Positions 1 through 64,000 of a stretch of 64,000 bases of DNA are shown here, one piece after another. How positions within the stretch are numbered: position 1 is the stretch's first letter; each line of letters starts with the position of its first letter. Below the pieces are notes generated by a model. That model was given only the letters and a program-made list of their open reading frames with translations, was not told where the DNA came from and made no database searches. Location of the stretch: the NCBI GenBank assembly GCA_029858565.1, contig JAOUEV010000002.1, positions 96,001-160,000 on the forward strand, in the 5' to 3' direction. A program made the position numbers and the translations under genes. The stretch is from Nitrospirota bacterium (lineage in GTDB: Bacteria; Nitrospirota; UBA9217).

Positions 1-1681
1 AGGTAATCGTTGTTCCGGCGCCTTTTCGGCTGCTGATCTCGATGGATCCGCGCAGCGAATCAATGGCGCGTTTCACCACGTCCATGCCCACGCCGCGGCC
101 TGAAACGCTCGTCACCTTTTCCGCGGTGGAAAAACCGGGGTCGAGGATGAGCGCAAAGAGATCCTTTTCCGTCAATTTCGCGTCTGAAGCTATCAGCCCT
201 TTTCCCACGGCTTTTGCGCGGATCGCGTCGGGATCGAGCCCCTTGCCGTCGTCCCGGACCTGCACCAGGACATGGGCGCCCGAATGCTTTGCAGACAGGT
301 GGACCGTGCCGATCCGGGGTTTATTCGCAGCCACGCGATTCCCCGGCTGTTCAATGCCGTGATCGATGCTGTTTCTCAGAATATGCACCAGCGGATCGCC
401 GAGTTTTTCAATAACCGTTTTATCCAATTCGGTTTCCGCGCCGTCCGTTGTAAGCTCGATCTCCTTGCCCATTTCCCGGGAGAGGTCGCGGACGAGCCGC
501 TGGAACCTGCTGAAGGTGGAGCCGATGGGCAGCATGCGGATGCCCATGGTAATGTCGCGGAGTTCCGCGGTCAGGCGTTCCACGGCCTCCGCGATCGCCG
601 GTATCTTCGTTTTTTTGAACAGGCCCGCGGTCTGGCTGAGCAGCGACTGGAGCGTTACCAGCTCGCCCACCAGATCGACGAGCTTGTCCAGTTTGTCCGA
701 CGATACCCGTATGCTCGACGCCGGGTCCTTGGCCTGCTTTTTCTCGTGCTGCGCTTTTAAATGCCGTTGTTCCGCCAGGGCGGGGGCCACGGTGTCCGAC
801 TGAGGGGCACCCATTTCTACAAGCTCCCGGCCGGACCGTTTTTGCCCGGGAAGCCCTTGTCGGACGAGTTCGGGCGTCGCCTCGCCGCGCTCCAGGTGAA
901 TGTCTCCGGGATTTTTCAACCCGGCCTCGTCATGATCTACAGGATCACTATTGATCAGGTCGATCTTCACCTCGGCGTCGTCCTGAATGAAGAGAAAAAC
1001 GTCTTCCACGTCGTTAAGCTTTTTGCGGGTCGTGAGGACCACGTCCCAGCACAGGTAGCAGGTTTCCGCGTTCAGTTCATCCAGAGGAGGGACGTCCTGG
1101 GTCCTCGCCGTGATCGCGCACTCGCCCATCCAGCAAAGTTCATTCAGCACGCCGAGAGGGTCCAGGCCCCGTGACGCGATGTCCCGGGGCGGACGGAAAT
1201 GGATTCTGCAGGTAATTTTCTTGTCGGCGCGCTTGGGCTGAAAGTCCGCGACAATAGGGGGGGGGAGGGGGCCTGCCTCGGCGGCTGCGGGCCTGCCCAG
1301 GATAAGCCTCCGCAATGCGGTGATGATCCTGCGGCCCTCGCCCTTGTCTTCTTCCTGAGCGCCTCCGGATGCCCCGAGCATGGACCGTATATGGTCCCGG
1401 GCCGAAAGAGTCAGATCGATAAGCTCCTTGGTGACGGGAATTGAGCCGTTCCGGACGAGGTCGTAAACGGTCTCGACCTCATGGGTGAAAATGGATATCG
1501 CCTCGAACCCGAACATAGCCCCGGTCCCTTTTATCGTATGCATGGCCCTGAAGACCCTGCCGACGAGGTCGGCGTCATCGGGCCGTTTCTCCAAGTCGAG
1601 CAGCGACGTCTCGAGCTCGACCAGCAGTTCGCGGGCCTCCTCCTTAAATGCTTCCTGGTGTTGATCCTTCATGTCGCTCAT
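1..1681 (-). CDS. cheA: Chemotaxis histidine kinase CheA (3' end runs off the window start)
   Basis: Not in the ORF track; read manually on the minus strand. It begins MSDMKDQHQEAFKEEARELLVELE...VFRAMHTIKGTGAMFGF (Hpt domain) and near base 1 reads PGFSTAEKVTSVSGRGVGMDVVKRAIDSLRGSIEI (HATPase G boxes). Confidence 0.95.
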   Translation of the reverse strand, partial: MSDMKDQHQEAFKEEARELLVELETSLLDLEKRPDDADLVGRVFRAMHTIKGTGAMFGFEAISIFTHEVETVYDLVRNGSIPVTKELIDLTLSARDHIRSMLGASGGAQEEDKGEGRRIITALRRLILGRPAAAEAGPLPPPIVADFQPKRADKKITCRIHFRPPRDIASRGLDPLGVLNELCWMGECAITARTQDVPPLDELNAETCYLCWDVVLTTRKKLNDVEDVFLFIQDDAEVKIDLINSDPVDHDEAGLKNPGDIHLERGEATPELVRQGLPGQKRSGRELVEMGAPQSDTVAPALAEQRHLKAQHEKKQAKDPASSIRVSSDKLDKLVDLVGELVTLQSLLSQTAGLFKKTKIPAIAEAVERLTAELRDITMGIRMLPIGSTFSRFQRLVRDLSREMGKEIELTTDGAETELDKTVIEKLGDPLVHILRNSIDHGIEQPGNRVAANKPRIGTVHLSAKHSGAHVLVQVRDDGKGLDPDAIRAKAVGKGLIASDAKLTEKDLFALILDPGFSTAEKVTSVSGRGVGMDVVKRAIDSLRGSIEISSRKGAGTTIT

Positions 1682-1690
1682 AAGCAGACC

Positions 1691-2026
1691 TCACTCCCTG
1701 TTCCATGGACAGGTTATATTCTCACGACACGCGGCGGCGCGGCCGTAACCGGCCAGGCTGACCGCGTTCCGGAACGCCTCGGATTGCACCCCGACCAACG
1801 TCAGCTTTTTGCCCGCTTTCATCGCGGAGCGGTGCGCGGAGCACAGTGTCTGGAGCCCGAACAGGTCCGCTTGATCGACATGCTCTATATCAATGTCCAG
1901 GGAGTCCCCGTTCTTCAGCGCCTCCAGCAGGATTTTTTTCAGTTCTTCCGCGTGTTCGACGACCAGCTCTCCTTCGAGCACAAGAGGCCCGGTTTTTCCT
2001 GTTTGTTCGGTCCTTGTTTTCAGCAT
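1691..2026 (-). CDS. STAS-domain protein (anti-sigma antagonist-like) of the che operon
   Basis: 111 aa with LVLEGEL...LDIDIEHVDQADLFGLQTL STAS pattern, lying between cheY and cheA. Confidence 0.85.
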   Translation of the reverse strand: MLKTRTEQTGKTGPLVLEGELVVEHAEELKKILLEALKNGDSLDIDIEHVDQADLFGLQTLCSAHRSAMKAGKKLTLVGVQSEAFRNAVSLAGYGRAAACRENITCPWNRE

Positions 2027-2036
2027 GATGCCTCCT

Positions 2037-2402
2037 CTATCTGGCGAGCCTATTGACGGTTTCCAGCAGCTTGCTCGGAGAAAAAGGCTTGAAAATCCAG
2101 CCGCTCGCGCCCGCCTGTTTCCCCTTCTCCCGTCCGACCACTTCCGATTCCGTCGTGAGCATGACGATGGGGGTAAATCTGTTCGCCGGTGTTTCTCTGA
2201 GCTCTTTGATCAAGGCGATGCCGTCCATCCCGGGCATATTGAGATCGGTGATGACCATGTCGATCTTTGCGCCGCCGGATTTAGCCAGGGCGTCCTTGCC
2301 GTCCACGGCAGTGATCACCTCGAACCCCGCGCTTTTGAGGGTAAGGCCCACCATTGTTCTCATGGTTGCGGAGTCATCCGCTACCAGTACGGTTTTTGTC
2401 AT
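2037..2402 (-). CDS. cheY: CheY-like single-domain response regulator
   Basis: MTKTVLVADDS...DMVITDLNMPGMDG...MLTTES...WIFKPF. Start moved to the ATG at 2402, which has a GGAGG RBS. Confidence 0.92.
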   Translation of the reverse strand: MTKTVLVADDSATMRTMVGLTLKSAGFEVITAVDGKDALAKSGGAKIDMVITDLNMPGMDGIALIKELRETPANRFTPIVMLTTESEVVGREKGKQAGASGWIFKPFSPSKLLETVNRLAR

Positions 2403-2468
2403 TGCCTTCACCTCCTGAGACGCCGCATCCGAGCATGCGCGGAATGCGGCTGGATTGCCTGATTGTTT

Positions 2469-2484
2469 AGCAAGAGCCGTGCCG
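2469..2484 (-). promoter_or_regulatory. Sigma54 (-24/-12) promoter of the cheY-STAS-cheA operon
   Basis: Minus strand reads CGGCACG-GCTC-TTGCT, matching the TGGCACG-N4-TTGCW consensus with correct spacing, about 70 bp upstream of cheY. Confidence 0.75.
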
Positions 2485-2775
2485 ATCATGATGGTGTTGT
2501 ATTTGTTGAGAAATGATCTTGAGTGGCGGGAAAAGAGTATTGCAATTATCCATAGTATTGCAAATTGCGCGTGTGTATTGCCGACAGTGAGGAGAGATCG
2601 GAGGGAAGTGAATTGCAATGATAAGAATTGTCCTGGGCAATGGCAGCGGACCGCGATTGCCGCAAATGAGGGCGAAAAGAAAAGCAAGAGTTGCGGGTTT
2701 GACCCTTTTCAGCTTTGGGGCGCTGCGCGAAAGAATGCTGCTTGATTCGGGTTTGTTCTTGATGCGGGGGGCGGG

Positions 2776-4131
2776 TCAGGACGTGATGCCGTACTGTTTT
2801 ATCTTTCTCATGAGCGTTGAATAATCGATATCGAGTATTGCCGCAGCCTTCTTCTTGTTGCCCTTGGTGGCTCCGAGGGTCCGTTGAATGGCCTGTTTCT
2901 CGATTTCCGAAAGGCTTTGATCGGCATGTTCGTCCGGCAGCGGCTGTCCGGGAACAGCGTGTTCAGCGGCAATGAGGAACTCGATCCGCTCGGGCATGAT
3001 GATGTCGCCTGCGGAAAGAAGCACTGCCCGCCTCATGACGTTTTTCAGCTCCCTGATGTTTCCCGGCCAGGGATACTCTCTAAGGAGTTTTTCCGCGGCC
3101 CCGGAGATCCCCCGGGACTGTTTTTTCAGCTCCGTTGCCGCCTCATTGCAGAATCGTTGCGCCAGGAAAGGGATGTCTTCGGTCCGCTCCCTGAGCGGCG
3201 GTATGACGATCATGAATTCGCCGAGCCGGAAGAACAGGTCCTCGCGGAATTTTTTTTCCGCCACGGCCTGCTTGAGGTTCGTATTGGTCGCGGCGATGAT
3301 CCGGGCGTTTATATCCAACGGTTGGGTGCTTCCAAGGGGATAGCCTTTTTTCTCCTCCACCACCCGGAGCAGTTTGCTCTGCACGAAGGGGGACATGTTC
3401 TGCACTTCGTCGATGAGCAGGGTGCCGCCGCCGGCAAGCTCGAACAGGCCCCGTTTCTTCTTTTCAGCGCCGGTGAACGCCCCTTTTTCAAAACCAAACA
3501 GCTCGCTCTCAACCAGGGTCTCCGGTATCGCGCCCATGTCAACCGTCATGAAGGGGCCTTTTTTCCGCGCGCTCAGGTTGTGGATCAGGTTTGCTATATA
3601 CGATTTGCCGGTCCCTGTTTCTCCCTGGATGATGATCGAAAAATCGCTCCAGGCGACCTGGTGTATCTGTTCGATGACTTTCTTTATGAGCGGACTCTTC
3701 CCCAGCAGCCACTCCAGGGATTCTTCCATCTCCGTGTTCAATCGCCGGACTTTATTTTCCAGTTCCCGTTTTTCCAGCGCCTTGGTCAGCGTGATGATGA
3801 GATAATCGAAATCAGGCGGCTTGAGCATGAAATCATTTGCCCCGAGCTTGATGGCTTCGACCGCGGTCGGCACATCGCCGTGCGCAGTAATAATGATGAT
3901 CGGCATGGAGGGGTCGATCTTTCGTATTTCGCGCAACGTATCGAATCCGTCCATGCCCGGCATTTTCAGGTCGAGGAGCGCGAGGTCGGTCTTCATTGTC
4001 CGGACGAGGTCCAGGGCTTCATGGCCGCTGGAGGCCTCGATGGGGAAGAAACCCTTTGTCTTCAGGATCTCAGCCAGGATCTGCCGAATTCTCGAATCAT
4101 CATCGATAATGAGTATTTTATACGTGGTCAT
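2776..4131 (-). CDS. Sigma54-dependent response regulator (NtrC/AtoC family: REC-AAA+-Fis HTH)
   Basis: REC domain (ILIIDDD, DLKMPGMDG), GETGTGKS, ESELFG, GAFTGA, WPGNIREL and a C-terminal HTH. Confidence 0.95.
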   Translation of the reverse strand: MTTYKILIIDDDSRIRQILAEILKTKGFFPIEASSGHEALDLVRTMKTDLALLDLKMPGMDGFDTLREIRKIDPSMPIIIITAHGDVPTAVEAIKLGANDFMLKPPDFDYLIITLTKALEKRELENKVRRLNTEMEESLEWLLGKSPLIKKVIEQIHQVAWSDFSIIIQGETGTGKSYIANLIHNLSARKKGPFMTVDMGAIPETLVESELFGFEKGAFTGAEKKKRGLFELAGGGTLLIDEVQNMSPFVQSKLLRVVEEKKGYPLGSTQPLDINARIIAATNTNLKQAVAEKKFREDLFFRLGEFMIVIPPLRERTEDIPFLAQRFCNEAATELKKQSRGISGAAEKLLREYPWPGNIRELKNVMRRAVLLSAGDIIMPERIEFLIAAEHAVPGQPLPDEHADQSLSEIEKQAIQRTLGATKGNKKKAAAILDIDYSTLMRKIKQYGITS

Positions 4132-4515
4132 TGGACGGGTAACGAAAACCGGCATCTCATGCGACCGGACCTTTAAGCGTTCCTGCTAACAGAAGCATAA
4201 TAGAGGCGAATGGAAAAGGCAAGTCCTGAATGCGCAATTGTCGATCGCCTGAAAAAACCACGGCGGGGCCTTGTCCGGACGGGATCCCGATGCCCCCTGC
4301 AAAACATTCATGTATTGCGGAAACGGAGGTGAAACCGCGCGGGAGAGGGGGTGTCCCGGATCTATGAAAATTGATCACAAGGCTTTTATTTTGCTGTATA
4401 ATGACCGGCGAGGACGTGAACGAGAAGACCATCGGACCGGGCCACGCGCAGGAGGCTTGGGCGGGAACGAATCTGAAGGCGCTTTGCCGCGGCGGTGAAA
4501 GGACGTGCGAAGGAC

Positions 4516-6111
4516 ATGCGTCATCTCACTATTCAAATCATTCGCAGACTTGTTCAGGGACTGTTCCTGCTTTTTTTCCTCTTTCTCTTCGTCCAGACGG
4601 AGTCGAAAGGGAGTGATGAGCTGGGTTATCCGGTCCGGCTCTTTCTCGACTTCGATCCGCTGATCCTGTTCACGACGCTTCTGTCCGCGCATGCCGTTGC
4701 CAAGACATTTCTCCTCTCCCTGATTCTTGTCGTTTTCACGCTGGTTCTGGGCAGAGTTCTCTGCGGCTGGATCTGTCCGCTCGGCACGCTGAACAACATG
4801 ATTGGCTCGCTCATAAAACCGAGGATAGAGCAGAAACCCCGGAACTGGCACCGCATAAAGTATCTCCTTCTCATCGGCCTTCTCGCCTCATCCCTGTTCA
4901 CGCTTCAGCCGGTCGGTATCCTGGACCCGCTGTCGCTCCTGATCCGGTCATTTTCCATCAGCGTTTATCCGCTCTTCAATCACGCGGTTCGATCCTCCTT
5001 TGATGCCGCTTACTCGGTCAATCCCGCGGGCATTGCCTTGGTCACCGAACCGGTCTATACAGTGCTGAAAAAGTCGGTCCTGTCGTTCAATCAGCCGGTG
5101 TATCGCCAGGGTGTCCTTATCGGGATACTGTTCCTGACCGTTCTCGGCCTGAACCTGGTGGAAAAGCGGTTCTGGTGTAAGTATCTTTGTCCGCTCGGCG
5201 CCTTGCTCGGGCTCCTGTCCCGGTTTTCGCTTCTTAAACGGTCGGTCAGCGAAGCCTGCACTGAATGCGGGGCCTGCGCGGGTGTTTGTCAGGGCGGCGC
5301 GTCGCCGGACGTAAAGGGGGAGTGGAAGGACGCGGAGTGCTACTATTGCTGGAACTGCGACGACATTTGCCCGAACAATGCCGTCTCCTTCGGATTCTCA
5401 GGCAAGAAGATTACGCCTGCCATGGACCTGGGCAGGCGGCGTGTCGTTGCCTCGGCGCTGTCGGGGATCGCCGCGGTGCCGCTGCTCAGGATCACGCCGC
5501 TCGGTCTGGCGAACGCCAAAGACCCGGCACTGCTCCGGCCGCCGGGTTCACTCGACGAAAAGGAGTTCCTGGCTAGGTGCGTCAAATGCGGGGAGTGCAT
5601 GAAGGTCTGTATAACGAACGGTCTGCAGCCGACTTTGACGGAGGCGGGAATGGAGGGCATCTGGTCGCCGGTGCTCGTGCCGCGTATCGGGTACTGCGAA
5701 TACCGCTGCACGCTGTGCGGCCAGGTCTGCCCGACCGGAGCCATAAAGAAACTATCGCTGCCGGAAAAGGCAAAGGTCAAGATCGGCCTTGCCATGATCG
5801 ATAAGGGCCGCTGTCTACCCTGGGCACATGCGACTCCCTGCATTATGTGCGAAGAGGTCTGTCCAACGCCAAAGAAGGCTGTCTGGCTGGAGGAAACCGC
5901 TGTCCGCGACCGGTCAGGCAGGATGGTCAAGGTCCAGCAGCCCCGGGTTGACCTGGAACTGTGCATCGGCTGCGGCATCTGCGAGACAAAATGCCCGGTG
6001 CTCGGCAGGCCCGCGATCTCTGTATCCAGCGTGGGAGAGAGCAGATCAAAGGAGAACCAGCTGTTGCTGTCCGAAAGGAACATGCATGAAAGAAACAGTA
6101 CGACCGGATGA
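4516..6111 (+). CDS. Membrane polyferredoxin (NapH/MauM-like 4Fe-4S binding protein)
   Basis: TM helices with CGWICP and CKYLCP motifs, plus several CxxCxxCxxxCP clusters (CVKCGECMKVC, CIGCGICETKCP). Confidence 0.88.
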   Translation: MRHLTIQIIRRLVQGLFLLFFLFLFVQTESKGSDELGYPVRLFLDFDPLILFTTLLSAHAVAKTFLLSLILVVFTLVLGRVLCGWICPLGTLNNMIGSLIKPRIEQKPRNWHRIKYLLLIGLLASSLFTLQPVGILDPLSLLIRSFSISVYPLFNHAVRSSFDAAYSVNPAGIALVTEPVYTVLKKSVLSFNQPVYRQGVLIGILFLTVLGLNLVEKRFWCKYLCPLGALLGLLSRFSLLKRSVSEACTECGACAGVCQGGASPDVKGEWKDAECYYCWNCDDICPNNAVSFGFSGKKITPAMDLGRRRVVASALSGIAAVPLLRITPLGLANAKDPALLRPPGSLDEKEFLARCVKCGECMKVCITNGLQPTLTEAGMEGIWSPVLVPRIGYCEYRCTLCGQVCPTGAIKKLSLPEKAKVKIGLAMIDKGRCLPWAHATPCIMCEEVCPTPKKAVWLEETAVRDRSGRMVKVQQPRVDLELCIGCGICETKCPVLGRPAISVSSVGESRSKENQLLLSERNMHERNSTTG

Positions 6112-6406
6112 GTTGGAGCAGCTGTTGGCCGGCGAGAAACCTCCACTTCTCCTCGATGTGCGGAGACGGTCCGACATCGAGAGTGATCCCGCCATGATCC
6201 CGGGCGCCCAATGGAAGGACCCGGAAAAGGTCGCAGTGTGGGGCCGGGACCTGGGGACATATGACGTGGTGATCTACTGCGTGCGCGGGGGATCGGTCAG
6301 CAGAACGGTGCAGGAAAAATTGCGTGAAATGAACATAAGCTCCCAGTTCATTGAAGGCGGGATCGACGCGTGGAAACAGGCTGGGAAGGGGATGCAAAAG
6401 CCTTAG
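6086..6406 (+). CDS. Rhodanese-like domain protein
   Basis: MKETVRP...LLLDVRR...IPGA...VVIYCVRG...IEGGIDAW. Confidence 0.8.
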   Translation: MKETVRPDELEQLLAGEKPPLLLDVRRRSDIESDPAMIPGAQWKDPEKVAVWGRDLGTYDVVIYCVRGGSVSRTVQEKLREMNISSQFIEGGIDAWKQAGKGMQKP

Positions 6407-6432
6407 AAGGTCTAATTCCGAGGCCAGTTGCA

Positions 6433-7515
6433 TCAAATCCGACTAAATGCGGTCGCAACAGATTTGTTCACGATTTCCCCCCTGTACGTATTTAACGCGC
6501 TTTTGATCTCCGTGCTCTCCTGAATCACTTTCTCGATCCCCCTGGTCGCCAGCAATTTGATATAGGGCAGTGTTGCGTTCGTGAGGGCGAGCGTGGATGT
6601 GCGAGGATAAGCGCCTGGCATGTTTGCCACGCAGTAATGCACGATGCCGTCCACTTCGAATGTCGGATCAGCATGGGTCGTCGGCCGGCTGGTCTCGCAG
6701 CATCCGCCCTGGTCCACTGACACGTCAACGATCACCGATCCTTGTTTCATGGTTCCGAGAATTTTTCTCGTTATGAACACCGGCGTCCTCCCCCCGGGGA
6801 TAAGGATGGAGCCGACGACGATGTCCGCGGTCCGAATCTCCTGCTCCAGGGTTCGTGGCGAGAGCGGCAGGGTCTCGATCCTGCCCTGGAACATGTCATC
6901 GATGACCTTCAGCCGGTCCGTGGTCTTGTTCATGACAAGGACCTCCATGCCTATTCCAGCTGCGACGCGCGCGGCATTGGTACCAACCACCCCGGCGCCG
7001 AGTACCAGCATCCTTGCCGGTTTGACACCCGCGGTGCCGGTCGGCAGGATACCGGAACCGCCCCGATGCTTCTGGAGGTGGAACGCCGCAGCCAGCGGAG
7101 CCATCCGTCCGGCGATCTCGCTCATGGGGGCAAGGAGCGGCAGTGTGCCGTCCTTTGACAGAGTCTCGTAGGCAAGCCCGATGATCTTCTTCGCAAGCAG
7201 GATGTCGGTCAATTCACGGTTCGGTGCGAGATGCAGATAGGTGAAAAGAGCCTGGCCGTCTCGAAGAAGAGCGTATTCTGCCGGGAGGGGCTCCTTGACC
7301 TTGATGATGAGCTCCGCGCGGTTAAACAGCGTTTTCCGGTCAACGATGTCTGCGTCAGCATCAAGGTACTCATCGTCGGAAAATCCGCTGCCCCTGCCCG
7401 CTCCCGTTTCAACAAGGATAGTTGTGCCGAACCGCTTGACCTCCCGGGCAGCATCAGGCGTCATGCCTACACGGTACTCCTCGGTCTTGATCTCCTTTGG
7501 CACTCCGATGATCAT
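6433..7515 (-). CDS. ald: Alanine dehydrogenase
   Basis: MIIGVPKEIKTEEYRVG, FTYLHLA, PLLAPMSEIAGR, GAGVVG, DVSVDQGGC, HYCVANMPGA. Confidence 0.95.
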   Translation of the reverse strand: MIIGVPKEIKTEEYRVGMTPDAAREVKRFGTTILVETGAGRGSGFSDDEYLDADADIVDRKTLFNRAELIIKVKEPLPAEYALLRDGQALFTYLHLAPNRELTDILLAKKIIGLAYETLSKDGTLPLLAPMSEIAGRMAPLAAAFHLQKHRGGSGILPTGTAGVKPARMLVLGAGVVGTNAARVAAGIGMEVLVMNKTTDRLKVIDDMFQGRIETLPLSPRTLEQEIRTADIVVGSILIPGGRTPVFITRKILGTMKQGSVIVDVSVDQGGCCETSRPTTHADPTFEVDGIVHYCVANMPGAYPRTSTLALTNATLPYIKLLATRGIEKVIQESTEIKSALNTYRGEIVNKSVATAFSRI

Positions 7516-7581
7516 GGTATAAACCTCCATTTGATAAAAGTATAGCATCTCCTGCAGAAGGCATGCAGGAGTAGAATGCTC

Positions 7582-7610
7582 TTGACTCGCGGTCGGGTTT
7601 TCTGTAGTAT
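7582..7610 (+). promoter_or_regulatory. Putative sigma70 promoter
   Basis: TTGACT-17 bp-TAGTAT upstream of the gene at 7647. Confidence 0.45.
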
Positions 7611-7646
7611 TTTCCGCCGAACAGATCGTCATCCGGAGGATATGGT

Positions 7647-8174
7647 ATGGCTGAAGAGAAGAAGGAACCGTGGCTTAATTATCTTGCGCTCACGACCGTC
7701 GTTTTTGCGGTGTGCGCGACCCTTTCGACACTGAAGGGCGGAGGGTTTTCCACAAAATCGGTGATGATGCAGGCCCAGGCATCGGACCAGTGGGCCTATT
7801 TCCAGTCCAAGAGCATTAAGGGATACCTGTACGAGCTTCAGCGGGACAAACTGGAGATGGAACTGAAGGCCGGCGTGCGCGGGGCGGCCGGTGAGTACCG
7901 GAAAAAGATCGACTATTATCAGCAGGAGATCACCCGGTACAAGGCCGAAAAAGAGGAGATCAGGAAGAAAGCCGAGGAATTCGAGAAAACGCGCGATGAA
8001 GCGCGGACCCACTCAGGTGCATTCGGCATGGCGGCAATGTTCCTCCAGATCGCCATCCTGCTTTCCTCCATTGCTGCGTTGATGAAACAGAAGTACTTCT
8101 GGTTCCTGGGGATGGGGGCCGGATGTTTCGGGCTGTTCTATTTCTTCAATGGGTTCTTCCTGTTCATGAAATAA
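7647..8174 (+). CDS. DUF4337-like membrane protein
   Basis: N-terminal TM, ASDQWAYFQSKSIK motif, coiled coil and two C-terminal TMs; GGAGG RBS. Confidence 0.75.
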   Translation: MAEEKKEPWLNYLALTTVVFAVCATLSTLKGGGFSTKSVMMQAQASDQWAYFQSKSIKGYLYELQRDKLEMELKAGVRGAAGEYRKKIDYYQQEITRYKAEKEEIRKKAEEFEKTRDEARTHSGAFGMAAMFLQIAILLSSIAALMKQKYFWFLGMGAGCFGLFYFFNGFFLFMK

Positions 8175-8276
8175 GGATGTTTTTCCCGGCGGTTCTCCGG
8201 GCAGGACCCGAGGTTTGCTATAATCTAGTCGTGCGGGATTGACGGGTCGTGCCATGGGTAGAAGGGGGCTGCGACC

Positions 8277-8857
8277 GTGAAACAGATCAGGAACCAGGTT
8301 GTACTTGGCGTCACGCTCATTATCATCTCATCGGCACGCTATGTTGCCCGGATCAGGATTTTTCATTCCGCGCGGAGGACCTTCCTGCTGGGTTTGTTGG
8401 AGAACCAGAATCTTCTTGAGCATGAGACCTTCACTGAGCTGCTCTGGGGCCTTGATTACATCACCGGACCGGAGATTTCCTTTGTAGTGTTCTTCCTCTT
8501 CCCCATATTTCTCGTGACGTGGTATGCTGGCGAAGGAGCGGGGATTGTCATATCCCTGCTGTCCGGGATAGCATGGTTCACCTCGGACGTGCTGACCTCG
8601 GCCTCCGATGCCTATCCCCATCCAGGTGTCATCGCTCCGGCGATCGCAGGACCGTGAACGGAATATGGCGAGAACGGACTATCTGGCCAAAGTTGACAAT
8701 TCCAGGTACTTTGCCGAACTTGCGCAGGCCGAGATCAATCGCGCTGCCCGACAGCGCCGATGGCACGATCAGGACCGCGGACGACTTCATGTGTTCGGTT
8801 AAGCACGGAGGCAAGGACCGGATCGAGCATTGGGAGTTAAAATACAAAGCGGCCTGA
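8277..8857 (+). pseudogene. Multiply deleted remnant: uncharacterised membrane protein fused to fragments of a membrane GGDEF diguanylate cyclase
   Basis: Pieces lie in three frames: LLENQNLLEHETFTELLW; LDYITGPEISF...TWYAG (sensor TM); ARTDYLAKVDNSRYFAELAQAEINRA (GGDEF start); ADDFMCSVKHGGKDRI (GGDEF end). The GGDEF core is absent. Confidence 0.65.
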
Positions 8858-8903
8858 GGATTCAGGCCGCTTGAAGGGTAATTATTCTTTGAAGGGAAGC
8901 GGA

Positions 8904-10217
8904 TCAGTTCTTATGCTGGAAATTGTCTCCCCGCGACAGGCTGTCCCAGCTTTTTTTGACAACTGCGGTTGCAGTACGTGTTTTGACCAGGATGACCTGG
9001 ACCTCGCCAATCACCTTATTTACACCTGAGTCGTTCCCGCCGTCGGCATATATAAGGTAGCGGTCCCCGGGATCAACGCCATCCTCTTTCCCTTTGTCCA
9101 AATAGACGATATCCACCTGCCCGTTGAGATCCCGCCGATCGACCACTTCCAGGATCTGCCCGGTAAGGTTCTTTGTCGGCCGCGGAGTCGATGTCGGGTA
9201 GATAAGCGTCGGTTCCTGATAGGGCATGAGCAGACTCCCTTTTTCGGCCGCGTCAAAGGACAGAATGATGCTTGCGGTTGCGGTCGTGGATCCTTCGTCG
9301 TTGACCTTAGTTACTTTCAGGATGCCCAGGATCTTATACAGTTCACCAAAGTACTTGTTGGTGGCAGGGTGTTTTACCGTGTTGACCGGTTGAAAGATCA
9401 GGAACCGGTCGCCGACAGCGACCGCGGGGCGGGAATGAATCGATATGTAGACGACATCATCATGGCCGAAGATCGTTTTCGCGGCATCGGCTGAAGATCC
9501 GATAATATAATCATCGCTATCCTCTTCACTGACAAAACCGGCGCTTAACATGATGTACTTATCGACAACAGGCCGCTCTGCTTCCGTGGGCAGGATTAGT
9601 CTGCTTCCTGGGGCTGGTTCCTCCTGTCCGGGAGCGGCGGCATCGATCGACTGCTTCCTGAAGAACGAGGGAAGCACCGGCTGATCCGGTGCTGGCGCAG
9701 CAGCGACAGGCGCCGGGGCTTCTTTCGCCGTGATGGTCTTTTCTTCGACCGGCGCAGGTTCCTGAGGAGCGCTCATTGCTCGTTCCACAGGAGCAAGGCT
9801 CGGGATCACCAATTGCCGGCCGGGATAGATAAGATCAGGATCGGCGATGACTGGATTGGCCTGCCAGATAAGCGGCCACAGGAAGGGATCTCGATAATGG
9901 GCAGACGCAATGTCCCAGAGCGTATCACCTTCCTTGATGACATATTGTCCCGGTTGGTCCGAAGAGGCAGCTGCCTCGGCTGCTTCGGCCGCAGATGCCG
10001 GCTGGTCTTTCTTGTCCCCCGGGGGAGTGACAGGAGCTCCCGGAAGAGCAACAGTGCCCTGCGATGCCCCCCCCTGGTCCTGTGTGTTGCCTCCGGCCGG
10101 TGCGGCGGTGTTCGCAGGTTCCTGGACCCACGCGGTCTGGGGGCATGTCAGGATGACAAGTAGGGTGAGTATGATCCCGCTGGCGGGGATGTACCGGATG
10201 GACCTCCTGCTGGTCAT
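8904..10217 (-). CDS. LysM peptidoglycan-binding secreted protein
   Basis: Signal peptide, Pro/Ala linker and LysM motif YVIKEGDTLWDIA...WPLIWQANPVIADPDLIYPG. Confidence 0.88.
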   Translation of the reverse strand: MTSRRSIRYIPASGIILTLLVILTCPQTAWVQEPANTAAPAGGNTQDQGGASQGTVALPGAPVTPPGDKKDQPASAAEAAEAAASSDQPGQYVIKEGDTLWDIASAHYRDPFLWPLIWQANPVIADPDLIYPGRQLVIPSLAPVERAMSAPQEPAPVEEKTITAKEAPAPVAAAPAPDQPVLPSFFRKQSIDAAAPGQEEPAPGSRLILPTEAERPVVDKYIMLSAGFVSEEDSDDYIIGSSADAAKTIFGHDDVVYISIHSRPAVAVGDRFLIFQPVNTVKHPATNKYFGELYKILGILKVTKVNDEGSTTATASIILSFDAAEKGSLLMPYQEPTLIYPTSTPRPTKNLTGQILEVVDRRDLNGQVDIVYLDKGKEDGVDPGDRYLIYADGGNDSGVNKVIGEVQVILVKTRTATAVVKKSWDSLSRGDNFQHKN

Positions 10218-10612
10218 TGCTCCTGCCTCCTCACGGGCTTCGCTTTCTTATTTTTCTTTTTCACAGTGCTCTTCTGTTTTTTCTTTCCCGACGAAGTGTT
10301 CTGACCGTTAGTTTGGGACGATCCGACAGATGATCCCGAGTCGGCCGAAGTGATCCGGGAAGCCTGGGAACGCTGCTCTTCGACGGCCTTGAGACGGGTG
10401 GTCAGCGCCTCGGTCGTGCTCGTCTGTTCGTCCAGTTTTCGCCGGGTCTCTTTCTGGAGGGACTGGAGCTCAAGCAGCTGTTTTTGAAGGATGAGGACCT
10501 GATCCTTGACTGGATCTGCGGGAGGTGGGGCTGGTTTTGTGGATGCGCATGCGGTGACAACAAACGCGAGAACGGCAGGAAGTATCGCATGGAGCACCAC
10601 TCTTCGTTCCAT
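10214..10612 (-). CDS. Small coiled-coil lipoprotein (CpoB N-terminal-like) with a basic tail
   Basis: Lipobox VTAC, coiled coil, Lys-rich C-terminus; 4-bp overlap with the LysM gene. Confidence 0.65.
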   Translation of the reverse strand: MERRVVLHAILPAVLAFVVTACASTKPAPPPADPVKDQVLILQKQLLELQSLQKETRRKLDEQTSTTEALTTRLKAVEEQRSQASRITSADSGSSVGSSQTNGQNTSSGKKKQKSTVKKKNKKAKPVRRQEQ

Positions 10613-10764
10613 CCATCCTCCTTCCGGTCGATTAGCAAGCCTGTTGAGCACCGAATTGCACTTAAGATAGCCGAGAAACCCGTTGTTTGTCAAGAGAATT
10701 CCTCGATGACGCCGGCGCAGGGAGCATGTGGCGCTGCCCTTTACGCTCTATCCGCGGCATGTGT

Positions 10765-10849
10765 TGACAGCGGACATGCGGTGACAGCGGACATGCGGTG
10801 ACAGCGGACATGCGGTGACAGCGGACATGCGGTGACAGCGGACATGCGG
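10765..10849. repeat. Tandem repeat, 5 exact copies of 17 bp TGACAGCGGACATGCGG
   Basis: Copies start at 10765, 10782, 10799, 10816 and 10833 with no spacers; a degenerate copy lies just upstream. Confidence 0.97.
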
Positions 10850-10853
10850 TGCC

Positions 10854-10882
10854 TTGCTTTCCCTGGGCTATTTTGGTATTCT
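10854..10882 (+). promoter_or_regulatory. Putative sigma70 promoter of the kinase gene
   Basis: TTGCTT-17 bp-TATTCT with a TG extended -10. Confidence 0.4.
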
Positions 10883-10891
10883 GCCGTCATC

Positions 10892-13060
10892 ATGAACCAT
10901 GATGAACCACAGGTGGTGAAGCGGGTGAGCTTCAAGGGAGTGCTGTTCCTTGCGGCTTTTGTTATCCTGACCGCGGCAGCCATCGTCCTGCAGATCCGCT
11001 TTCGCGGATTCGGGGGCCCGCTTTCGGACAACCTGCTCATTCTGATCCTGATCAACGCTAATTTCCTCCTCCTGGCAGCCGTCATATTCATGATCGGCAG
11101 GAGCCTCTGGAAGCTTTCAGCGGAACGCAGAAGCAAAGTCCTGGGAGCGAAGTTCCGCACCCGCCTGGTGGCCGCCTTTGTGAGCCTTTCGTTCATCCCG
11201 ACGGTGCTCCTGTTTGTCATCGGCAGCGGCATCTATACCCGCGGCATGGAGCGTCTTTTCAGTCTCCGGCTCGAGAACACCCTGCAGGAATCGGTTTCGG
11301 TGTCTCAGGCCTTTTATGATCATTTGACCGGCCAGGCACGGGGATTCTCCCGGCAGATCAGCGGGCAGCTGACCGAGGAACGGATGGTGGCCCGGTTCGA
11401 ACCCGCGGTGCTTCGCGACTATCTGACACGGAAGTCGCAGGAATACGGCATCGGAGCGGTCGAACTCTACGGAGAGAACCGCAGACTGCTCACATCGGTC
11501 GTGACGTCCCAGTTCCCAGCCCGGACATTCTCCGGAGCCGACCCGGGACTTGTCGCTGCTGCTTTTGAGGCAAAGGAGGCGACGGACAGGACGGACCTCG
11601 GAAGAAAGGGAGAGATCGTGCGTGCCGCCGCTCCGCTCTACGGGGTCGAGACCGGATCAACGGTGGTCGGCGCTGTGGCCGTGAGCTATTATGTTTCCTC
11701 GAGCCTGACCAGCAAGATCGATGAGATCCGCGCCGGGTACATAGAATACCGGTCGGCATTCAAGAATAAGGAACTGCTCAAGCTGTCCTATCGGCTCGGC
11801 TTTCTGGCGGTTATGCTCACACTGGTTCTGGCTGCCATCTGGGTCGCCCTTCGGGTTGCGGCGGGCATCACCGTTCCGATCAGAAAGCTTGCCGAGGGGA
11901 CCGTCGAGGTTGCGCGGGGAAACCTGGATTACCGGATCGACGATCCGTCAGGCGACGAGGTCGGTCTGCTGGTGGGATCCTTCAACCGGATGACGGCAGA
12001 TCTGAAGCATTCCAGCGAGCAGCTCCGCCAGGAAGTATCCAACCGCGAGATCATCCTGACGACCATTGACGCGGGTGTCGTGTCCCTTGACCGAAGCGGC
12101 AGGATCACCACGATCAATCCCGCTGCATCAAGGATCCTCGGTGTGGTATCCGAAGACCTGCTCGGACGGCGGTATGATGACGCTTTCGGATTCATTGATC
12201 TCAAACCGATCCGCAGACTGTTCCGGAAGCTGGAGGAAGGTCATGGACGGACCGAGGAAGAGCTCACGCTGTCGGTCCGGGGGAGGACCCTCACCCTTCG
12301 GATGCGCGTGTCCACGCTTCGGGACAGCGCCGGAACGCTGATGGGGTCCGTGATCACCTTTGATGACCTGACCGAGTTGCTGCGCGCGAAGAAGGCTGAG
12401 ACCTGGCAGGACGTGGCGCGCAAGATAGCTCACGAAGTGAAGAACCCGCTTACCCCTATCAAGCTGTCCGCTGAACGCCTCCGGAAGAAATATCTGGAAC
12501 GTTCGCCGGATTTCGACCGGGTCTTCGACGAGTCGAGCCAGACGATCATCCAGCAGGTCGATGGCCTGAAGGGACTCCTGGACGAGTTCTCCGAATATGC
12601 GCGGATGCCGCGGCCCAATCCGGCGCCTCAGGCGCTGGGGCCGGTCGTGGACAGCGTTGTGAAGCTCTACGACGGTATGCATAAAGGGATACAATTCCGG
12701 CAGGAGATACCGCAAGGGCTACCCGACCTGCCGATTGATCAGGAACAAATGAAACGGGTGTTCATCAACCTTGTCAAGAACGCAATTGAGGTCATGGACC
12801 AGGGTGGTACGATCGGCATCACGGCGCAGGCAGATGCGGCGGGAAACACCATTCGTATCGATGTGTCCGATGACGGCCCCGGTATCTCCGAGGAGGACGT
12901 GGTCCGCCTCTTCGAACCGTATTTTTCGCGGAAGAAAAAGGGTGGTGGCCTCGGGCTGGCCATTGTTGAGCGCATCGTCGCCGATCACAACGGAACGATC
13001 CGTGCCGAGCGGAACCATCCTCAGGGGGCCAGGTTCATCATTGAGTTGCCCGTGAAGTAA
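10892..13060 (+). CDS. NtrY-like sensor histidine kinase (TM-HAMP-PAS-HisKA-HATPase)
   Basis: WQDVARKIAHEVKNPLTPIKLSAERL H-box, NLVKNAIE, DDGPG, GLGLAI; HAMP segment DEVGLLVGSFNRM. Confidence 0.92.
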   Translation: MNHDEPQVVKRVSFKGVLFLAAFVILTAAAIVLQIRFRGFGGPLSDNLLILILINANFLLLAAVIFMIGRSLWKLSAERRSKVLGAKFRTRLVAAFVSLSFIPTVLLFVIGSGIYTRGMERLFSLRLENTLQESVSVSQAFYDHLTGQARGFSRQISGQLTEERMVARFEPAVLRDYLTRKSQEYGIGAVELYGENRRLLTSVVTSQFPARTFSGADPGLVAAAFEAKEATDRTDLGRKGEIVRAAAPLYGVETGSTVVGAVAVSYYVSSSLTSKIDEIRAGYIEYRSAFKNKELLKLSYRLGFLAVMLTLVLAAIWVALRVAAGITVPIRKLAEGTVEVARGNLDYRIDDPSGDEVGLLVGSFNRMTADLKHSSEQLRQEVSNREIILTTIDAGVVSLDRSGRITTINPAASRILGVVSEDLLGRRYDDAFGFIDLKPIRRLFRKLEEGHGRTEEELTLSVRGRTLTLRMRVSTLRDSAGTLMGSVITFDDLTELLRAKKAETWQDVARKIAHEVKNPLTPIKLSAERLRKKYLERSPDFDRVFDESSQTIIQQVDGLKGLLDEFSEYARMPRPNPAPQALGPVVDSVVKLYDGMHKGIQFRQEIPQGLPDLPIDQEQMKRVFINLVKNAIEVMDQGGTIGITAQADAAGNTIRIDVSDDGPGISEEDVVRLFEPYFSRKKKGGGLGLAIVERIVADHNGTIRAERNHPQGARFIIELPVK

Positions 13061-13177
13061 GACTTGTACTGACCGCAGATCGCGGATCGAGCGGAAACGT
13101 TCACGTGGATGACACGGGAATCGGCGATCCGATATCCGGGATCTGCAGGCGGTAATTTTTGCTGAGGAGGTTGTATC

Positions 13178-13549
13178 TTGGATACTTTTTCCATAGTACT
13201 GATCGTGTTTTTCGGCGCATATGTTGCTATCAAGCTCCTGGGCTATCTGAGCAGGCTCGGGATCAAGCAGGTGACCGCGCGTCAGATCGATCAGATGAAG
13301 GGCATCATGCTCCTCGATGTGCGCTCGGACAAGGAGTTCAAACAGGGGCACATCCCGGGATCCATCCACATTCCCCTTGAAGAAGTGGGGAGCAAGGCAA
13401 AGAAGCTCCGGAAAGACAAGGAGCTTGTCGTGTACTGCCAGAGCGGGAACCGGAGTATCTGGGCGATCAAGCGGCTCATGGGGATGGGATTTACGAACCT
13501 TCATAATCTGAAGGGCGGCTATCATGCCTGGAAGCGCATCCATCGTTGA
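13178..13549 (+). CDS. Membrane-anchored rhodanese-like protein
   Basis: TM followed by LLDVRS...GHIPGSIHIPL...VYCQSGNRS...NLKGG. Confidence 0.85.
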   Translation: MDTFSIVLIVFFGAYVAIKLLGYLSRLGIKQVTARQIDQMKGIMLLDVRSDKEFKQGHIPGSIHIPLEEVGSKAKKLRKDKELVVYCQSGNRSIWAIKRLMGMGFTNLHNLKGGYHAWKRIHR

Positions 13550-14177
13550 ACTGAAGCGGGACTATCGGGCGAAGAAGCGAGCCATCGAGTCCCGGCTCAG
13601 GGAGTTCCGGAAGGTCCTCCCACGGGGTGATGAAGCGGTCTTCGAGGAGCTTTGTTTCTGCATACTCACTGCCGGCAGCAGCGCGCGCATGGGGATGAAG
13701 ACCATCGCGGCCCTGCGCGACCTTCTTCAGACCGGGAGCGAGGAGGAACTGCAGGAACGGGCGGGAAAGAACCGTGTCCGGTTCTGGAGAGTGCGGCCAT
13801 CCTATATCTACCAGACCCGGGAGTACCTTCGTCAGCACTGCGGACTGCGGCTACGGGAACTTCTCGTCTCCTTTGAAGATCCCCAGGAACGCCGTGATTT
13901 CTTCGCCGGGAACAGGGCGATCAAAGGCCTGGGGTACAAGGAGACCAGCCACTTTTTGCGGAACATCGGCTTTGGCGGCTACGCGATCCTGGACAAGCAT
14001 ATCGTGAACAGCCTGCGGGAACTGGGCGTGATCGGTAAACAGCTTAAACCGACGACCCGGAAGGGATATCTTTCGATCGAGAATAAGATGAGGCGGTTCG
14101 CCGAAGAGATCGAAATCGATATGGACCACCTGGACCTGCTGCTGTGGTCGCGCAAGACCGGGGAAATACTGAAATAG
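13524..14177 (+). CDS. ogg: N-glycosylase/DNA lyase (8-oxoguanine glycosylase, Ogg2-type)
   Basis: FEELCFCILTA, IKGLGYKETSHFLRNIG, AILDKHI, LDLLLWSRKTGEILK. Confidence 0.88.
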   Translation: MPGSASIVELKRDYRAKKRAIESRLREFRKVLPRGDEAVFEELCFCILTAGSSARMGMKTIAALRDLLQTGSEEELQERAGKNRVRFWRVRPSYIYQTREYLRQHCGLRLRELLVSFEDPQERRDFFAGNRAIKGLGYKETSHFLRNIGFGGYAILDKHIVNSLRELGVIGKQLKPTTRKGYLSIENKMRRFAEEIEIDMDHLDLLLWSRKTGEILK

Positions 14178-14271
14178 ACGGCAAGCCGGAGGGTGGTCTT
14201 CCGTAGGTCGCACAGGTGGCGGGGAATGGAACCATAACCGTAGATCCGCTGAGCGTAGTCGCGAGGGGAAC

Positions 14272-14568
14272 ATGGCTGACAAGGGACTGAAGAAAGCGAT
14301 CATCATCGGCGCCGCTCTCGGCGCCGTTCTTACTCTGGGCGTGGCCCTTTCAATGGACTACTTCCTGTCGAGTTCTCTGCAGGGGACCTGGCGGGATGCT
14401 GCCGTGAAGGATGTGACCAAAATGTTCGGACCATCTTGCGGTCAGAACTGGTTCGCGGTCACCCTGGTCCTGGTGTTCGTCATGGCCTTTCTTGCCGGTT
14501 TCGGTGCGATACTCGGGACCGTGGGCGCCGTCATCATCAACCGGTTCTTTAAATTCCTCCTGAAATGA
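14272..14568 (+). CDS. Small hypothetical membrane protein
   Basis: 98 aa with two hydrophobic segments and an RBS. Confidence 0.65.
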   Translation: MADKGLKKAIIIGAALGAVLTLGVALSMDYFLSSSLQGTWRDAAVKDVTKMFGPSCGQNWFAVTLVLVFVMAFLAGFGAILGTVGAVIINRFFKFLLK

Positions 14569-14710
14569 TTATGATCCCGAAGCGGTTCACAGGCAGCGGG
14601 AGTACGTTTCCTCTCTGGTACGCAGGGACGCTGTCCGGATTTGTCTTTTTTTTCGACAGGGAAAGTGCGATAATTTTCCGATATCAGCCGCTCCATGACT
14701 AGGTCAGCCT

Positions 14711-15937
14711 ATGTTGTTCAATATCCTTAAACGCTCATTCCTGAACCAGAAGCGCGCGATGGCGGTCATGATCGTGTCCGTGGCCGTCGGGACCGCTATA
14801 GCAGCGTCCCTGCTCGCGCTATCCTTCGATATTTCATCAAAGGTCTCCAGGGAACTTCGTTCCTTTGGCGCGAATATCGTGGTCCAGCCCCGGATAACAG
14901 GATTGGCAGGCGTGAGCGGACAGAAACGCTATCTGCGCGAGGCCGACATTCCCAAGGCAAAGACCATCTTCTGGAGGCACAACATCCTCGGTGTTGCACC
15001 ACTGCTCGTTGTGCGTGATGAAAAGCAGAACGCCCAGGTGCTCGGGACCTGGTACCTCAGGACGATCGCCTTGCCGGGAGAAAAAAAAGGATTCGATACC
15101 GGCGCTTCTACGGTCATGCCATGGTGGTCTATAGAGGGGAAATGGCCAGCGGGGGACAGCGAAATCCTGGCGGGCATCGGCATTGCAGAAAAGAAGAACC
15201 TTAAGATCGGGGACCGCGTTGCCGTAGGAGGAAGGCAACTCAGGATATCGGGCGTCCTGAACGCCGGCGGGAGAGAAGATGACATGTTCGTCGGCGAGCT
15301 CGCGACGGTACAGCTCTTATACGGCCTCCCCGGCAGGATATCCCAGGTCGCGGTGAGCGCGCTGACCACGCCCATGGACGATTTTGCCTATAAGGACCCG
15401 GCGACCATGTCCCGGAAGGAATATGAGAAGTGGTACTGCACGGGGTATGTCACCTCGATCGCAAAGCAGCTCGAAGAGGTCTTCGCAGGCTCGGTTGCCC
15501 GTCCCATCTGGCCGGTCGCCGAGGCAGAGGGAAATGTGTTAAGCCGACTTGAGCTCCTGATCATACTGCTGACCGCAGTGTCGCTCCTTGCCGCAGCCCT
15601 GGGTATATCCACGACCATGATCATGAGCCTGCTTAAGCGGACCGAGGAGGTCGCGCTCATGAAAGGGCTCGGGGCGAACACGCTGCAGACGGTTACCGTG
15701 TTCCTTTCCGAGGCGCTCCTCATCGGCCTGGCCGGCGGCGCGGTCGGTTATCTTCTTTCCCTGGGCATATCAAGCTATCTCGGATATCAGGTCTTCGGCA
15801 CGGCGCTGGAGCAGAAGGGGATGCTTCTGCCGATCAGCATCGGCGTATCCGAGGTGATCTCGGTGCTCGGGGCCTACCTCCCGATCAGGCGTGCGCTTCG
15901 GATAAAACCAGCAATTGTGCTGAAGGGAGGCCAATAG
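14711..15937 (+). CDS. MacB/FtsX-type ABC permease (iron-uptake-associated subfamily)
   Basis: SFGANIVV, YEKWYCTGYVTSIAKQLEE motif, FtsX C-terminal TMs (EVALMKGLGA). Confidence 0.88.
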   Translation: MLFNILKRSFLNQKRAMAVMIVSVAVGTAIAASLLALSFDISSKVSRELRSFGANIVVQPRITGLAGVSGQKRYLREADIPKAKTIFWRHNILGVAPLLVVRDEKQNAQVLGTWYLRTIALPGEKKGFDTGASTVMPWWSIEGKWPAGDSEILAGIGIAEKKNLKIGDRVAVGGRQLRISGVLNAGGREDDMFVGELATVQLLYGLPGRISQVAVSALTTPMDDFAYKDPATMSRKEYEKWYCTGYVTSIAKQLEEVFAGSVARPIWPVAEAEGNVLSRLELLIILLTAVSLLAAALGISTTMIMSLLKRTEEVALMKGLGANTLQTVTVFLSEALLIGLAGGAVGYLLSLGISSYLGYQVFGTALEQKGMLLPISIGVSEVISVLGAYLPIRRALRIKPAIVLKGGQ

Positions 15938-15974
15938 TCGATCTGCGGAAGCTTTACGCAAGATACTCTTCCTT

Positions 15975-17054
15975 ATGAATGCCTGGTTCAGATATTTCCT
16001 GACACGATCGATCTCTCAGCGGAGGGGGCGGTTCATACTGTCGTCATCGGCCGTGCTGCTGTCCGTCATGGTGGTGACCGCGCTGGTCACGGTCTCGCTG
16101 GGAGTGCGCGAAAAGATCGGCGCGGAGCTGAAGCGCTACGGCGCCAACATGATAGTGACACACGGGGAAGGACAGTTGATCCCGGGAGCTGTCGCACAGG
16201 AGGTTCGTGGTCTTTCTCCGGCGATCAAGGACGCAGCATCGCAGCTCTACGGCAGCGCAATGCTCCGGCAAACGGCCGTGGAGATCGTTGGGATCGAACC
16301 AGGGAAAATGGCCGGCTACCGGGTAGCTGGCTCCTTGCCGGCCGGCCCCTCCGAACTGATGGTCGGTGTCAATCTGCGCGAGGCCATCAAGGTCAAACAA
16401 GGAGGCACGATAGCATTTGACGGTCATTCCGGGGAGTTCACCATTTCGGCTTTTTTTGAAAAAGGGCCTGACGACGATTCCACGATCGTGCTGACCCTCG
16501 CAGGAGCGCAGAAACTGCTTGCCATGGATGGCGTGAGCGCTGTGCTCCTGAACGCGGATTCCGCCCGGCTGCTGGAGGTTGAGCGCCGGGTGCGTGAACG
16601 CTGGCCTTTTCTCGAGGTGAAGACCCTGAAACAGGTTGCTGTTGCCGAGGAGCGGATACTGGGCAGGATCCAGCTGCTCATGCTGCTGGTGACGGTGGTG
16701 GTGCTCTTTTCCTCCATGGTCGCCTTGGGAAGCACAATGGGCGCCAACGTGATTGAACGCATGGAGGAGATCGGATTGATGAAGGCCATCGGTGCGACCC
16801 GGGGCGACATCCGCAGTTTTTTCATGGCTGAGGCGGCCCTGGCCGGGCTCACTGGTTCGCTTGCGGGATACGGAGGCGGCGTTCTGGCTGCCGAGGCTGT
16901 TTCTCGCACAGCTTTCGGTTCCTTCGTTCCCTTGAACGTTCTTGTCATTCCCGGTGCGCTGGTCCTGGGGATGGTCATTGCCATAGCCGCAACCTATATC
17001 CCGGTACGAGGCGCCATGAAGGTAGTGCCAGCCAGGATACTGCGCGGCGAATAG
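15975..17054 (+). CDS. MacB/FtsX-type ABC permease, second subunit
   Basis: ELKRYGANMIV, ERMEEIGLMKAIGA, ILRGE C-terminus. Confidence 0.88.
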   Translation: MNAWFRYFLTRSISQRRGRFILSSSAVLLSVMVVTALVTVSLGVREKIGAELKRYGANMIVTHGEGQLIPGAVAQEVRGLSPAIKDAASQLYGSAMLRQTAVEIVGIEPGKMAGYRVAGSLPAGPSELMVGVNLREAIKVKQGGTIAFDGHSGEFTISAFFEKGPDDDSTIVLTLAGAQKLLAMDGVSAVLLNADSARLLEVERRVRERWPFLEVKTLKQVAVAEERILGRIQLLMLLVTVVVLFSSMVALGSTMGANVIERMEEIGLMKAIGATRGDIRSFFMAEAALAGLTGSLAGYGGGVLAAEAVSRTAFGSFVPLNVLVIPGALVLGMVIAIAATYIPVRGAMKVVPARILRGE

Positions 17055-17191
17055 AGTGAAAGGTGAAGCTCCTTTCGCGGAATTAGGATTGCTGCGGGAT
17101 TTCGAGAGGATTATCCATGTTTCCCGCTCTTTTGTCAGTATTGAACAACCACCCCTGTTAACGGGCCGGAATCTTGTTGAGGATCGATACA

Positions 17192-17860
17192 ATGTCTTTT
17201 ATAACCATTGAGAAGGTGAGCAAGGAATACGCAACGACCCGCGCGCTGAATGGCGTGGATTGCACGATCGGATCGGGCGAGTGGGTCAACATCATGGGGC
17301 CGTCGGGGTCGGGAAAAAGCACGCTTCTGAACATCCTCGGGGGACTCGACAGGCCCACCGAGGGCATTGTTACCATCAACAGCACGGACATCAACAGACT
17401 GTCGGAGGATGAACTTGCACGCTTTCGGCGGGAGACGATCGGTTTCGTGTTCCAGCAATCGCACCTGATACCTTACCTCGATGCCACCGAGAACGTGATG
17501 CTTGCCCAGTATTTCCACAGCATCCCAGACCGCGGGGAGGCAGAAGAGGCGCTGAAGCGCGTTGGACTGGGCCACCGCCTCCGGCATCGGCCGGCCGAGC
17601 TCTCGGGCGGCGAGCAGCAGCGCGTCGGGATCGCCCGCGCGCTGATCAACAATCCCAACCTGCTGCTCGCTGACGAACCGACCGGCAACCTTGACCGTTC
17701 CAATACCAGGAACATCCTCGAACTGCTCAAAGAGCTTCACGCCCAGGAAAAGTTCACCGTCGTAGTAGTGACCCACGACCCCTTTGTGTCCCAATGGGCC
17801 CGTCGGGTGATCTCCATGGAGGACGGAAGGATCATCAGGGATGAGCCGGTTCGTTCTTGA
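17192..17860 (+). CDS. ABC transporter ATP-binding protein (LolD/MacB-like)
   Basis: [26 protein letters not shown]. Confidence 0.95.
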
Positions 17861-19229
17861 AGCGCTGTTCATTGGAGCGAAAGAAGGCGTCAAGCTTTCT
17901 TTTTGCACTCTGCTGGTATTCTCGCTTCTGAGCGGTCGCGAGCGTCTTCCCCTGAAACGGTCCGTGATTGCCGGACTCCTTGTCGTGTTCCTTGCCTCTT
18001 TTCTCCTGCTTACCCTGCCGGTCACGTTCGAAATGCGCGAAATTATCGTTCGGATGATAGGGTATGTCTTTGGAATTTTCTTTTTTCTTTCCATTGGCGC
18101 GCTCTTTCACGAGTCAGGGACCGATATCATCGGCCCTTTCCGCAGCGTTGGCGGGAAAAGGGTGCTCCAGATCCCTATCCTGCTGGTCTTAACCATTGGT
18201 TATTTTGCGCCTGACATGGCCGGCTCTGCGCTGTTCATTGCAGACCTTGCATCCATGGCACAGGCGCCTATGCCGGTCTTTCTTGCTTCCGGGCTCGGGT
18301 TTGTCCTGTTCATTGCCGGGACCGCTGCCCTTGGCAGGAAGGTACAGCCTGTGTTCCCGCGTCTTTTTGGTTTGCCCCAGGTGCTGCTGACCCTGGCACT
18401 CATCAAACTGCTTGCCGGCGGGATACGGGGATTTGCCGAACTTACTCTCATCCCGGCGGTGCAGGCTGGTCTCATGAAACTGGTCCACGATGTCATTCAC
18501 CAGACCTTTGTCATGATCCTTGTGCCTGACCACCCCGTGCTTTCGACGACAACATGGAACTTTGTGGGTTTCTTGTTTCGGGAGACCGCGGGGCTTTGGT
18601 TGTCTCTGATCCTGCTGGTAACGCCGCTCGTCCTGTTCGTGATCAAACATTTCCGGGAGCCCCTTCGGTATCCCGGGAGCATTGATCGTCCGTCTCAAAG
18701 ACGCATGTTCATCAGGTCTATTCGCGATCAGCGGCTTCTCAAATCGCTTCCCGTGCTTTTCTTTTTAGCGGTAATCATCATGACCTGGTTCTCCCAGCAG
18801 GACGCGCCCGGTGTAAGCCTGTATCTACCGGACCCTAAACCTGTCGCTGCGGACGGAGATGCATTGAATATTCCCATCCAATCGCCGACAGAAGACCTTC
18901 GCGACGGCGCTATTCATAAATTTTCGCTCCTGATTCGTGACGAACAGGTCAGGTTACTGATCATGAAAAAGCCTGACGGGACGCTCACGGCATGCCTCGA
19001 TGCATGCGAAATATGCCCGCCCGATGGTTATGGCCAATCACGAGAACATGTTGTCTGCCTTTACTGTAAAACCCCCATCCCCTTTGATACGGTCGGGAAG
19101 CCCGGTGGATGCAATCCAATCCCCCTGCCAACTGTTGTGACGGACAAGGAAGTGCGGCTGACAATGAAGGATATCTCCGAAAAATGGGTCCTGGTGAAGT
19201 CCGGGGCATCCAAGACTACTGTAAAATGA
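17841..19229 (+). CDS. FTR1-like multi-TM protein with a C-terminal DUF2318 Fe-S domain
   Basis: N-terminal KEGVK resembles the REGxE motif of FTR1; about 8 TMs; C-terminal LDACEIC...VCLYC...GKPGGCNPIP. Confidence 0.75.
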   Translation: MSRFVLEALFIGAKEGVKLSFCTLLVFSLLSGRERLPLKRSVIAGLLVVFLASFLLLTLPVTFEMREIIVRMIGYVFGIFFFLSIGALFHESGTDIIGPFRSVGGKRVLQIPILLVLTIGYFAPDMAGSALFIADLASMAQAPMPVFLASGLGFVLFIAGTAALGRKVQPVFPRLFGLPQVLLTLALIKLLAGGIRGFAELTLIPAVQAGLMKLVHDVIHQTFVMILVPDHPVLSTTTWNFVGFLFRETAGLWLSLILLVTPLVLFVIKHFREPLRYPGSIDRPSQRRMFIRSIRDQRLLKSLPVLFFLAVIIMTWFSQQDAPGVSLYLPDPKPVAADGDALNIPIQSPTEDLRDGAIHKFSLLIRDEQVRLLIMKKPDGTLTACLDACEICPPDGYGQSREHVVCLYCKTPIPFDTVGKPGGCNPIPLPTVVTDKEVRLTMKDISEKWVLVKSGASKTTVK

Positions 19230-20224
19230 AATCGATTGCCGCCCGAATATATGCATTTCTGCGCTCTGCTGCTCTCACGGTCTGGCTTGTGGGATTGTTC
19301 CTGTTCTATTATCTCTCGATGGCCGTGTGGAGCAATGAAGCTTTTGGTATGTACATTGTCCATCTTTCTTCGAATAACCTGTTTCGTGGGTTTTATCTTT
19401 TATTCCTCTCCAATGTGGTTCTTCGTCTCATAGAGAGACTGCAACGCCTTTGGTCAACAAGGGCGCAATTCATTCTCCAATTGCCCTTGTTGGTGGGGCT
19501 TTTGCTGTTCCTGCCGGCCTTGTTCCTGAGCTTGAACATGAGAAAGACACTGCGAACTCCACCGGTTGGCATGGGAGACATCATCACTGTTCCCCACGGC
19601 ACGGAGAAGTATCAGATCCAGTCTGTTGAGCCTGCGCTCAAGAAACGCTCTCTCAGGAATGAAGGGGCCGCGGTCTTTGATTACGAACCGGGGCTCATGC
19701 TCCTGGATCCTCAGGGAAGAACGTACCGGGTCGGCGCTTTTCCTCCCAGTCCTGTCGGCTCAACCTATATGCATGTGCTGACATTCGGGATCGGCCCTGG
19801 TGTGGAACTTAAAAAGGGGAGAGAAGTGGTATTTCGCGGATATATAGCGTTGCAGTTGACGCCATTTGGAAATGTCGACGTTTTTGACAATTCTGATTTG
19901 CCCTATAAGTTCTATTTGAGCATAATTCCCAATAGTACAATAAGAAAAGGAAAGGAATCCGCGAATACGTATGACCTTGAGAAACCGCGGTATAATGTCA
20001 CTGTCGTAAAGGAAGAACAGACCATTTTAAACGGGGAAACAGATTCTTCGATCAGAATTGATGAAAACCTCACTCTTTCGTTCTTTACGCCATCGGACTG
20101 GGTCATAGTTGAAGTTGTTCAAGATAGGTTTTTGCCATGGTTTGTTCTTTCGATATGCTTAATCTGCGTGGGAATTGTGCCCTTCCTCTTCTCAATGGTG
20201 ATGTCTAAACTAAGGGCGAAGTGA
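19226..20224 (+). CDS. ResB/CcsB-like cytochrome c biogenesis protein (divergent)
   Basis: Three N-terminal TMs, a large periplasmic domain (FGIGP...LQLTPFG...FYLSIIP) and WVIVEVVQD plus a TM, the same layout as 48982-50463. ATGA overlap with the previous gene. Confidence 0.6.
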   Translation: MKSIAARIYAFLRSAALTVWLVGLFLFYYLSMAVWSNEAFGMYIVHLSSNNLFRGFYLLFLSNVVLRLIERLQRLWSTRAQFILQLPLLVGLLLFLPALFLSLNMRKTLRTPPVGMGDIITVPHGTEKYQIQSVEPALKKRSLRNEGAAVFDYEPGLMLLDPQGRTYRVGAFPPSPVGSTYMHVLTFGIGPGVELKKGREVVFRGYIALQLTPFGNVDVFDNSDLPYKFYLSIIPNSTIRKGKESANTYDLEKPRYNVTVVKEEQTILNGETDSSIRIDENLTLSFFTPSDWVIVEVVQDRFLPWFVLSICLICVGIVPFLFSMVMSKLRAK

Positions 20225-20500
20225 ACGGCTTTTTATTTCGTTTGAAATGCGCAATAGTTGTCGTACATAAGTCCCTATCGGACGGCAGATTAGGATGAAC
20301 TTGGCTAGTTATTGTTGAGGAACAAAATTATTAGGTGTTTTTTTTATTAAATTTCATGGCATTATAAAAAAATTGCTTTGAGCATTATAAGTCTAGCATG
20401 TTTGAAAACCAACAAGGCTTTTGAGCGATAACACTCAAAATAAGTCATTGGTGTCTTGTAATATAAAGCTAATATATTGATATTTAAAGAATGCCTATGC

Positions 20501-20516
20501 TGGTATATGAATTGCA
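20501..20516 (+). promoter_or_regulatory. Sigma54 promoter of the multiheme cytochrome operon
   Basis: TGGTATA-TGAA-TTGCA with correct GG/GC spacing, 75 bp upstream of ATG 20591, within an AT-rich intergenic region. Confidence 0.65.
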
Positions 20517-20590
20517 AAGTATATTAATTGAAAAAGTAATGTATATAAGCTTGGAAATCTATTAAACATATTGATTTTTAAGGAGAAGCG

Positions 20591-21391
20591 ATGGCCACTT
20601 GCAATAGATTCACGAAAACCAATCCCTTTATCTCATTGCTTGCGCTTGGCTTGGTTTGTGTATGTTTTGCTGCTCCGGTTGATGCGCTGACAATCGTCGG
20701 TAGCAAGCATGATTTTACATCGACTGCCTCGGGCACGAACAATTTCGCGGATAATTTCTTTGTGCCGGATCCGGCAACGGGATTCCCAACGCCGATCGAT
20801 CAGGTCTGCGTTTTCTGTCATACGCCTCACCATGCAGCGCTCGGCGCAGCCGCCCCTCTGTGGAACAGGACCTCGTCGCCTCCTGATGCGACGTATACAT
20901 TCAAAATGTATACAAGCGAGTCCTTCACGTATGGTCCTGTTGGCGGTCCCACGGGCATCAGCGCCTTGTGCATGAGCTGCCATGATGGTGTATCGTCTAT
21001 CGCGGTGAGCACGCTTCTGAACCCCCCGGGAGACGCGACGCCCGATCAGGTCACTACATCGATGTCCTCCAATGGTGCAATAGGTGCGGTGTATAATGGT
21101 GATCCTCTTACGAATGGATGGGGCGCGAACCTTGGTAATATTGACCCCTTGTTCCCGGGAACCAAGATCATAGACCTGAGCAACGATCATCCGATTTCAT
21201 TCGTCTATCCGACCAGTGCTTCGGGCATCTATCCTTCTACTTCGATAGATACTCGTCTCCGTCTCTTTGGTGCTAGCAAGGACATGGTCGAGTGTGCGAC
21301 CTGTCATTTGGTGCACGACAACCAGTACGAGCCTTTCCTGGCAATGCCGAACAACGGCAGCCAGATGTGTCTATCCTGTCATCAAAAATAG
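20591..21391 (+). CDS. omcE: OmcE-like secreted tetraheme cytochrome c
   Basis: Signal peptide; SKHD...DQVCVFCHTPH...PLWNR...CMSCHDG...DLSNDHP...ECATCH.VHDN...PFL...GSQMCLSCHQK. Motif order matches Geobacter OmcE as I recall it. Confidence 0.8.
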   Translation: MATCNRFTKTNPFISLLALGLVCVCFAAPVDALTIVGSKHDFTSTASGTNNFADNFFVPDPATGFPTPIDQVCVFCHTPHHAALGAAAPLWNRTSSPPDATYTFKMYTSESFTYGPVGGPTGISALCMSCHDGVSSIAVSTLLNPPGDATPDQVTTSMSSNGAIGAVYNGDPLTNGWGANLGNIDPLFPGTKIIDLSNDHPISFVYPTSASGIYPSTSIDTRLRLFGASKDMVECATCHLVHDNQYEPFLAMPNNGSQMCLSCHQK

Positions 21392-21472
21392 ATCCGGAAC
21401 TGCAGCCATCTGTAGTCGGAAATATTTATGAAGAATTATTTAAGAAGAGTGAACGCGGCCTCGGAGGTGGGT

Positions 21473-24214
21473 ATGAAAACGGTGAAGATTTCGATCATTC
21501 TGATGATTGCCATCGTGGCAGTGGCCAGTGCTGCCTTCGCGGCCCCGGTCCGGATCGGGACCCTGGAGCAGAATATCTCGGACCCTGTGCGGGTGGCTTT
21601 GGATGCTCAGGGGAATATATATGTGACCGAGGCACAGCGCGACCTCGTCCTGGTTTATACCAGTAAAGGTCAGCATAAGACTGGCCTTTCGGTTCCTCGA
21701 CCGCTCGGTGTTGCGGTTGACGGGAACGGAACGATTTATGTAAGTTCTGGAAATCAGAGGACCAAAAACCCGGTGTATGTATTCACCCCGGACTTTGTGA
21801 AAGCCGGATGCCTGGGTGGGGCATCATGCGCGGAATTTGTAAAGCCCATCGATGTGGCTGTTGATGGAAAAGGCAATGTGTATGTCGTAGACAATGACCC
21901 TGATTATAGTGTGGTCAAGGTGTATGACGGTGCAGGCTCACTTATCCGTACGATTGCCGGCAGTGGCGCATCGCGGTTGAATAAACCCATGAGTGTTGCC
22001 ATCGACGATACAGCCGGGGAAATCATAATTTCCGATCAGCCGGATGTGATTGTTGCTGGTCAAAAGGCGATTGGCGCACGGATCCAGGCTTTTGATGGAT
22101 CTGGAATTGCTGTGCGGACGATTGGTCAGTATGGGATCGAGGTCGGTCAGTTCAAAGAAGCTACAGATATTGCCATTGATGCCAAGGGGCAGCTGTATGT
22201 TACTGACGGCGCTTTGGGTGTCACTAATATTATCAATGCCTCCGACGGGAACATCGTCGGTATTCTTTATGACGCCGGCAAGCCTGGTTATAACCCTAAC
22301 GGTGTTGTGGTAAGCAAAAATGGACTTGCGTATGTGGTCATGCAAAAAGGCGAAGGCAGCAAGGGCAGGATTGACATTTACGCTCTTGAAGGATATGTGA
22401 CGATGGCGGCTGCGCCTGCAGCGCTGATGTTCGAGGCTCGGCAGTTCTCGGGCAATCCTTCCGCTCAGACGGTATCGGTAAGCAACAGCGGCAGCGGCAC
22501 TCTCAACTGGACGGCATCGAAGAGCCAGTCGTGGATCGTGCTGGGGCAGGATGCAGGTACGGCGGGACCGAATGGATCTTCCGGTCTTCCCGTTGGTATA
22601 GACATCTCCGCGTTGAAGGCGGGAATTTATACAGGCACTGTTGCGGTCGTATCGGATTTCGGCCAGACGGAGTCAGTCGGTGTTTCTGTGAATGTGCTGA
22701 ATCCGCTGATCCTGAATATCAGCAAGAGCACGATGACATTTACTGCTAAGAAGGGCAAAACAGCGGCTGCCCAGTCTCTTGCAACAGGGATCGACAACGT
22801 CACCACGGCAACGGCGTGGAGCGCGAAGTCCGATTCAACGTGGCTTTCTGTAACACCGGCATCGGGAACTGCGACTGCCGCGTCTGCGGTTGCTGGTGCA
22901 AACGTAACGATCAACACCGCTGGCATGGGTGTTGGAACCTATAAGGGTGCTATCACGGTATCTGCCCCCGGAGCTATCGGAGATGGCAGTGCTGTTATGG
23001 TTATGCTTACGATAACCCCGACCACGAAGATCACCGTAAATACGAACAATGAAAATGCCAAGTTCTCGGTAAGCGGCCCGTCGACATACAATGGTAGCGG
23101 CTCATCATGGAGTGTGGAAGATGTTCCTGCGGGCGATTATAAGGTCAACTTTGAGCCTGTTGCCGGCTATCGCAAACCGAAGGCAGCGATGGGGGCTGTC
23201 CCGGCGGATGGCGAGGTTTCCTTCTCGGGAAATTATACGTCCTTCGCTGATATTGCTGCGCGGCGGAATATCCTTGTGGCCGGTGCTCTTGGCGTAAAAG
23301 CGCGTGATTCTGAGGTCAGTGTGTATAGCAATACGGGTGCTCTTTCGCAGGCAATTGATCTGTCAGCGAATTACGGTGCCAGCGTGGCGGTCGCCGATGT
23401 TGACAATGACGGCGCAGAAGAGATTATTGTTAGTGCCGCAGAAAAGGGGAGCAATCCCGCGACGGTTACGGTTATGAAAGCTGACAGGACCGTACTGAAC
23501 AGCTTCGTTCCTTTTGCGAATGCCAATGCTGTTCGGGTCGCGGCAGGAGACATGGATGGAAATGGGTCTGCGGAAATTGTCGTCATCCCAGCGCCTACCA
23601 GAAACGGCGCTGCCGGGACCGCAGCAGTGTATACCTACGACAGTGCGAGCGCGAAGATGATCGAAGTCGCGGCAGTGACCATGTATAAGAAGACGTCAAT
23701 AGTTGACGTTGCTGTCGCGGATATTAATGGTGATGGAAAAGCGGAACTTTTAACACTAGCCGCGTTTGAAGGAAAATCAGCAGGAATGGTAAAAGCCTGG
23801 AGCGTGAGCGCTGCAAAGGGTGGTTGGTCAGCAGCCTTGATCAACGATATCACCATGAACGGTGAAATGATGGGCGCTGCAGTGGCCGGTGGCGATGTCG
23901 ATGGAGACGGTGTAAGTGAGATTATTGTCGGTTCCGCGGCAGATGCGGGTGGTATGCTGACCATCATTAAAGGCGACGGAACTCAGACGAAGGTGAAGGT
24001 CTTTGGCAGGAAGGATGTGGCTGGTATGACGCTGGCCGTTGCTGACCTCGATGGCGACGGTAAGGCTGATCTCGTTGCGGCGCCTGTGCTTGAGAGTGGG
24101 AATGCGAAGAAGGATGGTGCGATCGAGGTCCTGAATTCGAATGGCACCTTGATGTTCTCGATCGATGTCAAGGCGGATGGTGCGAATGTTGCCATCGGTG
24201 AACTTGGTCTCTAA
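21473..24214 (+). CDS. Secreted NHL-repeat beta-propeller / BACON-like Ig / FG-GAP repeat protein
   Basis: NHL repeats (PLGVAVDGNGTIYVS, PIDVAVDGKGNVYVVD); BACON-like domains (NSGSGTLNWTASKSQSW, AWSAKSDSTWLSVTP); five DxD/NxDG repeats. GGAGG RBS before 21473. Confidence 0.85.
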   Translation: MKTVKISIILMIAIVAVASAAFAAPVRIGTLEQNISDPVRVALDAQGNIYVTEAQRDLVLVYTSKGQHKTGLSVPRPLGVAVDGNGTIYVSSGNQRTKNPVYVFTPDFVKAGCLGGASCAEFVKPIDVAVDGKGNVYVVDNDPDYSVVKVYDGAGSLIRTIAGSGASRLNKPMSVAIDDTAGEIIISDQPDVIVAGQKAIGARIQAFDGSGIAVRTIGQYGIEVGQFKEATDIAIDAKGQLYVTDGALGVTNIINASDGNIVGILYDAGKPGYNPNGVVVSKNGLAYVVMQKGEGSKGRIDIYALEGYVTMAAAPAALMFEARQFSGNPSAQTVSVSNSGSGTLNWTASKSQSWIVLGQDAGTAGPNGSSGLPVGIDISALKAGIYTGTVAVVSDFGQTESVGVSVNVLNPLILNISKSTMTFTAKKGKTAAAQSLATGIDNVTTATAWSAKSDSTWLSVTPASGTATAASAVAGANVTINTAGMGVGTYKGAITVSAPGAIGDGSAVMVMLTITPTTKITVNTNNENAKFSVSGPSTYNGSGSSWSVEDVPAGDYKVNFEPVAGYRKPKAAMGAVPADGEVSFSGNYTSFADIAARRNILVAGALGVKARDSEVSVYSNTGALSQAIDLSANYGASVAVADVDNDGAEEIIVSAAEKGSNPATVTVMKADRTVLNSFVPFANANAVRVAAGDMDGNGSAEIVVIPAPTRNGAAGTAAVYTYDSASAKMIEVAAVTMYKKTSIVDVAVADINGDGKAELLTLAAFEGKSAGMVKAWSVSAAKGGWSAALINDITMNGEMMGAAVAGGDVDGDGVSEIIVGSAADAGGMLTIIKGDGTQTKVKVFGRKDVAGMTLAVADLDGDGKADLVAAPVLESGNAKKDGAIEVLNSNGTLMFSIDVKADGANVAIGELGL

Positions 24215-24292
24215 TTCATGATCGTGACCAGCATGAACATGAATGGAATTAAAAGATTGATACGGCGTACTCTGCAAGAAGGAGCGGTGACT

Positions 24293-27200
24293 ATGAAGAA
24301 ATCTACTCTACTTACGATTTCAATTCTGATTATGCTGTTCGGCATGCTGATTGCCGTGCGGGACGTCGCGGCACTCGATGCCCCGCATAACGCGAACGAC
24401 GTATCTCGGTCGATCACCTGCTCCACGTGCCACGTTTCTCCATTGGGACCGACCCCGACGTGGAAAACAATCCCGACGACCACGGACAATACCTATACAA
24501 ACAATCTTTGTACAAGCTGTCACGCGAGCGGCAAGCTCACGACCAGCAAGTATGAGGATATTAAGACCCACTCTGCGGCGAACACGGGAAGCACCCGGTG
24601 GGGCGGTGGCTGGACGGTTGAGTGTCGTGTCTGCCATCATGCCCATAACCAGGCGCAGCAGACCACGTTCTATTCAGATGCTAATAATAATGTGCTGACC
24701 GGTACGGTGGCGGCGCTGACGTCGTCGGTATCTGCGACCATGTCCACGCTTACTGCGTCCGCGGGGTCGATGGGAACCGATGGTTACGTTGGTTACCTTC
24801 TTATCCCGAATACCGCATATCCTACGATCATGTATCGTGTTATAGCCAATGACGCGACGAAGTTTACCGTGAAAGGTGCTATTAACCTGGCTCGTACGGC
24901 AGTGGGAAAGACCTGGGCACTGCGCTACGGCAAAATGGTGAAAACGCAAATTGCCTATACGAACCCGACTTCGGTGAATGCCTCGGTCAAGTTCTACAAT
25001 AATGCAGGCAACAATTCCTTTGCAGAAACCGCGAGCCCATCAACATCCCTTTGCATGGTCTGTCATACCCAGACCAAGCATTTCAAGAATGACGGAACAT
25101 TTGAGACTGCAGGTCATCCGGCAGCTGTCGGAACGGCCTGCACTTCCTGCCATAAACATAATACGGGCTTCAAGGCAAGCGGATGTAATGGCTGTCACGG
25201 CCAGAGCGGATCGACCGGCGCGCCTCTTGTTGCCGGTGATCTTGTCTCGCCAGCAACCGGCCACGCCGAAGGCGCACATCTGCGGCATGCGGTGACCCTG
25301 TCTCTGAGTTGTGCTGTCTGTCACGCTGGAAATACCATGCCTGCGCTCGACAGCGAGATAACCATGTCGTTCAGCGACGCGGCAGCAGGTGGAGCATATC
25401 AGGGCACTGCTCTCAACGCTCCTTACACCTATAGCGCCAATGTCACCCTGGGCGGCACGCAAACCTGTTCCTCTTTATATTGCCATAGCTCGGGTCAGAG
25501 TGCCACGGGTGGTTCGCTTGCCGGCGGAGACTACAAGTCAGTGAACTGGACAGGAGCCGGCCTGAACTGCGGCAGCTGCCACGTTGATATGGATGCAAGC
25601 GCATCGGCAACTGGCAGCCATATTAAGCACGCACAGGATAAGGCCATTGCTTGTGCGACCTGCCATGATGGATACACAGAAACGTCAACGGCCGCGGCAA
25701 CGCACGCAAATGCCTCGATCAATCTGAGCTTCAGCGGTAGGGCTGCTGGCTCGACATACTCCCAGGGAAACTCCCATGCTGTGCAGAACGGATACGGCCA
25801 GTGTTCAACGAACGATTGCCATAGCACCGGCCAGGGTTCCGATGGCAGTTCGTCCGGCATTACCTATGCGTCTCCGACGTGGGGCGGAACGGTGAATTGC
25901 AGCTCCTGCCACAAGAACATGGATGCTGATGCGACCGCACCGGGCAGCCATGTGAAGCACGCGCAGAGCGCGGCGATTGCCTGCGCCACCTGTCACAACG
26001 GATACACCGAGACCACCGCAGCCGTGGCAACCCATGACGACGGCACGGTGGACATGAGCTTCAGCGGTCCGGGAGACGGCACGTTCTACACCGGCGGTAC
26101 GACGAGCGGCAACTACGCGCTCGGCGGCGGTTACGGTTCTTGCTACACCAGCTCCTGCCACAGCTCGGGCCAGTCCGCCACGGGTACGGCCTCGCCGCTG
26201 ACCTATGGTTCACCGGTATGGGGCGGTACCTTGGACTGCGGTTCCTGCCACACGAACATGGATACTGATGCGACCGCACCGGGCAGCCACGTGAAGCATG
26301 CCCAGAGCGCGGCCATCGCTTGCGCCTCCTGTCACAGCGGTTACACTGAGACCACGGTTGCGGTTGCAACGCATAATAACTCGACAGTCAACGTGACGAT
26401 GGCGACCGGCTTCTACACCGGCGGCACAACGAGCGGCAACAACGCGCTCGGCGGCGGCTATGGTTCCTGCTACACCAGCTCCTGCCACAGCTCGGGCCAG
26501 TCAGCCACGGGTACGGCCTCGCCGCTGACCTATGGTTCTCCGGCATGGGGAGGTACACTGGACTGCGGCTCCTGCCATAAGAACATGGATACTGATGCGA
26601 CCGCACCGGGCAGCCACGTGAAGCATACCCAGAGCGCGGCCATCGCTTGCGCAACCTGTCACAACGGTTACACCGAGACCTCGGTTGCCGCGGCATCGCA
26701 TAACAACGGCACGGTGGATATGAGCTTCAGCGGGACGGGTGCCGGGACGTTCTACAGCGGCGGCACAGTGAGCGGCGACAACGCGCTCGGCGGCGGCTAC
26801 GGTTCCTGCTACACCAGCTCCTGCCACAGCTCAGGCCAGTCAGCGACGGGTACGGCATCACCGTTGACCTACGGCTCTCCTGCGTGGGGCGGAGCGCTGG
26901 ATTGCGGCTCCTGCCACAAGAACATGGATACGGATGGAACTGCGCCGGGAAGCCACGTTGGCCATGCACAGACAGCGGCGATTGCGTGCGCAACCTGCCA
27001 CAGCGGGTACACCGAGACGACGGTTGCGGCTGCAACGCATAATAACTCGACAGTCAACGTGACGATGTCGACCGGCTTCTACAGCGGCGGCACGGTTTCG
27101 GGTGACAATGCGCTGGGCGGCGGTTATGGAACCTGTTTCACAACGAACTGCCATGGCTCATCCTCACCCGTCTGGGGCACGAACACCACGAATGCTTCCT

Positions 27201-28174
27201 GTACGAAGTGCCATGGTGTTTCCGGCGCAACCCCTGCGCAGTATACCGCGGATAACAATATAGCGGCGCCTGGATATGTTTCTGTCGCTCCGGTCGGTAC
27301 CGGTCGCGCAACATCTGGTGCGACAGCTGCGACAGATCCGAAGGTCGGAGCTCATAACGCACACCTTAAGGGCGTGAGCAACTATTCGGATCCCATTGCC
27401 TGCAGCGCCTGCCACAATACGTCATCAGGGCACATGGATGGTTCCGGCACACTGACATTCAGCGGTTTGTCTACATCGAACGGCGCCGCTGCAAATTATA
27501 GCGCGCCGAATTGTTCAACAACCTACTGTCATTTCGGTAAATCGATCAATTTGTACTCGCCGGCAGTTTCGAGCGCTACAGTGACCTGGAATGATACGGC
27601 TTACCTGAGCGGCACACCGAGCATCGGCGGAGACTGCGCGAAGTGCCATCTCTCACCGCCTTCGGCAACAGGGACCCATGCAGGCTACAGCACCTTCACA
27701 GACTGCAACACCTGTCATCCTCATGTGAGCACAGACGGTACGTTCAACAACAAATCGCTGCATATCAACGGCGTAGTCGAAGCCGCAAGCGGTTGCGACG
27801 GCTGCCACGCATATCCGCCTGCAATAGGCGACGGCAAGGCGTATAAGGGTTCCGCGCTGCTCGGTAAAGGAGCGCATACATCCCATGTCAACTATCTCCT
27901 CCTGAGGACCGGATTGACCCTTAGCGCTAAGGGTGATACTTATACCGGTGCAACGGTTGCGGCGATCTGCGGCGTTTGTCACAACACGTCAGCCGATGCC
28001 TTCCATAAGAATGGCAATGATGTCCGTGACCTCCTGATCCCATCGTCTTACCTCTTTGGTACGGGGACGCCGACATATAACGGGAATCCCGCGACTACGA
28101 CCAATAAGAACTGCTCGAATGTCAGCTGCCATTTCAATGTAACTCCGCTGTGGCAGCAGACCGCGGGTCAGTAA
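24293..28174 (+). CDS. Giant secreted multiheme cytochrome c with CxxxxCH/CxxCH modules (~31 heme motifs)
   Basis: Hand count of 23 CxxCH and 8 CxxxxCH; signal peptide; Ser/Thr/Gly/Ala-rich. Confidence 0.93.
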   Translation: MKKSTLLTISILIMLFGMLIAVRDVAALDAPHNANDVSRSITCSTCHVSPLGPTPTWKTIPTTTDNTYTNNLCTSCHASGKLTTSKYEDIKTHSAANTGSTRWGGGWTVECRVCHHAHNQAQQTTFYSDANNNVLTGTVAALTSSVSATMSTLTASAGSMGTDGYVGYLLIPNTAYPTIMYRVIANDATKFTVKGAINLARTAVGKTWALRYGKMVKTQIAYTNPTSVNASVKFYNNAGNNSFAETASPSTSLCMVCHTQTKHFKNDGTFETAGHPAAVGTACTSCHKHNTGFKASGCNGCHGQSGSTGAPLVAGDLVSPATGHAEGAHLRHAVTLSLSCAVCHAGNTMPALDSEITMSFSDAAAGGAYQGTALNAPYTYSANVTLGGTQTCSSLYCHSSGQSATGGSLAGGDYKSVNWTGAGLNCGSCHVDMDASASATGSHIKHAQDKAIACATCHDGYTETSTAAATHANASINLSFSGRAAGSTYSQGNSHAVQNGYGQCSTNDCHSTGQGSDGSSSGITYASPTWGGTVNCSSCHKNMDADATAPGSHVKHAQSAAIACATCHNGYTETTAAVATHDDGTVDMSFSGPGDGTFYTGGTTSGNYALGGGYGSCYTSSCHSSGQSATGTASPLTYGSPVWGGTLDCGSCHTNMDTDATAPGSHVKHAQSAAIACASCHSGYTETTVAVATHNNSTVNVTMATGFYTGGTTSGNNALGGGYGSCYTSSCHSSGQSATGTASPLTYGSPAWGGTLDCGSCHKNMDTDATAPGSHVKHTQSAAIACATCHNGYTETSVAAASHNNGTVDMSFSGTGAGTFYSGGTVSGDNALGGGYGSCYTSSCHSSGQSATGTASPLTYGSPAWGGALDCGSCHKNMDTDGTAPGSHVGHAQTAAIACATCHSGYTETTVAAATHNNSTVNVTMSTGFYSGGTVSGDNALGGGYGTCFTTNCHGSSSPVWGTNTTNASCTKCHGVSGATPAQYTADNNIAAPGYVSVAPVGTGRATSGATAATDPKVGAHNAHLKGVSNYSDPIACSACHNTSSGHMDGSGTLTFSGLSTSNGAAANYSAPNCSTTYCHFGKSINLYSPAVSSATVTWNDTAYLSGTPSIGGDCAKCHLSPPSATGTHAGYSTFTDCNTCHPHVSTDGTFNNKSLHINGVVEAASGCDGCHAYPPAIGDGKAYKGSALLGKGAHTSHVNYLLLRTGLTLSAKGDTYTGATVAAICGVCHNTSADAFHKNGNDVRDLLIPSSYLFGTGTPTYNGNPATTTNKNCSNVSCHFNVTPLWQQTAGQ
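25895..27155 (+). repeat. Intragenic tandem repeat of alternating 339-bp and 327-bp three-heme units
   Basis: Anchor TCCTGCCACAGCTC recurs at 26153, 26480 and 26819 (spacing 327, 339). Protein unit is CxSCH-NMDxDATAPGSHVKH-CAxCH-...-CYTSSCH. Confidence 0.9.
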
Positions 28175-28308
28175 GGGAGGGTGTGGACGTGTATACCGTA
28201 CTGAGGTATAATAGCCAGCCTGCATGCAAGGCTGCAGTTCATAATCAGAAACGCTCAGCCGCATCCGTGGAATCGACCGGCAGAGCTCTTACAGAAGGCG
28301 AGGTACTT

Positions 28309-30852
28309 ATGATGAAGAAAGCTTGTAACGATAGCGCGGTAAGCCGGCTCACATGGCTGGGGCTTGCGGTAGTCCTGATCATGCTGATCTCCGCATTCGT
28401 TGCTGTACCTCAGGCAACAGCCGGAACGTATACGGTAGATACGTGCGGCGATTGCCACGCATACTCCACGGGAACGTTCACGGACGGTTCGGCCCGGAAT
28501 AATCCGGCCGGCGCCTTCCCGGGCTCGCATCAACAGCATGTGACGACCTACCAGATGGCCTGCACGGTCTGTCACATCAACAACGGAGCTAATTTTGCCC
28601 ATCGGAACGGCAATGTTGATATAAATGCCTCGATCAGCGGAGGCACATACAGCAAAGGTTCATTCTCCCAGGTTAATACGACATCTCTGGGTCGGTGCAC
28701 TAACGTCTCTTGCCATAGCAACGGAACCCCGCTGAACGGTACAGCAACATTCGCAACAGCGACCTGGGGTTCTCCGGCAACAGGTGCTTGCGGAACCTGC
28801 CACGGCGTCCTGGCTTCCAGCGCTCCGACCTCAACGCATCACAGCAAACACGTGGGAGCTGCTGCGGGATATCAAAACGCCTGCGGTTGGTGCCATAGCA
28901 GCACGGTGAACATGACAGCGAATTCAACCGTTCAGGCGACGGTCACTTCAACTACGCTGCATGTCAACGGAATCAAGAACGTCTCCTTTGAAACCACCAC
29001 GAACGCCGGGGCGAACGCCTACGGAAGCGGGCAGGCCTATAGCTGCACCAACCTCTACTGTCATAGCCAGGGGAACACGTTCACATCACCCTATACAGCG
29101 CCGAACACGACAGCGCTCTGGACATTGGCTGCAGGTTCGCTGAACTGCAACAGCTGCCATGGTTCGACCGTAGCAACAACCACTCGCGGTAATGGCAAGC
29201 CTGAGTACGCCAACGGCACGCCGAAGAAGAACAGCCATGCGGGCCATTTCCCGTGGAACACGCTCCAGTCCTGCCAGATCTGCCATTCGGCAACGACCAC
29301 GGACGGGGTGAGCGTTACGAACAAAGCGAACCATGTGAAGAAGTCCTACAACGTGGGTTCCTACACGGGAGGCGGTGCCTGGAACACCTTGGCAAACTTC
29401 ACCTATACCTATAATGCCAATGGCAGCACCTGTAATACCAACCAGTGCCATGCTGGGCTGAACGCACAGTGGGGCTCGACAGGAGCCGGCTCCGGCAGCG
29501 AATGGAACTGCATTACCTGCCACTCCAGCTCGTTCAAGAAGTTCCTCGGCACGGGAACGATCCGGCAGGTTGTCGGTACGACCAACGCCGCTGATTTCAA
29601 CATGTCAACGATCGGGAACGGCGCAGGTTCGCGTCACCTGTACGGTGCTTCGACAATCGTGAAATGGGACTGCATCATCTGTCACGAGGAAGGTCAGGCA
29701 ACGGGCGCTCCTGGAAGGGTTGACTGGCAGAACCATAATGACTTGGGCGGCTTGATCCATCTGCGGAACGTGGACACGATCGATCCTGCGAACTCGGGCT
29801 GGGCGATTAACAACAAGTCCTGGACGACGACCGATTATCAGAGTATGGACGAGTTCTGCGTCTCTTGCCATGATTCCAACGGGGCAAGCGCGATCGCGGT
29901 GAATGCTGCGAACAACGGACTCTTCACCGGCACTGCTGCCTGGAACACCTATCGTGCAGGCTGGAAATCAATGGCAGGAACTTTCCCCGGCAGGGCAGCC
30001 CTGGCACCGTTCAACTCCACGGACTGGCGTTCTGGTTATCTGGTTGCATCCACCTCGTCAGTAGGCGCCGGCGAGGGCAGAGCAAAGATCACTGACGTGA
30101 AGACCCAATTCTACGCAGGTACTGCAGGCAACTGGGCGACAACGAACTACAACGGCAATCCGTCGCAGCACGCGGTGCTCGGTACCCGGTACGGCCGGGC
30201 CTGGAACACCTGGACCGCCGCAGCCTGGTCGAGCTACTTCATGAAGAAGTCTCGTGCGAACATCAACGCCATGCGTGAGACCGCGCTACTCTCATGCGCT
30301 GACTGTCACGTGCTCGATGCTCCAGGTGTGGGCGGCAATGCTCATAGCGGTACAGTGAAATACATGCTGTCTACAGTCACTAGTGATGGCATCTGCACAA
30401 AGTGTCATTCGACAACTGCCTACGCTGCGGCGAGCGCTATATCCCGGTGGAATCACAGCTACTCAAGAGGCGGTTACAATGCCTATGGTCTTTCCAACGC
30501 AGCAGGTACGGGTTCTCAGCTCGCCTGTATGATGTGCCATGCTGGCTGGCAGATAGAGTCAACGGTCTCGAGACAGAGGAGCTACGGCGGCATCCATGGA
30601 TCCTGGACGACCTTCTATCCCATGAGCACGGTAGGAAGTGGAAACCTGACGACCTACCGGTTCTTCCCCGGGACCTGGAGAAAGCATTCATATAGTGCTG
30701 ATAACCAGTGGGGCTCCATGACAGCTTCGACCTGTTACTTCGGGGCTACAACCGATAATAGCGGATTTGCGAGCTGTACGTCACATGGAAGCGCGACCGG
30801 CAGAACTGGAACGACGTACACGCCGACGTACACGCGTCCGGTCAAGTACTAA
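28309..30852 (+). CDS. Large secreted multiheme cytochrome c (~15 heme motifs)
   Basis: Hand count of 12 CxxCH and 3 CxxxxCH; N-terminal signal/TM; extra C-terminal CX13CxxH. Confidence 0.92.
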   Translation: MMKKACNDSAVSRLTWLGLAVVLIMLISAFVAVPQATAGTYTVDTCGDCHAYSTGTFTDGSARNNPAGAFPGSHQQHVTTYQMACTVCHINNGANFAHRNGNVDINASISGGTYSKGSFSQVNTTSLGRCTNVSCHSNGTPLNGTATFATATWGSPATGACGTCHGVLASSAPTSTHHSKHVGAAAGYQNACGWCHSSTVNMTANSTVQATVTSTTLHVNGIKNVSFETTTNAGANAYGSGQAYSCTNLYCHSQGNTFTSPYTAPNTTALWTLAAGSLNCNSCHGSTVATTTRGNGKPEYANGTPKKNSHAGHFPWNTLQSCQICHSATTTDGVSVTNKANHVKKSYNVGSYTGGGAWNTLANFTYTYNANGSTCNTNQCHAGLNAQWGSTGAGSGSEWNCITCHSSSFKKFLGTGTIRQVVGTTNAADFNMSTIGNGAGSRHLYGASTIVKWDCIICHEEGQATGAPGRVDWQNHNDLGGLIHLRNVDTIDPANSGWAINNKSWTTTDYQSMDEFCVSCHDSNGASAIAVNAANNGLFTGTAAWNTYRAGWKSMAGTFPGRAALAPFNSTDWRSGYLVASTSSVGAGEGRAKITDVKTQFYAGTAGNWATTNYNGNPSQHAVLGTRYGRAWNTWTAAAWSSYFMKKSRANINAMRETALLSCADCHVLDAPGVGGNAHSGTVKYMLSTVTSDGICTKCHSTTAYAAASAISRWNHSYSRGGYNAYGLSNAAGTGSQLACMMCHAGWQIESTVSRQRSYGGIHGSWTTFYPMSTVGSGNLTTYRFFPGTWRKHSYSADNQWGSMTASTCYFGATTDNSGFASCTSHGSATGRTGTTYTPTYTRPVKY

Positions 30853-30882
30853 CAGCTTCGAGGTCTTGAAGGCAACAAATGT

Positions 30883-30916
30883 AGCGGAGGCTCATATGAG
30901 CCTCCGCTTTTTTTTT
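30883..30916 (+). terminator. Rho-independent terminator closing the cytochrome operon
   Basis: Perfect palindrome AGCGGAGGCTCATATGAGCCTCCGCT followed by a T run, 30 bp after the stop codon. Confidence 0.9.
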
Positions 30917-31250
30917 GTTTTTTACAGCGGTGAAGGCGGTTCCTTGTGTTTAACGATAGGGATGTGTTGGTGCACGGTGAAGGAGCAAGGTAAATTGGAC
31001 GGGAAGCCCGGTGGCCCAAAGTCCGATAAACAAGAGTACGGTAGTGAAGTTGCGGCAGCGATCATCTGGGATGAATAAGGAGCCTCTTTCCTGAATGAAC
31101 TTTCGATCCGCCCTGGTGATATGTTTCAGACCTCTTTTTATCGGAGCTAGTGCCAACCGCTGTCGCCAATCGGGAGATGTCAACGAAGTGTGCTCAATCG
31201 TCATCAGAAACAGAGTGCATTAGCAAGGTGTTGAGAACGTCCTCTGGTGT

Positions 31251-31374
31251 TGCCATAGCGAGAAGCATAAGCGACCAGGCAATCTCGTATTTTATGGAAA
31301 CGCATAACCAGGAATTTGAGGAGTCTGATCCAGGCGAAGGGAATGCAAGATTGCTTTGCTTCGCTCGCAATGAC
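31251..31374. repeat. Degenerate REP/MITE-like palindromic element (GTCATTGCGAG...GCAATC type)
   Basis: Left arm GCCATAGCGAG...GCGACCAGGCAATCTC and right arm GATTGCTTTGCTTCGCTCGCAATGAC. Confidence 0.55.
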
Positions 31375-31536
31375 CAGTGCAGGACCTGCTCGGAGAGACA
31401 CTTGAAGGCATTTTTCAGCAAACAGTTCGTGAATTGTGAAGAGGGGGTAGGGGGGCAGAGAAGTCCGAGCCGTGGCAGTCCCCAGCTAGGCGCGAACGCA
31501 GAAAATCGAACGATATGCTGAAAGGACCATAATTTA

Positions 31537-32775
31537 CTACGGCAATGACGGTGAAGAAAGCAGGTAACTGTAGAGAAAAGCAGGGACCATGCGTCCGGTG
31601 ACGAATGGATACAGATAAAGCCCCCAGACTGCAGTGAGGCAAAAGAGAATACTAAAGACCTTTCGGGATCGGCCAGAGCCCATGGTCAAAGATGCAAGCG
31701 AGTACGCGATCAGTAGATAGGCAAATGGCAGCACCGCAAAGGCTGAATAGAGGAACACCGGACGCTTCACCAGGATGAACTGTAAGTACGATGAAGCAAA
31801 GAGCAGCAAGACCAGGGGGAGGCTCCGCTCTCTGCGTTGATACGCATAATACAGCCCATAGACCGCAGCAGGTATGGTCAGGAGCCAGATCGGCGGATTG
31901 CTCATGAAGGTGAAGAACTTTCCCCACCCGGCATTCACGAAGATCGGTTCGCCGTGTATCAGCGGCTTGACGAACCAGTGCCAGGGAACTGATGGCGAAG
32001 AACTAAAGAATTTATCAACAAAGGAATCAAGCGCCATGGCCTGGAGGGTATGGTAGGCGTCCTTTTGCCATATGATGAAGTCGAGTAGGTTGGACCCCCG
32101 TTTGAACCAGGGATACATCAGGAGTAAGTAAACGCCTCCAGCGACCACGCCTGACGACGCAAGGTAAGTTGAGCTGAGGATTCGGTCTTGCCCGTCACGG
32201 TTCGACCAGATCCGGAGGAGAAGATAGGCGAAGACAGCGAGAGTCGGCAGGACAAAATACCATTTGCCGGAAAGCGCCAGTCCGAGGGGGATCCCTGCCC
32301 ATGCCAGTGCGCGCTCGTTCCCCTGCATATACAGGGCGATCGCGTAGACAAAGAGCAGGAAGAAGAAGATCGGAATTATTTCCATGAAGTTGGTGCGAGA
32401 TAGGGAAATATGGAAAGGCTCGATGGCAAAGAAAAGGCCGGAGAGCCAGGCGACGCGCCGGTCCTCGAAGAGTCGCAGGGCAAGCAGCAAGAGCATCAGC
32501 ACGGAGAGGCTACCGAAGAGGACGTTCGGCAGCCGCCAGCCATAGGCATTGTTTCCAAAGAGTTTGATGCCGATCGCGGTCACATGGAAGTTCAAGGGCG
32601 GATGGAGCCAGACGACCGGGGCGTAGAGGCCGTTCTTCTGGAAGTTCTCTGCAGCGGGGATGAACTGGAATTCATCGCCGATGACGTATGGCGGTTCGCC
32701 GACGCTCCAGACGCGAAGGGCAAAGGCCAAGAGAAACAGCAGCAGCACGGTATTCCGATTGTTAAAACGTTCCAT
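31537..32775 (-). CDS. GT39/PMT-family membrane glycosyltransferase (protein O-mannosyltransferase-like)
   Basis: GDE acidic motif, HPPL, GWRLP, SGKW, PWHWF and NPPIW; many TMs. Confidence 0.85.
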   Translation of the reverse strand: MERFNNRNTVLLLFLLAFALRVWSVGEPPYVIGDEFQFIPAAENFQKNGLYAPVVWLHPPLNFHVTAIGIKLFGNNAYGWRLPNVLFGSLSVLMLLLLALRLFEDRRVAWLSGLFFAIEPFHISLSRTNFMEIIPIFFFLLFVYAIALYMQGNERALAWAGIPLGLALSGKWYFVLPTLAVFAYLLLRIWSNRDGQDRILSSTYLASSGVVAGGVYLLLMYPWFKRGSNLLDFIIWQKDAYHTLQAMALDSFVDKFFSSSPSVPWHWFVKPLIHGEPIFVNAGWGKFFTFMSNPPIWLLTIPAAVYGLYYAYQRRERSLPLVLLLFASSYLQFILVKRPVFLYSAFAVLPFAYLLIAYSLASLTMGSGRSRKVFSILFCLTAVWGLYLYPFVTGRMVPAFLYSYLLSSPSLP

Positions 32776-33712
32776 CAGCCTTCCTCAGGTCTGAGATGAA
32801 TTCGACGGCATGGGTGCCGGAGACGGTCAGAAGGTCGCAGGTGAGCTTTCCGCGCAGGAGCGGGAGGAGCATCCCGCGCTCCTCTGCCGAGACGCTGTCA
32901 GCCTGGAGATTGACGATCACCGGCTCTTTCAGTCCGGGGAAGTCCTGGAAGCGCATGATCCTGACCGAGATCCCTTCCGCAATGGTCATCCTGAAGCTTC
33001 CGCCTGAAGATTCCACGGTCTTGCTGTTCCCGAGCACTGAGGCGACCGTCTCCCACGCAGTGTCCGAAATGAGGTGATAGACCTTGCGGACCATGCCCGA
33101 CCGGACGGCCTGGTGCACGTAGTTCCCGGCTACGATGTGGTACTCCGGCCGTTTTGGACAGTGGTCCGGGTAGGAGTGTTCGAGGATGAGCCTGTTGAGC
33201 CGCGCGTAGTCGTCAGCGCTGTTGCGTGGTATCGGGACCGAGAACGAGTCTGTCAGGGCCAGGTAGCCGGCAAGGCTCGTGATCTGCCCGGATGGATCGG
33301 GAAGCCCTTTTCTCAGGAACAGGGGATAAAGGCTGAATCGCCTCAGGACGTCAGTGTTCAAGCCCTTGATCGTACAGGAGAAGGTGTCCTGTACGCTTCC
33401 CTGCAGGTCCGTCCTGAGCGCATCGCAGAGCCGGTTCAGGCTTGCCGTATCTCTGAATTCAGTGTCCTGGAACTCATCGGTCCTGTCCTCGATGTCAGCA
33501 TTCAGATGCCTGTCTATGAGCACGAGCGTCCTGCCGTGCATCCCCTGCTCGCGCCAGACAGCAAAAGCATCTTGGGGAACGTTCACCTGCCTGACCAGCG
33601 GGGAGGGCAGGATCGTCCGGTGCGATGCGCCGTATTGCTGCAGGAACAGCAGGACACTGATGCAGAACAGGAGCGATATTGCTATGACCGCGATCTTCGA
33701 TTCCTTGCTCAT
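32762..33712 (-). CDS. Membrane-anchored protein with a degenerate UPF0489/arginase-like fold (paralogue 1)
   Basis: WREQGMHGRTLVLIDRH...GNYVHQAVRSGMVRKVYHLI...KEPVIVNLQAD; aligns by eye with 45228 and 47547. Confidence 0.5.
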   Translation of the reverse strand: MSKESKIAVIAISLLFCISVLLFLQQYGASHRTILPSPLVRQVNVPQDAFAVWREQGMHGRTLVLIDRHLNADIEDRTDEFQDTEFRDTASLNRLCDALRTDLQGSVQDTFSCTIKGLNTDVLRRFSLYPLFLRKGLPDPSGQITSLAGYLALTDSFSVPIPRNSADDYARLNRLILEHSYPDHCPKRPEYHIVAGNYVHQAVRSGMVRKVYHLISDTAWETVASVLGNSKTVESSGGSFRMTIAEGISVRIMRFQDFPGLKEPVIVNLQADSVSAEERGMLLPLLRGKLTCDLLTVSGTHAVEFISDLRKADGTF

Positions 33713-35124
33713 CTTGATGTCCCGAGTGAGACCGCTGCCCTTGCGTACGCGGCCAGCTCGTTCATGGACCGCACCTTGGAGAGCCGATTGAGGATATATC
33801 CGGGCCGCAGGTAGTACTTCCTGACGGCCTTGTGATGGAGACCGTCAATCTCCTGCCTGGTCAGAGTGTGGCCTTTGACGACCGCGGAACCGTAAGCATA
33901 TTCGAACAGGCAGCTGTCAGCCGGGTCCTTGGTTCCGAACAGTCCGTTCTCGACCGCGTACCGGAAGAATGCCGTGCCCGGGAAGGGCGTGGCAACGAAG
34001 AAGTTGGCGAAGTCGGTCCTCAGGTCACGGGCCAGTCGCATGGTCTGCTCCGCGGTCCCGGTCGTCTCCCAGGGGAGGCCGGTCATGTAGTAGGCAAAGG
34101 AAGCGATGCCCGTGCCGCGGATGAGCCGCACGGAATCCCTGATCTGCTCCACGGAAACCTTCTTGCCGATCTTGTCGAGGATCTCCTGGCTGCCGCTCTC
34201 GATGCCGAGGCTGATGAGCGAGCAGCCCGCCTCCTTCATGAGCGTGAGCGTTCCCTGGTTGATGTTGTCCGCCCGCATGTTCGAGGCCCAGGTGAACCGC
34301 AGGCCCGATGCACGGATTGCCTGGCAAAGCCGCCTCACCCACCCGTCGTCGAAGTTGAAGACATCGGACCAGAAGATGAAGTCCTCGATTCCGTAGGTCC
34401 GCAAGCAGTGCCGGACCTCGTCGAGGATGTTCTCCGGGCTACGCATCCTGACCTTGCGGCCCGAGACCGGCGTTGCCAGGCAGAAAAAACAGTTGTACGG
34501 GCAGCCGCGGGAGCACTTGATGATGCCCTGGGGCCTGCCCTTGTCCGGCCGGACATAGCGACGGTTATCGATGAGGTGGCGTGCAGGGAACGCCAGGGCA
34601 TCGAGATCGCTCTGGAACGGCGCATCATCGTTCCGGAGGACCTCTTCGCCCCGTCTCCAGGTTATGCCGTGAACCGTTTCCAGGGACTCCCCGGAGACGA
34701 TCCTTTTGATCAGCGGCTCGGGCTCACTGCGCAGCAGAATGTCCACCTCGGGATGGGCCCGCAGGACCTCACGGTCAAAGACCAGGAAATGAGCTCCCTT
34801 GGCGATGATCGTCAGGCCCGGCAGGGCCTTTTTCGCCTCCCTGCATACGGTCAGGTCGGCCAGGAGCGTTGGTGTCGTCGTGCTCAAAACCAGAAGGTCC
34901 GGCTTATATTCACGCAGGATAGCTGTAAATGCGGCCATATCAAGTCTGCTTGCCGGACAGTCCAGGACCTGGCACTCAGCCCCGGCAGCCTCTGCGGACG
35001 CCGCCATGTACAGGAGGTCTGTGGGCGGAAGGGTCGGCGCGATCGGAACTTTACCGGTCGGGACCTGGCATCTGTCCTCGCGGTTAATTAGCCCGGTAGG
35101 CGGATATGCAAAGAGAACCTTCAT
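33709..35124 (-). CDS. B12-binding-domain radical SAM protein
   Basis: SRGCPYNCFFC, GIESGSQEIL, N-terminal cobalamin-binding-like domain (PDLLVLSTTT, GAH). Confidence 0.88.
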   Translation of the reverse strand: MKVLFAYPPTGLINREDRCQVPTGKVPIAPTLPPTDLLYMAASAEAAGAECQVLDCPASRLDMAAFTAILREYKPDLLVLSTTTPTLLADLTVCREAKKALPGLTIIAKGAHFLVFDREVLRAHPEVDILLRSEPEPLIKRIVSGESLETVHGITWRRGEEVLRNDDAPFQSDLDALAFPARHLIDNRRYVRPDKGRPQGIIKCSRGCPYNCFFCLATPVSGRKVRMRSPENILDEVRHCLRTYGIEDFIFWSDVFNFDDGWVRRLCQAIRASGLRFTWASNMRADNINQGTLTLMKEAGCSLISLGIESGSQEILDKIGKKVSVEQIRDSVRLIRGTGIASFAYYMTGLPWETTGTAEQTMRLARDLRTDFANFFVATPFPGTAFFRYAVENGLFGTKDPADSCLFEYAYGSAVVKGHTLTRQEIDGLHHKAVRKYYLRPGYILNRLSKVRSMNELAAYARAAVSLGTSR

Positions 35125-35127
35125 AGC

Positions 35128-36546
35128 TCAATCCTGGATCGGAAGGCGGCCCACGATACGAGACCGTTCCCGCATGGTCTCCGCGTCTATGTTGCCGGCC
35201 AAATAGTCAGCGACGAGGAAACCTTTGCCGATAGCATTGTGTGCGTTGTTGTAATCGCTTGAGGCCTCTCTTCCACAGAGGACTATGCCGGAATTTTCAA
35301 AGAAAGCCTCGATCCTGTCCTGGGCCTGATATCGCTCATGGTTCAGCACGGGATATGCACCCGGGCAGCGAACGTTGAACGCCCGGAGGATATCGTTCCT
35401 GCCGAACCATCCGAGCTCGAGGACAGCCTCGGTAAGCACCTGGTCGAACTGCTCATTTGACATAGTATCATAACGGCTGCCGTGATCGCAAATAACATCG
35501 CACAGGATGATCGCCTGCCCATCAGGGCAGAGTTCGGGTGAGAACTGGTCGAATGAAGATAGTCTGTTGAAAATGATATGTTCTTCCGGGAATATGATCA
35601 CCCTCGCCGGGAGCTGGAAATTCCTGACCGCAAGGATGCCGAGCCGCATGGTTCTGGACGGGAAAGCTTCGGCGAGCGGCATGATGGGCGAGGCAAGCGG
35701 GGCGGCAAGGTATCCGATCAATGTCCTGTTGGATATCGTGCTGACCATACGATCGGCGACCAGGTGGTGCTCGCGGCCGTTCTTTTCGTAGGAAATGTGG
35801 AAGGGGCCTTTGATCGTCTCTGCCTCGATCCGCCTGATGTTCGCGGTGAGCTCGATCACCTGCCCCTGTGACCGGACGAATTCTGCCATCGCATCGGGGA
35901 TGCGGCCGAATCCCTGCCTTGGGTAATAGAACATGCTGACGCCGGGAAGCGACCGACCCCTCAAAAATCGCTTCAGCATTGTGCCAATCGTCGGAAGTTC
36001 GAAGCGGATCCGGGCAAAATCCTCATGCAGGTCTTTTGTTCCCCAGACCTTCCTGATCATCGGAAAGGCGACCATTTCGCTGAAAGGCCTGCCGAAGGAA
36101 TGCAGGATGATGTCCTCAAAGGTAGTGTTATCAGTCCGGCGGGAGCTGAGCATTCTGAGAACGGCCTGTGAGCGGGCACGCAGCCAGCCTGCGGCGAAGA
36201 CCGTGGTAAATTTCAGGCTTGATGCACTGCACATGTTCCGGAGTTTCGGGGGATAGGAGTATACGGTCCCGTTAAAGTAGACCCCGTGCTCATTCTCCAG
36301 TTCGAGGAGGTCAATTCCCGGCAGTCCGCGGATCTTCTCCACGATGCCCGGGAGCTGCGGTGAGAGGCGATGCGGGCCGATATCGAATCGGAGACCGTCG
36401 TGCTCCAGTGTTCGTGAAAGCCCTCCGACTGCCGGCGCTGCCTCAAGCAGGGTCACCTCGAGGTTCTTGCGCCCGCATAGGCCCCAGGCAACGGAGAGGC
36501 CGGAGCATCCAGCACCAATGATAACGATCCGTGTCTTGTGCATCAT
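35128..36546 (-). CDS. FAD-dependent oxidoreductase (HemY/UDP-galactopyranose mutase-like)
   Basis: IIGAGCSG, GGLSRT, FDIGPH, AYPV, GR...YNN. Confidence 0.75.
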   Translation of the reverse strand: MMHKTRIVIIGAGCSGLSVAWGLCGRKNLEVTLLEAAPAVGGLSRTLEHDGLRFDIGPHRLSPQLPGIVEKIRGLPGIDLLELENEHGVYFNGTVYSYPPKLRNMCSASSLKFTTVFAAGWLRARSQAVLRMLSSRRTDNTTFEDIILHSFGRPFSEMVAFPMIRKVWGTKDLHEDFARIRFELPTIGTMLKRFLRGRSLPGVSMFYYPRQGFGRIPDAMAEFVRSQGQVIELTANIRRIEAETIKGPFHISYEKNGREHHLVADRMVSTISNRTLIGYLAAPLASPIMPLAEAFPSRTMRLGILAVRNFQLPARVIIFPEEHIIFNRLSSFDQFSPELCPDGQAIILCDVICDHGSRYDTMSNEQFDQVLTEAVLELGWFGRNDILRAFNVRCPGAYPVLNHERYQAQDRIEAFFENSGIVLCGREASSDYNNAHNAIGKGFLVADYLAGNIDAETMRERSRIVGRLPIQD

Positions 36547-37958
36547 GATCTTCCGCCGAGCAGCATCTTGACTCCCATGCCGATCTTGCGGCCTAGCTGG
36601 CCGAACCGGAGATGGGTGATATCGCTCCAGGCTTCCTTGGCCACAAAGGAGGGGGCGAGATAGAACTCCCGCATCAGGCCGTCCCGGATGTCCGTGAAGG
36701 CCCTGTCCAACGCATCGCCCCGCCAGGATGGCAGCCGGAAATCCTTGACCGGGTGCAGCACGAATTCCTGCCAGTGGTCCCGGTCATAGACGCCGCTCTT
36801 CACGAGCTCGAAATAGAAGTCTGAGAAGGGGACCGGCAGGAGCGTGTTCATCAGGATGAAGTCCGGCTTGATGAGCTTGATAAAATCGCGAGTTGTCCAG
36901 GCCTCCTCGGGGGTCTGGTTCGGGAACCCGATGATGAAATAGGCCAGGGACTCCAGCTTGTGGCGGTGCAGGATCTCGAAACCGCGGAGGATATCGTCGA
37001 CCGTGGTTCCCTTGTTGATGTACTGCAGGATCCTCGGGTCATGGCTTTCGACCCCTGCCGTGAGCCGGAAACAGCCGGCCTCCTTCATGGCCGCTGCCAT
37101 CTCGTCGTCAAAGGGCTTCAAACGGGCCCTCGTGGACCAGCGGAACTTCAGGCCGCGCTGAAGGATCTTGGAGCAGATCTCGTTGACCCGCGATTTGCTG
37201 ATGTTGAAGGTGTAGTCCAGGATGTGGATCTCGTCGAATCCCAGCGACAGGATCTCCTCGATCTCGTCCACGATCCGGTCGGCGCTCTTCGTCGCGTAAT
37301 ACCGGGGCACGTTGCAGAAAGTGCAGCGGAACGAGCAGCCCCGCGACGCGGTCATGGTGGTCATGACATGCCGGTCCGAGAGGGAGACGTATTTCCTGAT
37401 GTCGAGCCGCTTCCGGTCCGGGAAGGGGAAATCATCCATGTTCTTGAGGGGATTTGTCCGGGTGGATCTCACCGAGCCGTCCGGCCCCCGGTAGTGCAGA
37501 TTATCCACGGCGGAGATATCGCCGGTCCTTCCCGATGCGTACCACTCCACGAAGCGCGGGAAGGTCTGCTCCGCGGGGCCGGTCAGCATGAAGTCGAAGA
37601 CCGGGTGCGTCATCGTTTCGGAAGGATAGAGGTCGGTATGGGTGCCGCCCACGATGATACCGGTCTCCGGCAGGAACTGCTTCACGTCGGCGGCGAGCCT
37701 GACGACCCCGTAGAACCGCTCCGTGACCGCCGAGATGCCGAGCAGGTCGGGCTTTTCCCGGAGGATGTTCTCGAGCAGGGTCTGGTAGGGCGTATCGTGG
37801 GCATCGTAGAGGATGACCTCGTGCTCGGGACCGATGTTCCGGACGATGGAGAGCAGGCCGAGGGGCGGATACTTGATGAAATCGTCAAGTACATACTGGG
37901 GATTGTAATTGAGCACCGATTCCCCTTCTCGGGGGCTGATGGTGAGGATGATCTTCAT
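36543..37958 (-). CDS. B12-binding-domain radical SAM protein
   Basis: YPPLGLL, PDLLGIS, VGGTH, SRGCSFRCTFC, GVES. Confidence 0.9.
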   Translation of the reverse strand: MKIILTISPREGESVLNYNPQYVLDDFIKYPPLGLLSIVRNIGPEHEVILYDAHDTPYQTLLENILREKPDLLGISAVTERFYGVVRLAADVKQFLPETGIIVGGTHTDLYPSETMTHPVFDFMLTGPAEQTFPRFVEWYASGRTGDISAVDNLHYRGPDGSVRSTRTNPLKNMDDFPFPDRKRLDIRKYVSLSDRHVMTTMTASRGCSFRCTFCNVPRYYATKSADRIVDEIEEILSLGFDEIHILDYTFNISKSRVNEICSKILQRGLKFRWSTRARLKPFDDEMAAAMKEAGCFRLTAGVESHDPRILQYINKGTTVDDILRGFEILHRHKLESLAYFIIGFPNQTPEEAWTTRDFIKLIKPDFILMNTLLPVPFSDFYFELVKSGVYDRDHWQEFVLHPVKDFRLPSWRGDALDRAFTDIRDGLMREFYLAPSFVAKEAWSDITHLRFGQLGRKIGMGVKMLLGGRS

Positions 37959-39172
37959 CGTGCTCTGCCTGATATTCCGGAAACGGTCCGTCGGATGATC
38001 CTGTCCCAATCGATGCGCGACAGGAGGTCCTCGGCGATGAGCTTGTTCCCCCGATCGCCAAGATGGCAGCGGTCATAGAACAGCTCGGGGCGTGCGTCGA
38101 ACAGCCGTGAATGGTCGATGAAGGTGAATTCCTCCTGTTCCGAGAGGCCGCCGGCCCCGTGCGCCAGTGATGCGTACAGAGGGGACACCTTCGACCGCTC
38201 TTGCTCCCGGACAGGCTGCAGCACATAAGCGTAAGGGATCTCGCGGGCCTTCAAGTAGGAACTGACGATTCGGATATTTTTCAGTGCCTTTCGGGGGTAG
38301 TCGGAGGCCTGAAAATTCTCGCCGGCCTTTGTCATGATAAGATCGAACATGTCGCGGCCGTGATTGAACAGCTCGTATTCCTCGATCGCGTAGAGAAAAT
38401 ATTCGCCGTCAACGTCATATTGATTGAGCAGGTCGGTTTTTCTCAGGTGGACCTGGAACAGGTCGTTGTGGCCGGAATAGGAGATGATCATGTCGGGTTC
38501 GTACTCGGTGATGCGATTGAAGATCCATGTCCGCTCCTGGGTCGAGGTCCATCCGCCGGCTGCCGCGGTTATGACCTTGATGTCCGCGCCCTCGTACCGT
38601 TCGCGAAGCGCCTGCTGAAGATATCCTGCGATGGTATGGTCCGTATCGGTAGCAAAGGCCCCCCATGCGGTCGAACCGCCGGTCAAAAAGACGCGAACTT
38701 CGTTCTCCTTCTTCCTGCCGAGATCGTCCGGATAGCGGAACTGCTGGTAGTTGTGGAATACCAGACCGTTGATATCACCTGCTGCCGGCGCGTAGGTCGT
38801 GAAGGGATCGGGCACCATCGTGGTGTGCACCACCACCGGTCTGGTCGGTTTCTCAAAATAGAGGGCCGCAGGCAGTTCTTCAGGGAATCGTACGACCATG
38901 AGCGGATGATTGGTCTTTTCGGGCAGGGGATTCTCCTCATAGATATGGATCTTCCGCGTTCCGCTGGAGTAATAGAGCGGTTTGTCCTTCCCGAGTTCGA
39001 AGAGGCGGGCAGCGATCCTGTCGGAGACGGCGCGTACCCGGACGAACAACAGGCCGTGATGTCCCCGCAGGATATAGCTGGGGTATACGGAAAAGATAAA
39101 GATGCCTGTGAGCAGGGTGACGGGGACCCAGAGGGCAGCGACCAGAGCGTATTTGATGAATTTCCTGCGCAT
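37955..39172 (-). CDS. SGNH/GDSL hydrolase-fold membrane-anchored protein
   Basis: GGSTAWG, SGHND and DRCHL...GN blocks. Confidence 0.75.
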   Translation of the reverse strand: MRRKFIKYALVAALWVPVTLLTGIFIFSVYPSYILRGHHGLLFVRVRAVSDRIAARLFELGKDKPLYYSSGTRKIHIYEENPLPEKTNHPLMVVRFPEELPAALYFEKPTRPVVVHTTMVPDPFTTYAPAAGDINGLVFHNYQQFRYPDDLGRKKENEVRVFLTGGSTAWGAFATDTDHTIAGYLQQALRERYEGADIKVITAAAGGWTSTQERTWIFNRITEYEPDMIISYSGHNDLFQVHLRKTDLLNQYDVDGEYFLYAIEEYELFNHGRDMFDLIMTKAGENFQASDYPRKALKNIRIVSSYLKAREIPYAYVLQPVREQERSKVSPLYASLAHGAGGLSEQEEFTFIDHSRLFDARPELFYDRCHLGDRGNKLIAEDLLSRIDWDRIIRRTVSGISGRAR

Positions 39173-39195
39173 GAATATCCTTGGACAATCGAACC

Positions 39196-39204
39196 ATTAT
39201 AACA
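39196..39204 (-). promoter_or_regulatory. Extended -10 element for the minus-strand operon 39172-31537
   Basis: Minus strand reads TGTTATAAT about 25 bp upstream of the ATG. Confidence 0.4.
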
Positions 39205-39382
39205 CGCTGAGACGCTTTCGGAAAAGGATAGAAAGGCCGTCCCCGCGAGGAAGCTTGAGACGAGGAAATTAGCCTTGACGGACACCGTTCATGAACGGTA
39301 CAATCAACCACGCCTGCGCGCCCGGACGTTCCTGCGCCGGAGCAGAGGCGACCTGCCGGGACAGAAGGGCACCAGGAACGGA

Positions 39383-39982
39383 ATGGAAGACCAGGAACGG
39401 ACAGCAGGGATCCACGGTGACGAGCGCGCTGGAGCACAGGCTGTTCTCCCTGCCGTGCTGGGGCTGCTGCTTGCTCTTATCGTCTCCTTCGGCGCTCATG
39501 GCGGATATGAACATTTCCGTTTCTATGCCCACGGGTATCTGCGGCAGCAAGAGACAGCAAATGTTGAGGCCACCATCAAGCTTTTCAGCAGCTCTGTTGC
39601 GGGTTTCTACGCCACAGGATATACCGTCGGTCTCAAACAGTTCCCTGCCGACAACATGGTCAAACGACGGATCTTCCAGGACATCAGGAACTGGGAGGAG
39701 TCAGGCAAGTTCTTTGTCATGGACCGGGACCGGATCGCGGTGAGGAACGTGGAGTTCCTCGCGCCGGACATGGCGGTGGCGCTGGTCGATGAGACCTGGT
39801 TCAGCGTATTTCAGAACCGGTCGACCCGCAGGCCGATCTCGGAAAAACAGGCGAACATCCTCACGGTCCGCTATTACCTGAAGAAGAAGTGGGGCCGGTG
39901 GATCATTTTCGAATACGAGGTTTTCCCGCAGGGGAAGCCGCTCCCGCCTGTCCCTGTTGACATGGTGCTGAAATGGGAATAG
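39383..39982 (+). CDS. Hypothetical single-TM protein, possible NTF2-like periplasmic domain
   Basis: One TM, then AVALVDETW...VRYYLKKKWGRWII; overlaps the downstream ResB-like gene. Start codon uncertain. Confidence 0.6.
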   Translation: MEDQERTAGIHGDERAGAQAVLPAVLGLLLALIVSFGAHGGYEHFRFYAHGYLRQQETANVEATIKLFSSSVAGFYATGYTVGLKQFPADNMVKRRIFQDIRNWEESGKFFVMDRDRIAVRNVEFLAPDMAVALVDETWFSVFQNRSTRRPISEKQANILTVRYYLKKKWGRWIIFEYEVFPQGKPLPPVPVDMVLKWE

Positions 39983-41016
39983 ACTTCGGCACATACCGAC
40001 GGCCCTCACGCGTGTTTGTGCTCATCACGACGGTATCCTACCTCGCGGGTTATGTCCTGCTGCGGTACTCAGGGCTCTTTTCGCTCCCTCCGGAAAATAT
40101 CTTCCGGGCGCTCCATGCCTGGCCCGCGCTGCTCGGCGCCGGGATGCTCGTCCTGGTCGGGGCTGCGGGGTTGGCGGCGCTGCGGTCGAGAGCCGGGGAG
40201 GACCCTATCCGGCTCTCCGGCAATCTCGCGGCAGGGGCAGGCTGGCTGGGACTCCTGTTGATCGGTGCCGGCATCGTGACCAGCAGCTTTACGAGGTTCG
40301 AGGGCAGCGTCACGCTTCACGAGTCTCAGGAAGCGGCGCTCGCGGCCACGGTCTATGATGCGGGAACGCTCTACCGGCGCAGGTTCTCGCGGGAGCCGAA
40401 CGGCGGCATCCTGATGGAAGCTGTTGCACCCTTCCCGCAGGCAGGCGGACCGGTAGTACGGGGATTTTCAGCGGAAGCCCGCCTTCGGAAAGACCCGGCC
40501 TCTCCGCCACGTGCTCTCAAGATCGGCTCCCTGTTCCCGGCCATGGCGGACGGCTTCCTGTTCCGGATTGCGGAGGCGGGGTATTCCCCCCACCTGTTCC
40601 TTTTCGATCTGAGCGGGAACAGCCTCCTGGATATCTACGCCATCATGCGGCTGTACCCGCCGGGAGCGGAAGACTCGTTTCGCTTCGACAAGATCATTCC
40701 GCATACGTTCTACCTGAGGTACTATCCTGATGTGTCGCTCCTGTCCTCCGCAACGGGGACCGTCGGGATCAGGTCCGGGCCTGCCTACGAGGTGCGGATC
40801 GTGCGCAATCTCGACCTGCTCGCTGACCGGTACGCAGCACCGGACGAGCTCATCCGTTTCGATTCCCTGTTCCTGTCCGTGGGTGACAGCAGGCGATGGG
40901 TGAGGATTACGATCGTCAGGGATCCCGGGATGGTCCTGCTGCTCGCAGGTCTTGTCCTGACCATCCTCCGGGCGATCAGTCTTGGGATCAGGAGGACGGA
41001 AACCATCCGCTATTGA
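39973..41016 (+). CDS. ResB/CcsB-like protein (divergent)
   Basis: Three TMs, RFEGSVTLHE, GYSP, GAEDSF, FYLRYYPD, WVRITIVRDPG plus a TM; parallels 48982. Confidence 0.7.
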   Translation: MGIDFGTYRRPSRVFVLITTVSYLAGYVLLRYSGLFSLPPENIFRALHAWPALLGAGMLVLVGAAGLAALRSRAGEDPIRLSGNLAAGAGWLGLLLIGAGIVTSSFTRFEGSVTLHESQEAALAATVYDAGTLYRRRFSREPNGGILMEAVAPFPQAGGPVVRGFSAEARLRKDPASPPRALKIGSLFPAMADGFLFRIAEAGYSPHLFLFDLSGNSLLDIYAIMRLYPPGAEDSFRFDKIIPHTFYLRYYPDVSLLSSATGTVGIRSGPAYEVRIVRNLDLLADRYAAPDELIRFDSLFLSVGDSRRWVRITIVRDPGMVLLLAGLVLTILRAISLGIRRTETIRY

Positions 41017-41063
41017 CGACGCGGAAAAGGGAAGGGAGCGGCTGTCCAGGGTAGTCCGAAAAG

Positions 41064-41099
41064 AAAAGCGCCTCCGGTCCTTCCTGGAGGCGCTTTTTT
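41064..41099. terminator. Bidirectional intrinsic terminator between convergent genes
   Basis: AAAAGCGCCTCC-loop-GGAGGCGCTTTTTT. Confidence 0.85.
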
Positions 41100-41114
41100 C
41101 GTATGGAGCCGGTC

Positions 41115-41540
41115 TCAGGGCTTGACGAGGAACCACAGGCCATCCATCCCATGGCCCTTTCTGTCTCCCGGCTTCTTGTCCCCGGCGAAATTATAGAGCG
41201 GCATGCCCTTATAGGCCAGATGATCCTGGTCGTTGTCGGTGCGGTGGAAGGATACGAAATCCGACTGCTTGAGCCCCCTGGACAGGGATATCTCCTCGGC
41301 CGTATAGCAGTAGACCGGCCAGGTTTGCGTGCAGGAACCCGTGCATTCGCTTTTTCCGGGTCCGTCCTTCTTGTAATAATACAGCGCCCGGCCGTTGGAG
41401 TTCGTCAGGTACTTCCCCAGCTTCTTGTCGACCGCGATCTTGACCAGTTCCTTTTGCTCCTGCGCGGCAGCGATGCCTGCCATTGGCCCTGCAAGAAACA
41501 GAACTGCCACGATCGCCCCCACCACAGCTTGTTTGCTCAT
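41115..41540 (-). CDS. Secreted Lipoprotein_15-repeat protein (COG4315-like)
   Basis: GRALYYYKKD...CTGSCTQTWP...YKGMPLYNFAGDKKPGD...W. Confidence 0.85.
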   Translation of the reverse strand: MSKQAVVGAIVAVLFLAGPMAGIAAAQEQKELVKIAVDKKLGKYLTNSNGRALYYYKKDGPGKSECTGSCTQTWPVYCYTAEEISLSRGLKQSDFVSFHRTDNDQDHLAYKGMPLYNFAGDKKPGDRKGHGMDGLWFLVKP

Positions 41541-41658
41541 ACGTGCCCCCTCATGTGCTCTCTGAAAGATCGTCCATCGTACGGAATAAGCATATCATAC
41601 TGTTTCTAAACTGTCAAAACCACGGTCCTGACGCGGTCCTGAACGGGCATGGCGGTTT

Positions 41659-43932
41659 TCACCTCCCCTTCAGGGAATCCCGAAGCATAGGGTATTCTTT
41701 CTTCGCGAGCGGGTGCCCGGCCTTTGCCGCCGTGCGCAGCACCCGGAGCGCTTGCACTGGATGTCCATACTGCCGCAATACCATGCCATGCCAGTACAGG
41801 GACTCCCGGGAGCCGTCCTGCGCCCAGCGGCCAAAGAGGCGCAGGATGGGGTCATCAAGGATGATCAGCGGCGGATGCGCGCCGGCAGTGGACAGATAGA
41901 GCAGAGCGCCCTCCCGGTACCGTCCTGCCCTGCTCAGCGCGGCAGCCAGGTAGATCTTTCCTTTCACATAGTCCGGCTGCAAGGCAGCGAGCCGTGCAAG
42001 ATGGTCAACAGCCTTCTGCGGCTCATCGCTCTCGAGGCACGCACGGCCGAGGAAGAGGTGTCCGTCCGCATCGTCATAGTACCGGAAAAGGCGCTCGACA
42101 GGGGCTTCCTCGCCGGTCATGCAGCCGAGCAAGGCGAGGACCTCGGGATCACCGGGACTCCTCCGGAGCGCCTCGCGCAGGTACTGAACGGCTTCCTCGC
42201 GCTTCTTCCGGAGAGTGGCTATGCGGCCGAGGTGGTAGAGCGGCTCCGGGTTCCGGCCGTTCAGGGGATCGAAGCGGATGCCTTCACCGGCCAGCGCCGT
42301 CAGGAGGTGCTCAGCCTCGTCCAGCCGGCTGAGCTCGATCAGCAGCAGCGCCCGGTCAAACCGCGCTGAAGGGGTATCCCCGCTGCGCGAGGAGAGCAGA
42401 TCGACGGCGCCGGCGAGCAGCGTTGACGAGTCCGCAGTCAGTCCGGCCGGCCTGCCGGATCCCATCCTCCATGGGGAGGCCGCAAGCATTTGGGCGGTCT
42501 TTTGGAGCGCTGTTGGATGGTCAAGTGCGTCGCGTGCCTGCATCGCCTCCGGAAGGAGGGACGCTGTTCGCGCAATACCCTCCCAGAGGTGGCGATCATC
42601 GCGCATGCGGTCGCTTGGGAGCGACAGGACGAGCGCAAGGGGCAGGAAGACGCTGATGGCGACGAGCCTGCCGCGTTTATGGGTTAGGAGCCATGACAGG
42701 CCGAGAACGGCAAAGTAGATGAAGAAGGGGTAGAGGCCCACCCGCTGCCGGTCCGTTGCATAGGTCAGGGCCATGAGGGCTGCCTGGTTAAGGAAAACCG
42801 CATAGGCGAGGAAATGCTGTCTCCAGGAAAGGGAAGCGGCTGCCATGCCCACGAGCGCCAGGGCGGAAAGCGGGGCAAAGGGGAAGAACGGCATGCCGCG
42901 TTTCTCGAGGACCTCGTCCGCGGACCAGGCGGTCGCAAGGTCGTACCATCGGTAGCTGTGGAACAGGAGGAAGAGGCGGCGGGCCGTGAGCGCAAGGAAC
43001 CTGCCCGGATGGTCCGACAGGTAGGCAGCAGCCTTCCCGGCCCAGAACCTGTTCGCCTCGGTCGGGGAAATGCTGCTCCCGGCCACGGCCCGGGCCACCT
43101 GGCGGTAGACGGCATGCTCGTAGTCGCTCTCCCCCGGGAACTGGTCAGCCATATCATTGATGAGCGGGGGGTAGGCTGCCCGCGTGCCCTCGGACAATGG
43201 ATTGTTGCCGTCGAAGAAGACGGTGCCCGGGCTCATGAACCACAGGGAGACCTGCCCCTGGAGGAGGTAGTTCCTGATACCGATGAACAGGAACCCCATG
43301 ATCACGGGGAGGAGGAAGAGCATGATCCCGGGCAGCGCCTGCCGAAGGCCCCGGTGGCGCAGGACGAAGTACAGCGGCACGATCAGGATCAGGGGAAAGA
43401 AGGTAGGACGCGTCAGGATGCAGAGGGTCAATGAAATGCCTGCAGCGGCCGCGCTCAGGGGATCCCGCCGGCCGGCGAAGTAGACTAGCGCCACCAGGAA
43501 AAAGAGCATGAAGGGCTCCGGTTCGAAGACATACCCGAAGATCACCACGCTCCTGCTGAGCAGGAGCACGACGGCGCCTCCCAGGGAGAGGGCGCGGCCG
43601 GCATGGCGGCGGAGGATCAGGTAGGTGAGCGCGGCGGCGAGCGAGAGGACACTGATATGCATCCAGAGCATGGTCCCGAGGGGGTCCGCCATGAACCGGA
43701 ACGCGGCGATGTGGAGGCCGAGATAGAGGGGGCTGAAGTCCAGGAGCCGCTCGGGAGCCATCGCGCTGCCGAGGTACTGCAGGGCGGCTGTGGGATACTT
43801 GGAGAACTGGCTCGCGGCGTCCTGGAGGCCGAATATCTGCAGGGAGAAGAGGAGGGCCGCGGCGAGCGCGATCGCGGACGCGATGAGGCGATCGTTGCGG
43901 CCTGCCGCTCGCTGTTCTGGGGTCAGCTCCAT
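41659..43932 (-). CDS. ArnT/PMT_2-type membrane glycosyltransferase with C-terminal TPRs
   Basis: Multi-TM N-terminus (LTRPT, FFDGNNP), helical TPR-like C-terminus. Confidence 0.75.
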   Translation of the reverse strand: MELTPEQRAAGRNDRLIASAIALAAALLFSLQIFGLQDAASQFSKYPTAALQYLGSAMAPERLLDFSPLYLGLHIAAFRFMADPLGTMLWMHISVLSLAAALTYLILRRHAGRALSLGGAVVLLLSRSVVIFGYVFEPEPFMLFFLVALVYFAGRRDPLSAAAAGISLTLCILTRPTFFPLILIVPLYFVLRHRGLRQALPGIMLFLLPVIMGFLFIGIRNYLLQGQVSLWFMSPGTVFFDGNNPLSEGTRAAYPPLINDMADQFPGESDYEHAVYRQVARAVAGSSISPTEANRFWAGKAAAYLSDHPGRFLALTARRLFLLFHSYRWYDLATAWSADEVLEKRGMPFFPFAPLSALALVGMAAASLSWRQHFLAYAVFLNQAALMALTYATDRQRVGLYPFFIYFAVLGLSWLLTHKRGRLVAISVFLPLALVLSLPSDRMRDDRHLWEGIARTASLLPEAMQARDALDHPTALQKTAQMLAASPWRMGSGRPAGLTADSSTLLAGAVDLLSSRSGDTPSARFDRALLLIELSRLDEAEHLLTALAGEGIRFDPLNGRNPEPLYHLGRIATLRKKREEAVQYLREALRRSPGDPEVLALLGCMTGEEAPVERLFRYYDDADGHLFLGRACLESDEPQKAVDHLARLAALQPDYVKGKIYLAAALSRAGRYREGALLYLSTAGAHPPLIILDDPILRLFGRWAQDGSRESLYWHGMVLRQYGHPVQALRVLRTAAKAGHPLAKKEYPMLRDSLKGR

Positions 43933-43977
43933 GGGGTACCGTCCTTTGTGCGCCCGAGAGCGGCAGGGCCGCCCGCG

Positions 43978-45246
43978 CTAGCGATGGGGCGTATAGAACT
44001 CGGCAAGCGGCTTCATCCACGCATGGTCGAGCGCCTGGAACGTGGACATCGGATACATGATTGCCGAGAGCGCGAGAACGAACGCCAGGTACACGATGAC
44101 CGTCCTGGCCGAAAGGGCTCTCCGTTCCAGGAGCGCGTCAACAGCATAGGACGACAGCGTGAACGCGAACACCAGCAGCGGCGTCGCGATGAAGACCCAG
44201 ATGGAGCGGGTGGTCAGCAGGAGCGGGAGATAGGAGGCAAAGAATATGGCGAGCACATACCCGAGCTCGAACGTCCTGCTGCGGAGCCATTCTCTGACGG
44301 CAAAAAAGAGGGCGGGAAGCGTCAGCACCCACGCAAGGAGATTGCCCATCGCGATGCTCAGGTACGCCTTGCCCTGGTGGAACACGAAATCCACCCAGGC
44401 AACAGGCCAGAGGAACCATTGGTAGGCCCGGTGCGAGAGGATGTCCTCGGTATAGGGCGTGCCCTTCCAGAAGTACTGGTGCTTGACGAGCCAGGCCTGC
44501 AGGCCGGCGAAATCCCCGAGCGAATACCCCCGCTGGAGCCAGGGGAGGTAAAGGGCCGTATAGATGGCAACAGGAACGACGAGGTAGGCGGAGAAGGCCG
44601 TCAGCAGCCGTTTCCCCGGCTGCCGCTGTTCTGCGCGGTCCCTGCACAGCCAGGGATAGAGCAGATAGGAGGCCGCGGAAACGGCCCAGGGGAAGAGGCC
44701 GTTCCACTTCGACGCGGATGCGATGCCGTACAGCGCCCCGGAAAGATAGCAGAGAAGCACATTATCCTTTCTGATGGCGTGAAGCGAGGCGAGGGTCCCT
44801 GCGACGATGAAGAAGGAGGTGGTCGTTTCCTGAAAGGCCACCCGCGAAAGATAGATGTGGAGAGGGTCGACAGCGAGAAAGAAGGCGGCGATATAGGCGG
44901 CGGTCCGCTTTCCGAAGAGGCCGTGGACCAGGTATCCCAGCAGCAGGACCGCGGCGCTCCCGAAGAGCAGGCTGCCGCCCCGCAGGCCCCATGCACTGTA
45001 TCCGCCGAAGAGCTTGCCCGCGGTCAGGATGACGATGTTCCGCAGGGGCGGATGGTACCACATCACCTGGCCGAACAGCCCGCTGGTCACATAGTTCAGG
45101 GCCGCGGACGCCGTGCCGACCTCGTCATCGGTCGGCGGCTGCGCAGGGAGCCCGTAGGCGCGCACGAAGAGTGCCAGGGCGAAGATCCCCCACAGTACGG
45201 CATGATGGTTGCCCCACAGTCGCCTCATCATCCGCGACTGCTCCAT
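43978..45246 (-). CDS. GT39/PMT-family glycosyltransferase (paralogue of 31537-32775)
   Basis: DDE, YHPPL, WGLR, ASKW, AYQWF, GN...W. Confidence 0.85.
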   Translation of the reverse strand: MEQSRMMRRLWGNHHAVLWGIFALALFVRAYGLPAQPPTDDEVGTASAALNYVTSGLFGQVMWYHPPLRNIVILTAGKLFGGYSAWGLRGGSLLFGSAAVLLLGYLVHGLFGKRTAAYIAAFFLAVDPLHIYLSRVAFQETTTSFFIVAGTLASLHAIRKDNVLLCYLSGALYGIASASKWNGLFPWAVSAASYLLYPWLCRDRAEQRQPGKRLLTAFSAYLVVPVAIYTALYLPWLQRGYSLGDFAGLQAWLVKHQYFWKGTPYTEDILSHRAYQWFLWPVAWVDFVFHQGKAYLSIAMGNLLAWVLTLPALFFAVREWLRSRTFELGYVLAIFFASYLPLLLTTRSIWVFIATPLLVFAFTLSSYAVDALLERRALSARTVIVYLAFVLALSAIMYPMSTFQALDHAWMKPLAEFYTPHR

Positions 45247-45935
45247 GCTTTTTCGAATTGCCGGAGACGCTTCCGGTCCCCGTCGACGACCTCCGGTTCA
45301 TCGCGGCTTCCCGAGACCACGATCAGCCGGATGTCGGGACACTTCTCGCGAAGCCCGGCGAGCACCCTTCCGGGGTCCTCGCCGAACCCGAAGTACCCTG
45401 CATCGACGTTCACGATGACCGGCTCGCGGATCGCCGGCATGGCGTCGAGCGTTGTTACCGTCAGGGGCATGTCGTGGGTGTATCCCCGGACGATCTCCCC
45501 GGACACGGAAAAGGCGAAATCGCCTTCGAACTGGACGAGGCGCTCCCGCAGCACCGGCGCCGGAAGGACCACGGTAACCGTTCGCACCATTCCCGTGCGG
45601 TTCGCGATGAACAGCCAGTTATGGCTGTCGAGGCCCTTCTCGTAGAGCGGCCGCACGTCCCCCACCCTGACCGGGAAGGGCATGGTGACGTTCTCCTCGC
45701 GGGGAAGGTAGTCCACCAGGTTCAGGAAACGGTTGAGGTGCACCACCCGCGCGCCCCAGAGGCCGCTCCGCTGGTAGACCACGTAGATGTCCTTCTGCGA
45801 ATCGACACGGACCATCAACGGTCCCTGTGCACTCCTGGCCGGGAACACCCGAGCAGCTTTCGCGCTGCCGTCCATCCAGAGGAAAAGAGCGAGGGCGGCG
45901 ATCACGACCGCGATATGGAAGGTTTGTCTCGTCAT
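45228..45935 (-). CDS. Secreted protein with a degenerate UPF0489/arginase-like fold (paralogue 2)
   Basis: YQRSGLWGARVVHLNRF...HNWLFIANRTGMVRTVTVVLP...REPVIVNVDAGYF. Confidence 0.55.
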   Translation of the reverse strand: MTRQTFHIAVVIAALALFLWMDGSAKAARVFPARSAQGPLMVRVDSQKDIYVVYQRSGLWGARVVHLNRFLNLVDYLPREENVTMPFPVRVGDVRPLYEKGLDSHNWLFIANRTGMVRTVTVVLPAPVLRERLVQFEGDFAFSVSGEIVRGYTHDMPLTVTTLDAMPAIREPVIVNVDAGYFGFGEDPGRVLAGLREKCPDIRLIVVSGSRDEPEVVDGDRKRLRQFEKAWSSRG

Positions 45936-45964
45936 GCCTGTCCGACGGCCCTGTCCGTTCCGAC

Positions 45965-47137
45965 CTAGGGGAGGAGCCGCTCTTTCCTGAGGAATTGGAG
46001 GACCTCGCCTGCGATACGGCGGTGGCCGTCAGCGGTCCAGTGGTGATCGGAACGATCGACGGTGTAGAGGGACAGGCCCTGCCGGCACTGGGTGCGCGAA
46101 AAGGGGAGGAGGTCCAGGTAGGGGATCCGCTCCCTCCGGCTGAAGGCCGACAACGCCGCGCTCAACGCGGAGTTGCGTTCATAGGTGCCTTCCTTGACCC
46201 CCTGGAGCTGGACCCTTCCGGAGCGGTCCTCCTCCTTCTCCGGGATGAACACCAGGACGAAAGCCGCTCCCGACGCCTCCGCGGCCTTCCTGCTCTCCCT
46301 GATCAGCCTGAAGGCGATCTCCCGGACCTGCTCCGGCGGATTGGTCAGGACCGGGATGTCCCCGATGTCCTGACTATATTCTTCCGCGAGGCCGAGGTTG
46401 ATCAGCAGCAGCCGTATCTCGGGATTGCTGTTGAGCCGTCCCATGATGAACTGGTAGGTGTGCGTATGGAACCGCAGGAACTTCTTGACCTTCCCGAAGA
46501 GGGTCCGGGGCTTTCCGAAGGTCTTGCGGTCCGTCTGCTCGCTCCGGGGGACCGGCACGTTCTTGAGGACCAGTTCGCCGCCCTCGAGCATGAAGAGGGG
46601 CTTGGGAGAGTAATACTGCACCGAACTGGCGATCTCGTCGAGGTCGTTCGCTGCGGTGAACCCGAAGAGCACGATGTTTGGCTGAAGCGAGAGCCCCGCG
46701 TGCTTGAGCCAGAGGTGCGCCTGGTCGGTCCCGTAGCCGGTGGTCCCTCCATTCAGGACCTCGACCGCAGGGGGAAGTTCCTTCTGCAGGACCGCGGACA
46801 GCACGTTGTCATCGGAAACGCCGTACCCCCAGAAGAACGAATCCCCGACGAGGAGGATCCTCTTCGTTCCCCGCGGCTTCTCCTTGGTGGTCTCAGGGCC
46901 GCGCAGCCCGAGGCTGTTGTGACGAACCTGGAAGAAGCGGTCGCGGGCGAACTCGAAATGGACTCCCTCGTCCTTGAGCGGCTTGTTGACCCATCCCATG
47001 ACCGGGTCGTAGGTCTCGTGGTAGGGCTGGATCCTGAGCTTGTGCGGGGCGAACAGGGCAAGTGACAGTTCCAGCAGCAGGAAGAACGTCGCGATCGACG
47101 TGAAGAGGAGGAGGATGTTGTTCAATCGGGGTCTCAT
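45965..47137 (-). CDS. SGNH/GDSL (AlgX/AlgJ-like) acyltransferase/esterase
   Basis: HNSLGLRG, VGDSFFWG, GTTGYGTDQ, NDL, DHHWTADGH. Confidence 0.85.
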   Translation of the reverse strand: MRPRLNNILLLFTSIATFFLLLELSLALFAPHKLRIQPYHETYDPVMGWVNKPLKDEGVHFEFARDRFFQVRHNSLGLRGPETTKEKPRGTKRILLVGDSFFWGYGVSDDNVLSAVLQKELPPAVEVLNGGTTGYGTDQAHLWLKHAGLSLQPNIVLFGFTAANDLDEIASSVQYYSPKPLFMLEGGELVLKNVPVPRSEQTDRKTFGKPRTLFGKVKKFLRFHTHTYQFIMGRLNSNPEIRLLLINLGLAEEYSQDIGDIPVLTNPPEQVREIAFRLIRESRKAAEASGAAFVLVFIPEKEEDRSGRVQLQGVKEGTYERNSALSAALSAFSRRERIPYLDLLPFSRTQCRQGLSLYTVDRSDHHWTADGHRRIAGEVLQFLRKERLLP

Positions 47138-47238
47138 GTTGTTAGGAACGGGCCGGCAACGAGCCCGGCAGGATGCCGGCCGGCCCGTCCTGGCCGGTGT
47201 TCCGCCCCTGTCGGTCTCCTGTTGTCGCGCACGGTATC

Positions 47239-47267
47239 AATCTAATGAATGCGCCCCCCCTTGTCAA
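47239..47267 (-). promoter_or_regulatory. Putative sigma70 promoter (minus-strand operon from 47137)
   Basis: TTGACA-17 bp-TAGATT on the minus strand. Confidence 0.5.
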
Positions 47268-47412
47268 TCGATATTATGCCGCACCGGGCAGCGGTCGGGT
47301 AGGCTGATGATGCGGCCGCGGCATGTCCGGCGAAGACCGCGCAGGAAGCGCCCACCCCTGGTCCGAGCGATGCAACCATGGGCAAAACAGTGATGAAAAG
47401 GCAGGGTCGCTA

Positions 47413-47421
47413 TGGTATAAT
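47413..47421 (+). promoter_or_regulatory. Extended -10 element upstream of the resB-ccsA-TMTC operon
   Basis: TGGTATAAT is a perfect extended -10. Confidence 0.45.
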
Positions 47422-47546
47422 GAACAGCGTGATGAGAGGATTCAGAGGACCGGTACGCTGATCCGCCTCGCGGGAATCGCAGACAGCTGTTCTCGCCGTC
47501 TTCGTCAGCCTTGTCAGCAGGATATCTGCAGCAATCTACTCGATAA

Positions 47547-48989
47547 ATGATGCATTCAACAGTACAATCGAAACAGCAGGCCATCCTGCCGGTGGTTCTG
47601 CTGGTCATGTTCCTCTCCGGCGCCTGTACGCAGCGACCTGCAGGGACAGAACCCCTGCGCCTGCTCGGGACCGATCCCCTCACCGCAGTGTCCGTGACCG
47701 GGTACCACGAGGTCCTTGTAACCTGGATGCAAAGGGGCCTTCGGAACATGACGGCGGTCCATGCGGGGCCGAAGGACGGACTTGCATTCGTCCCGCCTGC
47801 CCGGGTGAAGACGATCAAGGATCTCCTGCAGAACGGGGGCTCCGGCACGGATGTCGGGGACCTGGTCACTGCCGACAACTATCTGTTCCTGGCCCAGCGC
47901 CTCGGTCTGATACGCCGCGTCTTCTGGGTCATTCCCTACCACCATGTCGACTATATCAATGCAGAACTGCGCGTCCAGGCCTTTCTCCGCAACGAGACAT
48001 CCCATTTCAGTCCGCAGGATGTGGGCTCCATGCGGTTCCGGAACGGTTGCGTCTCCGGGACCCTTGCCGGCATCGAGGTGCATGTCTGCAGTCCGACGAC
48101 TCTGCCGCGCCTCGCAGAACCGGCCGTTGTCACGATCGATCCCGGGTTCTTTCCGCTCTATGCGGCGAACCGGGGCCCGAGCGGTCTCGGCGCGACGAAG
48201 GAGTTCTTCGACCTCATGGCAATTAAGCGGATCGGCACCCGGGCAGTGTCGGTCGCCGCTTCCCCGGAGTTCCAGGGGATGCGGGGGTATCTGTCAGAAG
48301 AGATCGTCAGCATCCTGAAGGACCCGGAAATCCTCCAGAGCACGCAGCCGCCTGACCTCTGGGCCCTCCGTGAGCAGGCTGACGGGATGCTGACGCGCGG
48401 GGACGTGAAGGAGGCGGCCGGGCATCTGGAAAAGCATGGTGCTGCGTTTCCCGCCGATCCCTATTTGCATCTGATGCGGTGGACGGCCCAGGCCCTTCTG
48501 TCGAAGAGGGCGTCGGCGCTCAATGCGCTGACGGCTCTCTGCGTGAAGGATCCCGTGCTGTGCAGCGGCATCGTCGATGCCGGCGTCCTGCTCCGGGAAC
48601 AGGGCGACCTGGCCGGAGCGGAGGAATTCCTGAGGAAAGCGGTCTCCCTGCAGCAGCTGCGTCCCGGCCGCGCGCGACGGGAGTACGCGGTCACCCTCTA
48701 CCAGGCAGGAAAGTATGCCGATGCGCAGCGGGAGGCGTCACCCCTGGTTGCCGATCCGGCATACACCGTCGCGGGCGGTCTGCTGCTGGGAGATTGCGCG
48801 TACGCATTGCAGCAGAACGACGAGGCCGTGCGCCGGTACGAAGGAGCGCTCAGTTCCTACCGGGAGGCCGGAGGATACCGACTGAGCAAACGGGAGCAGG
48901 AAAGCATCAGCAGGCTGAAGTCGCTCTATCAGCGGAGGAACGACAAGCGCGGCCTGCGGACCCTGGAGGGAACACCTGCCTTTGAATAG
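47547..48989 (+). CDS. Lipoprotein with a degenerate UPF0489-like domain plus TPRs (paralogue 3)
   Basis: Lipobox LSGAC; HEVLVTWMQRGLRNMTAVH...ADNYLFLAQRLGLIRRVFWVIP...EPAVVTIDPGFF; C-terminal TPRs. Confidence 0.65.
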   Translation: MMHSTVQSKQQAILPVVLLVMFLSGACTQRPAGTEPLRLLGTDPLTAVSVTGYHEVLVTWMQRGLRNMTAVHAGPKDGLAFVPPARVKTIKDLLQNGGSGTDVGDLVTADNYLFLAQRLGLIRRVFWVIPYHHVDYINAELRVQAFLRNETSHFSPQDVGSMRFRNGCVSGTLAGIEVHVCSPTTLPRLAEPAVVTIDPGFFPLYAANRGPSGLGATKEFFDLMAIKRIGTRAVSVAASPEFQGMRGYLSEEIVSILKDPEILQSTQPPDLWALREQADGMLTRGDVKEAAGHLEKHGAAFPADPYLHLMRWTAQALLSKRASALNALTALCVKDPVLCSGIVDAGVLLREQGDLAGAEEFLRKAVSLQQLRPGRARREYAVTLYQAGKYADAQREASPLVADPAYTVAGGLLLGDCAYALQQNDEAVRRYEGALSSYREAGGYRLSKREQESISRLKSLYQRRNDKRGLRTLEGTPAFE

Positions 48990-50463
48990 CGAACTCGAAA
49001 AGGGGACGCCCGCCGCGCCCCGCTCTTTCCGGGAGGTTGCCGAAGGGATCTATCGTTCCTTCCGGCGGCCGCGGGTAACGGTCATCATCATTTCGGCGCT
49101 GCTTGCGCTGTTCCTCTCCGGGCTGCTCATTCCCCAGAAAACGCTCTTCACATCACGGGAACAGTTCGAGCAGTGGAACGCGGACCATCCGCTCCTGTCG
49201 CTGGTGATCACTGGCCTCAAGCTCAATGAGATCTATGTTGCGCCGGTCACCGTGGTCTTCCTGGCGCTCTTTTTCCTGAACCTCCTGGCGGTCCTTGCGC
49301 ACCGGGTCCCCCATGTGCTCAGGCGGGCATATGTCATCGACCGGCGCAGCGCCGTCGAAGGCCTTGAGAAGGTGAAGAACGACCCACAGGCGCACACCAT
49401 CGTCCTGCGCGGGACAACGCAGGGTGCGGCGGGGGTGGCCGCAGGACAGGCTGCTTCGTTCTTCCGGAAGCGGTTCTGGTCCGTGATGACCGCTGATGAC
49501 GGCCGTTCGTTCATCGCCGTCCGGAACCGTCTGTCCCCGTTGGGATTCCTGCTGTTCCATGTCAGTTTTTTTCTGTGTCTTGCCGGCGGGCTTCTCGTGA
49601 TGTACACGCGGTTTTCCGGCAACCTGCTGCTGACCGAGGGGGAGGAATTCCAGTCGAACATCGCGCAGTTCCGGAAGATCAGCCGGGAGCCGAAGATATT
49701 CCATGCGCTTCCGGAGCTCAGGATCGCCTTGCGCAAGGTGTTCCCCACGTATGAAGGCAGCACCGGAACGGACCTGAAGGTCTCGATGCAGATACAGTAT
49801 TTCAAGGAAGCCTTCGAAGCGGTCAGCAGGATCAATGAGCCGATCAGAAAAGGGGCGATCTCGATCCTGCCGGAGAACATCGGGATCTCGCCCCTCTTTG
49901 TCCTGCACGGGCCGGGCGGGGCCGAGGCGTCGGGGGGCTATTTCATCCTGAACGTGTTGAAGGGCGAGGAGGACTCGTTCCAGTTTCCCGACCTTCCCTA
50001 TACCGTCTTTGTGCGGTTCTACCCGGATTTTACCGAAGAGGCAGGCAAGCCGGTCAGCAGGTCACTGGACATAAGAAATCCGGTCTTCCATATCCGGGTG
50101 CAGGAGGGGGAGCGGACGCTTGCCGAGGGCTATCGGAGGCCCGGAGAGGGGATCCGGTTCGGAGCGCATGAGCTCTCCTGCAGCGAGATCCGGTACTGGG
50201 TCGACCTGCTCGTGGTGCGCGAGTACGGGGACACGCCGATCGCGGTGGGATTCATCCTCGGGGCCGTGGGCCTGATCATGCGGCTCATCTTTTACCAGAA
50301 GACCGTTCGCGTGCACATCGAGGAACTCGATGATGCGACCGTCCTGTACGTCGGCGGAAACGGTGAATACTATCAGCATACGTTCCGGGAGGAACTGGAG
50401 CGATTGGCCGCAGCCTTGACCAATGCTCTCCAGCAGACCCGGGAGGGGGGGACGGCACTATGA
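48982..50463 (+). CDS. resB: Cytochrome c biogenesis protein ResB/CcsB
   Basis: GLLIPQ, GFLLFHVS (conserved His), LTEGE, INEP, VREYG plus a TM; adjacent to ccsA. Confidence 0.88.
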   Translation: MNSELEKGTPAAPRSFREVAEGIYRSFRRPRVTVIIISALLALFLSGLLIPQKTLFTSREQFEQWNADHPLLSLVITGLKLNEIYVAPVTVVFLALFFLNLLAVLAHRVPHVLRRAYVIDRRSAVEGLEKVKNDPQAHTIVLRGTTQGAAGVAAGQAASFFRKRFWSVMTADDGRSFIAVRNRLSPLGFLLFHVSFFLCLAGGLLVMYTRFSGNLLLTEGEEFQSNIAQFRKISREPKIFHALPELRIALRKVFPTYEGSTGTDLKVSMQIQYFKEAFEAVSRINEPIRKGAISILPENIGISPLFVLHGPGGAEASGGYFILNVLKGEEDSFQFPDLPYTVFVRFYPDFTEEAGKPVSRSLDIRNPVFHIRVQEGERTLAEGYRRPGEGIRFGAHELSCSEIRYWVDLLVVREYGDTPIAVGFILGAVGLIMRLIFYQKTVRVHIEELDDATVLYVGGNGEYYQHTFREELERLAAALTNALQQTREGGTAL

Positions 50464-51299
50464 GCTGGATCGAACCGATTCTTGCGTGGGGGATCATCTA
50501 TCTGTATGCCATATGTTCGATCCTGCTGCTGACGGCGTTCGTCTTTGAGAAGGACCGCCTCCTCAGGCTGGTCCCCTACATCCTGGTCCCCGCGTTCGTT
50601 GCCCATACCGCGGTCTTCGTCGCGCGCTGGGTGCGGACCGGCTACTTCCCGGCGAACGGGGAGTTCGAGAACGCGATCAGCGGCGGCTGGTTCACCATCC
50701 TGTTGACCCTCGGCCTCTTCTTCCGGAAGAAGGAGCTCTCGGGCGTATCCCTCATCACGGTCCCGGTGACCCTGCTGTTTCTCGGCTACGGGATCATGAA
50801 GAATCCCGCGGCCCTTCCCCATGCTGCCACGCTGAAAAGCTCCTGGCTCGTCATTCACGTGCTCTTTGCGCAGCTTGCATTCGGGGCGTACCTGATCGCA
50901 TCCGGCTTCGGCGTGGTGTACCTCCTCAAGGAGAGCAAGACGCGAACGGGAGGGACCTCGCCGATCTATGACAAGCTGCCACAGCTTACGGTCATCGAGG
51001 AGCTCATGTTCAAGTTCGTGATCTACGGATTCATCGCTGACGCGATCATGATCGCCGCGGGAACGATCTGGGCAAAGGACCTCTGGGGCAGCTACTGGAG
51101 CTGGGACCCCGTCGAGGTCTGGTCACTGGCCTCGTGGCTCATCTACGGGCTCTCGATCCACCTGAAGGTGCAGATGGGCTGGCGGGGCCGCCGGCTGGCT
51201 TGGGTCTACGTGTTCGCGGTCCTCGGTATCATCATTACCTACTGGGGCGTGGACCTGTTCGTGAAGAACACCCAGCATGTCTTCGGTGTTCAGTCGTGA
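50460..51299 (+). CDS. ccsA: Cytochrome c synthase CcsA/ResC
   Basis: SWLVIHV, WWD domain WAKDLWGSYWSWDPVEVW, SIH, C-terminal QHVF. Confidence 0.95.
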   Translation: MSWIEPILAWGIIYLYAICSILLLTAFVFEKDRLLRLVPYILVPAFVAHTAVFVARWVRTGYFPANGEFENAISGGWFTILLTLGLFFRKKELSGVSLITVPVTLLFLGYGIMKNPAALPHAATLKSSWLVIHVLFAQLAFGAYLIASGFGVVYLLKESKTRTGGTSPIYDKLPQLTVIEELMFKFVIYGFIADAIMIAAGTIWAKDLWGSYWSWDPVEVWSLASWLIYGLSIHLKVQMGWRGRRLAWVYVFAVLGIIITYWGVDLFVKNTQHVFGVQS

Positions 51300-51369
51300 A
51301 CGCGGGGGGGCTGCGGCGGATCACCACGACGGACCGGCCGGGACGCGGCACGCGGGAGAAAGGGGTCTG

Positions 51370-53334
51370 ATGCTGCGGCTGGCAATGGATAGGAACCTGC
51401 ACCGCCTTGCCCTCGTCATGCTCTTCATGGTGATCGGTCTCGCCCTGTACGGGCAGGTCATCCTGCACGGTGAGTTCCTGTTCGACGATTTCGAGTATAT
51501 TGTCAACAATCCGATGATCGCCGATGTCCTTTCGCGCGGCAGCATGAGCGATCCGCGGTACGTCGGGTATCTCAGTTTCTCGCTCAATCATGCCGTTGCC
51601 GGCGAGGACCCCGTGGGGTTTCACCTGTTCAACGTCCTGGTGCACATAGCCAACAGCCTGCTGGTCTTTGCCGTGGCCGGCCAGTTGTTCAACATCCTCA
51701 GCGGGTTTGCCGTACCCACGCGGATGACCCGTCAGGCAGCGTTTCTGGCAGCCCTCTTGTTCCTCGTCCATCCGGTGCAGACACAGGCGGTTTCCTACAT
51801 CACCCAGCGATTTACCTCGCTTGCGACGTTCTTCTACCTCCTGACAACGTGGCTGTATCTGAGCGCCCGCATTCGCCTTGAGCGGTACGAAGGTTCCGGA
51901 AGGGCACATGCTTTCTATGCGCTGTCGGTCCTCAGCGCCGTGCTGGCCATGAAGACCAAGGAGATCGCCTTCACGATCCCCTTCATGCTTCTGCTCTTCG
52001 AGGCATTGGTGCTGAATCCGTCGAAGCTCCACCACCGGAAGCGGTTTCTCTATCTTGCCCCCTTTGCCGCAGCATGTCTCATCATCCCGCTCTCGCTCCT
52101 CGGTCCGGACCTGGGGATCAGCAGGCCGGACGACGGCATCGCCGAGGTCACGCGGGCGGCGAAACTCCATGATCTGACCAGCTATCCAGTGCTTCCGTAC
52201 TTTTTCACGCAGATCCGCGTTGTCGTCGTATATATTAGGACACTCCTCCTGCCCGTCGGGCTCCGTGCGGTGTATGATCTCCCGATCTCCTATACCTTCT
52301 GGGACGCCAGGGTCATCGCGTCCTGCATGCTGCTCCTGACGCTTGCCGGCGGCGCGTTCTTCCTGTGGAGGAAAGGCTCCGCTGCCGGAAAGGGGGGTGA
52401 GTCATCGCTGGCCGCCCGGATGATCGCGCTTGGCATCTTCTGGTTCTTCATCGCCCTTTCGGTGGAGTCATCGGTCATCCCGATCAAGGACATCATCTTT
52501 GAGCATCGCATCTACCTGCCCAGCGTCGGATTCCTCATGGCCGGCGCCACCCTGCTCAGCCATATGAGCGAACGGCTCCTCCGGTCACGGGGACGCCTCC
52601 TGACGGTCGGGGCGCCGGTCGTGCTCCTGGCGGTGCCGCTGGCGACAGGGACGTACGTGAGGAACGAGGTCTGGACCGATGAACTGAAGCTGTGGCAGGA
52701 TGTTGTGCAGAAGTCACCGGCGAAGGCCATCGGCTACAACAATCGCGGCGTCTCGTATGCAAAGCGGGGTGCGTTCGAATCGGCCCTGGAGGACCTCACG
52801 AAGGCCATCAGTTTCTATCCAAAGAACATCAATGAGCGGGCGAAATGGGAGAATGCGGACCTGAATGCCGAGAACCTGGCCCGGGTCCTAAGCTCCCGGG
52901 GAGACGTCAACATCGCCCTTGGCAACTATGAACAGGCGCGGGAAGACTTCCGGAAGGCGAAGCAACTTGCCTCCATGCCTGTTGACGTGGACTCCCTGCT
53001 CAGGCTCGCCGACGGGTATGCAAAACGCGGGGCGTATAAGCACGCGATCGAGGAATATAATAAGATCCTGCAGTGGAACCCGGAACATATCGAATCGCTG
53101 AACGACCGGGCAAATGCCTATTCCTATCTCGGACGCTACGATGAAGCGGTCAATGACTTCACGAGGATCATTGCCCTTGACCCGGACTTTATCCTTGCCT
53201 ATCATAACCGGGGCATTGCGCTGTCATGGACCGGAAAGAGCGAACGGGCGATCCGGGATTTCGAGCACGCGTGCACGAGGGGGTTTCGCCCGTCCTGCGA
53301 GAGCATTGAGGTTGCGCGTCAGGGCGGCAGGTAG
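51370..53334 (+). CDS. TMTC-like (DUF1736) GT-C glycosyltransferase with TPRs
   Basis: FLFDD, FHLFNVLVH, VHPVQTQAVSYITQR, MKTKE, EHRIYLPS, TPRs. Confidence 0.88.
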   Translation: MLRLAMDRNLHRLALVMLFMVIGLALYGQVILHGEFLFDDFEYIVNNPMIADVLSRGSMSDPRYVGYLSFSLNHAVAGEDPVGFHLFNVLVHIANSLLVFAVAGQLFNILSGFAVPTRMTRQAAFLAALLFLVHPVQTQAVSYITQRFTSLATFFYLLTTWLYLSARIRLERYEGSGRAHAFYALSVLSAVLAMKTKEIAFTIPFMLLLFEALVLNPSKLHHRKRFLYLAPFAAACLIIPLSLLGPDLGISRPDDGIAEVTRAAKLHDLTSYPVLPYFFTQIRVVVVYIRTLLLPVGLRAVYDLPISYTFWDARVIASCMLLLTLAGGAFFLWRKGSAAGKGGESSLAARMIALGIFWFFIALSVESSVIPIKDIIFEHRIYLPSVGFLMAGATLLSHMSERLLRSRGRLLTVGAPVVLLAVPLATGTYVRNEVWTDELKLWQDVVQKSPAKAIGYNNRGVSYAKRGAFESALEDLTKAISFYPKNINERAKWENADLNAENLARVLSSRGDVNIALGNYEQAREDFRKAKQLASMPVDVDSLLRLADGYAKRGAYKHAIEEYNKILQWNPEHIESLNDRANAYSYLGRYDEAVNDFTRIIALDPDFILAYHNRGIALSWTGKSERAIRDFEHACTRGFRPSCESIEVARQGGR

Positions 53335-53466
53335 AGGGCTTTAATAGATTGCGGGGGCCACCAGGGCCTGGACGGCCTTTACCACGGCCTCCAGACGTGA
53401 CCGGAGGCGATCTCGTCGCGTCGCATCCCTCGGAGATGCGGCCGGGAAGGAATTGGGAAGACGCAC

Positions 53467-55443
53467 ATGCAAGGAACGAATAAGGGCCGCTACCTGCGTA
53501 GCCACCCGACCGTGGGCGTTATAGTCCTTTACGCGGTGGTCGGCTTCATCCTGTATTTTCAGGTGATCAGTGAGGCGGGGTTCGTGTTCGATGATCTCGA
53601 GTATATTGTCGACAACCCGATCCTGTTCGATCTACCGTCGTTGCTCAGGAACTTCAGCGATCCCCGGCAGATCGGCTATCTGTCCTTTGCCATCAACTAT
53701 CTGGTCGGCGGGACGGATCCGCTGGGGTACCACCTGGTCAATGTGGTGATCCATATTGCGAACGCCGTGCTCGTGTTCTTTCTGGTGAGCAGGCTGCTGG
53801 CCTTGGCGGGATGGAGCCGGGAGCAGCTCGGCTCCAGGACCCTGTTCACGCTCCCTGCGGCTGCGGGGCTGCTCTTTCTCGTCCATCCGCTCCAGACCCA
53901 GGCCGTGTCCTATGTGACCCAGCGCTTCACGTCGCTGGCCGTGCTCTTCTATCTCCTTTCCGTCGTGCTGTACCTGGAGGCGCGAGCGAGGATGGACGGA
54001 TCAGGCCAACGGACCCGGGGCATGACGCTGTACTGGCTGGCGGTCCTGAGCGCCCTGCTGGCCATGAAGGTCAAGGAGATATCCTTCACCCTTCCGCTCG
54101 TGATCCTGGCCGTAGAGATCCTCCTGATCGGCGGATACCCGGTGCGGGCGAAGTCGATCTATCTCGTCGTCCCGTTCCTGGCGACCATGGTCATCATTCC
54201 ACTTTCGATCATCGGACCGGAATGGGGGTTGATCGAACGGAGCGTCGGGGTGGCGGAATCGACCCGCGCGCTCAAGATCATCGATCTGACCACGCGCTCT
54301 CCGCTCGAGTATTTCGCCACCCAGATGCGGGTGCTGGTCATCTACCTTCGGCTGCTATTCCTTCCCTATTCACAGAGCGTGGTGTACGAGATCACGGCAT
54401 CGAGAAGCCTCTGGGAGCCGAAGGTCCTGCTCTCGCTCTTCCTGCACCTCAGCCTGTGTGCGGGCGCGGTGGTCCTCTGGTTCCGGTCGAGTCGCGAAGG
54501 GATTTCACGGGCTCCTTTGCTGCGGCTTGCGGCGCTCGGGATCGGCTGGTTCTATGTGACCGCGTCAGTCGAGTCCTCGGTGATCCCCATCAAGGACCTG
54601 ATCTTCGAGCATCGCGCCTACCTTCCCGGCGTCGGGATCCTGATGGCGGTGTGTTCGGCCGCGCTGCTCCTTGCCGGCACGGGTGATGAACGCCGGCTGG
54701 CCGCCCGCTTCCCCATCGCCGTGCTGGCGGTCGTGGTGGTGTTTGGCGGCGCCACGATCGCCAGGAACAAGGTGTGGCTCAACGAACTCGTCCTGTGGGA
54801 CGATGTCATCGTAAAAGCCCCCAACAAGGCGATCGGCTACAATAACCGGGGTAATGCGCTGAAAGGTCTCGGACGGCTAGAGGAGGCGATCCAGGACATC
54901 AACACCACGATCCGCATCGTTGAAAAGACCATCGGCCGTCCGCTCGCCTGGGAAGAGGCGGATTACACGCAGGAGAACCTGGCGAAAACCTACCTTGGCA
55001 GGGCGGAGATCCATCGGGCGCTGGGGGATTACGAACAGGCCGATGCCGACATGCGCACCGCGAAGTTCATGATGATGAGCACGACGCCGATCCCGCTCGA
55101 GCAGGAGCGCGCGCGGGCCGCTTCGCTCTTTGAGCAAGGGGCCTATGCGGAGGCGGTGCAGGTCTACTCCACCATCCTGGCGTGGTTCCCTGATGACCTC
55201 GACGCCATCATCGGCAGGGCGAATGCTTTCGCCGGACGGGGGACGTACGACAACGCCCTGCATGATCTCGATGCAGCTGTCCGGCGCCATCCGGGCTCGC
55301 CCGTGCCGCTCTACTATCGAGGGATCACGTACCTGCGCATGGGGAAGCGGGAAGCAGCGGCAGCGGACCTGGAGCGTTCGTGTACCATGGGCTATCCGCC
55401 TGCCTGCGAAGGCAGGGCCACCATCCGGCAGGGAGAGCGGTGA
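53467..55443 (+). CDS. TMTC-like (DUF1736) GT-C glycosyltransferase with TPRs
   Basis: FVFDD, YHLVNVVIH, VHPLQTQAVSYVTQR, EHRAYLP, TPRs; close paralogue of the previous gene. Confidence 0.88.
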   Translation: MQGTNKGRYLRSHPTVGVIVLYAVVGFILYFQVISEAGFVFDDLEYIVDNPILFDLPSLLRNFSDPRQIGYLSFAINYLVGGTDPLGYHLVNVVIHIANAVLVFFLVSRLLALAGWSREQLGSRTLFTLPAAAGLLFLVHPLQTQAVSYVTQRFTSLAVLFYLLSVVLYLEARARMDGSGQRTRGMTLYWLAVLSALLAMKVKEISFTLPLVILAVEILLIGGYPVRAKSIYLVVPFLATMVIIPLSIIGPEWGLIERSVGVAESTRALKIIDLTTRSPLEYFATQMRVLVIYLRLLFLPYSQSVVYEITASRSLWEPKVLLSLFLHLSLCAGAVVLWFRSSREGISRAPLLRLAALGIGWFYVTASVESSVIPIKDLIFEHRAYLPGVGILMAVCSAALLLAGTGDERRLAARFPIAVLAVVVVFGGATIARNKVWLNELVLWDDVIVKAPNKAIGYNNRGNALKGLGRLEEAIQDINTTIRIVEKTIGRPLAWEEADYTQENLAKTYLGRAEIHRALGDYEQADADMRTAKFMMMSTTPIPLEQERARAASLFEQGAYAEAVQVYSTILAWFPDDLDAIIGRANAFAGRGTYDNALHDLDAAVRRHPGSPVPLYYRGITYLRMGKREAAAADLERSCTMGYPPACEGRATIRQGER

Positions 55444-55504
55444 GCGGATTATAAGATCGCGCGCCTGCGCCGGCGGTCCTGACCGGCCAGGGAGGAGGAA
55501 CAGT

Positions 55505-56434
55505 ATGGCAAAGGTCCTTATTATCAAGCTTGGCTACTCCGAGACCATTGATCCCGAGATCAGCAGGACATCCAGCCTCGGCGATGTTCTGCGGACCACG
55601 GTGATCCTCTATCCCTTCAAGGACAACCATGTCACCTGGCTCGTGGACCAGGCTGCCTATCCGCTGCTCGAGGGCAATCCCTTCATTAAGCGCATACTGG
55701 TCTTCGATCTGGCCACGGTCCTGCAACTCCAGCGGGAGAAGTTCGATACGGTGATCAACCTGGAGAAAGTGCCGGGTGTGTGCGCGTTGGCTGATTCGAT
55801 CTCGGCCTGGAGGCGGTATGGCTTCCGGTTCGATGAGCTCAAGGGCGAGGCGGAGGCTTACGACCGCTGCGAATATATCTTCGACCTCTGCAAGGACTCG
55901 GAGCTCAAGAAGGCTCATAAAGGGAGTTGGCAGCAGATGCTGCTGGAGGTCGTGGGCGCGAAGTGGGATGGCCAGGAATACGTGCTCGGCTACAAGCCGA
56001 AGACGCAGGAAACCTATGATGTGGGGCTGAACTGGGCGGTCGGGTCCAAGTGGCCGAACAAGGCCTGGCCCAAGGAGAACTGGGAAGCGCTCAAGAAGCT
56101 CATGGAGGGGAAGTATTCCTACTCCATGCAGCAAGGGCTTGACAGCCTGCACAAGTATATGGACTGGATCAACTCCTGCCGCCTGCTCGTGACCAATGAC
56201 AGTCTCGGGCTCCATATCGCCCTTGCGCTCAGGAAAAAAGTGGTGGTTCTGTACGGTCCCACGAATCCGAACGAGACCTACTTCTATGGACGGGGAGAGG
56301 TCCTATATCCTTCCGTTGACTATGACTGCGTTCCCTGTCTTGCTCCGGAGTGCACCCAACCACAGGTCTGCATGCAGTTCATCCGGCCTGAAGATGTCAT
56401 ACAACGGATAGATCTGCTGCTGAAAGTGAAATGA
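55505..56434 (+). CDS. Glycosyltransferase family 9 (heptosyltransferase-like)
   Basis: SSLGDVLRTT, KWPNKAWP, VTNDSLGLHIALAL, LYGPT. Confidence 0.88.
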   Translation: MAKVLIIKLGYSETIDPEISRTSSLGDVLRTTVILYPFKDNHVTWLVDQAAYPLLEGNPFIKRILVFDLATVLQLQREKFDTVINLEKVPGVCALADSISAWRRYGFRFDELKGEAEAYDRCEYIFDLCKDSELKKAHKGSWQQMLLEVVGAKWDGQEYVLGYKPKTQETYDVGLNWAVGSKWPNKAWPKENWEALKKLMEGKYSYSMQQGLDSLHKYMDWINSCRLLVTNDSLGLHIALALRKKVVVLYGPTNPNETYFYGRGEVLYPSVDYDCVPCLAPECTQPQVCMQFIRPEDVIQRIDLLLKVK

Positions 56435-58410
56435 TGCAGGATACCGACCATTCATCCCCGGCGGAGGGGAGGGCGTATCTGGGCGACACGAGGAGGATGA
56501 GTCCGCTTATCCGGTACAGCGGGTTCATCGCTCCGCTACTGATACTGGCAGCGGTCTTCCTGGTATACTCAAATACGCTGCACGGACAGTTTCTCCTTGA
56601 TGAACGGGTCTATCTCCTGGAGAACCCCTTCGTGACTGAGGCGGATGCCACCTTGCGAAGCCTGCCGCCGGGAGGGGAACTGTACAAGTCGGTCGTTCAG
56701 CGATATATCGGCTATCTTACTTTCACGCTCAACCATCGCCTCCATGGGTTTCAGGTCGAAGGGTATCACATCGTCAACGTGACGATCCACTTTCTCAACA
56801 GTCTCCTTGTCTATTTTGTCGTACTTTTGACCTTTCGCGCCCCCCGGCTTGCAGATTCTGCCCTGCACGGTCACGCGGGCATAACGGCATTCATGACCGC
56901 GATGCTCTTTGCCGTGCATCCGGTGCATACCGAGGCAGTCACGTACGTCATGCAGCGGTTTGCCTCACTTGCAGCGTTCTTTTCGCTCGTGGCACTGCTC
57001 TGCTACATTCAGTGGCGGCTTGCGGGAGGAGACGGGGGCCGGGATCAACGGCGCATATGGTGGTACGCAGGCTCCCTACTGTCATGCGTTCTCGCCATGA
57101 AGACGAAGGAGAACACGCTGCTCTTGCCGATCGCTATCGTACTCTATGAGGCGATCATTTTCCGGGGCGATGCGAGACGACGGGTGATAGGCCTGCTGCC
57201 GATATTGACGACGATGCTGATCATCCCCCTGACGGCAGTCTTCCTCGCGCGGGACGGCGCAGGGATGCCTATCTCAGAGATGGCGGCCGGCGGATCCGCA
57301 ACGGTTCCCTGGCGGACCTATCTGATCACACAGGTCCGGGCTCTCATTACCTACTATCGGCTTCTCATCGCGCCGGTACGCCAGAATTTTCTCTATAACT
57401 ATCCGATCTACGATTCGTTCGGTCATCCTGAGGTCGTTCTCTCGGCGATCCTTCACGCCTGTGTGATTTCGGGAGGGGTCTTCATTCTTGCCAGGCCGCA
57501 CCGCTTCGATCCGGCACTGAGGACCATCTCCTTCGGGATCTTCTGGTTCTATTTGATGCTCTTTGTGGAATCAGGTATGATCCCGCTTCCGATCATGCTC
57601 TGCGAATATCGGCTCTACTTACCGTCGGTCGGTTTCTTCCTTGCTACAATGACCGCTGTCCAACTCGTATTCGTGAAGGTCCGCTCGCGGAGCGTGCTGC
57701 TGGCGGGGGCGGTCGTTATTCTCGTCCTGCTGCTGGCAGCGGCTGCTGTCGCGTATCGCCGGAATGCATTGCTGAGCGACCATGTCGCGCTCTGGGAGGA
57801 TACCGTCCGGAAGAGCCCGAATAGTGCGAAAGCGCACACGAATCTTGGAACAATGTATCTAGAACAGGACCGCCTCGACGAGGCATTGGATCAGTTCCAG
57901 ACTGTCTTGCGCATTGATCCCGGCGGGTATCGCAGCCGTCGGAACATTATCATCACCTATGTCCGTCAGGGCAGGTTCGAAGACGCGGCTGACGAGTTCA
58001 GAAAGACCCTCAGTGACGGTGTGGACGCAGTCCAGGCGCACAAGCGCCTGGGCGACCTCTACATGGAGAACGGCGCTATCAAACAGGCGAGCGAGGAATA
58101 TCAGATTGCGCTCCGCCAGGAGCCGAACAACATTGAGATCCGCTATGATCTCGGCAACGCCTTCGCCCAGCTTGGGAGCCGAGAGGGAGCGATAGCCGCA
58201 TACCAGGAAGTGATCAGGCAGGTGCCCGGCCATAGCGAGGCACGGAACAATCTTGCCGGTGTATATGCGCAGCTTGGGCGCTATGATGATGCCCTTCGTG
58301 AGCTTCAACACGTGCTGGACCGAAATCCCAAGGATGAGAACACACGGTACAACGTCAAGATAGTTCTGGAACAACTCGAGCAGGATCGCGGTCACGCAAC
58401 CGATCGATGA
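56431..58410 (+). CDS. TMTC-like (DUF1736) GT-C glycosyltransferase with TPRs
   Basis: FLLDE, VHPVHTEAVTYVMQR, EYRLYLPS, multiple TPRs. Confidence 0.87.
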   Translation: MMQDTDHSSPAEGRAYLGDTRRMSPLIRYSGFIAPLLILAAVFLVYSNTLHGQFLLDERVYLLENPFVTEADATLRSLPPGGELYKSVVQRYIGYLTFTLNHRLHGFQVEGYHIVNVTIHFLNSLLVYFVVLLTFRAPRLADSALHGHAGITAFMTAMLFAVHPVHTEAVTYVMQRFASLAAFFSLVALLCYIQWRLAGGDGGRDQRRIWWYAGSLLSCVLAMKTKENTLLLPIAIVLYEAIIFRGDARRRVIGLLPILTTMLIIPLTAVFLARDGAGMPISEMAAGGSATVPWRTYLITQVRALITYYRLLIAPVRQNFLYNYPIYDSFGHPEVVLSAILHACVISGGVFILARPHRFDPALRTISFGIFWFYLMLFVESGMIPLPIMLCEYRLYLPSVGFFLATMTAVQLVFVKVRSRSVLLAGAVVILVLLLAAAAVAYRRNALLSDHVALWEDTVRKSPNSAKAHTNLGTMYLEQDRLDEALDQFQTVLRIDPGGYRSRRNIIITYVRQGRFEDAADEFRKTLSDGVDAVQAHKRLGDLYMENGAIKQASEEYQIALRQEPNNIEIRYDLGNAFAQLGSREGAIAAYQEVIRQVPGHSEARNNLAGVYAQLGRYDDALRELQHVLDRNPKDENTRYNVKIVLEQLEQDRGHATDR

Positions 58411-58420
58411 TGACAACAGC

Positions 58421-59803
58421 ATGAACATCGCGCTAATCATCCCGCCTTCGCCGGGCAGGACAAACATCATCAGGATGATCGACTGCAGCCATGAGGCGAA
58501 GGCGAACTATCTCTGGCAGCCGAATGACTTCATGATCATCACCTCCCGGGCCGAGCCCGATGACGACGTGCAGTTCGTCGACGGCACGGCTGATGCGCTG
58601 GATAACGACCAGTTCCTGGAACTGATCGATGCTGTCCGGGGGGATCTTGTGATCATCGCGCTCTCCAGCGTGTGCTGGGAGTCCGACTACGCCTATTTTC
58701 TGAAGGTCAAAGAGCGGTTCGCGGCGATACCACTCTATGTGCTGGGCGACATCTTCCTTGAGGAGGCTTATCGTCGACACATCCTCGAACACTGTGACGG
58801 GATCATTGTCAATCCTTACGTGCTGGACCTGCGGTCCCTCGCGACGCAGCGAAAGGACAGGACCGGGAGACTTTCGGGAGTCTGTATCACGGCCGATGGC
58901 CCGTTGTTTCCCGAAGGCAAGCGGGCGGTTGCCGTTACTAGCAGCCCCCCGCGTCACGAGCTGTTCCAGAAGACCGGCTACCGATTTCCTTTCGCAATGC
59001 ATGTCCGCTTCACGACGGTTACCACCATGTGGGGCTGCCCCTTCACCTGCACATACTGCTCGGACTCGAAATTCCCCCCTATCCTACGGTCCTACGAGGA
59101 TGTTCTACGCGAGCTCGTCCATGTCGCGAATCTCGGCATCCGAGAGATTTTCTTCGCGGACAAGGTCTTCGGATTCAACCGGAAGAGCATTGATCCGTTG
59201 CTCGCGACAATGCGCGAGCGGTTTTCCTTCTCCTGGAGCTGTTATTTCCATCCGCAGCTCTGTGATCGGAACCTCCTCCAGGACATGAAGGCGGCCGGCT
59301 GCCACACGATTATCATCGGCGTAGATTCGGCCGATGTCCGCTCGCTGAAACGATATCGCCGCTACACAGAGAGGGAGCAGGTCGAACGCGTCATAGCGGA
59401 AGCAAACGATCTGCGGATCGATGTTTGTGCGGACTTCATCCTAGGGCTGGAGCATGAAGACGAAGCGGACATCCTTCGCACGATCGAATATGCCCTTGAA
59501 ATTCCAATCGATTTCGCATCGTTCAATATTGCCGCGCCACTGCCCGGGTCGGATATCAGGCGGTCGATGAATGAGGCGGGGGTCTTGAAGTTCGGCAGGG
59601 AAGGCTTCGATACCTGTGGACGGTCGGGGATCCTGGGCAACAGGAACATCACTGCGAGACGCCTGCGCGAACTGCGGAAAACTGCGTTCCGCCGTTTCTA
59701 CCTGCGGCCATCCTATCTTCTGCGACGACTTCGGCGGACGAGGTCGGTGGAACATCTGCTAATCCAGGTGCAGGAAATGATCTCGATGATCCGGAAGATC
59801 TGA
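58421..59803 (+). CDS. Radical SAM protein with a divergent B12-binding-type N-terminus
   Basis: WGCPFTCTYC, FFADKVF, FNIAAPLPGS, FYLRP. Confidence 0.82.
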   Translation: MNIALIIPPSPGRTNIIRMIDCSHEAKANYLWQPNDFMIITSRAEPDDDVQFVDGTADALDNDQFLELIDAVRGDLVIIALSSVCWESDYAYFLKVKERFAAIPLYVLGDIFLEEAYRRHILEHCDGIIVNPYVLDLRSLATQRKDRTGRLSGVCITADGPLFPEGKRAVAVTSSPPRHELFQKTGYRFPFAMHVRFTTVTTMWGCPFTCTYCSDSKFPPILRSYEDVLRELVHVANLGIREIFFADKVFGFNRKSIDPLLATMRERFSFSWSCYFHPQLCDRNLLQDMKAAGCHTIIIGVDSADVRSLKRYRRYTEREQVERVIAEANDLRIDVCADFILGLEHEDEADILRTIEYALEIPIDFASFNIAAPLPGSDIRRSMNEAGVLKFGREGFDTCGRSGILGNRNITARRLRELRKTAFRRFYLRPSYLLRRLRRTRSVEHLLIQVQEMISMIRKI

Positions 59804-59854
59804 CGACGGACAGCCGACTAGGATCCCCTACCGCTAGCCGACAGGAAGACAACG

Positions 59855-61333
59855 ATGAAGGATGAACGGACCGTACTGCTGATTAATCCCTGCTACGACA
59901 AAAGCGATATGCTGGGCCCCTTTGCACGCTATATTTCTTCCCAGCTCCCGCTGTCGCTCGGACTGCTTGCCGGCTATTTGCTGGAAAGAGGGATTCCCGT
60001 TGAGATTGTTGACGAACAGTTGCGGCAGGCCGACGGCCAGCACTTGCGCGCTCTCCTTGATACGGGGGCAGTCCGCGTCGTCGGGATCTCGGTTCTCACC
60101 CTGACCTCAGCACGGGCATATGAGCTAGGAGCCCTGATCAAGCGTTTGTGGCCGCAGATAACCGTTGTCATGGGCGGTGTTCATGTCACGCTTCTGCCCG
60201 AAGAGCCCCTCGCCAGGGGGGCTGCAGACATTGTGGTGAGAAATGAGGGCGAGGTCACCTTTTATGAGATCGTCAGCCGAATCCACGCTGGTAGCCCGTA
60301 CGGCGATGTTGTGGGGGTCTCCTACGTGCGGGAAGGAAAGGTCGTTCATAATCCGGAGCGGACGCCCGTGGACGAGCTCGACAAGCTTCCTGTCTTCCCC
60401 TATCACCTTTTTGAGGAGAATAGTGCACGATACCAATTTGGCAATATGCTGACATCACGCGGATGTCCCTACGAATGCATCTTTTGCTCCCAGCGGGCGA
60501 TAAGCGGTCGCCGATACCGCGTTCAATCTCCTGAGCGGACCTTTCGGGAGCTTGAGCGGCTTGTGTTCCACTATGGTCAGAGGTTCATTTTCATCAATGA
60601 TGATAATTTCCTGGTACAACCGCAAAAGGTGCGTAGATTGTGCGAACTGATCATTCGACGGGGATTTCCTGACGATGTCAGGATCGGATTCAACGGGCGG
60701 GGCGATTCGCTGGACCCAGACCTGCTCCGGGACATGCGAGCAGCCCGTTTTTCTTTCATACTTATCGGTTTTGAGACCGGTTCCGAACGGCTGATGAGCA
60801 TGGTAAAGAAGGGTGAGACGGTCAGCCAGATCGCTGAGGGGGTCAGGGTGGCAAAAGAGGCCGGCTTCACCGTAGGCGGACAGTTTATCCTTGGTTTTCC
60901 GACAGAGACGCGGCGCGAGTCTTTCCGGACCATTTGGCATGCACTTCGGCTCCCTATTGATTTCGTCCGGTTCAATCTCCTGGTGCCGTATCCAGGGACC
61001 GAGGTGCACGCTATGGTGCGTCGAGAAAAGGATCGCCTGGCACACGACTGGACCGGCTATGCGACCCATGGGGGGCTCACGGGAAAGGGCGCGCCCTATG
61101 TTCCGGAGGGACGGTCTGCGCGGGAGCTGGTGTCCCTTCAGTGGATCGGCCATCTGCTCTTCTACCTCCGTCCCCGCCAGCTCCTGAACATGGGGAACAT
61201 GCGGTATGCCACGGGCGGGCAGGTAATGGTGCCCGAGACCACCTCGCTGCGGGGTTGTCTTGAGTTTCTGGGATTTGCCTTCCAGTTGCTCATGTACCTG
61301 GTCGTAGGTGCGGTACGGAGCAAAAAGCGCTGA
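59855..61333 (+). CDS. B12-binding-domain radical SAM protein
   Basis: VVGIS, MGGVH, RNEGE, SRGCPYECIFC, GFETGS, PYPGT. Confidence 0.9.
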   Translation: MKDERTVLLINPCYDKSDMLGPFARYISSQLPLSLGLLAGYLLERGIPVEIVDEQLRQADGQHLRALLDTGAVRVVGISVLTLTSARAYELGALIKRLWPQITVVMGGVHVTLLPEEPLARGAADIVVRNEGEVTFYEIVSRIHAGSPYGDVVGVSYVREGKVVHNPERTPVDELDKLPVFPYHLFEENSARYQFGNMLTSRGCPYECIFCSQRAISGRRYRVQSPERTFRELERLVFHYGQRFIFINDDNFLVQPQKVRRLCELIIRRGFPDDVRIGFNGRGDSLDPDLLRDMRAARFSFILIGFETGSERLMSMVKKGETVSQIAEGVRVAKEAGFTVGGQFILGFPTETRRESFRTIWHALRLPIDFVRFNLLVPYPGTEVHAMVRREKDRLAHDWTGYATHGGLTGKGAPYVPEGRSARELVSLQWIGHLLFYLRPRQLLNMGNMRYATGGQVMVPETTSLRGCLEFLGFAFQLLMYLVVGAVRSKKR

Positions 61334-61534
61334 GAAGATCCGGGCGGGGAAGAAACAGGAGGCATCCCTTGTGTCCGGCCGTGCCTCTCCTCGTAGCCGG
61401 CGACACACTCGGGGCCGGTCACGGGCGAGCTGCAAAGGCTTGAGCGGTGCGAGTACTGGTTGAGGCATTGAATGCAGCAAAATGCTAGTTGTGACATCGG
61501 CTGCTGATTCCTCCTCAAAGATCCCTGGAGAAAG

Positions 61535-62496
61535 ATGAACATGGATGTGACAACCTGGATCCGTCGCAATCCAAAGAAGTCCCTGGTGATCTCGCTGGCG
61601 CTGTTTTTCATCGGTCTTGATTTTACCCTGGAAAAGATCTATTTTCCCGTGGACCTGAACACTCGATCCGCCCGGATCCACCATGTTTTTTACCATCACG
61701 GACTGAAGGAGAACTGCCACTCCGAAGGATGGTGGGGACACGTCTATTACATCATCGAGACGAACTCCCTCGGCTTCAAGGACCGCAGGGTCCGTGATGT
61801 TCCGCTGCGAACAGCGGGACGGCGGATCGTGTTCATGGGGGACTCCTTTACGGAAGGCCTTGGCATACCTGAGGACAAGACCTTTGTCGGGCTTGTGGAG
61901 GACCTGTTCGGAGGCAGGGGATATGACATCCTGAACGCCGGTGTGGTTTCCTCCTCTCCGATCGTGTATTACAACAAGACGAAGTACTATGTGGAAAAGA
62001 AAGGATTGCAGATCAACGACCTGTTCGTTTTCCTCGACATTTCCGATGTGCATGACGAATATATTTACCAGGAGAAGGAACACTTCGTTTCTCGTGAGGA
62101 AGAGGGGTTGTCCGAAAGGGTTATCGATGCCGTGGACCAATTCCTGGTCGACAATTCCTTACTCTCACCATCGCGGTTTATCCCTGGACCAATCTGGTGG
62201 ATCGGCGGGACCAGGAATCCATCCAGGTGACATTCTGGAGGGATTTCGCGAAGCGTAATAACATCGGATTTCTCAATTATTTCCCCTTGTTCATAAATAA
62301 CACTCCCGCGCAGGTCATTAACGACCGGTATTGCATTAAGAACGACATTCACTGGAACGAGGCAGGCCATGCCTTGATCGCGGGCCAGCTTATCGACTTG
62401 ATCCGGAACCGGGAGGGCGGGAACCGAAAATTACGTGCTGAGTATTTCCCACCCCGGGGATGGGGCTGGCAAAGAAAAGTTTCCTCCGGTAGATGA
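61535..62496 (+). pseudogene. SGNH-fold protein split by a frameshifting deletion near 62160
   Basis: One frame carries NSLGFKD, MGDSFTEG and NAGVVS. The C-terminal LTIAVYPW...FWRDF...NDIHWNEAGH (catalytic DxH) lies in a different frame. Confidence 0.7.
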
Positions 62497-62652
62497 TCTC
62501 CGATTTCACAATCCCTTCCGGTAGTGCGGCATTGGTGAGGCGCAAAAGATCCGCCTGCAAACCCAGCGAAATCCCAAACAGGAGAAAACCATATTGACAT
62601 ACCTGTCATGTTATGGGAATATGCATAACAAATTGAATTTATAGGAATTTCA

Positions 62653-63723
62653 ATGTCTGATGAGTTTCGCATCGACAGCCATAAGCTTATCTTCCATCCG
62701 CGGCGGGTGGCGGAATGGTTGGCTGGCGATCAGATATATCCTCTGTACGCCGAGATATCCCCTTCCGGTGCCTGCAATCATCGTTGTACCTTCTGCGCTC
62801 TCGATTACATGGAATATAAGCCACGGTTCCTTGATACGGCCGTTCTGAAGGACCGCCTCACGGAAATGGGCCGTCTGGGGCTTAAAAGCGTCATGTATGG
62901 AGGAGAAGGAGAGCCCTTTCTGCACAAGGACATTGGTGAGATCATCGTTCATACGAAACGATCGGGTATCGATGTCGGGATAACCACGAACGGCGTGCTG
63001 CTGACCGAGAAGCTCTCGACCCGTATCCTTGGCAGCACGGCCTGGATCAAGGTCAGCCTGAACGCAGGATGCGCGGAAACCTACGCCAAGGTCCACCGGA
63101 CCAAGCCTGATGATTTCGACCGGGTCTTCGAGAACCTCAAGATGGCCCTCAAGATCAAGCAGGAGTCCGGCGCCGGCTGCACCATCGGCGTGCAGACCCT
63201 GTTGCTTCCGGAGAATGCCCAGGAGGTCGAACAGCTTGCTGAGAAGGCAAAGGAGACCGGTCTCCGATACGTGGTCGTCAAACCCTATTCCCAGCATCAT
63301 AAGAGCCGCACCCAGACCTATCGTGATGTGGACTATGCACAATTCCATCACCTCAGGGATAAGCTTGCCCGGTTCCAGAGCAAGGACTTCAGCGTTATCT
63401 TCCGCGAACAGACCATGAAAAAGATGAAGCGCACGATGCGGGGGTATGAACGCTGTCTGGCGCTGCCTTTTTGGTCCTATATCGATTCGGGCGGCAATGT
63501 ATGGGGTTGCAGCGCCTATCTTGGCGATGACCGGTTCCGGTACGGGAACATTCACGAACAGACCTTTGAACAGATCTGGACCGGGCCGCTTCGCAAGGCG
63601 AACCTGAGCATGGTGGCCGAACAGCTCGATCCCGAAGCGTGTCGCATGAACTGCCGGATGGATGAGATCAATCTCTACCTCTGGGAACTTACCCATCCGA
63701 AGGACCATGTGAATTTCATATAA
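62653..63723 (+). CDS. Radical SAM protein with a SPASM/twitch domain
   Basis: ACNHRCTFC, GGEGEP, TTNG, C...GNVWGC...GNI...CRMNC. Confidence 0.9.
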   Translation: MSDEFRIDSHKLIFHPRRVAEWLAGDQIYPLYAEISPSGACNHRCTFCALDYMEYKPRFLDTAVLKDRLTEMGRLGLKSVMYGGEGEPFLHKDIGEIIVHTKRSGIDVGITTNGVLLTEKLSTRILGSTAWIKVSLNAGCAETYAKVHRTKPDDFDRVFENLKMALKIKQESGAGCTIGVQTLLLPENAQEVEQLAEKAKETGLRYVVVKPYSQHHKSRTQTYRDVDYAQFHHLRDKLARFQSKDFSVIFREQTMKKMKRTMRGYERCLALPFWSYIDSGGNVWGCSAYLGDDRFRYGNIHEQTFEQIWTGPLRKANLSMVAEQLDPEACRMNCRMDEINLYLWELTHPKDHVNFI

Positions 63724-63765
63724 ACAGTAGCCAGTAGCATGTAGCCAGTAGCCGGGAACATATCC

Positions 63766-64000
63766 ATGCGAAAAGAAATATCAAAGGATATATTGCAAAA
63801 GCTCTTCACCACCATGCTTACCATCCGCACGGTGGAGGAGCGGGTGGCCGAGCTCTATTCCGAACAGGAAATGAAATGTCCGGTCCACCTCTGCACAGGG
63901 CAGGAAGCGATCGCCGCGGGTGTCTGTTCCCATCTTGCGAAGGATGATACGATCTTCAGCACCCACCGGTCCCATGGACACTGCATCGCTAAAGGGATGG
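63766..64000 (+). CDS. TPP-dependent dehydrogenase E1 alpha subunit (5' part, truncated by the window end)
   Basis: Manual translation MRKEISKDILQKLFTTMLTIRTVEERVAELY...CPVHLCTGQEA...STHRSHGHCIAKG. Confidence 0.85.
   Translation, partial: MRKEISKDILQKLFTTMLTIRTVEERVAELYSEQEMKCPVHLCTGQEAIAAGVCSHLAKDDTIFSTHRSHGHCIAKGM

What the first reader, a model, noticed from the sequence alone, without database searches (positions are those of the whole stretch)
19226..64000. Candidate cytochrome-nanowire locus with its own maturation and protein-glycosylation/glycan-tailoring machinery
Seen: a discrete operon (sigma54 box to terminator) encoding an OmcE-like tetraheme, a propeller/Ig surface protein and two Ser/Thr-rich giant cytochromes (about 50 heme motifs in total). 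It is followed by interleaved heme-attachment genes, six GT-C glycosyltransferases, four B12-type radical SAMs, three SGNH proteins, GT9, an FAD enzyme, RS-SPASM and E1-alpha. Established, from memory and to be verified: Geobacter OmcE polymerises into conductive filaments reported to carry glycan-like modifications, and PMT/TMTC enzymes O-glycosylate Ser/Thr of secreted proteins. Inference: one integrated system that builds, heme-loads, glycosylates and chemically decorates extracellular cytochrome filaments. No Wzx/Wzy, O-antigen ligase or outer-membrane porin is recognisable in the window, which favours protein targets over LPS, but the locus continues past the window end.
Basis: partly seen in the sequence, partly recalled or inferred. 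Interest (0 to 1): 0.9.

Follow-up and report, generated by a model that had tools for sequence, protein, structure and literature searches.

The report
Glycosylation island beside OmcE-type cytochromes
A probable Nitrospirota genome carries an OmcE-like "nanowire" cytochrome operon next to a 50-kb block of periplasmic sugar-adding and sugar-tailoring genes that holds its own heme-attachment genes; this pairing was recently described in Geobacter relatives, so the locus extends a known pattern.

Summary
Window 20591-30852 is a four-gene operon: an OmcE homolog (PDB 7TFS, E 1e-22), a 928-aa propeller protein, and 31- and 15-heme Ser/Thr-rich cytochromes (50 heme motifs in all). A sigma54-type box lies upstream and is conserved in 5 of 5 orthologous promoters. 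A strong terminator follows the operon.

Next comes a roughly 50-kb island that runs 18 kb past the window. It holds six GT-C enzymes plus two tentative ones, three polyprenyl-phosphate-type GT2s, a GT9, nine radical SAM enzymes, three SGNH proteins, a carbamoyltransferase, E1 alpha/beta, and three ResB-like genes plus CcsA. No Wzx, Wzy, ligase or exporter was found.

The same adjacency recurs in other Nitrospirota (G019, G024, G047, L092) and in Desulfuromonadales. ResB/CcsA overlaps GT-C genes in one operon and belongs to a CcsA clade found beside OmcE-like clusters across phyla. mBio 2026 (PMC13712944) already reports omcE clusters followed by 15-70 glycosylation genes in Desulfuromonadia.

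Against it: same-genus genomes keep the operon without the adjacent island, genome-level co-occurrence is nil (odds ratio 1.27), co-localisation is only about 2.5-fold enriched, and no glycan acceptor is shown.

Verdict: a new variant of a known kind.

The parts
17841..19229 (+).
   Evidence: Pfam PF10080 at 84 bits. The same gene pair recurs twice on G047:C20.
19226..20224 (+). Short ResB-like protein (P0001), the first of three ResB-like genes
   Evidence: Atlas: 25 of 30 hits fall in the ResB set. BLASTP E 9e-8 to the window's ResB and 1e-5 to the ORF at 39973-41016.
20501..20516 (+). Sigma54-type -24/-12 box, TGGTAT-N5-TTGCA
   Evidence: Two mismatches to the consensus and not above chance as a pattern. 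Conserved in 5 of 5 orthologous upstream regions.
20591..21391 (+). OmcE-like tetraheme cytochrome with a signal peptide
   Evidence: PDB 7tfs_A at E 1.1e-22 and 9yuq_N at E 3.5e-19. Four CXXCH motifs plus H40, H80, H200 and H242 are invariant in 11 sequences.
21428..24214 (+). 928-aa secreted NHL propeller, BACON Ig-like and FG-GAP propeller protein
   Evidence: Pfam. Orthologs follow the OmcE-like gene in G001, G002, G003, G019 and G024.
24218..28174 (+). 31-heme-motif cytochrome built of repeated roughly 110-aa CX4CH/CXXCH/CXXCH modules; Ser+Thr fraction 0.25
28150..30852 (+). 15-heme-motif cytochrome; the true start is probably near 28306, ahead of a signal-anchor segment
30883..30908 (.). 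Hairpin terminator with an 11-bp stem and a T-run on the + strand, between convergent units
31537..32775 (-). PMT-like GT-C glycosyltransferase (PMT_a)
   Evidence: Pfam PMT at 60.7 bits and PMT_2 at 56 bits.
32762..33712 (-). Unknown periplasmic protein. By eye only, it resembles the two aligned paralogs at 45228-45935 and the N-half of 47547-48989
   Evidence: No Pfam match. BLASTP gave no match to those two ORFs. Shared sequence motifs were seen by eye in the printout.
33709..35124 (-). B12-binding radical SAM (a)
   Evidence: Pfam. Best NCBIfam match is HpnJ at 214 bits, below the 578-bit cut-off.
35128..36546 (-). FAD amine-oxidase-type oxidoreductase
   Evidence: Pfam. PRK07208-like, below cut-off.
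36543..38009 (-). B12-binding radical SAM (b)
   Evidence: Pfam.
37955..39172 (-). SGNH/GDSL protein (a) with an N-terminal membrane anchor
   Evidence: Pfam Lipase_GDSL_2.
39275..41016 (+). Two ORFs. The second (39973-41016) is ResB-like in its C-terminal part
   Evidence: 24.8% identity over 262 aa to the window's ResB, E 3e-12.
41659..43932 (-). Protein of about 9 TM helices plus TPR repeats; GT39/PMT_2-like by its homologs only
   Evidence: TPR Pfam. Not hit by the TMTC-like N-domain HMM. 13 of 59 homologs carry PF13231.
43978..45246 (-). PMT-like GT-C glycosyltransferase (PMT_b)
   Evidence: Pfam PMT and PMT_2. 30% identical to PMT_a.
45228..45935 (-). Unknown periplasmic protein (UPF0489-like is a lead only)
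45965..47137 (-). SGNH/AlgX-like protein (b)
   Evidence: Pfam Lipase_GDSL_2 and ALGX.
47547..48989 (+). Lipoprotein-like protein with an unknown N-domain plus TPR repeats; first gene of a long + strand operon
   Evidence: A homolog lies in the Desulfuromonadales locus L112.
48982..50463 (+). ResB/CcsB paralog, overlapping both neighbouring genes
   Evidence: Pfam ResB at 101.7 bits. The housekeeping copy on C73 scores 340 bits.
50460..51299 (+). CcsA heme-handling subunit with a WWD motif and three invariant His
   Evidence: Pfam. Motifs. Lies in a clade of 12 in the CcsA tree.
51277..53334 (+). TMTC-like GT-C plus TPR protein (FDD motif)
53467..55443 (+). TMTC-like GT-C plus TPR protein (FDD motif)
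55130..56434 (+). Divergent GT9 (heptosyltransferase-like); the true start is probably near 55445
   Evidence: Pfam at 52 bits. Four better GT9 copies lie elsewhere in G000.
56431..58410 (+). TMTC-like GT-C plus TPR protein (LDE motif); this one was modelled
   Evidence: AF2 pLDDT 85. Residues 24-461 align to Pmt1-Pmt2 6p2r_B at Z 21.1 over 370 aa.
58421..59803 (+). Radical SAM related to B12-type enzymes, without a B12 Pfam match
59855..61333 (+). B12-binding radical SAM (c)
61535..62230 (+). Third SGNH candidate (GDS block only)
   Evidence: No Pfam match. Motif seen.
62653..63723 (+). Radical SAM/SPASM enzyme
63766..64000 (+). E1-alpha (TPP enzyme), cut by the window end. The island runs on to contig position C41:178084
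   Evidence: Beyond the window lie E1-beta, GT2, SPASM, B12-radical SAM d, a weak GT-C, a radical SAM, a YfhO-like protein, an epimerase/dehydratase, an ArnC/PgfS-like GT2, B12-radical SAM e, GT2, a carbamoyltransferase and a flippase-like protein. Then come rsmI, nadE and larC.

Best explanation
The locus joins two units.

(1) A sigma54-dependent operon for extracellular electron transfer. It encodes an OmcE-family tetraheme subunit that keeps all eight heme-ligating histidines, including the N-terminal one. It also encodes a large double-propeller surface protein and two giant repeat-built multiheme cytochromes.

(2) A facultative island of about 38 genes and 50 kb for extracytoplasmic glycosylation. 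GT2 enzymes of the ArnC/GtrB/PgfS type load sugars onto polyprenyl phosphate, and a flippase-like protein is present. PMT-like and TMTC-like GT-C enzymes then transfer the sugars in the periplasm, with their TPR domains binding protein substrates. SGNH, carbamoyl, TPP-dependent, FAD and radical SAM enzymes tailor the sugars.

A specialised ResB/CcsA heme lyase is co-transcribed with the GT-C genes. I infer that heme attachment and O-glycosylation act on the same secreted apocytochromes, most likely the neighbouring OmcE-like subunit and the Ser/Thr-rich giant cytochromes, before export.

Shown here: gene content, homologies, the GT-C fold, operon overlaps and recurrent adjacency. Inferred: the acceptors, the sugars, filament formation and every tailoring chemistry.
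For: - OmcE homology and conserved ligands.
- Orthologous operons with a conserved sigma54 box in 5 of 5 cases.
- GT-C fold of TPR659: Z 21.1 to Pmt1-Pmt2, 19.4 to Pmt4 and 18.4 to ArnT. A DD/DE motif is present in 3 of 4 TPR proteins.
- GT2_b resembles PgfS/ArnC, and the flippase-like protein scores above its cut-off.
- None of the 50 ORFs scanned matches a Wzx, Wzy, ligase or exporter family.
- In G000 the TMTC-like and PMT-like genes lie only here, plus one on a 4-kb contig.
- ResB overlaps the upstream gene by 8 nt, CcsA overlaps ResB by 4 nt, and the next GT-C ORF (at its longest call) overlaps CcsA by 23 nt. CcsA keeps the WWD motif and three invariant His.
- In a 31-row CcsA tree, the window copy sits in a clade of 12 (SH-aLRT 99). 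The clade includes the CcsA copies next to OmcE-like clusters of G019, G036, G046/L033, L106, L066 and L068, and those in TPR-GT-C/B12-radical SAM clusters of G041 and G042. The housekeeping copy of G000 (C73) lies elsewhere.
- Adjacency of the operon and island genes recurs in several genomes:
  - In G019 the operon is followed by ResB-like, CcsA, 4 TPR-GT-C, carbamoyltransferase and B12-radical SAM d, all but one on one strand.
  - In G047 the island genes include GT2_c at 76% and B12-radical SAM d at 61% identity.
  - It also recurs in G024 and L092.
  - It recurs in the Desulfuromonadales loci L058 and L072 as well.
- Co-localisation in relatives: 6 of 20 genomes within 30 kb against 2.5 expected, and 4 of 20 within 15 kb against 1.4 expected.
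- Literature: omcE clusters followed by 15-70 glycosylation genes. Glycosylation-like densities are seen on G. sulfurreducens OmcE but not on D. soudanensis OmcE, whose cluster lacks those genes (PMC13712944, passages). OmcE carries 'extensive glycosylations' (PMC9473688, passages).
Against: - No acceptor is shown.
- In same-genus G001 the orthologous operon sits on a 75-kb contig with no island gene. PMT_a was found in 0 of 3 same-genus genomes.
- Among 40 relatives, 20 have both OmcE-like and TPR-GT-C genes, 9 have OmcE-like only, 7 have TPR-GT-C only and 4 have neither. The odds ratio is 1.27 with P = 1.
- Only 5 of 79 OmcE-like loci from many phyla have a TPR-GT-C within 10 kb by tblastn. 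CcsA is present in 13 of 79 and a B12-radical SAM in 1 of 79.
- The co-localisation P values (0.04-0.05) ignore kinship and contig breaks.
- The island's intergenic regions lack the sigma54 box, and its first unit converges on the operon, so co-regulation is not indicated.
- The operon has no beta-barrel or SurA-like gene, unlike other OmcE clusters.
- High Ser/Thr content is usual for extracellular cytochromes and proves nothing.
Confidence: 0.5

Rival explanations
1. The island is a general cell-envelope glycosylation system that merely lies next to the cytochrome operon in some genomes. Its targets would be other surface or periplasmic proteins, pili or S-layer, LPS core or lipid A, or another polymer.
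For: - TPR-GT-C genes are plentiful in 7 relatives with no OmcE-like hit (up to 12 copies), and 9 OmcE-like-positive genomes lack them.
- Same-genus genomes separate the operon from such genes.
- A GT9 and an AlgX-like SGNH are typical of LPS and polysaccharide work.
- The promoters are separate.
Against: - ResB/CcsA, whose only known substrates are apocytochromes c, is embedded in the GT-C operon.
- The adjacency recurs across two phyla.
- No Wzx, Wzy, ligase, initiating transferase or exporter was found.
- Four canonical GT9 copies and an ArnT-like PMT_2 lie elsewhere in G000.
Confidence: 0.3
2. Part of the island acts on the cytochromes or their heme by radical chemistry rather than on sugars. 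This part comprises the B12-radical SAMs, the ResB-like and CcsA genes and the FtrD-like gene. The glycosyltransferases would be a separate add-on.
For: - In G036, a complete genome with no TPR-GT-C hit, a B12-radical SAM directly follows ResB/CcsA between OmcE-like genes.
- B12-radical SAMs sit next to multiheme cytochromes in L109 and L112.
- An FtrD-like, CcsA-like and B12-radical SAM d paralog set lies on G000:C38, and FtrD/short-ResB pairs lie on G047.
Against: - Best family matches are sub-threshold and include sugar- or lipid-modifying enzymes (HpnJ, AprD4).
- Only 1 of 79 OmcE-like loci has a B12-radical SAM within 10 kb.
- No precedent was found or searched for beyond these calls.
Confidence: 0.12
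3. The island decorates a membrane lipid, in the manner of a hopanoid-type hpn cluster or another glycolipid.
For: Weak sub-threshold matches to HpnJ, HpnR, HpnE, HpnA, HpnL and HpnH.
Against: - All matches are far below the curated cut-offs.
- No full squalene-hopene cyclase match was found in G000 (100% complete). Only partial matches inside giant ORFs appeared.
- Eight GT-C genes with TPR domains are not a feature of hpn clusters (recalled).
Confidence: 0.04

Closest known systems
Geobacter-type omcE nanowire cluster with a downstream glycosylation cluster (G. sulfurreducens OmcE, PDB 7TFS; described for Desulfuromonadia in PMC13712944)
   Same: - An OmcE homolog with four CXXCH motifs and four further conserved His.
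- A neighbouring NHL propeller gene and multiheme cytochromes.
- resB/ccsA nearby.
- Tens of genes follow for GT2 and GT39-type transferases, sugar modification and TPR proteins.
- I saw this pattern myself in loci L058, L072, L046 and L080.
   Different: - There is no roughly 750-aa beta-barrel gene.
- There is one 928-aa propeller protein with BACON and FG-GAP parts instead of two propellers of about 370 aa.
- The cytochromes carry 31 and 15 heme motifs instead of 8 to 10.
- The CcsA belongs to another clade than the Desulfuromonadales omcE-adjacent one.
- The island is rich in B12-type and SPASM radical SAMs, which the paper's passages do not mention (0 occurrences of 'radical SAM').
- The host is probably a member of Nitrospirota.
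Desulfuromonas soudanensis OmcE (PDB 9YUQ), the minimal cluster without glycosylation genes
   Same: A tetraheme OmcE homolog (E 3.5e-19).
   Different: That cluster has no glycosylation genes, and its filament shows no extra densities. The window's locus has the island.
Eukaryotic TMTC1-4 and PMT protein O-mannosyltransferases (GT-C; PMC7801869)
   Same: - A multi-TM GT-C domain followed by a TPR domain.
- An acidic DD/DE motif after the first TM helix.
- The top fold matches are Pmt1-Pmt2 and Pmt4.
   Different: - No DUF1736 Pfam match at E 0.01 or better.
- The setting is bacterial and periplasmic.
- The donor sugar and the acceptors are unknown.
Three-component periplasmic glycosylation systems (ArnC/ArnT, GtrA/B/V, Streptococcus Pgf, CsbB/YfhO; recalled apart from the NCBIfam names)
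   Same: A GT2 with C-terminal TM helices, an epimerase/dehydratase, a YfhO-like protein and a flippase-like protein lie in a row beyond the window.
   Different: All matches are below the equivalog cut-offs. There are many more GT-C paralogs and tailoring enzymes here.
System II cytochrome c synthase paralogs dedicated to special cytochromes (for example NrfI/CcsA1 of Wolinella; recalled)
   Same: A second ResB/CcsA pair besides the housekeeping one, placed next to particular cytochrome genes.
   Different: A link to an unusual heme motif was tested and not supported. CX4CH cytochromes accompany this CcsA clade in G000 and G019 (with single CX4CH motifs at L106 and L112) but not in G036, L033, L066 or L068.

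Membership tests
OmcE-type tetraheme nanowire cytochrome | Significant sequence similarity to solved OmcE filament subunits | tested here: met
   7tfs_A at E 1.1e-22 over residues 33-266. 9yuq_N at E 3.5e-19.
OmcE-type tetraheme nanowire cytochrome | Four CXXCH motifs plus four further heme-ligating His, one of which is donated to the next subunit | tested here: met
   All eight are invariant in an 11-sequence alignment. Which His is inter-subunit is not shown here.
OmcE-type tetraheme nanowire cytochrome | Beta-propeller gene in the cluster (criterion of PMC13712944) | tested here: met
   An NHL/FG-GAP protein is the next gene. A propeller homolog is present in 67 of 79 OmcE-like loci.
OmcE-type tetraheme nanowire cytochrome | Large outer-membrane beta-barrel gene in the cluster (criterion of PMC13712944) | tested here: not met
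   The operon has four genes, all otherwise assigned. Four Desulfuromonadales barrel candidates and the G036 563-aa candidate gave no tblastn hit in G000. A remote barrel elsewhere is not excluded.
OmcE-type tetraheme nanowire cytochrome | Polymerises into an extracellular filament | not testable with these tools
   Needs cryo-EM of sheared filaments.
TMTC/PMT-like GT-C protein O-glycosyltransferase | GT-C fold of the membrane domain | tested here: met
   TPR659 model (pLDDT 85): 6p2r_B at Z 21.1, rmsd 4.3 and 370 aligned residues; 9e61_A at Z 19.4; 5f15_A at Z 18.4. Foldseek listed only TPR matches.
TMTC/PMT-like GT-C protein O-glycosyltransferase | C-terminal TPR domain | tested here: met
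   Pfam TPR families in all four proteins.
TMTC/PMT-like GT-C protein O-glycosylransferase | Conserved acidic DD (PMT: DE) motif in the loop after TM1 | tested here: met
   FDD in two proteins and LDE in one. The fourth (41659-43932) lacks it in the alignment.
TMTC/PMT-like GT-C protein O-glycosyltransferase | DUF1736 loop between TM7 and TM8 | tested here: not met
   No DUF1736 match at E 0.01 or better. I therefore call these proteins TMTC-like in architecture, not members of the family.
TMTC/PMT-like GT-C protein O-glycosyltransferase | Transfers sugar to Ser/Thr of proteins | not testable with these tools
   Needs biochemistry or glycoproteomics.
System II cytochrome c synthase (ResB/CcsB + CcsA) | Both subunits present and adjacent, above the Pfam cut-offs | tested here: met
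   ResB at 101.7 bits and Cytochrom_C_asm at 112.2 bits, with a 4-nt overlap.
System II cytochrome c synthase (ResB/CcsB + CcsA) | WWD domain and conserved His of CcsA | tested here: met
   WGSYWSWD is present. H133, H234 and H273 are His in 36 of 36 sequences.
Class B (B12-binding) radical SAM | B12-binding domain plus radical SAM domain | tested here: met
   Met for five proteins. The protein at 58421-59803 has only the radical SAM domain.
Standard Wzx/Wzy- or ABC-dependent LPS/EPS cluster | Initiating transferase, flippase Wzx, polymerase Wzy or ABC exporter, and ligase | tested here: not met
   None appeared among the 50 ORFs scanned with Pfam.
Hopanoid (hpn) cluster | Squalene-hopene cyclase in the genome and Hpn equivalogs above cut-off | tested here: not met
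   Only partial cyclase-repeat matches inside giant ORFs. HpnJ scored 214 bits against a 578-bit cut-off.

The most novel reading that the evidence does not exclude
A cross-phylum 'cytochrome finishing line'. In this reading, a distinct CcsA/ResB heme-lyase clade is co-transcribed with TMTC-like GT-C transferases and B12-radical SAM enzymes. Giant extracellular multiheme cytochromes and OmcE-type subunits would then be heme-loaded, O-glycosylated and radical-modified as one coupled periplasmic process. The B12-radical SAMs would act on the cytochrome or its glycans in a chemistry not yet described.
Probability: 0.22. Interest if true: 0.8.

Novelty: new variant of a known kind. Interest (0 to 1): 0.5.

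Why it matters
Which enzymes glycosylate cytochrome nanowires is unknown, even in Geobacter. The printed evidence is a correlation between gene content and cryo-EM densities.

This locus names concrete candidates: TMTC-like and PMT-like GT-C enzymes fed by ArnC-type GT2s. It also adds one argument the Geobacter loci do not give as plainly, namely a heme lyase embedded in the glycosyltransferase operon.

The locus further shows that the pairing exists outside Desulfuromonadia, with far larger cytochromes. If the link holds, surface glycans that insulate or bundle nanowires could be engineered or predicted from genomes. If it fails, the island is one more envelope glycosylation cluster.

Tried and rejected
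1. CX4CH hypothesis. I asked whether the extra ResB/CcsA serves the 11 CX4CH motifs. CX4CH-rich cytochromes accompany this CcsA clade in G000 and G019, and L106 and L112 each have ORFs with a single CX4CH motif. G036, L033, L066 and L068 have none. In addition, 12 of the 13 CX4CH-bearing loci among the 79 have no such CcsA within reach. Rejected.

2. Horizontal transfer by composition. GC is 0.559 in the operon and 0.597/0.592 in the island, against 0.570 for the genome. There is no signal.

3. Foldseek on the full TPR659 model returned only TPR matches. The profile search of PDB sequences did the same. The GT-C fold appeared only with the exhaustive aligner.

4. The giant cytochromes have no PDB sequence relative at E 0.01 or better.

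5. The first genome-contig scan, with the single protein, found nothing. The alignment scan found 548 relatives among 599 stretches, of which 79 loci were kept.

6. Expression. No RNA holder was listed for the operon.

7. A sigma54 box was sought in the island's intergenic regions. None was found with the pattern used.

8. The G036 563-aa barrel candidate and the Desulfuromonadales barrel candidates gave no hit in G000.

9. Complex prediction was not used, because a filament without its hemes is a poor case. The second structure job was not used either.

10. Rows dropped. Five CcsA-like ORFs longer than 450 aa were left out of the tree, taking 36 rows to 31. TPR-only matches were left out of the TPR-GT-C tallies.

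11. Supplements of PMC13712944 (figures and a table on the clusters) could not be seen. They may list Nitrospirota clusters or radical SAM genes.

12. The OmcE structure paper (Nat Microbiol 2022) is not held. The sites of its extra densities could therefore not be mapped onto this protein.

Full report
**Where the window lies.** The window is G000:C41:96001-160000 on a 183,872-bp contig. Related loci with the most similar gene order come from records titled Nitrospirota, Nitrospirae or Nitrospiraceae MAGs. The genome is therefore probably a member of that phylum.

**The cytochrome operon.** Four co-directional genes fill 20591-30852.
- The first gene encodes a 266-aa protein with a signal peptide and four CXXCH motifs. 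It matches the solved OmcE filament subunit of G. sulfurreducens (7tfs_A, E 1.1e-22) and that of D. soudanensis (9yuq_N, E 3.5e-19).
- In an alignment of 11 homologs, the four CXXCH motifs and H40, H80, H200 and H242 are invariant. These are the eight ligands that four bis-His hemes need.
- The next gene encodes a 928-aa secreted protein with NHL repeats, BACON domains and FG-GAP repeats.
- Two cytochromes follow, with 23 CXXCH plus 8 CX4CH and 12 plus 3 motifs. The operon total is 50. The larger one is built of repeated modules of about 110 aa.
- Their Ser+Thr content is 0.25 and 0.23, against 0.104 for long ORFs of the genome.
- A 366-nt AT-rich spacer precedes the operon and holds TGGTATATGAATTGCA. 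As a pattern this is not above chance. However, the same (T/G)GGTAT-N5-TTGCA box stands 93-111 nt upstream of the orthologous gene in G001, G003, G019 and G024 as well, making 5 of 5.
- An NtrC-type sigma54 activator gene lies at 2776-4155.
- A strong hairpin terminator follows at 30883-30908.

**Conservation of the operon, and how it differs from other OmcE clusters.**
- The order OmcE-like, large propeller, giant cytochrome is kept in G001, G003 and G019. G002 and G024 show the first two genes. G019 carries cytochromes with 41, 26 and 18 heme motifs.
- Other OmcE clusters differ. Desulfuromonadales loci carry two roughly 370-aa propellers, 8- to 10-heme cytochromes and a roughly 750-aa barrel candidate.
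- Many other loci carry a SurA-like PPIase. Neither the barrel nor the PPIase is in this operon.
- A more classical small cluster sits on G000:C131.
- Filament formation by this particular protein is therefore an inference.

**The island.** From 31537 to contig position 178084 (18 kb beyond the window) lie about 38 ORFs.

Glycosyltransferases:
- Two PMT-like proteins match Pfam PMT directly.
- Three paralogous proteins have 9-10 TM helices plus TPR repeats.
- One further TM-plus-TPR protein has homologs that carry PMT_2 in 13 of 59 cases.
- Beyond the window lie a weak PMT_2-like protein, a YfhO-like protein and three GT2s.
- One GT2 is ArnC/PgfS-like and sits with an epimerase/dehydratase and the YfhO-like gene.
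- A flippase-like protein scores above its cut-off.
- There is also a divergent GT9. G000 has four better GT9 copies elsewhere.

Fold test of the TPR proteins:
- I modelled one TPR protein with a 15-sequence alignment (pLDDT 85, pTM 0.81).
- Foldseek saw only the TPR domain.
- The exhaustive aligner matched residues 24-461 to these GT-C enzymes:
  - Pmt1-Pmt2: Z 21.1, 370 residues aligned, rmsd 4.3
  - AglB: Z 20.3
  - Pmt4: Z 19.4
  - STT3: Z 19.0
  - ArnT: Z 18.4
  - PglB: Z 17.6
- Helical models reach Z of about 14 by chance, according to the tool's own note. These matches cover the whole domain and stand above that level.
- The loop after the first TM helix carries FDD, FDD and LDE in the three paralogs. 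This is the motif described for TMTCs (PMC7801869, passages).
- No DUF1736 match was found, so I call these proteins TMTC-like in architecture only.

Tailoring enzymes:
- There are five B12-binding radical SAMs and one relative without the B12 match.
- There are also two SPASM enzymes and one short radical SAM.
- All score far below the equivalog cut-offs. The best matches are HpnJ, BchE and AprD4.
- Three SGNH candidates, an FAD oxidoreductase, E1 alpha/beta and a NodU-like carbamoyltransferase complete the set.
- No Wzx, Wzy, ligase, initiating transferase or exporter family appeared.

**Heme-attachment genes.**
- There are three ResB-like genes.
  - One is a short gene at 19226-20224, overlapping an FtrD-like gene just upstream of the operon.
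  - One is at 39973-41016.
  - One is a full ResB at 48982-50463, followed by CcsA.
- The full ResB/CcsA pair is not the housekeeping one. The housekeeping ResB is on C73 at 340 bits, against 93 bits for this copy in the same genome search.
- ResB overlaps the preceding gene by 8 nt. CcsA overlaps ResB by 4 nt. The next TMTC-like ORF, at its longest call, overlaps CcsA by 23 nt.
- CcsA keeps the WWD motif and three invariant His.
- In a tree of 31 CcsA-like proteins, the window's copy falls in a clade of 12 (SH-aLRT 99).
  - The clade holds the copies beside OmcE-like clusters in G019, G036, G046/L033, L106, L066 and L068.
  - It also holds copies inside or near TPR-GT-C/B12-radical SAM/cytochrome clusters of a Geobacter MAG (G041) and a Desulfuromonadales MAG (G042).
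  - The Desulfuromonadales omcE-adjacent ccsA groups with the housekeeping side.
  - The sample was assembled partly through OmcE loci, so this count is biased.

**Does the island travel with the cytochromes? Evidence for.**
- In G019, a different genus, the operon is followed by ResB-like, CcsA, four TPR-GT-C genes, a carbamoyltransferase (51% identity) and B12-radical SAM d (42-46% identity). All but one are on the same strand.
- G047 has an OmcE cluster followed by GT2_c (76%), GT2_b (38%), B12-radical SAM d (61%), another B12-radical SAM, two FtrD/short-ResB pairs and ResB/CcsA.
- G024 and L092 have TPR-GT-C and GT2 genes within 15 kb.
- Geobacter-type loci L058 and L072 show TPR-GT-C and ArnC-like GT2 genes 4-8 kb downstream of omcE. 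L046 and L080 show the GT2 only.
- The other TPR-GT-C clusters of G041 and G042 also sit with B12-radical SAMs, ResB/CcsA (CcsA 45% identical to the window's) and multiheme cytochromes, one with 26 heme motifs. This counts for little on its own, because Geobacter genomes are dense in cytochrome genes.

**Does the island travel with the cytochromes? Evidence against.**
- In G001 (same genus) the orthologous operon lies on a 75-kb contig without one island gene.
- PMT_a was found in none of G001-G003.
- Among 79 OmcE-like loci from many phyla (plus or minus 10 kb), tblastn found CcsA in 13, GT2 in 9, TPR-GT-C in 5, ResB in 2 and a B12-radical SAM in 1.
- Across 40 relatives, presence of OmcE-like and TPR-GT-C genes is unlinked: 20 have both, 9 only OmcE-like, 7 only TPR-GT-C and 4 neither (odds ratio 1.27).
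- Co-localisation is seen in 4 of 20 genomes at 15 kb (1.4 expected) and 6 of 20 at 30 kb (2.5 expected), with P of about 0.05. This is uncorrected for kinship and contig breaks.
- The island's intergenic regions lack the sigma54 box.

**What is in print.** PMC13712944 (mBio 2026; passages read) makes the following points.
- Desulfuromonadia place omcE clusters next to resB/ccsB.
- A 'second, more common pattern' adds 15 to 70 genes for glycosyltransferases (families 2, 4 and 39), sugar modification, methyltransferases, exporters, TPR proteins and regulators.
- G. sulfurreducens OmcE shows extra densities taken as glycosylation. D. soudanensis OmcE, whose cluster lacks those genes, does not.
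- OmcE homolog clusters occur in Nitrospirota too.

PMC9473688 (passages) speaks of 'extensive glycosylations of OmcE'. The searches found no paper that links radical SAM enzymes or a distinct CcsA clade to these clusters, or that describes a Nitrospirota locus in detail.

**Mechanism and weighing.** The island's make-up is that of periplasmic glycosylation from polyprenyl-phosphate sugars, not of polymer assembly and export. It holds lipid-phosphate-sugar GT2s, a flippase-like protein and many GT-C enzymes with substrate-binding TPR domains. It has no polymerase or exporter.

The heme lyase embedded in the GT-C operon is the strongest internal hint that c-type cytochromes are the clients. The recurrence across two phyla and the published correlation add to it. 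Against this stand the loose genome-level coupling and the lack of any direct evidence. I put the cytochrome-directed reading at 0.5, a general envelope glycosylation system at 0.3, and smaller weights on the other two readings.

**Novelty.** The kind of system, an omcE cluster plus a glycosylation cluster, is known since 2025-2026. This locus is a variant with four distinguishing features:
- a different propeller protein and much larger cytochromes, with no barrel gene;
- a TMTC-like GT-C family;
- nine radical SAM enzymes;
- a distinct CcsA clade co-transcribed with the transferases.

Noticed in passing
window 17841-20224; G047:C20:14650-17081 and 19720-21997 (L143/L144); G000:C38:27126-35319: An FtrD-like membrane protein is paired, with overlapping codons, with a short ResB-like protein just upstream of the OmcE operon. 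The pair recurs twice near the OmcE cluster of G047. On G000:C38 an FtrD-like gene lies with a CcsA-like gene and a 63%-identical paralog of B12-radical SAM d. The function is unknown.
   Followed up: partly
window 32762-33712 (-), 45228-45935 (-), 47547-48300 (+): These look like three paralogous periplasmic domains of unknown function, though only two of them align by BLASTP. Two lie directly downstream of the two PMT-like genes. The atlas gives only a lead, a UPF0489/arginase-deacetylase-like fold. A homolog of the third lies in a Desulfuromonadales TPR-GT-C cluster (L112).
   Followed up: partly
G036:C1 about 921-940 kb (L027/L028): This is a compact OmcE-like cluster in a complete genome. 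It holds three NHL propellers, a SurA-like PPIase, a 563-aa barrel candidate, several OmcE-like genes, ResB, CcsA and a B12-radical SAM, followed by larC. larC also lies just past the island in G000, which suggests a shared ancestral flank.
   Followed up: partly
G019:C3:612657-630187 (L008-L010): The orthologous operon carries cytochromes of 1970, 1323 and 1204 aa with 41, 26 and 18 heme motifs.
   Followed up: no
G000:C131:19859-23013, also C106 and C76: G000 has further OmcE-like and NHL propeller loci. The one on C131 has a SurA-like PPIase next to it, like the common cluster type, and no island genes were seen near it.
   Followed up: no
window 2776-4155 (-) and 10832-13060 (+): An NtrC-type sigma54 activator and a HAMP/PAS histidine kinase lie upstream. 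They are possible regulators of the sigma54-type promoter, but were not tested.
   Followed up: no
window 20831-20833 (residue H81 of the OmcE-like protein): The protein has a ninth histidine next to H80 that none of the 10 aligned relatives has. PMC13712944 speculates that a nine-His OmcE-like protein could act as a filament anchor. There is no evidence for that here.
   Followed up: no
G000:C100:30740-31144 and C84:1117-1602: Giant open frames of 5880 and 2703 aa carry partial terpene-cyclase-like repeats. They were found while looking for a squalene-hopene cyclase.
   Followed up: no
G000:C21 (3997 bp): A fourth TMTC-like gene and two GT2 genes lie on a 4-kb contig. Its true neighbours are unknown and could be another cytochrome locus.
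   Followed up: no

Follow-up and report, generated by a model that had tools for sequence, protein, structure and literature searches.

Whether the conductive cytochrome filaments of Geobacter have a counterpart in another phylum, and in which genetic setting such a counterpart would be encoded, is the question raised by the locus described here. OmcE is the building block of these protein 'nanowires', and to our knowledge the only solved OmcE-type wires come from Desulfuromonadia. The locus lies in a 64-kb stretch of DNA, called here the window, of which an earlier reading based on the letters alone (the sequence-only reading) had proposed that an open reading frame at 20591-21391(+) encodes an OmcE-type, filament-forming tetrahaem cytochrome, possibly outside Geobacter. 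The frame is present in the ORF list, starts with ATG and encodes 266 aa, and RpoB puts the genome in Nitrospirota (uncultured bacterium), in line with the suggestion of that reading that the gene might lie outside Geobacter. A recent article already reports OmcE homologues from five phyla, Nitrospirota among them, so that this placement is no longer surprising (PMC13712944).

The cytochrome gene contains the following features, all of them on the forward strand.

20591..21391, +, CDS of an OmcE-family tetrahaem c-type cytochrome of 266 aa, the 'long type' (ORF; 7TFS match; AF2 model; VIA-align)
20591..20686, +, predicted Sec signal peptide, residues 1-32, cleavage after VDA, no lipobox (read from the sequence by eye)
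20708..20710, +, His40 (SKHD), N-terminal conserved distal-ligand His and candidate ligand to the next subunit (invariant, 134/134)
20807..20830, +, haem motif 1, C73-H77, with distal His80 (CVFCHTPH; C73, C76, H77 and H80 invariant)
20969..20983, +, haem motif 2, C127-H131 (CMSCH; motif scan, alignment of 134)
21188..21190, +, His200 (SNDHP), conserved distal ligand (invariant among 134)
21293..21316, +, haem motif 3, C235-H239, with distal His242 (CATCHLVH; motif scan, alignment of 134)
21368..21382, +, haem motif 4, C260-H264 (CLSCH; H264 in at least 90% of sequences)

The four CxxCH motifs begin at residues 73 (CVFCH), 127 (CMSCH), 235 (CATCH) and 260 (CLSCH), and a motif scan of the protein found neither CxxxCH nor CxxxxCH. 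The distal-His strings that had been quoted along with them are all present (SKHD 38-41, HTPH 77-80, SNDHP 197-201 and VHDN 241-244). Among 134 homologues all eight Cys are invariant, as are H40, H77, H80, H131, H200, H239 and H242, with H264 kept in at least 90%, and the eight Cys and eight His are also invariant or nearly so among 74 close homologues; given this conservation in both the close and the wider set, the motifs are not due to chance. The distal set H40, H80, H200 and H242 aligns with the OmcE His residues in KHD, HTPH, NDHP and VHDN. At the N-terminus, L33, the first residue of the predicted mature protein, aligns with OmcE A24, and His40 aligns with OmcE His31, one residue past the first modelled residue of 7TFS. 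A lipoprotein reading was rejected for want of a lipobox and because the homologues do not keep Cys23 and Cys25. The protein carries a ninth His, H81, which is not conserved (Gly in 44 of the 74 close homologues) and was for this reason rejected as a nine-His 'anchor' signature.

The best solved match by sequence is OmcE (GSU0618) of Geobacter sulfurreducens, 7TFS (E 1.1e-22, 84 bits, residues 33-266 against 24-232), which shares the four CxxCH motifs and the four further His in the same order, as well as a short K-H-D-bearing arm behind the signal peptide. The second is OmcE of Desulfuromonas soudanensis WTL, 9YUQ (E 3.5e-19), a homologous tetrahaem subunit with the same conserved Cys/His set, more distant than 7TFS in that the match splits into two stretches (64-178 and 195-266); the bundling loops of this subunit are reported not to be conserved among homologues (PMC13712944). 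The fold was compared by means of a predicted model that contains no haems (AF2, pLDDT 88.2, pTM 0.82). By Foldseek, 7TFS was the only one of the 44 matches listed with E <= 0.001 (3.8e-11; TM 0.74 by target and 0.57 by query), and VIA-align superposed the model on 7TFS with Z 15.1 and an rmsd of 2.5 A over 182 of 202 residues, at 39% identity across the 182 aligned residues. Only three of 48,161 representative chains reached Z >= 2, namely OmcE (15.1), OmcS (4.0) and an S-layer undecahaem cytochrome (2.0). OmcS (6EF8), the second-best structural match, is a weak one (147 residues); it differs in its six haems and its length of 407 residues, and its sequence shows no detectable similarity to that of the window cytochrome. 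OmcS and OmcE have a common haem packing and inter-subunit His ligation, as described in PMC9473688. An NrfH/NapC-type membrane tetrahaem quinol dehydrogenase was rejected (TIGR03153, 25.1 bits against a cut-off of 134.2 and over 36 residues only), and so was membership in the DmsE/MtrC family, with scores far under the cut-offs. The window cytochrome is thus a member of the OmcE family and clearly related to OmcE, and the earlier assignment as an OmcE-type tetrahaem cytochrome is backed by the alignment in sequence, by the predicted fold and by the complete set of haem ligands.

The protein is 34 residues longer than 7TFS OmcE and has a 13-residue insertion and a clade-specific GWGANxGN region. 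Two loop insertions had been claimed, quoted as FFVPDPATGFPTP and GAVYNGDPLTNGWG, which correspond to residues 56-68 and 165-178. Relative to OmcE, HMMER places the 13-residue insertion at 49-61; the second stretch is a clade-conserved motif rather than a free loop, and in its region G176, W177, N180 and G182 are kept in at least 67 of the 74 close homologues. Proteins of this long type (about 240-286 aa) group in a clade that has good support and was found in a single family of uncultured Nitrospirota. Ten of them were counted for His, with eight in seven proteins and nine in three, the extra His never being conserved; eight is the count in the polymerising OmcE subunit, as given in PMC13712944. 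The eight-His pattern is common to the whole OmcE-like superfamily (3,763 representatives at E <= 0.001) and for this reason cannot separate polymerising members from others. In two quick trees (98 and 95 rows) the backbone is weak, support falling below 80% at 31-42 of the 91-94 inner branches, so that orthology of the window cytochrome to OmcE proper cannot be claimed.

The transcription unit of the cytochrome gene comprises the features below.

20225..20590, no strand, AT-rich regulatory intergenic region ahead of the cytochrome gene, 366 bp, 30% GC (composition)
20501..20515, +, predicted sigma-54-type -24/-12 element TGGTAT-N4-ATTGC, 90 nt ahead of the ATG (motif search)
20580..20585, +, Shine-Dalgarno sequence AAGGAG, 5 nt ahead of the start codon (read from the sequence)
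21393..21420, +, hairpin right behind the cytochrome stop codon, then AAAUAUUUAU (folding energy; not conserved)
21473..24214, +, secreted protein with an NHL propeller, two BACON-like domains and an FG-GAP propeller (Pfam NHL 2.7e-14, BACON_2 1.9e-14, FG-GAP 8.4e-20)
24218..28174, +, giant multihaem cytochrome of 1318 aa with 23 CxxCH and 8 CxxxxCH (TIGR01904 2.8e-46, 7 stretches)
28150..30852, +, multihaem cytochrome of 900 aa with 12 CxxCH and 3 CxxxxCH (profile search, motif counts)
30883..30908, +, intrinsic terminator ending the four-gene unit (11-bp stem with 8 GC pairs, then T8)

The cytochrome gene had been described as the first of an operon with a strong ribosome-binding site, and both points agree with these features: AAGGAG is well placed before the ATG, the long AT-rich region ahead means that the gene can start a transcription unit, and a strong terminator was seen only after the fourth gene. 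The TGGTAT-N4-ATTGC element, for which a transcription start near 20527 is predicted, has a single exact match in the whole window. In eight of nine relatives it recurs ahead of the orthologue, at a distance of 72-145 nt, and in the ninth GGGTAT-N4-ATTGC stands at -85. The element is thus exact in nine of ten loci, and its GG/GC core is present in all ten. The host genome encodes rpoN, and a sigma-54 activator response regulator is encoded at 2776-4155(-); on these signals the four-gene unit is probably sigma-54-dependent. The hairpin behind the cytochrome gene has a folding energy of -17.3 kcal/mol (z -3.7; 2 of 200 shuffles were equally good), and no comparable hairpin was found behind the orthologous genes in nine loci (z -1.24 to +1.43). 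As a terminator of the clade it was rejected, for it has no clean U-tract and is not kept in these nine loci.

The propeller gene, whose frame opens at 21428 and whose likely start is at 21473 behind a conserved GGAGGTG ribosome-binding site, lies directly 3' of the cytochrome gene in all nine relatives fetched. A giant cytochrome gene comes next in eight of them, and in the ninth locus the sequence stops 848 nt past the propeller gene. The two multihaem cytochromes of the window, with 31 and 15 haem motifs, are giants of the TIGR01904 type, and the partner cytochromes across the relatives carry 12-48 haems in 748-2789 aa. The pairing is more widespread: of 80 loci drawn from many phyla, 71 have an NHL propeller gene within 3 kb of an OmcE-like ORF. 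The window also encodes ResB and CcsB (a system 18 kb downstream of the cytochrome gene), two PMT-family transferases, SGNH hydrolases and TPR proteins.

Much of this set recalls the Geobacter omcE cluster, which likewise has an NHL-propeller neighbour, includes multihaem cytochromes and lies near ResB/CcsB and glycosylation genes; one such locus carries resB and ccsB and, past the barrel gene, ORFs judged transferase-like by their opening residues only. Glycosyltransferase genes are also said to adjoin omcE clusters in PMC13712944. The nanowire cluster described there has a beta-propeller gene next to that of the subunit and two multihaem cytochromes, and the window shows both traits. The differences are equally clear. 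The propeller partner of the window is a fusion of NHL, BACON and FG-GAP domains (913-928 aa), whereas the Geobacter propellers are lipoproteins of 364-385 aa; the cluster cytochromes of the window lie downstream of the subunit gene, whereas those of Geobacter lie upstream and have 8-10 haems (328-338 aa in the two loci read). In the Geobacter omcE loci a beta-barrel gene stands beside the subunit gene, and none was found at the window. A set comparable to that of the window occurs in two Geobacteraceae loci (L027 and L017), with an NHL protein of 906-913 aa, an OmcE-like gene of 268-273 aa and a 20-haem cytochrome. The gene order differs in that the NHL protein is encoded upstream, the NHL protein matches that of the window over its N-terminal 245 residues only (26% identity, 1.3e-9), and the cytochromes belong to another clade.

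The explanation that accounts best for the locus, and which we rate at a little better than even, is that the window cytochrome is a Sec-exported, bis-His tetrahaem member of the OmcE family that polymerises head to tail and works with giant-cytochrome partners. ResB/CcsB would attach the haems and the subunits would then assemble in the manner of OmcE, with one of the eight conserved His, probably the N-terminal His40, completing a haem of the neighbouring subunit. The result would be a continuous, insulated chain of haems, presumably at the cell surface, which the giant cytochromes would feed or terminate according to the direction in which electrons flow, and which the adjacent PMT/TPR glycosylation island may decorate. 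In this arrangement the window cytochrome would be the major subunit and the organism may carry out extracellular electron transfer, both as the sequence-only reading had proposed. A homodimer prediction with four haems (score 0.02, mark 0.42) carries no weight either way.

A different use of the same fold has to be considered. The cytochrome might not polymerise and might instead serve as a soluble or surface tetrahaem relay, docked on the double-propeller protein and carrying electrons between periplasm and giant cytochromes, which, and not the window cytochrome, would then be the long-range conductors. We regard this joint proposal as possible though on the unlikely side. The partner cytochromes are long enough to be wires themselves, and members with nanowire-type clusters make up a small part of the OmcE-like superfamily; the homologues are described as 'widely distributed' and were filtered by context (PMC13712944). 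The published filter for 'potential nanowire' homologues demands a nearby porin, and by it the window gene would not pass, none having been found nearby (PMC13712944). Domain and profile searches detected no beta-barrel among the four operon genes, and tblastn at E <= 1e-4 with the genome's 635-aa barrel and two barrels of the Geobacter omcE cluster detected no copy in contig C41, a search in which BLAST could miss a diverged barrel elsewhere in the window. That no porin was found in the operon favours the relay. Against it, there are eight ligand His for four haems, the N-terminal His sits on a short arm at the same spacing from the signal-peptide site as in OmcE, and every solved protein that shares the fold is a filament subunit.

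Both outcomes would be informative. If the window cytochrome polymerises, wire formation needs no porin gene in the same operon, and uncultured Nitrospirota of sediment and groundwater join the organisms that move electrons over long distances; if it does not, the locus marks the limit of what can be concluded from an OmcE fold alone, which is useful at a time when thousands of homologues are being annotated as 'nanowires'. What is distinctive about the locus, as read from its sequence, is the setting: a clade restricted to one family, the promoter element, the conserved partners and the fact that no porin was found nearby. It offers a natural variant in another phylum in which the subunit gene is parted from the porin, is tied to a fused double propeller, to giant cytochromes and to a conserved sigma-54-type promoter, and adjoins genes for haem attachment and protein glycosylation. 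Secretion, anchoring and termination of OmcE wires are stated to be unknown in PMC13712944.

The same genome encodes a second stand-alone OmcE paralogue of 222 aa (C131:19823-20491), which matches 7TFS as well as the window protein does (1.7e-23) and 9YUQ better (2.5e-22). Its short-type cluster (G000:C131:18582-25212) resembles the window in that both cytochromes, which belong to the same family and are about 35-40% identical, adjoin NHL propeller genes. It differs in its flanks, which hold a TPR protein, a 384-aa NHL lipoprotein, a SurA-like PPIase and a 635-aa outer-membrane barrel look-alike, the only such barrel found in the genome. Unlike the window cytochrome gene, the C131 paralogue has no strict sigma-54 motif close upstream, and the protein has nine His. 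The propeller of the Geobacter omcE cluster matches the C131 propeller with 34% identity (6.6e-63) and the window propeller protein with 31% over 225 aa (1.3e-14). By gene content, the neighbours of the C131 paralogue fit the canonical nanowire cluster better than those of the window cytochrome.

These observations raise the alternative that the short C131 paralogue forms the main wire and that the window cytochrome is a minor tip, base or adaptor linking the wire or porin to the giant cytochromes. The C131 genes correspond to the canonical accessory set and include the propeller that best matches that of the Geobacter omcE cluster. In three relatives of one genus (G227, G239 and G135), moreover, the long-type operon is preceded on its own strand, at 13-20 kb, by a short-type cluster, which suggests that cluster and operon may act together. 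We nevertheless hold this assignment to be improbable. An operon-leading gene with a strong ribosome-binding site fits an abundant product, the long type keeps eight His and the short types carry a ninth, and the long type (E <= 1e-40) was found in 13 of 63 genomes of its Nitrospirota family; if the nine-His 'anchor' idea holds, as it is put in PMC13712944, the short type would be the anchor. With their weak backbone, the quick trees single out neither the long nor the short paralogue as the OmcE orthologue.

A division of labour between the two paralogues, which would then have co-evolved in this family, is also conceivable, with the eight-His long type, made from the sigma-54 operon, as the polymerising subunit, the short type with its nine His, whose cluster also holds the genes for the PPIase and the outer-membrane barrel, as the long-sought 'anchor' seating the wire in its porin, the double propeller as an assembly factor and the giant cytochromes as the base or tip of the wire. 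We give this combination a low probability, the lowest of the readings weighed here; if true, it would for the first time open the start, anchoring and termination of cytochrome wires to genetic study. The ninth His of the short types is conserved as LWNH in the three proteins of the genus with paired clusters, and lies elsewhere in the protein of this genome.

The reading frame at 20591-21391(+) proved real and reads as the sequence-only reading had claimed, its product being a 266-aa cytochrome with nine His, four CxxCH motifs (starting at residues 73, 127, 235 and 260) and no other haem motif in the whole protein; the SKHD, HTPH, SNDHP and VHDN strings cited there occur in it, as do both 'loop' strings. 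The N-terminus, judged by eye from the sequence rather than by a signal-peptide program, resembles a signal peptide cut after VDA (residue 32). The ribosome-binding site noted earlier is AAGGAG, 5 nt ahead of the ATG, and a 366-bp intergenic region of 30% GC lies upstream. An antisense ORF, 20633-21190(-), was dismissed as the usual shadow of a coding frame. A stable hairpin (21393-21420; -17.3 kcal/mol, z -3.7) stands immediately 3' of the stop codon; it is probably no conserved attenuator, since nine orthologous loci have no counterpart of it.

In a search of all solved structures five sequences matched the cytochrome at E <= 10, two of them significantly; OmcE of Geobacter sulfurreducens (7TFS) aligned at E 1.1e-22 (residues 33-266 against 24-232) and the OmcE bundle of Desulfuromonas soudanensis (9YUQ) at 3.5e-19. 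Pfam and NCBIfam gave generic assignments only, with Paired_CXXCH_1 above cut-off, and NrfH, DmsE and MtrC were rejected as identities on scores far below their cut-offs. An AlphaFold2 model (pLDDT 88.2, pTM 0.82) was built on an alignment of 134 rows, chosen from 259 proteins with full-length matches favoured. Foldseek returned 44 matches to it at E <= 10, with 7TFS alone significant (3.8e-11; TM 0.74 by target, 0.57 by query). VIA-align placed model residues 39-265 on OmcE chain residues 30-231 (Z 15.1, rmsd 2.5 A, 182 of 202 residues, 39% identity), and an independent pass over 48,161 representatives yielded three chains at Z >= 2: OmcE (15.1), OmcS (4.0) and an S-layer undecahaem protein (2.0). 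Across the 134 rows the eight Cys and H40, H77, H80, H131, H200, H239 and H242 are invariant and H264 is conserved in at least 90%; H81 is variable, being Gly in 44 of 74 close homologues. Because homology, fold and ligand set all agree with the claimed OmcE-type identity, membership of the OmcE family is established as far as computation on sequence and model can do so, and an OmcE-type subunit is the best-supported reading of the protein.

Among 301 sampled Nitrospirota genomes, the window's own included, 96 (61 of 121 genera) yield matches at E <= 1e-10. The strong ones, at E <= 1e-40 and covering nearly the whole length with 40-56% identity, are confined to 13 of the 63 genomes of the window's own family, the top match outside it being 5.3e-33. 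Loci of nine of these 13 genomes were compared. Directly 3' of the cytochrome gene, all nine encode an NHL/BACON/FG-GAP homologue (920-1,004 aa, 33-46% identity), followed in eight by one or more giant multihaem cytochromes (748-2,789 aa, 12-48 CxxCH); the ninth stops 848 nt beyond the propeller gene. A MacB-type ABC/FtrD-like/371-aa module precedes the cytochrome gene in the window and in one relative, G239. The window protein and the nine relatives form a clade (SH-aLRT 98-99) in two quick maximum-likelihood trees, the first of 98 rows and the second of 95, without two six-haem rows and one long-branch row. Inner branches below 80 support number 42 of 94 in the first and 31 of 91 in the second; in neither is there a supported join of this long type, or of the short-type paralogue of the same genome, to the Geobacter protein (215 bits against 7TFS) that represents OmcE proper. 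The start of the window's NHL/BACON/FG-GAP gene is most likely ATG 21473 (MKTVK...), preceded by a GGAGGTG ribosome site that is kept in orthologous loci; the first ATG of the ORF (21428) is probably not the start.

Features of the window with a possible bearing on expression are the following:

20501-20515: TGGTATATGAATTGC, spacing and core of a sigma-54 -24/-12 promoter
2776-4155 (-): response regulator with sigma-54 activator domain
30883-30908: first strong downstream terminator, after the fourth gene

The element was named by its likeness to the sigma-54 -24/-12 consensus. Its pattern, TGGTAT-N4-ATTGC, has its only exact match within the 64-kb window at this site and recurs in eight of nine relatives, 72-145 nt ahead of the orthologue's start codon; the ninth has GGGTAT-N4-ATTGC at -85. 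A stricter sigma-54 consensus has 13 matches in the whole genome, where rpoN is encoded (440 bits, above cut-off). The conserved element supports the earlier placement of the cytochrome as first gene of an operon and adds a predicted mode of regulation. Candidates for regulating this putative sigma-54-type promoter are the activator-domain regulator and an NtrY-like HAMP/PAS histidine kinase at 10832-13060(+), both encoded 7-16 kb ahead of the operon.

According to PMC13712944, OmcE and a large beta-barrel are joined in the smallest Desulfuromonadia omcE clusters by two multihaem cytochromes and two beta-propeller lipoproteins; these clusters have resB/ccsB on one side and, in freshwater genera, 15-70 glycosylation genes on the other. 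Two Geobacter loci have this canonical layout (resB, ccsB, 8-10-haem cytochromes, 364-385-aa propellers, omcE, 752-806-aa barrel), with ORFs 3' of the barrel that are transferase-like as judged from their opening residues only. The window likewise has a subunit gene, a propeller and two multihaem cytochromes; however, its propeller is a fused double one and its cytochromes carry 31 and 15 haem motifs. It also encodes two PMT-family transferases, SGNH hydrolases and TPR proteins, and the haem-attachment pair:

48982-50463: ResB
50460-51299: CcsB

The downstream stretch 31537-58410, which holds the two PMT-family transferases and ResB/CcsB together with two SGNH/GDSL hydrolases, B12-radical-SAM enzymes and several TPR proteins, forms a neighbourhood for glycosylation and haem attachment that recalls the surroundings of Geobacter omcE. 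None of the four operon proteins is a beta-barrel, and three barrel queries had no tblastn match on the window's contig at E <= 1e-4. Two Geobacteraceae loci (L027 7157-13328 and L017) pair a 906-913-aa NHL multidomain protein with a 268-273-aa OmcE-like tetrahaem, L027 alone adding a 20-haem cytochrome; this arrangement is analogous to the window's, not orthologous.

The short-type paralogue lies in another cluster of the window's own genome:

C131:18582-25212 (locus L006 1583-8213): second OmcE-type cluster

Its 222-aa tetrahaem (C131:19823-20491; 7TFS 1.7e-23, 9YUQ 2.5e-22) has as its neighbours a TPR protein, an NHL lipoprotein of 384 aa, a SurA-like PPIase and a protein of 635 aa. The last has no Pfam match; its Atlas look-alikes are large outer-membrane barrels (TIGR03016-type clusters, feature score 0.98, model TM 0.75-0.78, against 0.54-0.56 for MtrB/PioB-type clusters). 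A Geobacter omcE-cluster propeller finds its best match in the C131 NHL protein (34% identity, 6.6e-63); its similarity to the window's propeller protein is weak (31% over 225 aa, 1.3e-14). By its neighbours, the C131 cluster matches the published nanowire cluster better than the window's operon does. In three relatives of one genus (G227, G239, G135; L109-L114) the long-type operon is preceded on its own strand, at a distance of 13-20 kb, by the short-type cluster. Long types have eight His in seven of ten proteins, the other three carrying a non-conserved ninth; four short types have 9, 9, 9 and 11, the C131 protein nine, and those of the G227/G239/G135 genus read LWNH, with the conserved ninth His, where others read LWNR. 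A wire 'anchor' that is OmcE-like, with nine His and four haems, is the subject of speculation in PMC13712944. Elsewhere in the genome (C76:37153-40530), two tandem NHL-propeller genes adjoin a 387-aa five-haem cytochrome, and both propellers match those of Geobacter omcE clusters (33-34% identity).

As an OmcE-type subunit, the window cytochrome would leave the cytoplasm through Sec, receive its haems from ResB/CcsB and polymerise, most likely by giving a His to the neighbouring subunit; the double-propeller protein would act as scaffold or assembly factor, with the giant cytochromes as electron input or terminus. From an OmcE fold with all ligands we infer the polymer, its extracellular location and the role of major subunit. 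Less probable is that the protein is a relay that does not polymerise, and less probable still that it is a minor part of a wire made from the short paralogue. OmcE homologues outside Geobacter are already published: PMC13712944 reports 'potential nanowire' genes, counting only homologues with porin and propeller nearby, from five phyla, Nitrospirota among them. In sections 7-9 and 12 of PMC13712944 and in the titles and abstracts of the other papers found to link OmcE with Nitrospirota, there was no description of a conserved operon for which no nearby porin is found, a fused NHL/BACON/FG-GAP partner, giant-cytochrome partners, a conserved sigma-54 element, or coexistence with a porin-linked paralogue.

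That the gene stands outside Geobacter, as suggested earlier, follows from RpoB, which puts the genome (3.9 Mb, 144 contigs, 48 ORFs with at least three CxxCH) in Nitrospirota, sharing 88% identity with its counterpart in 'Nitrospirae bacterium GWC2_57_13' and 68-72% with many proteins source-named Nitrospirota, Nitrospira or Thermodesulfovibrionales, and from the sole source name among 10 close cytochrome homologues, 'Nitrospirota bacterium'. The family is widespread: 1,523 of 2,591 candidates (90% clusters) match at E <= 1e-3, as do 3,763 representatives at 50% identity (1,755 at <= 1e-10, 19 at <= 1e-30), and with one genome per species at least 578 of 599 pattern matches were confirmed among the matches listed. 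The 80 loci kept from that scan come from sources including Pseudomonadota, Acidobacteriota, Planctomycetota, Verrucomicrobiota, Bacteroidota, Nitrospirota, Thermodesulfobacteriota, Campylobacterota, Myxococcota, a Bacillota (Frackibacter) and a Thermoplasmata archaeon. Within 3 kb of the OmcE-like ORF, 71 of the 80 have an NHL-propeller gene, 10 a PPIase gene, eight a cytochrome resembling the window's giants and four an NHL protein of at least 800 aa. The Thermoplasmata MAG (L030) and Candidatus Frackibacter (L031) both encode OmcE-like tetrahaems beside NHL-propeller genes; provided that the binning is correct, the module is shared across domains and across types of cell envelope. In 45 of the 80 loci (L009-L088), ORFs of 450-1,023 aa carry an N-terminal OmcE-like tetrahaem domain; they span many phyla and usually stand directly 3' of an NHL-propeller gene. 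The window's genome has such a fusion at C106:4968-7046 (692 aa, 10 CxxCH), and one of the 13 strict sigma-54 matches, C106:3436, lies upstream of it and of an NHL gene, so this second OmcE-related cluster may share a sigma-54-type promoter.
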